Under the pieces are notes generated by a model. The model did not search any database, was not told the origin of the DNA, and worked only from the letters and a program-made list of their open reading frames with translations. DNA of 64,000 bases from Laetmonice hystrix. Its lineage: Eukaryota. A program made the position numbers and the translations under genes. Below are positions 1 through 64,000 of the stretch, piece after piece; the stretch's first letter is position 1, and each line of letters opens with the position of its first letter. The stretch is from contig OZ249436.1 of NCBI GenBank assembly GCA_965235115.1, positions 10,976,001 to 11,040,000 on the forward strand, written 5' to 3'.

Positions 1-576
1 TCGCTATGCTAACCGAAAATCGCGATCAATAGGCCTAAAGCATTGTTCGACATTTTCCGCCGCGCGCTCTCCGGAAGAGATTTGCTTCAGTTGGCGCGTG
101 ACTAGACCCTACACAACATAATCAGTGAAGCGTGACGCTGGGAGACCATGCACACAGACGGAGTACAGGACGTGGGATGACCCCAGTGACGCAGTAAATT
201 ATCATTCGGTGAACCCGACTTCTTGTGAAAAAGGCGTCGTAGTGGACAGACAGATTTCGAGAAAGCTGAGCACACAGAATTCCATTCCTTGATTAATGAG
301 CTGGAGATGATCAACGATGAGAGATTTAAGGGGTCCTTAGCAGACCAGCCAATTAGAGGCCTCTTAGCTTCAGCTTTACTGAAGTTGAGAATTTTTGAAA
401 AACTGGGCCCAGATCTCAGTTCCATGAACTCTTCGATCTGGTCATTGAGGGTATTTCTGCACTTTGATAAATTGTTCACCCATGGTCTTCCACGTGCTTA
501 CTGTTGCGACTCCTCAGGAATGAGGTCAAGCCATCACCTATAGCAACCTCATTGACATTTGTACGGGGTAGTTAGA

Positions 577-844
577 GGTGGGTGGGTATTTGGGGTTTTA
601 CGCCTTGCAACAGCCAGGGTCATATCACGGCGGTGAAGATGAGATGAAAGTCAGTTTTTCTTGGTGGAGGAAACCGGAGTACCCGGAGGAAACCACCGAC
701 CTTCGGGAAGGAACTGACTGACAAACCTTTCACACATGCAGCCCAGGCCGGGAATCGAACCCGGGTCGCAGCGGTGTGAGGCGATGGTCCTAGGTGTCAT
801 GATGGAGCCGACACCTTAGACCACTCGGCCACCCGAGGCCCCCC
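577..844 (-). mobile_element. Full-length tRNA-derived SINE with V-SINE-like central domain
   Basis: The minus strand has an A box (TGGCCGAGTGG) and B box (GGTTCGATTCC), then GGTGGTTTCCTCCGGGTACTCCGGTTTCCTCC (V-domain-like) and a short (CCCA)n tail. It is flanked by an 11-bp TSD GGGTAGTTAGA at 566-576 and 845-855. Confidence 0.85.
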
Positions 845-1292
845 GGGTAGTTAGAACATTGGTTCAAGATTTGATAGCCAAGAAATCTGGGCGATTGAAT
901 CCGATTTTTTCAAACGTTTTTGATGTTGGGGATTTTCCCCACGGTACAAATGCCCTACTTTGCAATGGCAAGGTTTGGAAAAAATCAATATAACCACCGT
1001 AACATTTTGGCTGTTTGGAAAATTCAAAATCTCCATTATCAGAATATTCTGATAAAAATAACCTTTAAATCTATGTATTGGGGCTACTTACAAAACTGAG
1101 TTGAGAAGTTTTTACATACCCGTTTACATAAACGTTATCAAATAACCACGAGGAGAAGCCAGTAACTCAGGGATCTGATACAGAGATGTTGTCGCTATAC
1201 AGAGAAGTTGTCAATGATGTTGTAACCCCCCCCCCCCCCCTCAAGTGCGTGACCTCACAAGTGTTTTTATTTTTGCTCATATTTCTCAACAG

Positions 1293-2115
1293 AGAAGAGG
1301 ATTCTTCGTGGAGTGTGGAGCTCTTGACGGCGAACGTTCATCTAATACTATATACCTTGAGCAGAAGAGAGATTGGTCAGGTCTGCTGATTGAGATGGAT
1401 CCTTCGTGGTACCAGCAAGTACGCGGTAAAAACAGGAAAAGTTTCACCATCAACGCCTGTATCAGCCCTAGCCAATATCCAATCAAGGTATTCTAAATCG
1501 TTCTGTAGCATCTAGAGCTGTGTTTATAACCAACATGGTGGTTATTTACAGGTACTATAATATCACACTCTAAAAACAAACAGTTAGATGGTAAGAAAAC
1601 TATCCGTCTTATTGGTTGAGGTAGTAGGCTATTGGTAGCCTTTCGCCAACAACAAAACTGTAGTCCCAGATATCATATTATTGCAGCTGCTTATATCAAT
1701 TCATACACTCCGTGTCTTCTCTTTGCAGATGGAATTTAAAGAACACACAATGGGTGAAGGAAAATTGGTGATGAGTGGTAATAGTGCAGGATCTATAAAA
1801 GGCAAAAACATCATTCACAAGGTGTACTGCTTCCCATTTTATTCAATGATGCTGGCATTGAATATTACACATATCGACTACTTCAGCCTGGACGTCGAAG
1901 GCTTGGAATTACAAATTCTTAAAACGATTCCTTTTGACAAGCTGGATATTTCTATATTCACAGTGGAATATATCCATGGAAAGGATGGTGCTAAAGCTTA
2001 CACAGAGTTTATGGAATCTAAAGGTTATTATGTACACTCAAAAATTAGACAGTTCAAGCCTGAAATTTATTTCGGGGCCAATGATATAGTTTTCGTTAAA
2101 AGAGGGGCGTACTAA
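1293..2115 (+). CDS. Star-like FkbM family (Methyltransf_21) protein, last two coding exons; 5' part not found in window
   Basis: Exons 1293-1487 (cag|AGA...AAG|gtattc) and 1729-2115 (ttgcag|ATG...TAA) join in phase 0. Motifs GFFVECGALDGERSSNT and IDYFSLDVEGLELQILKTIPFDKLDI are typical of metazoan FkbM/Star-like proteins. Confidence 0.88.
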
Positions 2116-3141
2116 GTTTTGTTCTTACATAAACTGCTCTTTTTCTTGATTTAAAAGAAAGACGGACAGATTGACCAATTGCAAGTTGAAACGCTTCGTT
2201 TCTGGTAAGCTCTCATGATTCTTTTCATTAATAAGGGGGTCCTTTTTTCGCCCTGGACTAAGAGGCGGGTCCCTTTTTTAAGGAGGTTCAGTCATGGTCA
2301 AAGCCTATCCAATAATTCGCATGCACATAGGTATAACGCAGATTCATAATAAAAAATGGCGTATAATTTCGGCTAAAAATTTAACCTTTAACCTTTGACC
2401 CTGATGAACCTTTCATCCTGACTTTACTAAGCGCATGCTTAGTATCCTGATCCAAGACCGACTGATGCGTGTGACAGGTGTGACTGAGCGAGTACCATAT
2501 ATTATTAGGCAAAAAAGTTTCGTTTCTTGTTCCATCTAAGAAGGTATAGGACCCATCCATCATGTTTGAGAACCGCCATACAGATATACTTTGGGTGAAA
2601 GGTTTTTTTTTAATTCATGCGATGGGTTTCATATTGTGATAAGCAATATAATAATGTGGCAGAAAGTTGCAACGGTTCTTTAGGAAGTGGAGTGTTTCCG
2701 GTGGGTTGTCACGTTAATAAAAACATTGAAAATATTTCGTATTAGTTTTGTTTTCGTAAAAGTTTTTATTTATGTACCTAACAGCAATCGGCTATTGTCC
2801 GGCTAAAGAAAAAAGGGAGGAAAATGCCCACCCCCTCCAAACAAAGAAGAAATTGAGGGGGGAGAACCTTGTCACTACGCCATTTTGTTTTATATGAAAG
2901 GAAAAGAAATGAAATATACGTTGCCTTCTACCTATCCATGAACGAAGCGTTTCCGGAATGCAGGTATAGTCTAGTGACATCTTGCCACAGACGATGTAAC
3001 AAACTTGAGTTATCGTGTCTTGCCGCAGGCTTGTCTCACTGTGTCCACCTAAATATGCGTGATGGATACAATAGAGCACTGTAAGCGACTAGAATCACAA
3101 CACGCCCAGAAAGTGGCCTTTTATACAGTCTTGATCATCCC

Positions 3142-3384
3142 GGGCCCGGGGTTTTTGTTTACTTTTCCACCGTGAGCCAGGATGAGCTGAGCTGAGCAAG
3201 GGTGAGCGTGAGCTCATTCTCACCGTTTTCGTGTTTTTGGGGTTGTTTTTTTCCATAAGGCGTGCTGATGGTGAACAAGCTCGCGGAAAAACACCCAAAA
3301 AGACGAGAACTGTGAGCAAAACGGTGAGCATGAGCTTCTGCTCACCCTTGCTCACGTTGGAAAAGTAAACAAAAAAACCGGCCC
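3142..3384. mobile_element. Palindromic MITE (PIF/Harbinger-like termini GGCCC), copy 1
   Basis: Long imperfect TIRs (GGGCCCGG..TTTTTGTTTACTTTTCCA) with internal TGAGC repeats. A homologous copy lies in the opposite orientation at 21394-21658. Confidence 0.75.
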
Positions 3385-4068
3385 CAAACCCTCAGCAGCA
3401 AGAGAGTCGGGTGACGGAGACTGCCTTTTATATTGTATTCAGATCAAATGGGCGGCATGGCGGTCATCCTTGTTTGATTCCCGTAGCAACATTGTTTTGT
3501 CCCTTATCTTGGAAATGGTGCAAGATGCATAGTAGGCCTAGTTCCTGCACATGCAGGAAGACACATGGGAACTTTCATTTAGTGGCATTTTCCGTAGAGT
3601 GACCTATAAATAAAAGACGGTGCATCTTTTCAATGGCTTACATCTTCAAGATTATGCAAGATAAGCACATAATAGATTGAACATGACATTGTGTAAAAAG
3701 TTATATACCGATTTTTGTTTCGCACGAGTTCTTTCTTTTACCCCGATTGTCCACATACTAGTTACAAAATTATCTTATTCATCATAAATAGGAAGTCATA
3801 AGAATTTTCATTCGGCACGGCTTTCTTTTAAAGTCAACTAAGGTCATTTAAGGTCACCGATGTATTTGCAAACTTTTCAAAATAACACCTAGTTAGTATA
3901 ACTGATGGCTGGGAAGTCATTTTAGGTTTCATTTGCCACTGTTGTTCTTTGCATTGAGGACATTAGCCTTCCTTTTGGACGGATTATCTCGAAAATTGTT
4001 CAAGATAGGCCTAACCACTTAACCGGGGCAATTCGTGCGGGCCTTTTTGCGGAATTGATATAACTTTC

Positions 4069-4644
4069 CAGGCCCTTAGCCAGCCTTCTAGGTGTGTGGG
4101 TGTGGGTAGTAGGCTAATGTATGGCAAGTATGGTTGGGCCGGTCGACATGAATTTACTGGGCCATTGGAAATCGGCCGTGCTTAAAAATTATCTAGACCT
4201 ACTTGACCTTTCAGGGGCGTAGGAAGGCCAGAAAAAGTGGGGGGGGGGGGGGCAAATGAGTCCATCACGAGCGCCGAAGGCGCGAAGCGTAGCTAGGGGG
4301 TCCGGCGGCAAAATTTTGAAACTTTAGGTTATCTGGTGCATTTTAGAACACAATATGTTGTTCTGAGTAGGTAGGCTACAAAGTGGTGGTGGGGGCAAAA
4401 TTACTCCGGCCCCCCAGTGTAAAGTGTGTGTGTGTGTGTGGAGGGGGGGGGGGGCTGGGCTACCCCTTTTGCTACGCCCCCACATTCTAAAGACGGGAAA
4501 CAGTAGAGCTATAGGCTAATTTATTTTATTACCAGACAATGTGGAATCCAGTGGCTGATGTAACCTATAGGACCCAAAGGAAAATCTTAGGGAACTAGGG
4601 GGCGTCCGACCCCACGCCCCCCCCCCCCCTCGGCTACCGGCCTG
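4069..4644. mobile_element. hAT-like MITE (CAGG termini) with 5-bp TSD; contains a nested CAGGGGCGTAG-type MITE at about 4212-4482
   Basis: TIR CAGGCCCTTAGCC / GGCTACCGGCCTG, with TSD CTTTC at 4064-4068 and 4645-4649. The nested element has CAGGGGCGTAG...CTACGCCCC ends. Confidence 0.65.
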
Positions 4645-7600
4645 CTTTCAAAGTTGTAAACCTAAGTGTTCCAGAGATGCAGGGCCGTAGCCAGGGGGGG
4701 CAGGGGGCAGCTGCCACTGTTCATACTCCATGTTAACACGAATGCGCAGGCGCAAATAATTTGTGGGTCAACAACTTTAGTTCATGTGCGTTAAAGGGGC
4801 AGGGCGATTTGAAACTCTCAGAATTATCATGGAGAACGATTGTTATAAATATTTAGGCTCTAATGCCAATAACCTCCTACGTATCTCTACTAGGCCTATA
4901 GTAACAGCCAAAAAGGGGGGAAACTGCCGGTTTACACGAAACAGTCTACATATATGTCGCCAGCGATGCTCAGCAATCGCAACATCTCGGGCTTAACCGA
5001 CCGGAAATGACATCGGACGTTCCGACTGGCTCAGGGGGTTACTCTCGTGATCTCGTATAACGTTCTGCTAAGATCGGGACGAGGAAAATCGACATGATTC
5101 TTTAGCAGTGTAGTTCTGATTCTGAAGCTCAGGACACTAATTTTTTTAGGTCCCCCCCCCCCCTTAAGCCCATCAAAATCCTGGATCCCCGCACTGCAGG
5201 ATCATCAGATTGATTTTTATTAGAATGAAAGTGTCCCGCTTTGAGGATCGGTGACGCTCATATTGATTCAATGTAGGATACAATTTGGTTCTTCAGAAGA
5301 CTCATTTTTATTCTTTTCAAGCATTGCCACAGACCCAAAATGATTGCCATTTCGTTTTCAGTGCACTTGAGGACTGGAGGCCCATGTTGTGTAGACAGGC
5401 CTATAAATATACGTCCACGGCTGTCCATATACTTTAGTAGTGCCCCACATTATTTGCAAGCTGACACAAAAACGCTGAATCGATCTACATAATATGTATA
5501 CGCCATACCACAGGGTTGGCTTGTAGGGCCTACTTTTACAATACAACAACATTGCCGAGTAGAGTCAGTTATACAGTAATGAATGGCCGACTGTGCCCAA
5601 CAAGATCGGAATGATAGGAACAATCCCCCTGAACATGTGAGAATCGTGACCCGGCGAACGAGTAGCCTATCATATTAGCATGTCTGGCCAGATCTGACAT
5701 GCCTATTCAAATCTGCATGCTGATTGAGTTAACAGACAGTTTTCATTGCTGTAGCAAAATGTAAACAGGGCACGAATAGGAATACCTAAATAGATCTAAT
5801 CGACATGCATGCAGCTAAAAGGTAGAAATGTCTTTTTTCAAGGTTCTTTATCCGATGGAAAAGGAATGTACTTCAGAGAAATGTACTTTTCAATTTTTGT
5901 TACAATGTTTTCTTTGAAGGACCTAGTGAAGTGGTAGGGGCCTACCAGTTCAGGCCAAGTTTAAAGTGCAGGTTCATTGCAGTATCGGCCATACAAAAAA
6001 GTATTAGGTCCGAGGTTATAGACCAAGCTTGAGGTCCAAGGCTGTGCGTTGAGAATAGCTATATAGGCCTACAAATGCCAGGTCTTGAAAGGATGCACCA
6101 TTTTCATGTAAATTAGGAAGTAATTGAAATATGGTAACCATGACAATAGAATACCGTAATGTACTTTAGTAAGAGAGGCTAGTTTCTGTGATTTGAGTGA
6201 TCTCGTAAAATCTTATAGACTATGTCTCATTGATTCAAACGTGAGTAATTTTACCAAAATATTGTGTAGCCTATATAATATTGTATAGGACTATCATATC
6301 GTAGCCTCTATGTTTTTCTTGAAAAGGATAGGAGTAAGTCTAGACCTATTTCCTTTGGCAAAAATCTGTAGTCATGTGATGTAATCTATGCACATATCAC
6401 GAATACGGCGATGGACGATTAAACTGTAATTATTAAATATTTGTAAACAGATCTAGTTCTTGTTCGTGTCATTTGGAGGAGACAAAAGATCAATGTCAGT
6501 AATAGAACCCTAAATTTGTTATAAGCAAGTTTTATTTTATTAGGCCTATAATATTAGACCTATGCCTATTTGGCCTATAGTTCCGTAGCTTCGACATAGG
6601 CCTAGATTTCAAAAACACAACCACGGCCTCATCAATAGTTATTTTCGTCAGTATAAATACTGTGACAATTCTAGGTTTATGTGTGTGTATATTTAATGTA
6701 AGTTAGTGCCTTTTATTCTAAACATTGTGGTCAGTATTTTAGCCTTGGTGACCGTAGGAGTGCCCCCTCCCACCCGCAGTGTCCAGACTGTGCTGGAGAT
6801 CTCCTGTTGGCCACCCTTTGTAGTGCCGGGGCATTGGTCACCATCCTCATTGGTTGAAGCCCCCCACCCCCACCTTAAGACGGGCTGCAGGGCTCAGAAT
6901 CGGGGAGAGTGACCGACCCTCTCCAACTGGGATGGCAGCCAACACCACCACGCCCCGTTCGGCCCACCTCGGGACTGTCCGGGCCAGATCCTCTCGGCCC
7001 TCGCACAGTCGTCACCATGTTGGATCTTCTTTTATCACGTGACACAACGTGGTCAAAACGGCGACGGCCGACAAACCGACAAAGGTGAAAGACAAGCAGT
7101 GTCTGGCTTGTTTAAAAACAGATCTCCGCTTGATAGGCCGTATCTCCGTTGCAATCTAACGCTCTGCCTTCGAACCGCTTGGCCATTTTCGATAACCGTG
7201 TACTAACAGGAGAATTCTCACGCTGAGTTTCAGTGCTGTGCGGCTCTCACAGCGGTCTACCTCAATCCCTTTTGTGTGACAATTTTTCATAGATCTATAT
7301 GTGGGGCCTGATACCATATTTTTCATTTTTTTGCCATTTTTGATAGGACTTCATTAAAAATCTAATCCAACTCGAAACTTGTAATATATTTTCCTAAAAG
7401 AACTCCCTATAGACTATCCATGTGCCAAATTTAAAATAAAAATATTGAAAACTGACTTTTCTAGAACACTTTAAACTTTCAGAAATATGGATTGGTACAT
7501 ACATGTATATTTTTAGGCCTATTAACTGGCATTGTAGTGCATACATGTATGTATATTATACGGTATTCAGATCATACGCCTGCTATTAGGCCGGGTGTCA

Positions 7601-7659
7601 ATAATGTCAATAAAATATCTTTAAAACAGACTCAAACAAACCCCGTCTATCTGCCGTGA

Positions 7660-8172
7660 ATTCTTAGACGTCTAGCTAACGCCTGGGGATAAACGTCAGA
7701 TAGACGTCGATTCTGGGACGTCCCGGCAACGTCTGACTTTTGACGTCTTAGACGTCCAGCCGACGTCTGTTGATTAACGTCAGATAGACGTCGATTCTAG
7801 GACGTCCTAGCAACGTCTGAGTATTGACGTCTATCTGACGTCGATTCTTATATGTCCTGTCAACGTCTGCGGATTGACGTCAGATAGCTGTCAGTTCTTA
7901 GACGTCCTAGTAACGTTTGGGTATTGACGTCTATTTGACGTCAATTCACAGGTCTACGTCCAGCCGACGTCTGGGGATTGATGCCAGATAGACATCGTTT
8001 CTTAGACGGCCTGGCAACGTCTCAGTATTGACGTCTATCTGACCTCAATTCCTAGACGTCCTGTCAACGTCTCAGTATTGACGTCAGACAGACGTTGCAA
8101 AGTGGTTGTCGACGTCGCAACTAAGATTCACCCAAAATATGACGTTGATTCGACGTCATGTGCCCACTGGGT
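7660..8172. repeat. GACGTC-rich degenerate tandem array ending in a transposon-like terminus
   Basis: Degenerate units of about 50 bp dense in GACGTC/AACGTC, ending ...GACGTCATGTGCCCACTGGG. It resembles subterminal repeats of CCCAG-terminated (EnSpm/CMC-like) non-autonomous elements. Only one end is seen. Confidence 0.6.
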
Positions 8173-8993
8173 CAGTTCTCCCAACGCTGTAGCCAACTAG
8201 CCTACACGATAGTTAATCTCCATTAGAACGGCCTGATTTTATTAGTGATTAAATCTTCCTGACAGTTTGTCCCACTTCTCCTATATCTCTATATCTGGAA
8301 AAAACTAGCAAGTCCACTTTGCCTCATTTTGAGAAAACTGGGACAAACAAACCGTTTCTCCCATTGGGGTGCTGCAAACACTAGTGTTTTCCAGGTCAAG
8401 GACTATGAATTGCGTAGATTGAGTTCTGATCACTTAATTGTATGAAAGGACAAAACCTACTAAGTCCAAAAATGAGACTAGCTCAAATTGGACAAAAACT
8501 CGACTTACTCGGTTTTTCAAGATCACTGTAGAGCTGTCCCACATCACCTCCAGTGCTGTCCCATATCTCCCAGCAGGTGTCCAATGGCTCCGTATCTAAT
8601 TAGGCCTAATAATTCATCGGTAATTAAAACAAAACGGCAGACGATCAACATTTAAAATATCTTTTAATGATATACCAAGGCCCTAAGGTAGGCCTACCTG
8701 TTGCATGTGAAAACAATAATTGGCTAACATCATCCTGAAACAAGTGAACCTTACAAATGTGACAAGCGCAAATTAATGTCCCAGTTCTCCTGGCTCTCCC
8801 CTTTTTAGATACGTAGACTCTAAGCATGCAAAGCACGTAATTAATGGTTACGCAATGGCCACAGGGTGCGGCCACCGTACCTCCGCGAGTTCACGAGTGG
8901 TGTTCACGAGTCGTGACATCGTTTGGGGGAAATTTACGATACGAGATGTCATTCACGTCTCGTGAGCTGATTACCGAACGCAACGGAATAATA

Positions 8994-9331
8994 TTAGGGA
9001 CCATCTCAAAATTCATTGATGCCAAAAAAGACAAAATTTTTTAGTCTCCCCCACCTCAAAAAGACTAAAAAGCTAAGACATTTTGGCATCATCGTTTATT
9101 TGGTCTAGAACAAAAGTTGTAAGCTATGGAGTAAGGTTAGTCTGTTGGAGAAACCGGCCATTACAGAGGCCAAGTTGGGTTGTTTTTTCACAGTCCCATT
9201 GATTAGCCCTTTTTAATAATAATATAATAAAAGACGAAATGGTAATATAAATGTCACCCCCCCCCCCCCTAGGGGCTAGACGAGATAATTTCGTATTTTT
9301 GGGCATCAATGAATTTTGAGATGATCCCTAA
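8994..9331. mobile_element. MITE upstream of RIOK2
   Basis: Imperfect TIR of about 55 bp, TTAGGGACCATCTCAAAATTCATTGATGCC / GGCATCAATGAATTTTGAGATGATCCCTAA, in a TA/TWA context. Confidence 0.75.
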
Positions 9332-9719
9332 TTACCAGAGAGTACCTCTAGACTAGAGCATTCTCCTACCGCAGCGCCATCTCAGCACTTGGCAGGTTGG
9401 TTAGGGACCATGGAAGAAACCTGTGGTTGCCATGGCAATTTTTAACTACTCATTATTGCTTCGGCTGAGGGCAGAATGAGGGGATCTGCGGTAATTTTTT
9501 TTGTAGTCCGGCCGCGGTGCCCGGCTCTGACACGCTCGCTCTGCCCCTAGCGAGAGGACCGGGAACCAGCCTAAGCTGCTGCATTGCTGCTATATTTCAC
9601 CATTTTCTGGATTGACATCTTGCGTGCGGGAAAGAGTGATTTCCGGTATGATGGAGGAATGAGCCACGAGGCACATGTGTCAGCCTTCAAATAAATCAGA
9701 GACCTGAAACGAAAAGAAG

Positions 9720-15499
<5,780 letters not shown>

Positions 15500-16185
15500 G
15501 GGTAAATAATCACCAAACGTGAGGAGTGTTTTTGATGAATGGAAAGTGGTCTTTATGCCTAAAGTCATATTAAATGAACACACATAATCAATGGCATTGC
15601 ATTGCAACATTTTGCCAGGTTTGGACCATAGAATATAGACTTACTGCTTCTCTGTACGTCTATCAATTAAGACTGATTCATGCAGACATATTTCTTACTC
15701 GGAAACGTTGATCGTTGATAAGGTCAGTGTTATGGTCAGTGTAACTACACATTTCTGTCCATGTCTGGTAAGTGACTGAATAGAAAATACTTTTCCCTGT
15801 TGAAATTGGTTACCGGTATGATCGCTATGGACTATAAAGGCCGTCCCCGTGACGGTGTGTTGGTTAGCTCGGTGCCGTCCCGCCCATTGCTGGCCTGAGC
15901 CAGTGGAGCAGGGTCAGCTGAGGTCAACGTTACCGGGTAGCTAAAGATCTATGTGCTATTTATAGACAGCAGTTCCTCTTGAATTCAACAGCATGGGGAA
16001 GTCATAGTTACGAAATATGCCACTAGGTGGCTGCAAGCATGGTTTCACGGACGGGACCCTGGGAACTTGCATTTTTAACATGTACCCAAAAACAGCTGCA
16101 GATGTAAAGTTTTTTGATATACTATTTTTAGATGATTAGCAGATCCGACGGAGATATGTTGGTAGAGACTTGTGAAATGTTTACC

Positions 16186-16191
16186 AATAAA
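16186..16191 (+). terminator. Candidate RIOK2 polyadenylation signal
   Basis: AATAAA about 690 nt after the stop codon, followed by T/GT-rich sequence and upstream of the USP3 promoter region. Confidence 0.5.
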
Positions 16192-17135
16192 CAATTTTCC
16201 AATCTGTAGTCTTGTATTTCATTATCATGCTTTGCTCAAATTTGTGTGTCGGGGAGGGGGCTATAATTACCTGTCAGCGCCCGCTTAGGTGAGGGTCAGG
16301 GCTGGGTGAGGGTTGTGGATGTTTGAGTGTACTGTAAACTTTAGGCCTAAATATATAGTGAAAAATACAACCTAGCTAGCAAGCAGAAAAAAGTTAGACT
16401 GGGGTTGGCACCCACATAACCCCCCCCCCCCCCCCCCGGGCGATATCCGGTCCTGCCTGTTCTGTCTTTTGATTTTGAACCGTATGCGAAGACAGCGTGT
16501 TTTTCAGGGTTTGTGGGTCGTGACGTGAACAGATCTAAGAATGTCCATAATGCTAAAGCCATACGGACTTGAAGTACCGGTAGGTCTACTGTAACCAAGA
16601 ATGGTGGAGTGTAATTCTTGCTGTAGCCACCAGATGGCAACAATGGAAATCGACTTTGGCGCCCTCTGTGATTGATAAAGTGCTCAAACGGGCACCTGCT
16701 GTCACATGATAGACGTCGGTCATGTGACCGGTCTTGTTGCCGAGACTGTACGAGATCGTGGTGTGGTATATATCTTTACGCACCGTAAAATAGAACATTG
16801 TTCTTATATTTACACAGGAATACCTCAGTGAATGTCCTGTCATAATATAACGAGACCTTCCAACTCTTTCTTCGGCCTACGCGCCATTACAACGTGAAGT
16901 TGAGGCATATCTACAAGAGTTGGGATCGGCGAATAACGCGGATGAAGACCAGCCGACCCTGTGTGATAGAGGGCCATTTCAGTTATTGCTCTCCGTGGGT
17001 AAAGTGAACGGACGGAAATGACCGTCTGGACTGCGGGAATGGATCGAACTCGCCACGTTGAGTATTAGGGGGCCATAGAGTGTAAATTTTATATTCTGGC
17101 CAAAGAGTTATGATATTTAAGCAGATATATCCCTA

Positions 17136-20100
17136 ATGGAGTGTCCACATTTAGAAGAATGTGTAAAAATTGCAGCGCCATCTAGTACAAATGAAAATTC
17201 ACCATCCCCGTGGAGTTGCTCAGGTTGGTATCCGTACTTCCGCTCGATTTCATTTATTTGTTTGTTCCACTTGGCATTTTCTTTGCTGGACCACAGTTGT
17301 GCCCATAAAAGAAATATTTTCAAAACAGTATGGTTTAGTTGTGTTTGCGCATGTATTGAGTAAAAATATGACAGAAGATATGAGTGTGCACCCCTCTGAT
17401 GATAGTGGTTGAGCCCACGTGCGATCTTTGTTGTTGGTGAGCTGTCACACAGTGTGGGGGTGAGGTGGGCCCTGCAAGGCCCAGCTGGCCGACGAGTACA
17501 GGCAGTCTGGGCTGAACAAGGGGCGTCCAAGACAAGAGTTATTGCAGTGTTTGCACATGGCTCTGTTGATGCGTTTAGTCTACACTGCTCTCTCTGGTTG
17601 TACACTGTGTCAGCTAGATACCCAGCGCAGAGCTAGATGACTTAGATTTTTACTCATTTTAAATTTAGGTAGATTTAATTAGGCCAAAATTTACAGAAAC
17701 CTGTAAATTACTACTGTAGTGAAGACAAGTGTAGGCGTACCATAGTAGAGGCGGCCCCAGTATTATCACTACAGTGATTTACAGATTTCTTATGGCTATG
17801 CTCCCTTTACTACCAGTAAAAATAAAAGTGTCGATTTTAGTTTTTATAGTTGTCTGCGCTTATAGGCTAGGACACAGATTACCATACACAAACAGATTGG
17901 AAACGGCCATAGTAATGACGTGAAACAAAGATGGCGTCACAATTCAGTGATTTGTCAGTGGCGACACCATGCGTCGGAGGAGATAAACTAAACGCCCTCC
18001 ATAGGAAAAGCATGGCTTGACAGGTTTAGGACAACATATCTGACAAATGACCTGCATTTGGTGGCAGGCGTAAAAAAATACGGTACTCGGATGCCTAGGG
18101 AAGCCATATTTTCCCGGTAGGCTACCAACCTATGTCCAAAATGGGACTGAGGACGTTCCCAGCCGGGCTCATGCATAACTTGCCATAGGCGCATTGTAGT
18201 TTATCTCACCATTCGCCAGGTGTCACTAGTGGTCACGGGCGCAAACCGGAAGTTTCAAATCGGCCTATCTCGTTTCCAATCTGTTTGTGTATGCTAATCT
18301 GTGGCTAGGAGCAGGACATTTAACCAGGTTCTGTGCCAAGCAAGGCGCCATGATGATATGGATCGGATCATCCCTAACCTCCACTAAAGCGTAAAACTGG
18401 GAGGACTGGGGTGGGGTTGGGGGAGACTTGGGGGACGGGGGGTCCCCGCCCCACCCATATATTTTGTAATGGGGGTGCCTGGGCTGTTTTGAGCAGAAAG
18501 CATGCAATAGCACATATTTTCATGAAACCAACTATATACTAACTATAAGTCTATACTAACTAAGTGTACCATACTAATACTGTAATCTGAATTTTTTTTT
18601 CAAATTTAAAAGTAACAATGCTGCCCATATTTTGAACACTGTCCAGCCACAAGAATATAGGTGTTCGCCAACCCTGACTGGGACAGGGGATATCAGGACC
18701 TACATTTCCAGACCCGAGGTGTAGAATATAGACCCGAGATCTGCCCCAGGCCCAGGTTTTTAGTTTGCAAACCGAGTCTTAGGATTCAAATCTTAAGACT
18801 AAACTCTTGTTTCAGAGCTTCTGATTGGTCCTTCAAATGAAGTCAGCCAATGAGAGACCATAACACAAGTCAGTCTCAAAATCCCAGTCTTAAGATTGGT
18901 AAAATGACGAACTAAAAACCAGGGCCAGGGATACAAGATGGGGTTGTGGGTGCCGGGGGGGGGGGGGGTTGTGTATGTTGGTGTGAACCTGTAAAACACA
19001 AATTACTACGTAAGGTGTTAGCCCTGTAACCCCCCTGGATCTGCCATAGGTCCCATCCCCTGCTGTAAAGATTTTAAATTTGTAACAGCAAAAAATGGAA
19101 TAGGTGAACAAATTAAGCCCTGACTTGAGATCAAACTTATGGGTGGGCATCAAAACTCGACTCAGGTTTTCCATAACCTTAAAAATGGTTCTAAATCATT
19201 ATTTGTTAAATCTGCACTGGTCATTTGTAGACCATTTTTTCAGGAGGCCTCAGTCTTGGGGGGACACACCCACCCCCCATGAGGGGTTTATAAAAGATCC
19301 AGCGCTAACCCCACAGCTAACTGGCCTGACCAGTGTTGACCTTTCAATATCCAGGAAATCTGGAACCCGGATGCCTGGGACAACCAAAGTCACTGTGTAC
19401 CAAACCTCCCCTAAGGTGATAGCCTAGGTACCTATGAGGCTACCGATAAGCTATGTCTCCTTGCCCAGTGGTCTACCATGCTTTGGTAAGATTTTTTGAG
19501 ACCTGAATATCCCTCCTGGGACCACTAGCTTAAAAGGTCTGAGTCTTCCCCCTTCCCCCCCCCCCCCCAAAATAAAGGGGGGGGGGGGGTTCTACAGGAA
19601 ACCCTGTCCGCAGTCTGGAACTAAGGCATCAAATGCTCTAATGATAATTCAGTAGATAAATGAAGGGCTGTGGGGGGGGGGGGGGACTTGTGCTAAAGAT
19701 ATGAATGGACTACACTTTGGTCATTTTGCCATGATGCAAAGTTTCTGTGACAGTAGTAGTAGACCCAGTTGGTGCTTTTAGATGCACCCCTTAATATAGA
19801 TCAGAGCTTGTCGAGTTGTTTCAGGTCGGCATTGTGCAGATAGTCTTGAACATCAGCAAATCCTTGTGCCATTGACTCACCCGATTTGTATAGATATATG
19901 GGGGGTTGCCAGTTGGTATGAGAGGGTTAAAACCACTGGCAGTTGTAGGTGAGAAAGCCGTGATAGTTGATGCTTACCATCTAGAGAAAGCCGGCATTGT
20001 CAGTGAGGAGGAGTGCCTAATATGGTGTAGTGGTGTGGGCATGGCGGCCTGCAATGTCAGTAGGGCCATGGCTGAGGGGATTGGTGGGTCAAGCAGCTGC

Positions 20101-23100
20101 CAGCCACGTGTGCCGGTGTGTGTCCCCAAAGCCCACCTCTCCAGAGCAGCAAACCAAGGCGCCCTGACCATGGTCAGGTTATTGACGACTAGCCTTAGAA
20201 CAGCTACCTTTTTCATGACCTGATATTTCTTCAGAAGTGTGTGTGACGTGAGTAAAGAATATGAGAAGATGTTGTCAATGTATGAATGTGATAATTGGTT
20301 TGTAAATTTGGTGAGAACTACAGGCTTGATACTTGGTCCAAGGGCTGTAAGTCAGGGCACAGCGCCTTGGCAATCAATATGTGGTACACAGTTTTATATT
20401 GGGTACAGCAGGCTAACCCTTTCTGTACCTAACGCGTTCGTAGAGGTTTTCAACCTCACTGCTGCTGACTCATACTTTACTCACAGTCTCCACCTTACTT
20501 CAAACCATCAATATATTTTGGTTCTAAATTCTGGTTTCCCTGTGTGTACAATAGGTAGACCGATTAGACTGTGCCATAGACTGGGTTCTCCATATTTTGT
20601 TTTTCATGGAACTTCGAGAAAAATATATAAAAATAGCTGCTGTTACAAAAAGGACCAGTCAGCATTTTTGGATTGTGACCCTGTGAAGAAGGTTTTAGCA
20701 ACAGTCAAGATTGAGTTTTCATTAATTCACAGAATATTTGGAATACATGGCATGAGTGAAATACCAGTACTAGAATCATGTATACCTTCTATTACATTTT
20801 ATTAGACATATAAAAGCTGTGAAAAATGCTTTAGGGTTCTGTCATAAACATTGTGGCCAAAATTTATTAAAATATCCATCTTTTTATATATTTCAGTATG
20901 TCAAACAGACAAGAGTCCTTGGCTGTGTCTATGCTGTGGTGTCATTAACTGTGGCAGGTAAGTGGATAGAATGCCTTCTTACTCTGTGTTATGATTTCCT
21001 GTAGTAAGTGTTACTTTGATTTAACATGATGTGTATCCTTTACTCTAGTAGTACTATTACAGCAGGTGCTAGCGTTCGTTCCAAGTCAAGAGCAGGAATA
21101 GTTCACAGATACATAAAACCTGATGGTAACAACACTGCTGCCAGTCTGGTGGTACATGTAGTTAGATAATATTAATATTGGATCATAGGGCATTAACAGG
21201 GGTGGAAATTGGGGGAAATCACCTACTAGCCAGCAGGGCTAGTTATGTAGAAATTTAACTAGCCCTGCTGTAAATGAACTAGCCAGTAGAGCGAGTTCAG
21301 GTGAAGGGTTACTCGCCCTCCACGTGACCACTGCCCGGCCATTCAAGAAATCTGTACAGTCGAAGGTGCTGCCTTGTGGCTCTAGAAGGTCTGGGCCCGG
21401 TTTTTTTGTTTACTTTTCCACCGTGAGCAAGGGTGAGCTGAGCTGAGCAAGGGTGAGCAGAAGCTCATGCTCACCGTTTTGCTCACTGTTTTCGTTTTTT
21501 TTGTGGTGTTTTTTCCGTGAGCTTGCTCACCATGAGCACGCCTCATGGAAAAAAGTAACCCCCAAAAACAAGAAAACGGTGAGAATGAGCTCATGCTCAC
21601 CCTTGCTCAGCTCAGCTCACCCTTGCTCACAGTGGTGAAATAAACAAAAAAACGGGCCCAGGAATTGGGCAACTGGAGAACTTAACATTCTAGGTTCTCT
21701 GCCCGGTAGTACCATTGTGGGGGCAGGCGATTGCAGGAAAAAAATCACTCGCCCAATCATTTTAGACAAATCGCCAGCAGGGCGACCTGAATGGTCAGAC
21801 AAGGTCACCCAACAGAAGTTTAACTGGACATGGGCGAGCGGGCGAGCGTTAATTTCCACCCCTGCATTAAGCTTTACTACATACAGATGTCTTTTTATGA
21901 TATGTATAGGCATGTCAGTCAAATGGTACTGGTAGGCCTACAGCTAAGTTTAGCTCAGATTTTCTGGCCAGCTTAGGGCAGTGCTGGTAGTTCTATACTG
22001 CTCTGGTTGAACTGGACCAGTGCCAGTGCTAAATTGCAATTTAGAATTTGCCCAGCCAAGTGTTAATTCCAATTTTAATTCCGGCCAGTGTCAGTGGTAA
22101 ATAGTGTATCTTCCATTTAAGGCAGGTTTTAAAAAATTGGAACTAATACTAGAGACGTGAGGATCCCCCTTTACATGGTAACTTTGATCCTGATATGTCT
22201 GACAGTATACTGAAGTAAAAATCTGGCAGATATCCAAGCAGTGTGACCCATATAGACTGGTTCAGTAGGGTCAAGTAGTGAGGGACACTATAACCAGATT
22301 GTCTGGCTCATTAGGACAGGTAATATCAGTAGATTAGTCAGCACACCAGCTTTCTCATGTCAGTGGTGTATTGTAATACCGTTATACAGGCCTGAGATTA
22401 AGGGAAATTTGCGTAACCCATTTTTCGTTCCCCTGTTTTTTATTTTAGGTAACCGACAGGTGAACAAAACGACCGTTTACCTGTTAATCTCAGGCTTGCA
22501 AAATTTGCAGGTGAAAGGATATTCATTCTCGGCCTTTCCATTTTAGGTGAACGACACGCGAACGAAACGATCGTTCGCGTCTTAAAATCAGGCCTGTTAT
22601 ATGTATATCGTCCATAGTATGTGTAGAGAAATTCACCATGCAGAATATTAAGTTTACACCAAAAATATATCATTTTACACTGCCTGGTAGATCATATGTA
22701 GGTTAGTGCTGCTGCTGGTCATAGTTGTCGAACTGTAACACATAGAGAAATGTAAGGAAGTTAAAGTTTTACTGGATGAACAGATGTCAACATTTGAAAT
22801 GGAAGTCACTAACCTGGTGTTGGTGTCTCAGTACGTACAGTTCATAGTTTCCTGTGCCAGTAGATGAGTGCTGCTGGGAGATCAACCACGCCCTGCTCGC
22901 TACCCCTCAGTCTTCAAACCAAAAAAAATCCTGACATGATGTGGTACTTTTAAATGGTTTGAAAAGAAACAACTTTGTTTGCATTGTTGTTCATCTTATC
23001 TGAATCAGTACTGAGATTGTCAGTTCAAGGTGGGATTATTTTATTTCTTTATTCAATGAGATGTATTGGTTCAAGGTGGAATTATTTTTTATTCATTGAG

Positions 23101-26100
23101 ATCAATTGGTTGAATGATCTGAATATCCTCTTCCTTTTCCTCCTTATGCTCCGTGGAGAAGTTCTAGTTAATTGAGGTCACAGTGGAGAGTGGTGTCGAG
23201 AAGTAAGAAACCAGGACAGGAGTGTGAAACAGAAGGGGCCACTTCCTCCTTCTCTTCCACCTCCTGCTGTTATTATGAAAGGTGGGATAGGGTTGTCATC
23301 CAGGACAACAAGAGGCTAGGGTCATAGGTATGCCTACTTGAGGTCACAGTGGAGAGTGGTGTCGAGAAGTAAGAAACCAGGACAGGAGTGTGAAACAGAA
23401 GGGGCCATCTCTTCCTTCTCTTCCACCTCCTGCTGTCATTATGAAAGGTGGGGTAAGGTTGTCATCCAAGACAACAAGAGGCTAAGGTCATAGGTACTTG
23501 AGGTCACAGTGGAGAGTGGTGTCGAGAAGTAAGAAACCAGGACAGGAGTGTGAAACAGAAGGGGCCATCTCCTCCTTCTCTTCCACCTCCTGCTGTCATT
23601 ATGTAAGGTGGGATAGGGTTGTCATCCAGGACAACAAGAGGCTAGGGTCATAGGTATGCCTTCAATATCCGTGACAGGACGTCATACAGGGTCAAACCAC
23701 AGGCTTCCGTGTTTAGGTCCAATAGCAGATAGTATACTGTTTGTATTGAGATGGAGGTGTTCATGAACAAGGGTTTAATATTAATAATGTGACATTGAAC
23801 GCGTGGACATCTTGTGAAATTTTAATTCAATTAAATGTAAAATGCTCGTTACTCGATGATGTTAATATCATTAATATTATCCTTGATGCCGGTACTCATA
23901 CTGGTACTGATGTTGCAATCAACAGAAATTCAGATCGTTGAGAGTTTGGAAGCCGTTGACCATTGCATAGCTGATCTGTACAAATTTCAACCCGTGAATG
24001 AATGATTTTGTTTGGTTGCAGGTATGTCAATGCACACGCCAAAGACCACTATGAACAAGGCTATGAGGGCACCCCTCCACATTCCGTCTGTATGGATTGT
24101 GATTCTACAGCAACTTTCTGGTAAGGGGATGGAACCTCTTGATATTACTGTGTGCATTCCTAGCCTGCCCCTGCAGCTGCTCTGTGGTGGAAAATAAAAA
24201 TGTTGGTGATTTCCAGCCTTCATGTAGAATCTAGAACACATGTCTTCATGGTAATTCAATTGTTAGGTGTGCACAGATGAGCTTAATTATTGGTTTTCTA
24301 GTAAGACATATTAAATTTCTTCCATAAAAATGAGATTACCGGAATGACTAACAGATGCAAATGAGTTATTTCTGCCTATCTCACAGATCTGACTATCTAA
24401 AAATTTTGATGTGATTCCAGTCTTATAAAAAGAAATTGTATAACGGTCCACATTAGAAACAATTAAAAAAATATCAGCAATTTTCAACTGAAGTATCTAC
24501 GTTCGGAAAAGAGTCGCCACCAACATGCTACAAACCTTTCCAGAAATGGAAATGTTTTCAGCCTAATGGTATGGTCATAGTAAAAGAAGGTTGTTTTGGA
24601 CAGAAACCTGTACTGTATTCTTGTAAATATGTATTTGTGACTTATTATGTGATATTACCCGGTATATAGTTTGGAGGTATACCTAATTGTGTTGAACTCT
24701 TTATCGTTCATAAACATGTTTAATTTGAGTTCTAATCTACAATCAGAGAAAGTGAAGCAAATCTCTATGATCTGCCAAGAACAGAACGGTTGTTGTGAAT
24801 TTTTTGAGACATCTAACGTGTCTCTCATTGTCACAGTTTTATCCAAAGACTCCTTTATGTCTAATTTCTGTGTAGAGGCAATATGAATTGTATTAGTAGT
24901 ACGACAGTAGACAGGCACAGTTAATTCGAGTTTGTCCGTTGTGTTCTAGAATTCTCACGAGCCACACTGGCCAACTCTATTCAGAATATCCATCTAGACT
25001 ACTTCCCCCAATATCAAGCCCATCAAAAAGATCTCGGGAGAATTTAATCGATTTGGGTGGCCCCTAGAGGAGGGACTTATCAGCGGGTAGTGGGGAGACT
25101 GGGTGAAGGCTGGTTGTGTCTCGGCGTGCTCCTGCTGGTTCTCTGCCTGGCGTGAGGAAGGCAAGAGCACCTCCACCTTTCAGCAATGAAAATTCCATCT
25201 TCAGTGGATCGGCGAGGTACACATAATTGGTGGGTCGCTTGTAGGGGTCGGGTCGGGGCGTATTACAAAGAGCTTGAGGGGACAGTCAGGTATGTATGTG
25301 TCTGGCGTGTGGTACGGACAGCCACATTGGCCAGCCATACAACACACTTAGACTCGTAGTACATAGAGTTGTACCCTTGGAAGGAGGGAATGGTGATGGG
25401 AGTTTACTGGTATTGATGTAACCAGTTGAAGAATAATGATAACCTCAACAGACTTTCCCTAGATAGCTCCGGTGCTTTATTTTCACATCTGCTGTTTCTA
25501 TTAACCGTTTGGGTAGATGTATGTTCCTTCTCATCTGCCAAATTCTCAACCCCAATGTTATTTAACTGGCGTAATAACAATGTGAGAATGTGCAACGTAG
25601 GGTCTCATTATACATGTATCCAGGTGCAGGGGAAATAATGCCACGTTCCTGGGCAGAAGTTTGTTTGAAATTTAGGTGTGGGGCCTGAATATTGTTTTCA
25701 TATTAGTTTTATGATACAGGGTGACCGCAGCACAGGGAGAATAATAAAAAAAACACAGCAGAAAAAGTTTCGACAGCCAAGGGTAAAAATTAGGCCAAAA
25801 AAAGTCAGTGAAAAGGCAGCATTGTTGATTATTGAGGTTTTTTGAAGGGGGAAAAAGACGGCTTTGATTGAGGATTGAGGGCACAGCCCCCCCCCCCCCC
25901 CCCCCCATAAGTGGCCTCTTTGTGGAGCGCACAAGCTAGGGAAAATATATTGTGGGACAGGACAATTTTTGTGGTCAGCCTGATAATATCAGAGAATATC
26001 TGTTGGTAACTTGGTGAGACACACTATGGACAATTTTGAAGAATTGATTTAGATCATGGCTTTTGTTTGAAACTTATCAGAGCTTTGCTGCTCAAGCTTA

Positions 26101-29100
26101 GAAAATTAACTTAATGTGTCTGGGATGATGTGACTTAAGAGCATTACCCATATATTAGCTTCACTAGATTTCAGAGTTTGTCCGTTGAATATTACAGTGT
26201 ACACTCAATGTATCAATAACCCAGACATACTTTGGAAGTTGCGTTGACAACACATGTTTTATGTTTTTCAGCTACCGCTGTGATGAGTTTGTGATGAACG
26301 ACACAAGAACAGGCCAGATAGACAGCATTAGAAACCACCTTCATACACTTGCCAAGTATGTTCTTGTTTTGTGATTTTCATTCATACACCCCGATGGAAA
26401 CACCTTAATGTGGCTGCAAGTTATAGGCATTACTTGAAGTTAAATACGTTGTTTGAAAGACTAAGGGCATTCTAGTGCCTGTTTGAATATTAGAGGTGAT
26501 CCTCGATGACCTTAACTTGCTTACAGACCATGCCACTGAGAATGTTTCAGTATCTGCTGTGATATTGTTGTAAAGACAATGTGTAGGCATTGGTCAATGT
26601 CTTTTACTGACAATAATTGTTTCAGTGCTCATAATGAGAACCATACAAAAGAAAACTGTGAACAACCCTCCAACAAGCCTCGACGAAGGAAAACTTCAGA
26701 GTCGGATGAAAACAGCCAGAAACGGGTAAAAAGAGTAAGTGTTTGTTTTAGAGACAATTTAAATGATATACTTTATTAGAAATACCCCCGTAATATAGTA
26801 CAGTTATAAGTATAAATATTTCGTTCTTTAAAACACTAGAGAAAGAAAAAAACCACGTAACCTACATGATATATATATTCCTCATTGCAGGTAATACAAC
26901 GGTCCTAGAACAGTATTAAATGGAGAACATTTTTTATGTTAATCTCTTGACAAGATTTACATGTACTGTGTAGTTATAGACGTGTACTTGTCAGATATAT
27001 TAATTACCCTGTAAAAGACACCCAAGAGATTAATTACCCTATAAAAGACACCCAAGGGAACTGACAAGAACATCTCATGAAGGGTGTTTTCGTCTGGTTC
27101 ATCTGATTCAGTGAAATAACACTGTACACTGTAATGTATTTGGTCATGGGACTAGTCCTACCTTGATTTGTGTATTCATGGGAGAGAAGGTTTTATACCT
27201 GATGCGATAACTATGGATGGATGATGCCTATTATTGTTATTCCTAACATTATTAATAGATATTAATTTTCCTGCAGGAGGAAGGAAGTAAGGTGAAGCCA
27301 AAGACAGCTGGCCTGCGTAACCTTGGCAACACATGTTTCATGAATGCAGTGTTACAATCCCTCAGGTAAGATACCAGGTATGGTCTGGATGACATTGAGA
27401 TGGCAGACAAAGAAACTGACATCTCAATGTCCGTTAAGTGTTAATTGACCACTACGGGGTTCACTCCCTCATCTCAGTAATTAGATAGACTAAAAGTGGC
27501 GATGACGTCAGTGACTGGGCCTGCCAGCCGTGTGTGTCACGTTGTCATGGTGTTGGCTGTCACTGTGCTGGCCGCTGGCTCCACTGTAAGGGTTACAGCT
27601 GCAGTCGTTTAAATGTTAGTTAGGGTCAGAACCAGGCTGACAGGGAGGCAGAGATCCCTGGGGCGGAGTTTGGTGGAGAGTTGTGCAGACAGCGATCTCT
27701 CCAACCCCCCAGTAGAGGCGTCCACTGACCTTGATTAATTATCAAGAGACTTGGAGGCAAGCCACGAGGTGGGCTCAATCATGATACCCCAGTGGTGCCA
27801 ACTGGTCACTGAACGTTCCCGATTCCCAAAACTGCTGACTGCTGCCCACCCAGTCTATAGACACTCACCATTGATGCTGTGAAATATCGTTAGGTTGGCA
27901 GAGACTGCTGACTGCTGCCCACCCAGTCTAGAGGCTCACCATTGATGCTGTGAAATATCGTTAGGTTGGCAGAGAAGCAGAGACTGCTGACTGCTGCCCA
28001 CCCAGTCTATAGACGCTCACCATTGATGCTGTGAAATATCGTTAGGTTGGCAGAGACTGCTGACTGCTGCCCACCCAGTCTATAGACGCTCACCATTGAT
28101 GCTGTGAAATATCGTTAGGTTGGCAGAGACTGCTGACTGCTGCCCACCCAGTTAGACGCTCACCATTGATGCTGTGAAATATCGTTAGGTTGGCAGAGAC
28201 TGCTGACTGCTGCCCACCCAGTCTAGACGCTCACCATTGATGCTGTGAAATATCGTTAGGTTGGCAGAGACTGCTGACTGCTGCCCACCCTGTCTATAGA
28301 CGCTCACCATTGATGCTGTGAAATATCGTTAGGTTGGCAGAGACTGCTGACTGCTGCCCACCCAGTCTAGACGCTCACCATTGATGCTGTGAAATATCGT
28401 TAGGTTGGCAGAGACTGCTGACTGCTGCCCACCCTGTCTATAGACGCTCACCATTGATGCTGTGAAATATCGTTAGGTTGGCAGAGAAGCGGCTTTAATA
28501 TTGCCCATTGGCTTCATCAACCCATTGATGGAATCGGGGTAATACCTCAGCACGCCCACATAACTACGTTACCTCCGACAGCATCCAAACCTTGTATGAC
28601 TTGAAAATGAAAATAATTGGAGTAAGATTTTATGGAGGCAAAGATATCTTGGCCAAAATCGAAAAAGATGAATATGCGACGAGGACTAGTGAAAAAGATG
28701 TTTGAGTAGTCTAAGATGTGCTCCCGACTGAGAGCACTCCCAGGACAGTCTGCGTAGTGACAGGTGCAATCTCTGAGAGCCGGTGGTGAAAACTTGGGCT
28801 GATACTCATACATTAACCAACTCAGCAGCTTGTATGTAAGTGGCTAGTCGTATATGAATTCAATGTGACCAAAGCCATGTTCTAGTAGTGCGGTTTAACA
28901 CGTCTCACAGCTTAGAACCAGCAGATCAAATGCTTTGTCTCCCTTTAAACGCCTTATTTTCGGAAACCCAAGCACCTAAATCCGTAAAGGCAGGGATTTA
29001 AACACAGAGCTTGTTCAAACCAAATACAAACCAAAGTATGTGCGGAATTCGATTGTTTTTTTTGTGAGATACGAAATGCATAAGGTCCATAAGATTATCT

Positions 29101-32100
29101 GCTGAGATTTTGACTGGCAGGGTCCGAGGTTTTACATGAGTGTGGACCGCGATCAGGTATTGTCTTCACTGGTCTGGTTGATATTAAGCTATTCTCCCAT
29201 CTCAGAAATGATCCTTTGAAACCACCCACTAGATAACCATTGAAGTGTAGGGGTAGTGCATACAGCGTGATAGGCGTTTAAACAGGTCTAAGCAAAGTTA
29301 GAGCTTTAACTGTTGAGAAGTCAAAATCCCAGTTAGCTTCGACACAGGAGTCCGATATTGCCACTGAAAGGCTGTTGATAGTGTGAAATGGTGCACTTGT
29401 CTCTCTGCCTGTCGCACCTGACAATTTGTGTTGTTACGTCACACTGCACAGTGTGAGTCGTCAATATCAGTCATTATGACGGTGCTGGTGTCCCAGTCTC
29501 ATTCTCCACGGTCAAATGGTGCACTTGTTTCTCTGCCTGTCGCACCTGACAATTTGTGTTGTTACGTCACACTGCACAGTGTGAGTCGTCAATATCAGTC
29601 ATTATGACGGTGCTGGTGTCCCAGTCTCATTCTCCGCGGTCTACGTTCTCTGGAAAGGTTGGCTGTGTCGTAGATTGTAGATCTACAATATGTCACAAGC
29701 CACCCACATGTCTTCTCTTCTATACTTAGGCCTCACAACTAGTCATTCTGTCGTTTTTCGTTCACATTTGGAAGAAAACTCCACTGATTGTGACTTTTAG
29801 CAGACTACGTGAGTTGTGAGGCCATACAGCCACGCACGCGTGCGCACTTATTCAGATTCAGCATTTAAACAATGGGAAACCATTTTCCCGGGGAAAGGAG
29901 ACGGGCAGAGAATTCAGAGAGCGACACCGGTCACCCCTCATTAATACCTTAATATTGTCATATACACAGCAACAAAACATTAGGTTTTTAATGTGAGAAA
30001 TCAGCATTAGACTTAATGCATTAGGCTTCCCTTCTTCGAGTACTCTTCGGGTTTCCTCCATCAGGCAGACTGACTGCTTTGAGCTGACACAAGCTGTTGC
30101 TGAGGCTAGTACGTTATGATCGAATGTTGTCAGGGCCGTTTGACTATTCTCAGCTGATTGGCTATCTCAGCATACTTTTCTACTGGTTGTCCTTTTTCAT
30201 GTGTTCAAATATACGTTGCCAGTATAGAATCGGAAATTTTTTTTGATCAGACTTGTTAGATTGAGAATTGTTATTGTGTGTTGATGGAGGTCGAGACCGG
30301 GCCATCTTTCTCAGCACCCTGACATGATGGCTGCCTCATGGCAAGGGTTTTCCATGTTTGTACCGTTACAAGGTTCAGATCAGAGACAACTATAAACCTA
30401 TTATTTACTTGCATAATTCATCCATAATCCTCAGTGTGAGCGACCGATTTATTTCTGCCGACTAGGTGATTGGCGAATCCATACGTCATCATTGGCAGGG
30501 CTTTTGAAATTTAAGGATCCATTTTATTCTCGATGAAAAAGAGCAATCTGAATGTGAAATTTGATTTAGAACTGAAGGGACGCTTAAAATGCAGGAGCGT
30601 TGAAATCAAGTGCCTGGCGCCAGGGAGTGGGTGGTTAGTTTGTAAATTGTAGTGCAGTGAGAAGAGCGACCTGCCGTGGGGGTTGGTTTGTCCCGGTGGA
30701 TGACCGGCCATGGGGTAAAAGTGGGGGTTGTTTGGGCCTCGGTAGACGACCGGCCAGCCACCCAGCTGGTGGCCCCGGTAGACGACCGGCCAGCCACCCG
30801 GCTGGTGGCCCCGGTAGACGACCGGCCAGCCACCCGGCTGGTGGCCCCGGTAGACGACCGGCCAGCCACCCAGCTGGTGGCCCCGGTAGACGACCGGCCA
30901 GCCGTCTGACCAGCCGCCCGGCCAGCCGCCCGGCCAGCCGCCCGGCTGGTGGCCCCGGTAGACGACCGGCCAGCCGTCTGGCCGCCCGCCCGGCTGGTGG
31001 CCCCAGTAGAGACCGGCCAGCCGTCTGGCCAGCCGCCCGGCCAGCCGCCCGGCTGGTGGCCCCGGTAGAGACCGGCCAGCCGTCTGACCAGCCGCCCGGC
31101 CAGCCGCCCGGCCAGCCGCCCGGCTGGTGGCCAGCCGTCTGACCAGCCGCCCGGCTGGTGGCCCCGGTAGAGACCGGCCAGCCGTCTGACCAGCCGCCTG
31201 GCTGGTGGCCCCGGTAGACGACCGGCCGGGAGAACCTGCCTCCACGGTGCAGCCAGCCGCTGGATGGTACAGGCGTTGCATGTAAGTCCTGCAGCAGTAG
31301 CGTGCTGACGGCTGAGTCACGAGGCTCGGAATGCCCCACAGTGGGCCAGACAATAACATGTGGAGCAGGGAGGGAAGGTGTTCGGGGAGGTTGGAGGGGG
31401 GGGGTGAGGGTGGGGGTGGGACTGGGGGAGTCCTCTATCTGCACAGGTGTACTGACTGAAACAGTGACTGCCCCCCCCCCCCCCACCCAGCTCCACAGAT
31501 GAGTGTAATCTGGATGGGGCTAAGAAAGCCAATGATTGAATTGCCGGTATGCACCTCGCAGGCAAGGTGTTTAATGGTTCACCCCCACATTGAGACTGAC
31601 TCAGTGGCGTGATTGTACACCCATCACAGACGAGCGGCCGCATGGCTGACTGCAAGTGGAACTTGCAGAGGGAATTGTTCTTATCAGTTTTCTAAGACCA
31701 ACAAAAATCTAAAAGAGAAACAGATGTAAGGTGTTTGCTGTTAGTGCCCCCCCCCCCCTTTAAAAAAGTGCCCATGCGCTTTATTTCAGGGTCTACCGGT
31801 GACTGCATATAATTTTTATACTTAAATTGTTTTTTTATTTTATCCTCACCAAATTTGGGGTTAGCAAAACCGGGGAGTATAAAATGTGTACATAAGTATT
31901 GTGAAAATCAATTCATGTTCTTCCTATTCCCCCCCCCCCCCCCCCCAAAAAAAAAAAAAAAAAAAATTGTACAGCAACACTGGCTGATAAAAATCCTCAT
32001 GTAATGTTTAGGTAAAACCTGTTAGGGAAATTGTATTTGAAGAAAGACAGAGAATACTCAGGACACAATCTGCTGATACAGACAGCCCTGGAATTTGTGC

Positions 32101-35100
32101 ACTGCTGTCCCGGAACATGTGCACATCGTGCTGCACATTTTCGTCCCCTTCAATATTTTCCTCTGATTTCCTTTTTAAACAATCCAGGCAAAGGGCAGCA
32201 AAGTCATCGCTCCTCTGCTTCTTTAAAACAAAATGTAACCGGAGCGGCAACTTAAATACGCAATTTATTACTTGTAATCATGTTGCTACGAAACGAGACA
32301 TGGCCCAGAAATATTTCTTTGTGAGAAAGAGCAGAGATTTGAGGAGCCTTGTGATAAGCACCGGTAAAGGGTATTGGGCCTGTCTTTCGCTATCTTGTCC
32401 ATGTGTTTCGTAAAAGCGTATGTCATATTATGACTGCTTGTTAAAACTTAATTCTTTAATTATCGTCCTGAGTGTATTCATTTAGATGATATCAGTGAGG
32501 TACCGGGACAGTAACTAAGGCCGCCATTTTCTATAGTCTATATAGATTGTTTGTGGCCGTAATAGGCGGAGTGTGAACAGCCCCCCCCCCCCCACCCCAC
32601 CCCACCCACCCCTACCCCACCCCCACCCCCACCCCACCCCACTCTGGACGGTTAACAGGTTGTTTGGGCAGTTTACTGACCACAAGAACTCTAGCAGAAA
32701 CTAGGTCCCCCGTACATAGAAGTATAATTGGAGAGTCTAACACGTAATGAATGCATGGGGCCTAGGTTGTATTTTGAATGATCACAAGTCCGCTTGCCGT
32801 ATGATGGCAAGCTGAGGTCGTTTCATACTTCCATGCCGTGACGTCATAATCATTTTTCGTGTTAGCTATGTGTTTGTCTTTGTTTAGGATAACCCCTCGA
32901 AGCTACACTTGACCATGACAAGAAGGCCTGGTTAGATTGGCCTGCTCTGCTGCCATGGCAACAGATCCGGTCAGGTTCCATTAGGTTGATGATTTTGCTT
33001 TCTTTTCATCATGTAAGTCAACCAAACATGCTTCAGTGTATGGGAAGCCAGAGATGGGGACATAGACTCAGCAGAGAACCATGAATATCGTGAACGACAG
33101 CTTCCCAGCCAATGCAAACCAAGTGCTGAATTAGTCATGCCCCGGCCATGTTTAGTGAGTGGGGGTTTTATGGTCTGGGACATAGGCAAACTACATCAAG
33201 TGCGTGGACCCAGCACGGTAGAGTCAATTAATGGAGGGAGGGTTTGCTTGACAAGGTAACTGAGGACAAATGTCGGTCGTGTGGAACAGGTTCGGGGATT
33301 TCGATAGAATTGAGACGTTCGTCAATGATGTTAGACTACAGGGCTTCAACTGACCATCGTAACGACGTGTATGTGGGACCAGAGAACAGGGATCGAGATA
33401 ATGGGGAAATCGATAAGAGATAAGATATTGGAAGAAAAGGATAAGGTAATGTTTGGTAGATCTGTCTGAGAAGGTTAACGGCACTGTAAGCTGGTTAAGT
33501 AAATTCAGTTTACGCTTTACTTTTACAGTAACATCCAGTCGTTTTGTGGCTACATAAAACAACTTCCGTCTCTAGAAACGAAGGTTGCCAAGAAGAAGGT
33601 TCACCAGACCCGGCAGTGTAAGGATGGAGATGTGTGAGTATGACTGACGATCAGGCCCTAACTACATTATGTATTACATTGCTAACCCATGGCTACGTCC
33701 TGAGGAGACATCTTTACTCACGCACACGGCAAGCTTTGGCCAGTCTGCCACAGTTCATGTTTAACCGACATTGGCGTGTCCCTGTTGTTTTCATTATTAA
33801 ACAGTCATACATGATGTGTATCAGCCTATTTAATATTATATCAGGTGTTTCTATTAAGTAACTATATCCTCGCTGGACACCAAGTTATATTTGTTGGTTA
33901 TATATAGATTTCTGGTGGAGGAGCTGCGGAAGACATTGGTTGCTTTGTGGCAGGGCAGTAAAGGTGCCATCTCTCCCGAGTCTCTCTTCTCCGTCATCTG
34001 GAAGGTCGTACCGAGGTTCAGGTAAAGGGCTTCTTTTGTTACCTCTTGGGTTGCTGGCGAGGGTCGAGAAGAGCATTCGGTTATTTGTCATTGTTAGTCT
34101 GTCCGATGTCGAGTTGAACATCTCTTCTTACACAGTAGGTGAATCAATCTCAGAGAACAGTAATATCCATGGAGGGTATCAATATGATGGTATCATGTTT
34201 TCCCTGTCAATATCCTGTTATTTGTGAATTCCTTTACCTTCAGAGGATATCAGCAACAGGATGCTCACGAGTTTATGCGCTACCTTCTGGACCGGTTACA
34301 CACAGAGCTCTTGACATTGCTACCCTATCCCAACCAAAACTCGCTCTACATCGGACCAAAGGGCAAGTCGACCATCGTCACGGCCATATTTGGTGGTATC
34401 TTACAAAATGAGGTGAACTGCCTTATTTGTGGGATGGAGTCAAAAAAACATGACCCATTCTTAGGTATGCTATCAAGACCACACCCCCTGTTTTGTGAAA
34501 TTTTTTCTTTTTTTGAACATCAGGAAAATAAGGAAACTTGAAAAATGCCACGCCTCATTAGACTCTGATGTTGTAGAGAATTTGACGTACCGGTATTAAA
34601 GGGAGTTTAGTTAGATGAAATGAGCTATATATGTGTGTACAAACGTTTTACTTGCAGACCTTTCTCTAGATATTCCATCACATTTTACGGCAAAGACGCC
34701 CAAACCAAAGGAGGGAGAGACACTCTGCCATATATCAGGTGATTGGGTGATGAAGGGGCGCTTGTAGCTGCTATGTGTGATTGTGAACCCCGGGCTGGGT
34801 GATGAAGGGGCGCTTGTAGCTGCTATATGTGATTGTGAACACGAGGCTGGGTGATGAAGGGGCGCTTGTAGCTGCTATGTGTGATTGTGAACACGGGGCT
34901 GGGTGATGAAGGGGCGCTTGTAGCTGCTATGTGTGATTGTGAACACGGGGCTGGGTGATGAAGGGGCGCTTGTAGCTGCTATGTGTGATTGTGAACACGG
35001 GGCTGGGTGATGAAGGGGCGCTTGTAGCTGCTATGTGTGATTGTGAACACGAGGCTGGGTGATGAAGGGGCGCTTGTAGCTGCTATGTGTGATTGTGAAC

Positions 35101-36983
35101 CCCGGGCTGGGTGATGAAGGGGCGCTTGTAGCTGCTATGTGTGATTGTGAACACCGGGCTGGATGATGAAGGGGCGCTTGTAGCTTCTATGTGTGATTGT
35201 GAACCCCGGGCTGGGTGATGAAGGGGCGCTTGTAGCTGCTATGTGTGATTGTGAACACCGGGCTGGGTGATGAAGGGGCGCTTGTAGCTGCTATGTGTGA
35301 TTGTGAACACGGGGCTGGGTGATGAAGGGGCGCTTGTAGCTGCTATGTGTGATTGTGAACCCCGGGCTGGGTGATGAAGGGGCGCTTGTAGCTGCTATGT
35401 GTGATTGTGAACCCCGGGCTGGGTGATGAAGGGGCGCTTGTAGCTTCTATGTGTGATTGTGAACCCCGGGCTGGGTGATGAAGGGGCGCTTGTAGCTGCT
35501 ATGTGTGATTGTGAACCCCGGGCTGGGTGATGAAGGGGCGCTTGTAGCTGCTATGTGTAATTGTGAACACAGAGCAGTATGTTTGGGGTGTCTTTTCATT
35601 GACCATCACCCAAGCCATTGTAACTATACACAAGCAGTTAGCCAACCCCTTATGCAACCACAAAAAAAACCAAGTCCCACAACTTGGTGGCTAAGCTGGT
35701 TTCCACTGTTAGTAAATATAAAAATATATATTAAAATTATACATAGCCCGTATCTGTCATGACTTTTCTGTAGAGCCGTATAATAATAATGTTTGAACCA
35801 TGTTTCAGACTGTCTAAGTAGCTTCACGGAGGTTGAGGAGCTAGAAGAATCAGAATTGTACTATTGTCACAATTGTAAACAGAAACAACGCTCCACTAAA
35901 AGGTTCTGGATACGCAGGCTTCCTAATGTGAGTTCCCCTACCTTTACTCTTTGTCTGCTGTTAACGTTGAGCTGCCCTTTGAAAGGATGGAATTATTTAT
36001 GTGAAAAGGCTAATAACGGACTTCTTTCTTTCAGAAATATTCAAATGGCACACTGCTCCTAAGACATAACGGCAGGTTGTTTGTGCAGAAAGTTGTGGCA
36101 AGGATAAGTTAGATTTGATTTAAGGTTGTCATGTACTGATCCTTGCAGGTATTATGCTTACATCTGAAGAGGTTTCGATGGAGTACATACTTTAGGGTGA
36201 AGGTGGATACATACGTGGACTTTCCTCTACGAGGACTTGATATGAATAGATACATGCTCAATCAGATGGTAAGTGTCCAATAAGGATGTTGAATTTCTTT
36301 GCCTTTTCTTAAACATCCTTACGAGAGTCTGTTTTCCATTTCATGTCGCTCGGCCATTTTAGTTATATTTCTGAGTAGGATATGCCTGATAACTCGAGGT
36401 GCTATTTACGACCAGTAATTGGGGTGAAACGATATGGTGGAGGTCCTGCATAAATTGTCTCAACTAAAGGTTTTACTGCTGTCTGATTGCAGCATGAGAC
36501 ACGGAACAGCTGTGCTGGCAGCAATGAGTACGATCTCGCCGCCGTCATCGTGCATCACGGATCTGGGTCAGTGGAAAACCTGGCATATCAAATTTATATT
36601 TTACACTTGTGTGTGTGTGTAACTTCGTACCAGTTTAGTCAATTTTGTTAACACATTGTTTGAAAATACATGGGGCAGTAATACTAAGTCAGAATGCGTA
36701 ATTTGTCTCACAGTGGACTGCCCTAGTAAATAACAAAGACCGAGTTTTTAATAGAGTTTTGGTAGAGTATATTTCAGAGTGTGTTTTGGTTTCTGTCTAT
36801 TGCAGGGCTGGGTCAGGACACTACACATCCTATGCCATCCATGAAGGTCGATGGTACCACTTCAATGACAGTTCAGTCAGTGCTTGTGATGAGGAGACAG
36901 TCTCCCGCTGTAAGGCTTACATATTGTTCTATGTACGCCGAGAACTCAAACTGCCCGACTTCCTCAGCCAGGTTAAAGACTAG
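17136..36983 (+). CDS. USP3: Ubiquitin carboxyl-terminal hydrolase 3 (ZnF-UBP + USP domain), 14 coding exons, 513 aa
   Basis: Exons 17136-17223, 20897-20957, 24022-24120, 26272-26355, 26626-26734, 27277-27365, 33529-33633, 33908-34021, 34244-34464, 34658-34738, 35809-35927, 36149-36268, 36493-36566, 36806-36983. All introns are GT-AG and the total is 1542 nt. It shows an MECPHL start, ZnF-UBP ([25 protein letters not shown]), Cys box [19 protein letters not shown] and His box HHGSGAGSGHY...FND. Confidence 0.96.
17873..18303. mobile_element. Non-autonomous TIR element with 7-bp TSD (P-element superfamily-like)
   Basis: 33-bp TIR CACAGATTA(C/G)CATACACAAACAGATTGGAAACG. Perfect TSD GCTAGGA at 17866-17872 and 18304-18310. 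Confidence 0.8.
18750..18925. mobile_element. PIF/Harbinger-like MITE with CAG TSD
   Basis: TIR GCCC(A/T)GGTTTTTAGTT, with CAG at 18747-18749 and 18926-18928. Confidence 0.65.
19800..19975 (-). pseudogene. Possible decayed non-LTR retrotransposon APE endonuclease N-terminus
   Basis: Across frameshifts the minus strand reads TYNC/SGFN...PYI...[20 protein letters not shown], resembling the start of a LINE ORF2 endonuclease. Judged by eye only. Confidence 0.3.
21197..21864. mobile_element. hAT-like MITE with 6-bp TSD, hosting a nested MITE
   Basis: TIR CAGGGGTGGAAATT / AATTTCCACCCCTG, with TSD CATTAA at 21191-21196 and 21865-21870. Confidence 0.75.
21394..21658. mobile_element. Palindromic MITE, copy 2 (same family as 3142-3384), nested
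   Basis: GGCCCGGTTTTTTTGTTTA... / ...TAAACAAAAAAACGGGCC termini in a CWG context. Confidence 0.8.
22387..22596. mobile_element. hAT-like MITE with 5-bp TSD
   Basis: TIR CAGGCCTGA / TCAGGCCTG, with TSD TTATA at 22382-22386 and 22597-22601. Confidence 0.6.
23172..23661. repeat. Tandem triplication, unit about 160-166 bp
   Basis: Units start TTGAGGTCACAGTGGAGAG at 23172, 23338 and 23498. Confidence 0.92.
27831..28488. repeat. Minisatellite, about 9 x 73 bp
   Basis: Unit ACTGCTGACTGCTGCCCACCCAGTCTATAGACGCTCACCATTGATGCTGTGAAATATCGTTAGGTTGGCAGAG. Confidence 0.95.
29386..29641. repeat. Tandem duplication, 2 x 128 bp
   Basis: AAATGGTGCACTTGT... starts at 29386 and 29514, and the copies are near identical. 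Confidence 0.9.
30741..31228. repeat. GC-rich compound minisatellite (36-bp and 12-bp units)
   Basis: Units GGTAGACGACCGGCCAGCCACCCGGCTGGTGGCCCC and CCAGCCGCCCGG. Confidence 0.9.
34744..35570. repeat. Minisatellite, about 16 x 52 bp, starting immediately after the USP3 exon 10 donor
   Basis: Unit CTGGGTGATGAAGGGGCGCTTGTAGCTGCTATGTGTGATTGTGAACNCNGGG, period 52. Confidence 0.95.
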
Positions 36984-37584
36984 ATGGTCATGGATGTGCT
37001 AGTGCACGCGGTGTATTTGTACATGATACATATGGAAAATGTATAATATATAAATATTATATATTATAATGATTTGATGAAGTAAGCTTGGACGAGAAGA
37101 TGGAGGATGAAGTTACCCTGGTTGGTGGAGCCAAGGGCTAAGTCTCACAGCCAAACAAAGCTAGACGTTGTTCCATTGTAGATCTCACGCTGACAAAATA
37201 ATATCACCTTGCATATAACTATTCTAAAGATACTGGTATGTGTTATCTGTCGATATTTGAAGCCGTGAAATCAGTTTAAGTTGAGGTTTAGCGTAAAGAG
37301 CCAGAATCTTGTCAGAAGAGTTGAAGGCGACCTCATAGTGGATCATGAAGAAATTTGTTCCTTTACCGGTGTCATTGTAGCAAAATAATGTCCAAAAATT
37401 ATATAAACGATTGAGGGTTTAATGAGAAAATAAAGACATGCAACGGAGCAAAGATGCTTCTCAACGTCTCGTATATAGAGACTTTGATCCAAGATTAAAT
37501 GTGATATAGGCTGAAGTGTTGGGCGTGAGCAGAGCCAGACCAAGGCAGTAGTTCCTTCCCCTCATTATAATGTGATGTGGCAGT

Positions 37585-37780
37585 GTGTCACCTCGTGTCA
37601 CCTGAGGACCTCGTGTATGGTGTCACCTCATGCATGGTGTCACCTCATGCATGGTGTCACCTCGTGTATGGTGTCACCTCGTGTATGGTGTCACCTCATG
37701 CATGGTGTCACCTCGTGTATGGTGTCACCTCATGCATGGTGTCACCTCGTGTATGGTGTCACCTTGTGTATGGTGTCACC
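37585..37780. repeat. Minisatellite, about 10 x 17 bp, downstream of USP3 stop (probable 3' UTR)
   Basis: Unit GTGTCACCTC(G/A)TG(T/C)ATG. Confidence 0.9.
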
Positions 37781-40591
37781 ATCCGACCAGCCGGCGCCGC
37801 CCTGGGCCCGCTCCACACGGCCGATATATACGAGGCCTACCATTACGACCAGATCAGTGAATTTACATTCTACGGTCAGTTTATAACCGGACCTAGCTCC
37901 CATGTTATCGTGAAAGCCGGAGATGGACAGGGAGGATAGCAAACGACGAGTCGGATAGAAGGACAGGTGTTACAGCCGGTTACAGCCTGGTGACGGTGTG
38001 ATCGGCTGAGCAGGCCGGGAGGGGGGGGGGCACGTGGCCACAGCAAACACCTTCCTCCAGCCCCAGTCGTCTGTCGTGATATGACGTATGATGTCAGTAC
38101 TGTTATCTTTCATCATTACAATGAGAATACCATACATGACATATACATATAATATATATATTTATGGAGTACATTATATTAATGAAAAGGGCCACTGATA
38201 TAAAACTGAGCAGATGGGACGTAAGTTACCGGTAAAAGGGATCAAAAAAAAGGGACGAACAAGAGGAGCTCGAAATCTAGAAAATTGTAAAAATGTTGTA
38301 CAAATATATTTGCCATATTTAGACCATTTTACACTATAAATCTGATGTGATTTGCATATTATGTTCACAAATCGTGATTAAATTAAAGTTATATTGATTC
38401 AGGATATCGGAAACACCGTACAGTGTCGCCGTTTGGCAAGAAGTGTAGATTTGGACAAATGTCTGGATACCGATGCACAGGTGACTCGATGGTGATTTCA
38501 CCCTTTCAGTCGTTGTGATAACCTTGGATAGATATAACCAGAATACAGTAAGAATAATAAAGGAGTCCATTACCACTGGAGGCTTGTAATCTGTGTATTG
38601 AAGGATATAGCCGGTGTAATCTGCTGCTGCTTGGATGGTGTTGTAGTAACTGTGGTAGTTGTGTGTATAGAAGGAACCAGCAGCCACTTGTGATCGGTGA
38701 GACTGCGTAACGGCAGGGTTACCTCCTGCCTACTTGTGCAGGTGAAAGCACCTTGTCTCTGGGCGCTCTACACAAACATAATGTTGTATGATAGACTCGT
38801 ATCCAAGTTAAACGGTAAATGGCTCAGTGGAACAAATGAGAACAAAAGAATGAAACAAAAAACATGAAGTAAGGTGTTAATGAGTTGTCTCTCAGTCATG
38901 AAATAATAAATCTAATCGTCTTGACCAGCTTGCCATGTCAGTGAGTGTTAGTGTCCGTGTGAGGGAAAGTACCGGCCTTTCAGGGAGAGAATCCATTCCA
39001 GTAACCAGTGACATACGTGTCTCCTCCCTTCCTTCCCGCTCAGTCTGGGGGTTGGGGGTTTATATAATGGGGCGGTCTCTAAGGGCGGGGTCCGAGTTCC
39101 TGTCACTCTTTCAGTTTGGCGGGGGGGTGGGGGGTTAATTAGTAGTGACCGTGAGTATATTTGGAGCGATGACCTTTAGGAAATCATAAACCCTGTGTAA
39201 TATACCACTCCTCTTTACCTTTATTGATTTATTAAAGCCATAGTTTTAATGAAGATTTGTCCATGAGGCCTACATACAAAAGGAATCACAGTATTTTTCC
39301 TAATTTTTTTTTTCATATTTATTATTATGTATAAGGTAAAGTTAGTTTTTCATTGAGAGGGAGTCGCCACTCTTGGGTGTTTTCCTGGTTTTGAGGTTTA
39401 TTAGTAGTTAATTCATGAAACCATGACCTAATTTCTTTTCAGGCCGGTATGATTAGTATGACGAATGAGTTTAATTATTTTACCAGATCGAGCTGTTGGT
39501 GTGATAGTGTCGATTAACTAATCGTCTTGGTAATTTAACATATTACAGGTTGAATCATTTCAATTGACAATTAAGAAATGGACAGATTGCATTATAAGTT
39601 CTTTTACATCAGCTGTAACAATAATACTGGGCAATGATCTGCAATCAGAATTTAATATGGATGATATTTCACCATGCTGCCCCAACCATCTTATAAAAGT
39701 CATCTTATCCACTGAGTGAGTGAGGTCACGAAGTGAGACATCTCGTTTTTTCTTTTAATTCTATAAATACATGTGTATTTTGTTTGCCTGTAAAGTATTT
39801 GCATTCCAATGCACAGTGTATGGTTTTTCCGTAGTATCGATACAGTGAAGAAAGCTACACTTGATTTCTTTTCTCTGACATTTAGAGGAGACAACTGGTG
39901 TTCATATGTAACCCTCCTTGTTAAGCTGCTTGATAGAGGTGTAGTCTGCAAGGTAAGTCTGTCCTGTAGGAAGGGGCATGCAAGGTAGGCGGGTAACGAT
40001 AAAAGGAGAATGTACGCTGACTTGGTGCTTTTTATCGGTTTATAAAAGGGGAAACATTTGTGGCAATGTCTCATGGGAATGTGTGGAGTCACTGACTGTG
40101 GGATGTGTTAGTGCCCCTTATTACTTTAGAAGCTGCGCTATAAGATAGGTTTCTTTAACCAAACTCGGCTATGATGCCAGGGTGTTGGCACCCAGACTGG
40201 AATAATCTTGTTCTCCCTAGACTAGAGGTCAATGCTTAGGAAGGAATCGAAATATTGATCTGGAAAATATTTAATATAGAGGCATGCTTCTTTTCGCCCA
40301 CCTTAATGTATTTGGTTAATGTTTGATATTTTGATATTATTCGGACTGTAGATTAGAACAGAAACTATTTCACAAAGTTCCTAACGTTTTGATTGCGTGG
40401 AATGGTTGCGAGAGGAGTCGAGGCAGGCCAAAGTGAGAGAGGTAGTAAGAATTTTAATGACTACCGGGTTTATTAGACTAGGTTTGTGTGTTATGTACGC
40501 TTGCCATGATATACACACATCCTACCTCAGGCTGGCTGCATGACGTCACTGTGAACGAAAAGTTAACGCCGTACGGGACCCAGTACCGTTA

Positions 40592-40774
40592 AGCCGCTTT
40601 CACATGCATGCTGCATGCGGCATGCGGCGTGCGTTTTTGTTAATAATGTAGCCAATGTAAATCGCCGCACACCGCAAACAGGGGGCATGTGAACGGTTAT
40701 ATTTATTGTCAGTTGTTTCATTTCTGCAAAAACGCACGCCGCACGCCGCAAACCGTGTGCATGTGAAAGCGGCT
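40592..40774. mobile_element. PIF/Harbinger-like MITE with TTA TSD
   Basis: TIR AGCCGCTTTCACATGCA / TGCATGTGAAAGCGGCT, with TTA at 40589-40591 and 40775-40777. Confidence 0.8.
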
Positions 40775-41350
40775 TTAGTCCACCAATTTAACGGTCGTAT
40801 CGCCCGATAAACTGTTCGGTGTTCAAAATGTTAGCGAGGATTCTAGCACAATCCATTCTGTGAGCGGTTTTTCTTTTAAGCAAAGTTTTTATAAAACTGT
40901 CGGATTTGATTCAAAATTGTCAAAATATAGATTCTAAATATCAGTAGGCCTGCTTGGAATTCACAAATGGTGTGATTTGGGTCCATCTTTACACTATTAA
41001 TAGGCCTAGGCCTAGTTGATCTCTTTATTACATTAACCTGTTCAGGTATTTCCACGTCTTTGTTCAGTGTGTTTGATCAATGAGATGCGACTTGTTTAGC
41101 GCACCCTGTCCCCACTCCAGCCATGTGCGGCAGTGTCGGGATTGAAATCGGTGTAGGCCTATATTTTCAGACGATGCCCCCAGTCCGATATTACAGGAGT
41201 TGTACGTACCGGCCTGATTTGACCCAACAGCAGAAAGTGGTGTTCGAACATTTAAGAACAGATATGTTTGTTCAGAGGTGGTAATGGATAAGAACTGTCC
41301 AGTATTTATCTGTACTCGACGCGTCTATAGGAGACCAAGAAATAAGAATT

Positions 41351-41420
41351 CCGGTAGGTCTCCCCGGATACCCGGTAGGTCTCCCCGGAAACCCGGTAGG
41401 TCTCCCCGGAAACCCGGTAG
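41351..41420. repeat. Short tandem repeat, about 3 x 21 bp
   Basis: Unit CCGGTAGGTCTCCCCGGA(A/T)AC. Confidence 0.8.
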
Positions 41421-44400
41421 CCCCCCCCCCCCCCCCCGAAACCAACACTGATTCTCACGTTTTCACTGCCTAAGTGAACATTTTCAATCGTCAAAGTCAC
41501 AAAGATCACGGACCCTCGGTTTAGGCCTAGGGTAAAGGCAGAAGTGACTTTTTTCAGGTCCTTTATCCTCTTTCAAAGTCTTTGAACAGAAAATCGGCAT
41601 CTGGTACGTTTCAGTATTTTTCGCAATGACTCTCTTTAACGTAGAAAGGGACCATCAGTGCTGAGCACTGTATACCTTCAGGCGTGTGACGATCTTGACA
41701 AGTGGTCTAAAGGTGGTCACAGGTGCGCTCGTTCGGCTAGACTGTTCCGTACTGTTCCGCACGATTGTGCCTCAAACGCATCGTGATACTGACAAGCCAT
41801 GGTCGCCGAGTGTTCTGCCGCGGCGTGAGGTCGACCTGTGGCCACCTCGCGAGATCGCGCGAGCCCGAACCAGTACTCTTGACGTAATGAAGGTCCTAGG
41901 TTTTGTTTTGATATACCGTGCCACAGTCACGACACTTGACCATCAACAGCCGAGGTAATTCACCGTTTTAATATGTCCAACAAGGTTATTAACACAGTGA
42001 ATGAAGGGAGATAATCAAACAGAAATAAAGCGGCACAACTTAGCAGACAACCCACAGGATGACTCGATTTATTTTATTTTTTTACTTAGGCCTAGAGCCT
42101 CTGAATATGGTAACTCGTGTTAAAAGACTGACAAAATAATAGGATCGTTATTATATTGGATCTTGAGATGTTTGTGAGATGTGTATACGTGGCGATAAGA
42201 ATCGGCGATAAACTTGTACTGTGTAATTATTAAAGATGTGTGCCTGTGAATTTTGTTGGCGTGTGTCGACCCCGTTGACCGACACCTGTGCCCCCTGGTG
42301 AGAGCCTGTAATACTACCGACTGCTGGTGCCCGGATGAGTCACCAATACACCTCAGCTCAAACATTCACGTTTCCTGTTGTTTTTTTTACACTGGCGCTA
42401 TTCCCACCCTTGCCGATTCATAATACATAATAAATATGGCTGTGGTACCGCGGTAAGTTAATAGTTGTAGTGTACCAACATAATAATGAATCTACAATGT
42501 CCTTCTTTACTATCTAGCCTAAATGTAGTAGCCCTGTACATCAATGCAGGTGTACCCCGACGACAACGTTTCCGACGCAGTTGATGCAGGCCTGCCCCCA
42601 AGCGGCAGTTGTTGCTGTTCCAGTTCAGTAGGGCCTAAGTAAAGAAACCCGTACGTATGATGTAATACACATGTATATGCTATTGATATACCAAAAGGTG
42701 TATTATATCCATGGGCGGGGTGGGGGGGGGGCAAGGGGAGCAGTTGTGAACCAAAATAATTCTAGCTCATTGATTTATCCGAACAATTTATTAATACATG
42801 TATTTTACACCTTTACGGCAAGTTGCCACTGGGACTACCTGACAACGTTGTCGGAGGCTTCAGACGGTCTGTAGGGGACACAGATTAGATGGGAGTAAAA
42901 TGATCGGCCAAACGTATGGCCTGCCTCCTGGACAATAAAGGCATGGAAACATGAAACATGAGGCATCCCTACACTACTGGCTACCGTTGTATGCAAGCAA
43001 ACAGTACAGTGAGACCAAACAGTATAGTGAGGAGTCCCTACATGGTGCTGGTTGCCCTAGTACCAAAGCAAAAAGTACAGTGAGGCCAAACAGTAACGTT
43101 ACAGTGAAGCCAAACAGTATTGAGGCCAAACAGTATGGGAGGCCAATCAGTACCGTGAGGAGTCCCTATATCTTACTGGCTGGCCTAGTACCCAAGCAAA
43201 CAGTACAATGAGGTAATAGCAATGGAAGATATAGGCGAGGAGCATCTACTGTTAAAATTCGGAGAAGATACTCAAATGGGAAGTATAGGCTTACATTTCA
43301 CAACCATTTATCTGTAGCGAACGTACGTGACGGAAATGTTTTACAGTTATACATATGGCCAAAAATGATAATTTTGGGGCCGTAATTTAAATTTGACCTA
43401 TCAAAAATGAAGCAAATTTTCGCTTATCATTGCACAATCCTATCTCTCCGCTTGGCGCCACAGGTGCCCGCCAGCCCGGACAGGTATACGTGGTGCTTTC
43501 CTCGGTAGCCGGAAGGTGGCAGTGCAGTCGGATGCGCCGCTGCAGGACAGCACGGTTGCGTTTGCCTGCAACATCTCTGTAATCTTTTTTACTTGGGGAT
43601 GGGATATCTGATGTAGAAAAGGCGTAAAACGATTTCATTTGCCATTGTTAATTAAACTTTTATGGCAAATTGCCATTGGGATTACCTGAGAACGTTGTCG
43701 GAGGCTTACAGACGGTGTGTAGGGGACACAGATTAGATGGGAGTAAAATGATCGACCAAACGTATGGCCTGCCTCCTGGACAATAAAGGCATGGAAACAT
43801 GAAACATGAGGCGTCCCTACACTACTGGCTACCGTTGTATGCAAGCAAACAGTACAGTGAGGCCACACAATACAGTGAGGAGTCCCTACATGGTGCTGGT
43901 TGCCCTAGTACCAAAGCAAAAAGTACAGTGAGGCCAACCAGTACAGTGAAGCAAAACAGTACTGTGAGGCCAAACAGTATGGGCGGCCAAACAGTATAGT
44001 GAGGAGTCCCTGTATCTTACTGGCTGGCCTAGTACCCAAGCAAACAGTACAATGAGGTGGTGGAAGGTATAGGCGAGGAACATCTACTGTTAGAATTTGG
44101 AGAAGATACTCAAATGGGAAGTGTACATTTCACAACTATTTTACAAATGTTTTACAGTTATACATCTGGCCAAAAATGATAATTTTGGGGCCGTAATTTT
44201 AATTTGACGTATCAGAAATGAAGCAAATTTTCGCTTATCATTGCAGATTCCTATGTCTCCGCTGAGCGCCACACATGACCGCCAGCCCGGCCAGGTATAC
44301 GTGTTGATTCCGTCGGTAGCCTGAAGGTGGCAGTGCAGTCGGAGGCGCCGCTTCAGTACAGAACGGTGGCATTTGCCTGCAACATCTCTGTAATCTTTTT

Positions 44401-44808
44401 TTACTTGGGGATGGGATATCTGAAGGCGTACAACGATTTCATTTGGCATTGTTAATTACACCTTTACGGCAAGTTGCCATTGGGACTACCTGAGAACGTT
44501 GTCGGAGGCTTACAGACGGTCTGAAGGGGACACAGATTAGATGGGCGTAAAATGATCGACAAGCGTATGGCCTGCCTCCTGGACAATAAAGGCATGGAAA
44601 CATGAAACACGAGGCATCCCTACACTACTGGCTACCGTTGTATGCAAGCAAACAGTACAGTGAGGCCAAACAGTACAGTGAGGATTCCCTACATGGTACT
44701 GGTTGCCCTAGTACCCAAGCAAACAGTACAGTGAGGCCAACCAGTACAGTGAAGCCAAACAGTACAGTGAAGCCAAACAGTACTGTGAGGCCAAACTGTA
44801 TGGGATGC

Positions 44809-45329
44809 TGTAGCAACCACTTTTGTCATTTTTACCACTTTTGTCACAGGTCACCACTTTTGTCGCACACAATGCCCACCTTTGTCACAGGTCACCACTT
44901 TTGTCCCAAAATATCCCACTTTTGTCGTTCTCGAGGGCACCACTTTATTCATAATTTTCGGACTGTCATGCACCATGCACTGTGCCCACTTTTGTCACAC
45001 CGAACACTTCTTCCTAATAACCTAGTTTTCGACTGAAAATCCCCCCCTCCTGTGATATACCTGGCTACTTGTATGATTCTGGCGTACAATGTATGTAGTC
45101 TCCCCATGTCGGGATAGTTATTGATGTCTTTGTGTGAAATTTGTGCTTAACGCTGCTAATAATGCGTAGGCTCGGAAGTTATAAAATTTGGCACCGGTAA
45201 CAGAAAAGGCCGGAGAAGGCGTGTAAATGTATTTTCAACTTTTTCATTTCATTTTGAACAAAAGGGGATCCTCCCAGCCAGGTCTGCTTCGGTGTGCCGT
45301 GCATAGTAGTGGTAGTATAGAATGTAAGT

Positions 45330-45377
<48 letters not shown>

Positions 45378-45457
45378 GAGACAGAGAGAGACAGACAGAG
45401 GGGAAAGAGAGATAGGGGAGGGCAATAGAGAGAGAGAGAGAGAGGGAGAGAGAGAGA

Positions 45458-45530
<73 letters not shown>

Positions 45531-46937
45531 AAAAAAGAAAAAGTGAATTTGGTCTTAGTCGACTAGATTCGTTCATCCTACCGTTCGAAGATCTGGCGTC
45601 TGAGACAACACGTGATAACCCAATGATAGCCGCCATACAGAACCGTGCCACAGATCGACCCACTGACGGGGAACGGGTTGTATTGCTACATCCCTTTAGA
45701 AGAGTCATGTCGCACTTTTCTCAGGCTTGCACCCTCCCGCCTCCAAGTGGACACTAAGTGACTCATCATACTGTCAGTGTTTGAACCATCAGCACGTGTT
45801 GCCAGACTACGACCGAACGTGGACCCATGCAAGCTCCTTCCGACCCATCAGCCAGTTCATGGGAGACAGACCCGAGTCTATCTAAGCGATACTTTCAGAC
45901 GTGACCGTTCACTGCACATTTGACCAGTGGTTTCCTGGCTTTATATAGTGGGGAGGTCAAGCTGGACCTCCAGAGTGGTGTCCCACACAACCACATTGTT
46001 TTCCTGAGATAAAAACATTTTACAGGCAACAACCAAAGCCCTGGAGGTGTAGATCTCGTCTGTAGCACTAAAAATATGGGGACCATCCATAGTTTCTTCC
46101 TGCAAGTTGATTTCATTAAAACATATTAATAAAAATGATAAAATCAGGGCACCATGGACAATGAGGCACGTGACACCGACGTTCTGCATACGACAGTCGT
46201 CACCCAGCGTCAAGGTCAACATAGTTACAGTCATTTGTATACAAATTAGGATGTCACCTCCAAAACCAATTGCCTACATGGCTGTATTTTAGTGTGTTCT
46301 TTACCACAAAGCAATATAAGTGAACACCGACTTAAAGATCAGAAGGTTTTACAGGTAGAACATATTTCACATTAATCAAGACACCATTTCCACCGTCCTG
46401 TCTGTCCAAATGAAAACAAGGTGTACAACCAAGCATGTCTGGCGGTGTCATACTGTCTACAGGCAAAATTGTTGACTGTAACTGACTGACGTACAGAGTC
46501 GCCGGCGTGAGGTGTGACAAACAAACCTGGACAATAGAAACCACTACCTGGTATTTATAGCACAAGACTTTATTAGGGGAGGGCGTATACTGGCATAGCT
46601 TTCACCTACTCTATTTACCACACAGATCTTGCTTACTTGATTATTGTTTGTTCATGAAGGAGTAAAAGTTTTAATATCAACTAATGCAATATGTGCCCCC
46701 TGACTTCATGGATCTGTTACCCGTAAGCCATCTCATTTCTGCCACGCTGTCTTTTTTGGCCTTGTCAAGTTTAACAAAACCGGTCAAAAAATTATGACTA
46801 AAGTGATGTCCTTAAGAACGACAAAAGTGGGCGACGTTGTGACAAAAGTGGTGACCTGTGACAAAAGTGGGCATTTTGTGTGACAAAAGTGGTGACCTGT
46901 GACAAAAGTGGTAAAAATGACAAAAGTGGTTGTTACA
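44809..46937. mobile_element. 2.1-kb Ginger-like (TGT...ACA) non-autonomous element with long structured TIRs
   Basis: Imperfect TIR of about 150 bp starting TGTA(G/A)CAACCACTTTTGTCATTTTTACCAC, built of CCACTTTTGTC sub-repeats. There is no matching TSD and host sequence next to it is deleted. Confidence 0.8.
45328..45527. repeat. (GA)n microsatellite
   Basis: About 200 bp of interrupted GA dinucleotide repeat inside the TIR element. Confidence 0.95.
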
Positions 46938-49900
46938 AATGTACGTGACGGAAATGTTTTACAGTTATACATCTGGCCAAAAATGATAATTTTGGGTGCG
47001 TAATTTAAATTTGACGTATCAAAAATGAAGCATTTTTTCGCTTATCATTGCACAATCCTATCTCTCCGCTTGGCGCCACAGGTGACCGCCAGCCCGGCCA
47101 GGTATACGTGGTGATTCGTAGCCGGAAGGTGGCAGTGCAGTCGGAGGCGCCGCTTCAGTACGGAACGGTGGCATTTCCCTGCAACATCTCTGTAATTTTT
47201 TTTTTTATTTGGGGAGGGGATATCTGAAGGCGTGCAACGATTTCATTTGCCATATACGTCGGTACCGTAATGGACCCCCCCCCCCCCTTTCCTCAAGATC
47301 AATTAAAAGATTGAAATATGAAGGGGATAATGTCAAGAATCCGAGAGACAGAGATAATAACGGGTGCATAGGACTAAACCAAAAGATTACGTAAGCTTGT
47401 TAGTTACCTTCCATATTTCCTGCCGACCTTCTTTTCAAACACCTCCGCCAAATATGGTATTATTTAAATTCAAACTGGCAGTCTTAATCACCATTTTGGG
47501 CAAAATTTTGAAATCTGTGGATTGTATTAGAAACACGTTTGGCTATGGTCGAGGTGGCATCAGGCGCAACCCATAGCGGTATAAATATGTGGTAACGTTT
47601 TCTGTAATAAGATAGAGGGAGAAGAAAATAATGTCAAATCAAGGAATATTAGAAGATATATCAGCATGGTAGCAGATAGAAGATTACACCATTGACTGCT
47701 GTTTTCGTGATGGGTTTATTTGGTACGAGAGCACATGTATGTACAGCGTAAGTCAGGGCCTAGTACCTTGTACCAGCACTGACAGCCAGTTACTACGTTC
47801 ACCACAACCCTTTCACACATTATTGATGGTCCAACCTGCTACAAACTGTTGTTGCATAGTGTTTATCTACGACTTGCACAACACTATGCCCCTCCATATT
47901 CTAGGTTAATCACCGAGAGTTGTTCTGATATTTTTATCATCGTTTTGTCGTCCTTTTACGAATAGTTTAAGAACCCTTTAGCTGACAGATTACCCAAAAT
48001 GTCATACTTAGAAAACGTTAATGTACAATTTCTGTAATCTCTGCCCTTTTTCCAAACTGCCCGACGCCTCGAGCGACCACATATCCCGTAAAACCATTTG
48101 GACACAGCAACCAACAGCGCAGTAAGACTTCAAGCCCCTTCGGACATATTTGGTTATTTGCTTTACTTCAGTAGATATAAAATCACATTGACCTCCATAG
48201 ATACAAGTCGTTTTAATTATTTGTTCCGGTTTCACGAGTACCGAGTCTAGGTAAGCTGTGAAAAAATATTTACAAAGCAACACACATTTATAAGTTAAGA
48301 CTCCAGTTTATAAAAAAAACCTAGACACGAACATAGATAAAAGCCGAGAAGGTTTCCGAAGTCTACACTAAGCTAATATGTATCTACAGATTGCCTCTCA
48401 CTGACTGTACAGGGTTAGATAAGAAAGATGTGTCCATATCCATACAAAACCAACACACACGCTGCTGACTGTAAAACTAAACACGCACTCATTCATGGCG
48501 TTTGGAATAAAAATATACTTTACCTTGTCAGTGTCAATCAAGTATTCACATAATAAACTTACTGATTTGTCGCAATTCCACACCGATTTTTTTTTCACCG
48601 ATACCTTTTTCTTCAAAAAGTCGCAAGGCCGATCGACTGAGACCATTTCCCTTTAACGTTTTTTCCGTCCGATTACCATCCATATAAAATTCAACTTCAC
48701 TCTACAATTTCTCGCTGATTGGAAAGACAGGAAACCTCACAGAATACGGTCCCAGCCAACCAGAGCGTTTCCTATTACCAGGGGGCCCCATTCAGGCCAG
48801 TCCCTTTCTAAGTCTACTGGGATGGCACAGACGTCTCTGATTGCTGTCTGACATAGAGACACGCGTTGAACTGGTCTCGAGCGAGAAGTTAACCATGGCG
48901 GTGGAAACATGGTGGTTGTGTGAGCTACATGCTGTCAAACATGCACGTGTCCACACATACAATCACGTTCCACGGCTCTATAAAACGGCATGGTCCATGT
49001 TCTATGCAGTGAACCGCCAAGCCACAACTTATTACGCTTCTTTTATTCGAAATGCATCTGTAAAATATTACTGGCTTATCTTCTCCATTGTATCCAACTG
49101 GGTTTGGAGATACTGATTACAAAGACATCTGTATATGATATACAACAATATGCTGTTTTCACATCTTACATGTCTCGACAGATACTGTATTAATGCAGGT
49201 AACAGCTGGAATATTACAGGACGTTACAGTACAGTATTTTCTGAATTCAAACTTGAGCAACGCCAGACTAGTATTTTCAAAATGCCATAAAAACCCAATA
49301 TTGTCATGAGAATGAATTGTTCTCCCCCACCCCAGTAAAATGGCCGGCAGGATTGGCTACGGTAAATAAATTTACCTCCGTTCGTTTCAGAAGAAGTTAC
49401 TTTCATGCAGAAAAATACACCCTACCAGTCATCCACTTTTACTTTCATCATTTGGACAGTGACACCGCTTCAATAAGAAAGGCACATGACAACCAAGACA
49501 AAGCACCATGAAAGAATAAGACATGCGACCATGTGACTCTCTAATACGGGAGCCACCTACACACTCCCCAACTCTCTACACACACGTACGATATGCTAGA
49601 CACGGAACCTGACATAATATACCAACAAAAAAATAACATAATACCGGTACATGTAATTAGTGTCCCTGAATGTAGCAAACGACCATAAAATCCTGTCAGT
49701 AGTAAATAAATAGTCTGCAGTGCAAAATACTTGGCAGCCTCACATAGCAATAACACGGAAGCTAAGTTAACCTAATAAAAGATCACCTGGCGCAAATAAT
49801 CAAAGCCGTTAGGAAAATCCTAAGCAAACACGTTACTTGATGCCCACTTGGGCGTCCAACTGACTCCGTCCCTGGGTCGAGGGGGATTTATAACTCATTA

Positions 49901-51387
49901 ACATAAAGTGTCAGATACTTGCCTGACTAATCGTTAACCTAATCTTAGTATACCTTCAGATCAGGGATTAAGGTACCTACGACCTCCTCCACCGCCCTAT
50001 GTCCCATCTTCTTTATAACTTTACACCTTTTGTAGGACAGGTCTGGCGTTCACTTGATGTAATATATGAACGTTTAAAAGATAAAAACTTCTTTCTTTAT
50101 GAAAGTTAACCTTAACAGGGTGTAAAAGTTTATCTTACTATTTATAAAACTGAGATTTTCTCTTTTAATGTTGTAAAATGTAACTTCATTTTAAAATTAG
50201 TATGAATTACATTCTGTACATCTGACCTATCTGAATGACAGGGCACCCTAATTATCAGTGCTGCCATCTGTCCACAAAGTTATCAATCAACATACAATAT
50301 AGTCTAAAATTGAAATGTCCGATCTGGCTTTCTGTCGGAAGATAAAACTAATACCTTAATAAAGCACCCATCCACGTCATATCTTGTAGCTATTCAGAAA
50401 TATGAGTGTACTTTTTACAAGTATAACTCATCAACACTGTCACATTTTATGCCTATATCAAAACTAGCTAAAGAAATTTTATCCAACTTGGGCACGTAAC
50501 TATTTTACTAACCGATGAATTTGGCAAAAGAGGCCTCTGGCCTTCAAAGTCTGGCTTTCCCTAAATGTATTAGAACCTAAATCAATAAAGCCTCGACATC
50601 ACACCTATGTGGTCCCATTCCTGGAATAAACACATGGCTAGTTATTCAAGTGTGTATTGTAAAAGAAAAACAAATAATTTCATAGAACTTAAATCTTAAA
50701 CGTTAAAAATATGATATAAAAGTTAATGTTTAAGATGAATGCAGCATGTAAGCCTAGATGCCCATTCATGGTAGAAATCCCTCGTGTTTTCCTCACATTT
50801 CTCACATACCATACCGGTACTTTCCCCTCTTTGTTAAAAAGTCACACGGTAACGTTTTGCTTTCTTATTGTTAGTAGGCTATTCACAGTATGATATATCA
50901 AACTTAATCACCGATTATGAGTATTTCTTAATATACCTCCTGGAGACGCTCTAGCTATTAAATCATCATTATCTTTGGAAACTAAGCACTAAAATCCTCA
51001 GCTAAAAACCATTTTAGCAGAACGTCACTTCCAAACCACTTGCTGCAGTCGAAGTGGAAAGATACCAGCAGTATTGCAGTTCTATTTTGACACACAATAG
51101 ACCACTAAAAATGTCCACAACTTCCCTTTTTTTCAAAAACTGCCCGGGCCTGTACAATGATTCAACGCCATCATCCAGCCTTGTATGGGAGATGATTTCT
51201 AGTCGCAATAACACTGTGGGTATTCACGACCGCCTTGTTACAGTTCTAGTACGAATATAGCAATGACTCTCCTCCCAGGATAAACAGCAATGTCTCTAAA
51301 TGATGTCGGGTCTATGGATGCCCGACTCCCGAGTTCGGCACTCGTCGAGTTGGTCACACTCGTAATACCTTCACTGACGTGGTATCC

Positions 51388-51847
51388 TCTCGGAGTGACC
51401 ACCTCTCGGGGTGACCACCTCTCGCAGTGACCACCTCTCGGAGTGACCACCTCTCGGAGTGACCACCTCTCGGAGTGACCACCTCTCGGAGGGACCACCT
51501 CTCGCAGTGACCACCTCTCGCAGTGACCACCTCTCGCAGTGACCACCTCTCCGAGTGACCACCTCTCCGAGTGACCACCTCTCCGAGTGACCACCTCCCG
51601 GAGTGACCACCTCTCCGAGTGACCACCTCTCGCAGTGGACACCTCCGAGTGACCACCTCTACGAGTGACCACCTCTCCGAGTGACCACCTCTACGAGTGA
51701 CCACCTCTCGCAGTGACCACCTCTCCGAGTGACCACCTCTCCGAGTGACCACCTCTCGCAGTGACCACCTCTCAGAGTGACCACCTCTCAGAGTGACCAC
51801 CTCTCAGAGTGACCACCTCTCCGAGTGACCACCTCTCAGAGTGACCA
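51388..51847. repeat. Minisatellite, about 29 x 16 bp, downstream of the Homer stop codon
   Basis: Unit GAGTGACCACCTCTC(C/G), period 16. Confidence 0.95.
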
Positions 51848-52285
51848 TCCAATGTATGTATCCTGTTGATTTGTGGTTACTCTACAGTTTGACATCACTG
51901 AGCGTGTCTGTTTTGGTTTTGAGTAAGATGAGGGGGGGGGGGCACTCCCATACTTGTTTGTTTTCGTCTGCTGTCCTACTGGGAATGTTCTGAGGTTCAC
52001 AAAGACCTCGCAGACATCTAAACTCTAGCAATGGTTGACTTCAATGAGCAGGTTGTGGTATCAAGTCTTCGTCTATATTCCTGAAGTGTGTAAATTATTG
52101 GTATGTCACTTGGCGTTTTACTCCACATCTCATGAGGTCCGAGTGTCACATAGTCCTGTGTGGTCCTCCGCCCAGTGACAGTAGCAGGCCCGACTGTGGG
52201 ACAGTAACCACACACAGCGCCACAAACCAACCTGCTCTCTGCCTTAGCTCCCAGTTTGTTAACTTCGCCCCCACCAGAGGGCGCC

Positions 52286-55200
52286 CTAGGAGGAGGCGGG
52301 GGAGGAGAGGAGGGAGGTGACCTGGTCCTGTAGTGTGTAGAGTTCGGAGATTTTGTGACGTAGCTGGTCATGTAGTGTACACATCTGTTGTTTCTCTCGC
52401 TGCTGAGCAATACGGGTCTGGTCTATCTGTGACTGGATCTCACCAACCTGGTTGTGAAGACGTTTGTTTTCACTCTCCAGTTGCTATAACACAAACACAT
52501 CACAACTTTAAGATTGTGTAAGTAAGTAAGTACGAAAAGATTTCTACTTCCAAAGACACTACACGTACTTCCAAATTTCAACCCTATGGAGGGGGGGGGG
52601 GCATCTTGTGTGCAGGTTATAAACATGAATTGTGAGGGGGCGGGGCATCTTGTATCCAGCTTATAAACGTGAATTGTGACGGGCTATCCTTATTTCCAAT
52701 TTTTACAGAATCTGTTTCATGACTACAGAACAGTAAACTCTTGTAGTTATTGTGTGAACTCACCTGAACTTTATCCGCAAGTTGTTTGTTCTGAGTTTCC
52801 AATGGTTTAATGGCTTCAAGCTGCCTCTGAAGGTCGGCTATCTCCTGAAATACACCCTGTGTGTTAACAGCAATAATAAGTGTGGAAAGAGTTTTCCATC
52901 CCAACTTAAAATACCAGCGACGGTTCCTCAACTCTCCCCTCCCTTGCCATGATTTCGAACCAAGACAAACATTTTTTTAACGGTGCTGTCAACCTATCAC
53001 ACAGGATACAGTAACCACATACCTGATCTTTTTTATTGCTTGATAACTCAATGAGTCCTAGTTTGTCCGTCAGTTCACTGACTTGTCTTTGCAAACCGTC
53101 TGAGCCACCTCCTCCTTTCTCCATCTCAATCACCTGTACAATAAACATTTACATTTAGTTAAAAGAAAGAAATGATATACTCAAAAACTGTAGCAGGACT
53201 CAACCAAACGATTTTGCATCACTAAAACAAAAAACGAACGAATTACTAAATACATTTTGTTAATGTATGTTGGTGCCATGTTTTAATCAAATCTTCCCCT
53301 TATTCATGACGACTGACCCTTTTCTTCATGCGAGCGCTCTCCTCCTTGTACATGGCCAGTTGTTTCTTCCATTCCTCCACGTTAGCCGTACTCTCCTGTA
53401 GCGCCGTCGTCAGGCGTGCGTTGTTGTTCTTCAACGTCTGCAGCTCCACCTCCCATTTCTTGGCATTGGCCGAACTGAAGGACAGAATAAGATCGAACTT
53501 TATCTTTTGTTTCTTGGAACTTAAAAGGCGCGATACAATGAAAGTTTAATATCGCCCACCACTTCAATCAATTGGATAATGAATGTTACCTCTGAGCAAG
53601 AGCAATCTTGAGACGATCGTTTTCATACTTGAGTTGACTTTCTGACGGAGGTACGGAGTTAGATGTTAAACTGGACGTCGACCCCGAGTTTCTCTTCTCG
53701 TTTAACACACCAGCATCACCCTGCAAAACAACGGTAACAAACATGACAAATCAAGTATTGAAATCCATGTCATGGATTATCTAATCCACGTCATGGATTA
53801 TCTAATCCACGTCAGGGAATATCTAATCCACGTCATGGATTATCTAATCCACGTCATGGATTATCTAATCCACGTCATGGATTATCTAATCCACGTCATG
53901 GATTATCTAATCCACGTCATGGATTATCTAATCCACGTCATGGATTATCTAATCCACGTCATGGATTATCTAATCCATCTCAATGATTATCTAATCCACG
54001 TCATGGGTTATCTAATCCACGTTATGGATTATCTAATCCACGTCATGGATTATCTAATCCACCTCATGGATTATCTCATCCACGTCATGGATTATCTCTA
54101 ACTTTCGGTTCATCCTTGTAAAGTCTCAATCCTGCAGTAATCCTGGCGACAATTCCAGAATCCTGTGGGGGGAGAGTCCATTTCACCCTGCTCTGGCTGT
54201 AGATTTCTTGGTAAAATAGCACACTTGAAAATAACCCAACCAATTCCTGCAGTCACACGCCAGTCTGGTCAGGACACGTGTGAATCTGTTAAATTCCATG
54301 AGACAAAGCTTAGGGTCACTTGACAAACACCTTTCCAGTCACCCTCAGTCGTGGATAGTTCATAAACATAATAAGGAATTGTGTGAAAGTAGCGTTTCTT
54401 GCCATCGTGTCAAGTATCTGGTGCCACCAGGTATATTACGAGTAGTACAGCTCCAGGGTTGGTCTTGGACTGGTACGCCACTTTATATTATTAGTCCAAG
54501 GTAGTCCGTCAGTGGCGATCTGAACTGTTGCCGACAATGACAAAGTCTAGACGAAGCTAACGGTACTGGTATAATAAACATGAAAACCCACACCATAATT
54601 CATCCAGCCTTCCGGAACACACCTCGATTCCCACGCCGAGGGACGTCATATACCAACAAAACGTACCTCAGTTTTTATTATAAAATTCTGACCTAATGTC
54701 AGCAGAGAGCGACTTTAGTACGTGTAGTGTCATCTCTACAAACGAGACAATGCAGGCTCCACTACGTCCACGAAAAACAAGACAATTCTAACTGTCACAC
54801 CAACGGTTCGGTTATCAACGATCCAAAGTCAAACACCTGGGTAAACTTGAGAATGATTTCACCCGAGACTCGCGTCATGACGCGCCCATCCCAGAACCCG
54901 GATGATGCGTGACCCTGACTGGTTACCTTGACGATGAACCGCCCGCACCGTTTGTTCATGGTTCGTTCGGAAACCGTGTAGGCAGGCAGGCAAACAGGCT
55001 GGAGGGCGTCCTCGTGTAGGACTCTGTGCCTACTCCACGGCCCCTCCTTCACTACCTGTGTACCCCATACACTGCCGTCACAGCGTCCCTGTCACTGCGT
55101 CCCCTCCAGTCACTGCGTCAAGCACGTGTGCGTAACGTCAAAACGTCACGCTCTGGACCTGGCTCAGTTGTGTCTGTTTGCGAATGTGTGCGGCCGTCTG

Positions 55201-58200
55201 CTATCATTGTGTTATATACCGAACGGCGGCGGTCGGCAGAGCGAGAACCTGTCAATAAGTGCTGATCGATGGTCTGCCTTGTTATCCAATCACCAGTCAG
55301 GTGATCCTACTGCAGGCCAGCTCAATAACACAGACTGGTAGTGGTATTAACAGGCACGTCATCTGGTGCGCACTACATCACATCCCACAAACCCTACCCT
55401 ACTCATCTGTCACTGTCATTCAGAATAATTCACCCTCTCATTAAATGTTATTATATATCATGAAAATTTATTTTTTAAACAAAATTCAACTTATCAATGG
55501 TCAGGAATTGCCATGAAGTGATCGAGCTATGTAAACCGCGCACCCTATCGGCATTCAGGACATGGTCCTATTTTTAGAGATATCACAATGCAGACCCACA
55601 ACTTTTATTGACTGCCGTGAACAGATAAATGTCACTTAACGATAACGAATGGAGTTCCGTCCCTGGTTCAGCATATCACGGACGAGAAAAAACACACAGT
55701 CTCTTCCCTGCAGCAGGTTTGACAAATCTCTCCTCTCTATTACACACGCCTCAAGCTACTCTGTCACACTCAACCGTCAAGTGTTCAGTTTAGGCCAATT
55801 ATTATAATGTAATACCAGTATCTTATTACACACAGGCTGTGATATTAACTGGTTTCTTGCCAAACTATTCTGAGAAGATCAGATCCTAATGTTCGCAGAG
55901 GGTAATCTAACTTTACCGTGTCTCTGAGCCCATCGGTAGGGTGGGGGAGAGGGGGGGGGGGGGTATATTGTTAGTCACCGCCGGCCGGAGGGGTGGGGGG
56001 GTAGTCATTGCGTCAGCCCAGAATCAGCCAATGTTAATCGGAAACTGTCCACCACCAAACGTTCTATGTTGACGAGGAGCAGATACATGACCTAACCTTT
56101 CAGAAAATTAACTTTCGGACCAGATGATAACAAAAAGTTCATGAAACTTTTCCTAAAATTTGATCAATACATTACTTGGTACCTGTGGCCTTTGGCAGTG
56201 GCTTAAGTTTTGAACAGGTGCAATTACGTCAAAGTAACGAGTATATTTCGCTCTCAACACAAACAATTCTCACTGAGATGCAAAGAACTATCCGAGCTGC
56301 TAATTTTCAGTCAGCCCGTTAAGTGAGTCACTAGTTCTAGGTTGTACCTAGCAGTTACTGACATGATTCTGTAGAATTTCCACGCTAATATCTGAGACGC
56401 AATGAGTCACGTATTGGTTCTGCTGCCACTGAACATACTGTCATTCCACTGTTGGCTCTCTTGGCAAATAAAACCCTGTTATAATGATTTCTGCTCTCCT
56501 GTTCATTTTCAATGCACTAATGGGTAAACGTGCCGGTGTCATGCACTATTTGCACATTGACTGTATCAATTTTATAACATATTTGAAAGAATTTTTTGAA
56601 TACTGCTCAAAATTTGCGGTTTGTTTAAAAAAAAAATATTCGGTTGGCTCTACCTCCGTTATCCACATGACATTTCTCTCAGTAAAAAAAATATATAAAA
56701 TATGATTTAGTAATGAGATCTGCTCCACGTACTACTTCAATCATTTGTCTATATATTATAATAGCAAGAGAATAAATATATAGAGGTCGGTAAAACATGG
56801 ACGAGTTTCATGCATACAAATCGGTTGGATAATGAGAGAATCAAGACTTACTGCTTGCAGATTACTGATAGGTTTGGGCAGGTTGACAGGACTACTAGAG
56901 ACCTCTGGTGTCGGAGGGGCGTGATTCGTGTCGCCATTAGTCTGGGGTGCCTTCAGGGTCTGTGCCTGTCGAGTGAGTTCTTTCACCTCCTTGAACTTCT
57001 CTACAAACTGCAATCATTGAAATGTAACATGATCTCTGTGATAATGGACAATATGGGAGTAAAACATTTGTCAAGGCTTATGTGGTGGGGAATTTGTCTT
57101 CGCTTCCCCTCCACCAGGTGGCCTTACTGGATCGTAGACTGCTTCAGTGTACTCCCGCTAGGGGCCCGGCTGGTGCTGGCGGCGGCGGAGTGAGCCGGTG
57201 TGGCGCAAATATAGTAGTCCGTCCAAAATAGTAGTCCGGACTACTATTTTGTGCGGACTACTATCCTGACGCTACACCTGTGAACTGACTGGATCGCGGT
57301 CTACCGCGTTAGATGATGTACACGGTTACCACTAGATGGCGTACGTGTATATTTCGCCGATAACTCCGTTATTTGTACTCAACACTTGTCGCTTCCATTC
57401 ACAAGGTAATTAATGGTGTTAACGGATAGTTATGTAAACATCAGAATGTCTACAAATTACATTATTTTACTAGGATACGGTTAATGTTGGCTCTAACCTA
57501 ACGTATAAACCAGCTCACCTTGGAGAGCTCAGCCTCCGATGCGAACCCCAGGCCATAGACTGTGTTGGCCCGTGGGTCTGTCCACTGGCCGAACTTCTGT
57601 GACGTTTTGGTGAACTGCATAGTTGGCAGGATGGTGCTGTTGATGACAGCCTGTAAACAGAGGAGGAGACTAAAGTCAGAATATCGTGTGGTGACGTTCT
57701 CACCCATGACATTTTGTGAAACATTTGGCTATTGATAACAGATGTGTGGTCAAGGAGAGGATCGTCATAAACCCAGAGCTCCAACAAGTTTTACTTGGCC
57801 CGACCTGAGAAAGGGACTCCCCCACAAAAAAAAAAGGTTAGGGTTAGGGTTAAATCCTGCCCTGGGTGTGGTTTTAAGCCGATGGTTGCTTGGATGGTCA
57901 TACTCGAGGCGTGCCTCCTTACTTAGGAGGCGGAGACGGAAGGCGGCACTGTTGGCCCGACATGGATGACCTCTTGACTTGACCTGGCGTGGGGTTGACC
58001 TGAGGTTAGTTATCATGGCACACCTAATCTACCTGAATGGATCTATTATGGCCCAAGGTGACCAAGTGACCACCTTCAGGTATGTGATATCATCCAAGGC
58101 CCATGGCCGTTGTGAAGGGACCGTTACTGGGGAAGGTGCTGCCTGGTTATCAAACCTGACTTTATGTTCCGCCATTATACCGTTATCTTTAGAAACATTT

Positions 58201-60620
58201 CACTGTGGATCCTTCCAATACAGAGCATCTGCCGTCAGACTGCATGAAGTTAAAACAAACACAGGAAGTTTAGCTTCACGCTCCCTCCTATTTTAGGTCA
58301 ACATGTCCATTCAGACATTTCCCCATGATTTATGTTCTTGTCACGTTTCCACGGAATTCTGTGAAACACTGGGGTCATTTCGACAGGCTGTTTGTTAGTG
58401 TAGGACAGGAAACCATCTGCTTTTCATTTACTTCTAAATACCATTCTGACTTTGCCGTCAGGGTTGGAGGTCAGACTGTATACAAGACGGCCAGTACTTC
58501 AGACTGGCCGCCCCCACCACCAGCTCTAGGCACTGTTGGACCGACATCCTTGGACCACCTCTGGGGCGGTTCAACTTGGAAACTCTCACCATTAGGTCAA
58601 CCGGATCATTGTGAGCAGACAACACATTGATCATCGTAGAACTAGGCCTACTGAAACGGACAGATACACAGTACATGTACTTCCGTCAGCAATCCCCTAA
58701 CACAGTATTACATCTGTCTACATAATATACAACACATTGATAATCGTAGAACTAGGCCTACTGAAACGGACAGATACACAGTACTTCCGTCAGCAATCCC
58801 CTAACACGGTATTACATCTGTCTACATTATATAACATATTGATCATCGTAGAACTAGGCCTGCTGAAACGGACAGATACTTCCGTCAGCAATCCCCTAAC
58901 ACGGTATTACATCTGTCTACATTATATAACATATTGATCATCGTAGAACTAGGCCTGCTGAAACGGACAGATACTTCCGTCAGCAATCCCCTAACAGGGT
59001 ATTACATCTGTCTACATTATATAACATATTGATCATCGTAGAACTAGGCCTGCTGAAACGGACAGATACTTCCGTCAGCAATCCCCTAACAGGGTATTAC
59101 ATCTGTCTACATTATATAACATATTGATCATCGTAGAACTAGGCCTGCTGAAACGGACAGATACTTCCGTCAGCAATCCCCTAACAGGGTATTACATCTG
59201 TCTACATTATATAACATATTGATCATCGTAGAACTAGGCCTACTGAAACGGACAGATACTTCCGTCAGCAATCCCCTAACACGGTATTACATATGTCTAC
59301 ATTATATAACATATTGATCATCGTAGAACTAGGCCTGCTGAAACGGACAGATACTTCCGTCAGCAATCCCCTAATACGGTATTACATATGTCTACATTAT
59401 ATAACATATTGATCATCGTAGAACTAGGCCTGCTGAAACGGACAGATACTTCCGTCAGCAATTCGATTCCAGAGTATTACATCTGTCTACATAATATTAC
59501 ATTATTATATATATTGGGGGGGGGGGGGGGGCTTTCCGTTCATAATAAATAAGTGCCATGGCAGGAAATAAAAGCCAGATTAATTGCCTTAGACCCACAG
59601 CGTCCATATTCAGGTGGACGAAGCCATGATGAACTTATCACGCCTAGTTCTGTGATCAGTCTGGTTTTATTTGATTTGAATCACCCCACCCTTACCCCCG
59701 GAGCGCACCCAACTGTGGGTCTACCAATGTGGATCCCGATATAGAGCCCTTTGCCGGTCAGCGGGGTCAGCCAATTTGTCCCCAGGGATTTGAATGCTCA
59801 AGTTCAGTCAGATAGGTGGTTCTTTCATGTCAGACGGCCTAGCTCTGTGGGTGACCGCGTACCCACGCCTCCACAACATACATGATGTCCGGGTCCCCCC
59901 GGGGCAGGTGAAGGGGCTGCGGGGGTGGAGGGCCAAGGGCGTGGCCAGGGCGGCCCCAGGATAACTTGTACAACATGTAGGCTGTCAGCCTGGGCCAGAC
60001 CTAGGTGTTTCTGATAGATGGGGTATTCCATGGAGCCCCAGTGAACCCATTCCTACCGCTCGTGAACCCAATCTGGTTTAATCAAACTGACGCAGAGACA
60101 GAAAATCCAACATCCAAATATAATGAATGTATCAACAAATCTGGATTATACCTCTACCCATGTGTAGGACGAATGGCATCATACGCAAGGACATGATGTC
60201 CTAGCGTAAAAAAGATTAAAGTGATGCCACTTTACTAATGTTAGGTAAACGATGACTTTGTGATTTCTTTGCCTTCATTTGGTTCTTAATCAACAGAGAT
60301 AGACATTTAATATTCATATATATTTAGAAATCCACTGAATGAAACGATTTCGTTTTTTAACCTTCACGCCTCAGAATGGCGGCATCGTGAGTGTTCACAT
60401 GCCAGAAACCCTTTAGTATCCAAATTGAAAGTGGACCTTGACGATGATACGGCCGTGTCTTACCTTGGATCCCTCGACACTGATAATACGGTACGAGTTG
60501 CGGGTACTGTCGTAGTAATACGACACGTTGATCGCTTGAGTACTGGCCGGCAGCCATTTCTTCTTGGTGTTGGGGTCTATTTGGAAGACGTGCGCTTTGG
60601 TCGTAAAAATGGGTTGCTCC
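52286..60620 (-). CDS. HOMER: Homer scaffold protein (EVH1 + coiled coil), 8 conserved coding exons; start exon not among them
   Basis: Minus-strand exons 60464-60620, 57519-57650, 56852-57007, 53590-53720, 53318-53474, 53023-53133, 52764-52844, 52286-52483 are all GT-AG and phase-consistent. They read [22 protein letters not shown]...[24 protein letters not shown] (EVH1) and [52 protein letters not shown] (coiled coil). Confidence 0.96.
53763..54098. repeat. Minisatellite, about 16 x 21 bp, about 40 bp from a Homer acceptor
   Basis: Unit ATCCACGTCATGGATTATCTA. Confidence 0.95.
54927..54959 (-). CDS. Candidate internal alternative first (or cassette) coding exon of Homer, [11 protein letters not shown]
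   Basis: ACCATG start context, 11 codons and a strong phase-0 donor AAG|GTAACC that matches the phase-0 acceptor at 53720. It lies in a CpG-rich island. Confidence 0.4.
55080..55230 (-). promoter_or_regulatory. Candidate internal Homer promoter (CpG-rich, CRE half-sites, E-box, TATA-like)
   Basis: The minus strand has TATATAA (plus 55212-55218), two TGACGT, TGACGC and CACGTG clustered upstream of the candidate exon. Confidence 0.3.
57199..57276. mobile_element. 78-bp palindromic Ginger-like mini-element
   Basis: CCGG|TGTGGCG...ATAGTAGTCC/GGACTACTAT...CGCTACA|CCTG. Confidence 0.55.
58621..59495. repeat. Minisatellite, 9 units of 95 bp (first two longer) in a Homer intron
   Basis: GATCATCGTAGAACTAGGCC recurs at 58629, 58739, 58841, 58936, 59031, 59126, 59221, 59316 and 59411. 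Confidence 0.95.
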
Positions 60621-62208
60621 CTAAAAAAAACAAGAAAAGAAAGGATTATAAGTATCTTAAATTAATTGCATATCAAATCCATTTTACAGACGCAAAAGTT
60701 GCACGTGGTCAGTAGTAACAGACTTCTACTGTCCTACGCTGGTATATATCGTAAACGAGGGTGGTATTAGCTCCAGAAAAAAAACAGGCATTAATGGGGG
60801 TTGGGGGCGGCGGCAAGACGATGCGTTAACTGCTTTTCTTTTGGGTTTCCTTTTACCATGCCTTGGTGCATCAGTAACAAAAGATGCGATTTATCATGCG
60901 CAATAACACAGCTACTCAAACACACGAGGACAATCAACTCGGCGATGGTTTCCACCAGGCAGATACATGTACATGGGTCTTACTTGACCTGAATAAACAA
61001 AGACTCGATCTCTATCTGGATAAAGACGACAAAGACAATAGTGATAATTGGGTTGTTAAGACGATACCCACCCCTGCGGGAGGTTGCTGACGTCAGCCAC
61101 GATCACCTCCCGACGTGGTCTAACCCACTGTAACATAGTGACGTCACATCTATCTACCCTCTATAATGTTCCGTGTATATTTGCCCTACACCTTTTTCCC
61201 CCTCCTGGTGTCTGCGGAGATAGTGGCCAGTCCAGACTCCCTAGTACAAGATTACATCCAACACATGTACGTATGTAGGCCTATATACAGACGGTGATCT
61301 AGCCGCACTGTATTTATGTGTCCAGGTTAAGTCGACCCCTAATGTTGCCGAGCTATGCGGCGGACAGACCGGTAAAAAGTTCACGGGATGCCAGGCCGTG
61401 CTCCTGTAGGCGATATCATGAAGTGTATCGAGTGTTGATCATGGCTAACTCCTTGCTCACAGCGGAGAGAAAGAGGATATCATACAATCAGGTTCTCACC
61501 AACACGGCTGATATTACACCACATCCAATAACAAACAGAAACTTGTTTATCACATTTTTCTTTATAACATCACTAACGCAAATATTTGGCCACAGGACAC
61601 AGGCTAAACGTGGAGGTATATGTAAGTCGCCATGACGACCACTCATGTTTATAGATAGACAAAGGTGTGCGGTATGCCAGCCATGTGGTCTATGCGCTAT
61701 GTATGTAATGGTGTATATGGGACACCTCGACTCAATATAGTTCTTGGTTTGGTTCTCCTGATGAGGGGCTGATGTTGCCGGCTGCCGTCAATCAGCCCTG
61801 TGAGTTGGGGTCACTTGTGTTGGTTGTATAGTACAGATGCGAGTACCATTCACTGGAACTAGAACTGATGGAACACGCGCCACAGGGAGGGGGGATGCAG
61901 CATGCAGGAGTCGGAATGTTTCGTCTCACGTTCATTCCAACCTCATGAACTAGTATCCTGTGGTGTAAAGTTACTTCAGGCAACACAAAAACATCACACT
62001 CACGGTATCCGTGAGGATGGGATAAATATATGTTTCAACTGTTCTAGTTTAGATTGTAACGGATGCAATCATCCAACCACTCGGAGCATTCTACAAACAG
62101 CACTACTTCAATCAGCCAGCACACAGAGGGCAGAGACATGACTTCATACGTCATATCCCTAGCCCAGCGTCCATGCTGAGACGGTAGCGCCCTCTGCCGG
62201 GCCGTTAC

Positions 62209-62960
62209 CAGTGCACTCCCTGGCGCGTGACGGTGATACACGTGTAGCCACGGCCGTCGTCAGCCGGCGCCATGATCATAGCGTCCCGGCCTTTCTTCAA
62301 CTCACACGGCAGACTCTGCCTCCACGCCTGCCCTGCCCCCTGGTGGTGGCTGAGGCTGGCCGACCGCTGGCGGTGGTGGTGGTGGTGGTGATGGTAGCGG
62401 CGGTGGTCAGCGGCGGGTGGAGGATCAGCCCTGGTGACGTCGTAAGCTGACTGCGTGCTGTGCCAAGGCGGGGACAGGGACTCGCCAAGCACGGCCGACT
62501 GGGGACGGGCCCCCAGTCGCGGCAGGCTCCGCGACTTCTGCCGTCTCACGTCCAAAATGTCCCCAACCTCGGCCGAGACCGAGCAGGAGGAGGAGTAGGA
62601 TGGCGGGGCTGGGTGTCGGGTCCTGGGGTGAGGCCTGAGGACGGGGCCGGGGAGCAGGGTGCCTGAGGCCGACCGAGGGAGGTGGACAGAGGGTTGGGGA
62701 TCAAACTGTAAAGTTGTCACATAGCCCGTCCTAGGCAGAGTGCTGGCCCTGGCCTCCTGGGCAGGTAAGGGCCGGCCGCCGTGAACAGAGCTAGAGGGTC
62801 TGGCCCATGGGATGGGGTTGTTCTGACGACTGCTCGGTCGAAAGGTGCTCAGTACGACCGGTGGAGGTCTCTCATCGATGTTCACACTCTGACTCCGCGG
62901 CCGGTGCAGTCTCCGTACCGTTATGGCAACTGTCTCAGCATCCTGACTCAATCCCTTCAT
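62209..62960 (-). CDS. Candidate long N-terminal coding exon of Homer (about 250 aa, disordered, His tract)
   Basis: The 251-codon GC-rich ORF ends CAC TG|GTAACG. This phase-2 donor matches the Homer EVH1 exon acceptor at 60620, giving ...GVHW-EQPIF... and a 624-aa product. Confidence 0.6.
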
Positions 62961-62971
62961 GTGGCCGGTTC

Positions 62972-63139
62972 CTGGTCACAAATATCATACACCTGGTCAC
63001 ATGTATCATACACCTGGTCACAGGTATCATACACCTGGTCACAGGTATCATACACCTGGTCACGGGTATCACACACCTGGTCACGGGTATCATACACCTG
63101 GTCACAGGTATCATACACCTGGTCACAGGTATCATACAC
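62972..63139 (-). repeat. Minisatellite, 8 x 21 bp, each unit GT...CAG on the minus strand
   Basis: Unit GTGTATGATACCTGTGACCAG, exactly 168 bp. Confidence 0.95.
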
Positions 63140-64000
63140 CTGGTCCAGGACGCATCGTCTCAACCTCCTCTGATCCTCTCTACACGAAACCGAAATAAAA
63201 CATTCCCCAAACTTGAGAACAAGATAATGCAATTTAATCCTCCAAGGAGCGCATGAAGGTAACTCCTGGTCAAGGTATATCGAGAAAACCGTAATCCAAT
63301 ATTGTTCAAGAGGTTCAGCGATCAGAAGGCGATGTCGGATTGCTTGCTGCCCAGAGTGTGGCCAGCAACAGTACTGGCCGGTATGGTTTAGTGGCAGCCC
63401 AGTGCACGCGTTCAACTGATGAGCCACACTGACAGGGGTAGCACACGTGACTCTAACTCGCCTCTATTTATCACAGGTATCCACACAACAAGCAGCCAGG
63501 TACTGGCTTGCCCGTCTACCAACAGGTATCTGTGTCTACTGCAGCAAGTTGCAAGCAGCTATAGGCCTAGCTGCCCATTCCGAGGGCTGCGGTCTAAGTT
63601 ACGGCCGACCATCTACTGCAGGTATAAAGAATGTCTGGCCTCAAACTTCATCACGGCTACCCTCCCGCCGTACCAGGCCGTGGTAGGTAGATCTAACCCC
63701 ACCGTGTTTCAGCAACTGAATGCGTTCTAACACCCGAGCTCACCCCAACCCATACACACGCCTTATCTAGACGTTTAACACACCCACAGCGGTCCCATTC
63801 ACAGTCCATTATGACTTGGTAGCGATCTCTGTGTCAAAATGAGAAACCTCACGCAGCTCAATCCATTCGGGCAGTATTAAGTATTTTTTGAAATGTTAAA
63901 CGAACGAGCGGTTAAGTGGCCACACTTGGAGCGGTGCCGCCATGCTGGAGGAAGGTAAACTCGGCCTCACGGGAGATCCTCTTAACTGAGGAGTACTTCC

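What the first reader, a model, noticed from the sequence alone, without database searches (positions are those of the whole stretch)
30..63569. Window-wide excess of TA-NNNN-TA palindromes, possibly a fossil record of transposon excision
Seen: by eye I count about 19 TAGGCCTA outside the 95-bp array (e.g. 30, 3533, 4006, 4891, 6064, 6541, 6597, 7514, 8601, 8689, 16342, 21933, 41001, 41154, 41522, 42087, 61276, 63562), 10 TACATGTA (7500, 7542, 13697, 21153, 25611, 26958, 42795, 49648, 58672, 60964) and 6 TACCGGTA (15811, 16575, 34588, 38227, 49642, 50812). About 1-2 of each are expected by chance. The matching 7-mers TAGGCTA/TAGCCTA, TACAGTA/TACTGTA and TACCGTA/TACGGTA are also common. Established: Tc1 excision leaves TACATGTA and Sleeping Beauty leaves TACAGTA/TACTGTA. 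Inference: several TA-targeting families with different termini (CA.., GG.., CC..) have left dense footprints and act as a pervasive 5-6 bp insertion mutator in non-coding DNA.
Basis: partly seen in the sequence, partly recalled or inferred. Interest (0 to 1): 0.7.

Follow-up and report, generated by a model that had tools for sequence, protein, structure and literature searches.

The report
Six-base palindromic insertions at TA
Three eight-letter palindromes, above all TAGGCCTA, occur 4 to 24 times more often than chance in this stretch of animal DNA, and in three duplicated segments words of this shape differ from the sister copy by six extra letters at a plain TA, so they are likely scars left where cut-and-paste jumping genes landed and left again, although no donor element was identified here.

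Summary
The 8-mer counts are right and far above chance: outside tandem arrays TAGGCCTA 20 vs 0.8 expected, TACCGGTA 6 vs 0.75, TACATGTA 9 vs 2.1; they rank 1-3 of 256 palindromic 8-mers. Of the 7-mers only TAGGCTA/TAGCCTA is raised (12 vs 4.4); TACAGTA/TACTGTA and TACCGTA/TACGGTA are at chance. Between duplicated segments of the window, 3 of 4 usable 6-base gaps are TA versus TA-NNNN-TA (TAACGTTA 43094, TAGGCTTA 43286, TACATGTA 58672; P about 0.003). No exact TAGGCCTA/TA pair was seen. None of 8 TAGGCCTA sites bridged by contigs of the one available individual was polymorphic (low power). No transposase was found in 404 ORFs, and no donor was identified. TAGGCCTA looks young, has unbiased flanks and prefers CpG-rich intergenic DNA. 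Best reading (0.72): fixed excision footprints of several TA-targeting ITm transposon families, probably with GGC ends for the commonest word. The mechanism is known; I found no paper reporting such a dense record. This scan noted the same words in many other windows of this genome; those notes, including a claimed pogo donor, are unchecked here.

The parts
30..8696 (.). Cluster of 10 TAGGCCTA (30, 3533, 4006, 4891, 6064, 6541, 6597, 7514, 8601, 8689) and 2 TACATGTA (7500, 7542) in mostly intergenic, CpG-rich DNA upstream of RIOK2
   Evidence: 8 of the 9 TAGGCCTA in 3340-12400 bridged by contigs without a gap
41001..42094 (.). Second TAGGCCTA cluster (41001, 41007, 41154, 41522, 42087); 41001-41014 is a tandem TA-GGCC-TA-GGCC-TA sharing one TA
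16342..16349 (.). Isolated TAGGCCTA (others at 21933, 61276, 63562; array copies at 58643, 58753, 59235)
49642..49655 (.). Mixed chain TA-CCGG-TA-CATG-TA: two different words sharing one TA
15811..15818 (.). TACCGGTA (others at 16575, 34588, 38227, 49642, 50812); its CpG-transition neighbour TACTGGTA/TACCAGTA occurs 10 times vs 2.2 expected
13697..13704 (.). TACATGTA (others at 7500, 7542, 21153, 25611, 26958, 42795, 49648, 58672, 60964)
43094..43101 (.). TAACGTTA: +6 at a TA relative to both sister copies of an ~800-bp triplication and to the 18-bp sub-repeat; best-polarised insertion in the window
43286..43293 (.). TAGGCTTA (one base from TAGGCCTA): +6 relative to the one sister copy (43652 unit); direction not polarised
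58665..58679 (.). TA-CACAG-TA-CATG-TA in unit 1 of the 95-bp array; unit 2 (58775-58783) has TA-CACAG-TA; the other 7 units have a plain TA. +7 and +6 at one TA; direction ambiguous because these are edge units
7290..7297 (.). TAGATCTA inside a high-copy repeat; part of the family elsewhere in the genome lacks 8 bases at this place
   Evidence: table 4 (7289 left out 8, depth 3630 of 13703 in X1); table 7
8995..9330 (.). Non-coding inverted-repeat element TA|GGG...CCC|TA (first 26 bases of the arms differ at 1 position): the only convincing TA-flanked GG-ended element in the window; not shown to be a donor
23329..23336 (.). TATGCCTA versus TA at junctions of the 160-bp array; not counted as support, because the flank after the last unit already reads TATGCCT

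Best explanation
The enriched palindromes are likely fixed excision footprints of several TA-targeting cut-and-paste transposon families (IS630-Tc1-mariner-pogo group), each family leaving its own word. Shown here: the enrichment of three words; +6 differences at a single TA between duplicated copies for three words of this shape; unbiased flanks; clustering. Established knowledge: these elements duplicate TA on insertion, are cut a few bases inside their ends on one strand, and end-joining leaves 2-4 terminal bases between the two TAs (PMC6943129, PMC9976928; TACATGTA for Tc1 as quoted in PMC3520976). Inferred: GG.., CC.., CA.. and AC..-ended families give TAGGCCTA, TACCGGTA, TACATGTA and TAACGTTA. 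The GG family probably ends in GGC, because TAGGCTA/TAGCCTA is raised while TAGGGTA, TAGGATA and TAGGTTA are not. Two GGC-3' overhangs could pair through their terminal GC and be filled in (+6, TAGGCCTA) or pair over three bases with a mismatch (+5). The GGCC scars are young and went preferentially into, or survive best in, CpG-rich intergenic DNA; the CCGG scars decay by CpG deamination. The donor transposase is not in this window.
For: Enrichment 24x, 8x, 4x; top 3 of 256 palindromes. Paralog gaps: 4 of 5 distinct 6-base gaps in the window's self-alignments are TA-N4-TA versus TA, or 3 of 4 after dropping the junction case at 23329. A random 6-base gap has this form with probability 0.019, or 0.096 given any 2-base direct repeat, so P = 3e-5 or 0.003 for 3 of 4. 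Adding the one 6-base gap listed among genome-wide paralogs (10257, +CTTCGA, not TA type) gives 3 of 5, P = 6e-5 or 0.008. Bases next to TAGGCCTA are A10 T11 G10 C9. Two chains share a TA vs 0.31 expected. One-mismatch neighbours: TACCGGTA 33 vs 15.9, led by the CpG transition TACTGGTA 10 vs 2.2. Third-base test: TAGGCTA 12 vs 4.4; TAGGGTA 3 vs 4.8; TAGGATA 4 vs 6.0; TAGGTTA 9 vs 6.9; TAGGGCCTA 2 vs 0.3. In 110 of 122 metagenome loci picked for the tandem word (match masked; no similarity to the window), TAGGCCTA is 109 vs 6.2 and TAGGCTA/TAGCCTA 91 vs 28.1. In one repeat family there, the same TA carries extra +2, +7 and +28 inserts.
Against: No exact TAGGCCTA-versus-TA or TACCGGTA-versus-TA pair was found; the GG-type pair is TAGGCTTA and is not polarised. 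The 58672 case could be two losses between short direct repeats, and 43094 could be a 6-base slippage plus two substitutions. 0 of 7 allelic indels and 0 of 8 bridged TAGGCCTA sites show the change. No Pfam transposase in 404 ORFs of 52 aa or more; no GGC-, CC-, CA- or AC-ended complete element in the window. The canonical Sleeping-Beauty 7-mer is not enriched, and TACCGTA/TACGGTA, the +5 partner expected for CCG ends, is not either. TAGGCCTA has almost no decayed neighbours (24 vs 19.6) and prefers CpG-rich DNA, which a selected binding site would also show. In the C. elegans germ line Tc1 breaks heal mostly without error or into a varied spectrum (26 products in 103 animals, PMC4490562), so one dominant word needs a different repair setting.
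Confidence: 0.72

Rival explanations
1. TAGGCCTA (and TACATGTA) are protein-binding sites kept or gained by selection in regulatory DNA.
For: Palindromic; clustered (P 0.004); local CpG o/e 0.77 vs 0.66 at random TAs, with 18 copies in 34.5 kb of CpG-rich DNA vs 2 in 23 kb of CpG-poor gene-body DNA; few one-mismatch variants. TACATGTA is a shown binding site of PsMyb37 in Phytophthora (PMC11134190) and the preferred Irx site as quoted in PMC3520976.
Against: Does not explain why three unrelated cores share the TA..TA frame, why words of this shape differ by exactly +6 at a TA between copies, or the mixed chain TACCGGTACATGTA. TACATGTA and TACCGGTA show no CpG-rich bias. The CpG link is only P about 0.05 when counted by bins. 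Later use of scars as binding sites is not excluded.
Confidence: 0.1
2. A host process without transposons makes or removes these words: template-switch or hairpin fill-in at breaks in TA, or loss between TA direct repeats, so that the 'insertions' are really deletions of a chance word.
For: The 23329 case is best read as a junction or loss; the polarity of 58672 and 43286 is open; no donor found.
Against: Deletions would deplete the words, not enrich them 4-24 times. A general process should not pick 3-4 of 16 cores, and the inserted cores are not copies of adjacent sequence. 43094 is absent from both sister copies and breaks an 18-bp period.
Confidence: 0.1
3. The words are carried inside dispersed repeats and multiplied with them.
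For: 3 of 22 TAGGCCTA lie in one tandem array; TAGATCTA 7290 lies in a high-copy repeat; one metagenome repeat family carries the tandem word in 6 loci.
Against: Flanks are unbiased and share no longer consensus; several sites (3533, 4891, 6064, 6541, 6597) lie on long contigs of single-copy depth, about 60.
Confidence: 0.05
4. Telomerase adds GG to both TA-ended sides of a break (template TTAGGG, recalled as the common animal repeat), and joining gives TA-GG-CC-TA.
For: TAGG is part of TTAGGG; one metagenome locus (L080) is a TTAGGC array containing the word.
Against: Predicts T before and A after the word: A follows in 10 of 40 symmetrised flanks vs 0.28 background; TAGGGCCCTA is absent. It cannot give CCGG, CATG or ACGT cores.
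Confidence: 0.02

Closest known systems
Tc1 excision footprint taCATGta of C. elegans (as quoted in PMC3520976, passages; two-base 3' overhangs in PMC4490562, passages)
   Same: Identical word TACATGTA; +6 at a TA, as seen at 58672.
   Different: Called a rare footprint in the worm, where germ-line repair gives a varied spectrum; here one 8-mer per core dominates, and the commonest core (GGCC) matches no element that I could name from the papers read.
Sleeping Beauty canonical footprint TACAGTA/TACTGTA (PMC6943129, passages)
   Same: TA-terminal bases-TA structure; the 3-base version has a counterpart here in TAGGCTA/TAGCCTA.
   Different: TACAGTA/TACTGTA itself is not enriched here (14 vs 11.4); the +6 palindrome outnumbers the +5 form.
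pogo superfamily, Passer footprints of 0-4 bases with mostly TA target duplication (PMC9976928, PMC7386202, passages)
   Same: TA target and footprint size fit; earlier notes of this scan name a GG-tipped pogo family in this genome.
   Different: No pogo transposase or terminus was found in this window; the passages read give no GG(C) terminus; the link is untested here.
Sailor DD82E elements (PMC8533490, passages)
   Same: Terminal dinucleotides GT or CC would give TAGTCTA-like and TACCGGTA-like words.
   Different: Their target duplication is mostly TATA; TACCGGTA here is not flanked by extra TA.
TACATGTA promoter motif of Phytophthora (motif-1, AM-20; PMC3520976, PMC11134190)
   Same: Same abundant palindrome in non-coding DNA.
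   Different: Interpreted there as a transcription-factor site with shown binding; insertion origin was not tested in the passages read.

Membership tests
ITm (Tc1/mariner/pogo) excision footprint | Structure TA + 2-4 transposon-end bases + TA | tested here: met
   Three TA-N4-TA palindromes rank 1-3 of 256; TAGGCTA/TAGCCTA raised.
ITm (Tc1/mariner/pogo) excision footprint | Homologous empty site is a single TA | tested here: inconclusive
   Met for TAACGTTA, TAGGCTTA and TACATGTA in paralogs; no pair for exact TAGGCCTA or TACCGGTA; polarity firm only for 43094.
ITm (Tc1/mariner/pogo) excision footprint | A TA-flanked element whose termini match the core exists in the genome | tested here: inconclusive
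   Only the window could be searched (no genome held): one GGG-ended non-coding element at 8995-9330, none with GGC, CC, CA or AC ends.
ITm (Tc1/mariner/pogo) excision footprint | Cognate DDE/D transposase | tested here: inconclusive
   0 of 404 ORFs of 52 aa or more hit a transposase family; a donor need not lie in the window.
ITm (Tc1/mariner/pogo) excision footprint | Full, scar and empty alleles segregate at one site | tested here: inconclusive
   0 of 8 bridged TAGGCCTA sites and 0 of 7 indels in one individual with about 0.4% SNP heterozygosity.
Sleeping-Beauty-type (CAG-ended) footprint | Excess of TACAGTA/TACTGTA | tested here: not met
   14 vs 11.4 expected.
Sailor DD82E footprint | TATA target duplication around the core | tested here: not met
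   Bases next to TACCGGTA: T4 A3 G1 C4.
Transcription-factor binding site | Protein binding and orthologous conservation | not testable with these tools
   No chromatin data or sister-species genome available.
Telomerase-added junction | TTAGG/CCTAA flank bias | tested here: not met
   A after the word in 10 of 40 flanks vs 0.28 background.

The most novel reading that the evidence does not exclude
The short-word spectrum of this and other invertebrate genomes is a readable fossil record of cut-and-paste transposition. Each enriched TA-framed word gives a family's terminal bases, its decay halo gives its age (GGCC young, about 3% and at most about 9% divergence; CCGG eroded at CpG), and the ratio of 8-mer to 7-mer reports the germ-line repair route (pairing of the terminal GC of 3-base overhangs). 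The scars of a GGC-ended family land in CpG-rich regulatory DNA at about one per 2 kb, which would make excision a major source of small insertions and of new palindromic protein-binding sites.
Probability: 0.3. Interest if true: 0.7.

Novelty: new variant of a known kind. Interest (0 to 1): 0.45.

Why it matters
If right, some of the most over-represented 'motifs' in invertebrate non-coding DNA are by-products of transposon exit, not regulatory signals, which matters for motif discovery in such genomes (TACATGTA has been read as a binding site in oomycetes). It would also make a normally invisible quantity measurable from sequence alone: how often elements left a site, which families did so, and how the germ line repaired the break. 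The footprint chemistry itself is textbook; the density and the GG(C) family are the new part.

Tried and rejected
No whole genome is held, so no genome-wide count or donor search was run. Allelic test: four runs, all one sample and one study, possibly the assembled individual. (1-14600, 85% likeness) was swamped by repeats and showed 12 of 161 indel rows. One search (3340-12400, 97%) listed 7 indels (+TATC 5056, +TA 6308, -1, -1, +ACTT 11732, +T, +C), none at or creating a target word. A 6-base gap in one X3 contig (3347-4261) was not listed by place; I infer it lies in the repeat end near 3347-3390, because a gap at 3533 or 4006 should have passed the 45% share filter. Gaps of about -8, -7, +4 and +3 in 12400-14600 (table 8) were not located. 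TATGCCTA at 23329 was dropped as support; the gap at 43218 duplicates AAT, not TA. The 8995-9330 element is not claimed as donor: an AT duplication fits equally, a Harbinger-type TWA duplication (recalled) fits with one change, and its third base is G. Coding versus non-coding: 0 of 38 8-mers fall in about 4.4 kb of approximate coding intervals, but P = 0.18, so this is uninformative. The apparent TAAGCCTA excess in metagenome loci was mostly one array (140 of 179 in L080); 12 of 122 loci were dropped before recounting (that array, one overlap, seven redundant homologues, three presumed non-animal). A RIOK2 homologue search and cluster look-up gave no close named relative, so the animal group is not established here. 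A sequence look-up of the 8995 element among earlier notes gave only an unrelated hit. Ten literature searches listed no paper on TAGGCCTA as a footprint or on genome-wide footprint words; the library lacks most subscription journals.
Full report
Setting. The window is animal DNA of about 44% GC with spliced genes: an FkbM methyltransferase (about 1200-2115, +), RIOK2 (about 11765-15499, +), a ubiquitin hydrolase (Pfam hits at 34188 and 36702, +) and a WH1-domain gene on the minus strand (hits at 57501 and 60416; Homer-like by my recall). No whole genome is held for this window, so all tests rest on the window, on public contigs of one individual and on metagenome loci. The animal group was not established.

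Observation. The coordinates are right. With tandem arrays masked, TAGGCCTA occurs 20 times against 0.84 expected (order-3 Markov, P 6e-21), TACATGTA 9 against 2.07 and TACCGGTA 6 against 0.75. They are the top three of 256 palindromic 8-mers. Against an order-5 model trained on the window the figures are 20/5.9, 9/2.9 and 6/2.9. Twenty of 33 AGGCCT hexamers are framed as TAGGCCTA, and the bases beyond the word are A10 T11 G10 C9, so the signal stops at eight bases. Among 32 TA-NNN-TA words only TAGGCTA/TAGCCTA (12 vs 4.4) and TAGACTA/TAGTCTA (14 vs 5.7) are raised, each at P 0.002 before correction. The Sleeping-Beauty word (14 vs 11.4) and TACCGTA/TACGGTA (6 vs 4.4) are not.

Are they insertions at TA? 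I listed all gaps of 3-12 bases in the window's self-alignments and aligned the duplicated segments. Five distinct 6-base gaps appear. At 43094, TAACGTTA stands where both sister copies and the underlying 18-bp sub-repeat have TA; this is a well-polarised gain, although a slippage with two further substitutions cannot be excluded. At 43286, TAGGCTTA, one base from TAGGCCTA, stands against a 6-base shorter sister copy; direction is unknown. At 58672, unit 1 of the 95-bp array reads TA-CACAG-TA-CATG-TA, unit 2 TA-CACAG-TA and the other seven TA; these are edge units, so two losses are also possible. At 23329, TATGCCTA versus TA is best read as a junction, since the flank after the last unit already reads TATGCCT; I do not count it. 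At 43218 the duplicated bases are AAT. That gives 3 of 4 (4 of 5 with 23329). A random 6-base gap has the TA-N4-TA form with probability 0.019, or 0.096 if any 2-base direct repeat is assumed, so P is 3e-5 or 0.003. One further 6-base gap among genome-wide paralogs (10257) is not of TA type, giving 3 of 5 (P 6e-5 or 0.008). No footprint-type 5-base gap was seen, and no pair was found for exact TAGGCCTA or TACCGGTA. Part of a high-copy repeat family lacks 8 bases at the TAGATCTA at 7290.

Alleles. Four runs hold the stretch, all from one sample. In 3340-12400 seven indels were listed; none removes or creates a target word, and one adds TA at a TA (6308). Eight of nine TAGGCCTA and both TACATGTA there are bridged by at least one contig without a gap. 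SNP heterozygosity in the four longest unique blocks is 17 in 4,606 bases, and contigs keep only one allele per site, so few polymorphic scars are expected under any model. The test neither supports nor refutes the footprint reading, but it gives no sign of ongoing mass insertion.

Age, placement, chains. One-mismatch neighbours of TAGGCCTA are barely raised (24 vs 19.6), which implies about 3% and at most about 9% divergence if neutral; selection would look the same. TACCGGTA has a halo (33 vs 15.9) led by the CpG transition TACTGGTA (10 vs 2.2). TAGGCCTA is clustered (P 0.004). It has 18 copies in 34.5 kb of CpG-rich DNA and 2 in 23 kb of CpG-poor DNA spanning RIOK2 and the hydrolase gene; by bins the link is only P about 0.05, and the other two words do not show it. 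Two words share a TA twice (41001/41007 and 49642/49648) against 0.31 expected (P 0.04), as repeated use of one site would give. None of 38 8-mers lies in about 4.4 kb of approximate coding intervals, which is not significant (P 0.18).

Donor. None of 404 ORFs of 52 aa or more matched a transposase family. A scan for TA-flanked inverted repeats found one convincing GG-ended element, 8995-9330 (TA|GGG...CCC|TA), and none with GGC, CC, CA or AC ends. It is not claimed as donor. The third-base test points to GGC ends: TAGGCTA is raised, while TAGGGTA (3 vs 4.8), TAGGATA (4 vs 6.0) and TAGGTTA (9 vs 6.9) are not. My inference is that two GGC-3' overhangs can pair through their terminal GC and be filled in to give TAGGCCTA, or pair over three bases with one mismatch to give TAGGCTA/TAGCCTA. 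A two-base overhang, as in Tc1, would give the 8-mer as well. The matching +5 word for CCG ends is not raised, which weakens a single general rule.

Other DNA. A scan of one 64th of the metagenome collection for the tandem word returned 122 loci (about 17,000 stretches estimated in all), none similar to the window. After dropping 12 loci and masking the match, 110 loci (180 kb) hold TAGGCCTA 109 times against 6.2 and TAGGCTA/TAGCCTA 91 against 28.1. These loci were selected for the word, so the size of the excess is biased, and that they are animal host DNA is my inference. Their flanks favour C and T, unlike the window's. In one repeat family the same TA carries +2, +7 and +28 variants; no +6 GGCCTA pair could appear there, given how the loci were picked.

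Known systems. Tc1/mariner end-joining leaves the first or last 2-4 bases of the element between two TAs, TACAGTA/TACTGTA for Sleeping Beauty (PMC6943129, passages). Passer of the pogo group leaves 0-4 bases (PMC9976928, passages). Most pogo families duplicate TA (PMC7386202, passages; PMC7325037, passages). TACATGTA is quoted as a rare Tc1 footprint and as an Irx site, and was read as a binding motif in Phytophthora (PMC3520976, passages), where PsMyb37 binds it (PMC11134190, abstract and passages). Against a stereotyped scar, Tc1 breaks in the worm germ line heal into a varied spectrum (PMC4490562, passages). Sailor elements start with GT or CC but mostly duplicate TATA (PMC8533490, passages). 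One review prints the Sleeping Beauty footprint differently, as TAG(T/A)CTA (PMC2874221, passages). I opened no supplements; terminal-repeat tables there may bear on the donor. Ten searches (listings only unless named above) showed no paper on TAGGCCTA as a footprint or on genome-wide footprint words.

Earlier notes of this scan. Many notes on other windows of the same genome reach the same reading, give about 150,000-170,000 copies, and several name a low-copy GG-tipped pogo family as donor. They are unchecked AI notes; I could not test the genome-wide count or the donor, and do not count them as evidence. They gave me three papers to read and the pogo lead.

Verdict. The feature is real. It most likely works like ITm excision footprints (0.72), with a binding-site origin (0.10), a host repair or deletion process (0.10), repeat carriage (0.05) and telomerase addition (0.02) as rivals. 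Membership is not fully shown, because no donor and no exact TAGGCCTA/TA pair were seen here. The chemistry is known; the density and the GG(C) family would be a new variant. Interest 0.45.

Noticed in passing
window 17873-18303: Inverted-repeat element CACAGATT...AATCTGTG flanked by a 7-base direct repeat GCTAGGA (P-element-like by recall); it sits right after the TAGGCTA at 17863, whose last bases are part of the duplication.
   Followed up: no
window 44809-46937: 2.1-kb element with 155-base, 90% complementary arms (TGT...ACA) and sub-terminal repeats, lying between parts of the 800-bp triplication; no Pfam hit inside.
   Followed up: no
window 3138-3393 and 21385-21663: Two copies of a ~260-bp inverted-repeat element, high-copy in the genome by contig depth.
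   Followed up: no
window 9893-10828 and 40591-40775: Two further inverted-repeat elements (67- and 49-base arms) with TAA/TTA-like edges.
   Followed up: no
window 14704-14954: Four perfect copies of a 63-base unit in frame in the last coding exon of RIOK2, giving a 21-residue repeat in the C-terminal tail.
   Followed up: no
window-wide: Very large excess of G/C homopolymer runs (CCCCCCCC/GGGGGGGG 154 vs 12.9 expected).
   Followed up: no
window-wide: TAGACTA/TAGTCTA is raised in the window (14 vs 5.7) and in the metagenome loci (31 vs 15.8); it could be the scar of a further family with GAC/GTC ends.
   Followed up: partly
window 3469-6067: Run X4, which skips a RIOK2 intron and so looks like RNA, has contigs at 3469-3662, 4847-5132, 5167-5559 and 5785-6067, covering three TAGGCCTA; no Pfam hit there, possibly a non-coding or untranslated transcript.
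   Followed up: no
L080:270-700: A degenerate (TTAGGC)n array with interspersed TTAGC and TAGGCCTA units, telomere-like.
   Followed up: no
L038:1981-2752: A TA-flanked element with CACCG ends (18-base arms, 2 mismatches), the kind of CA-ended element that would leave TACATGTA.
   Followed up: no
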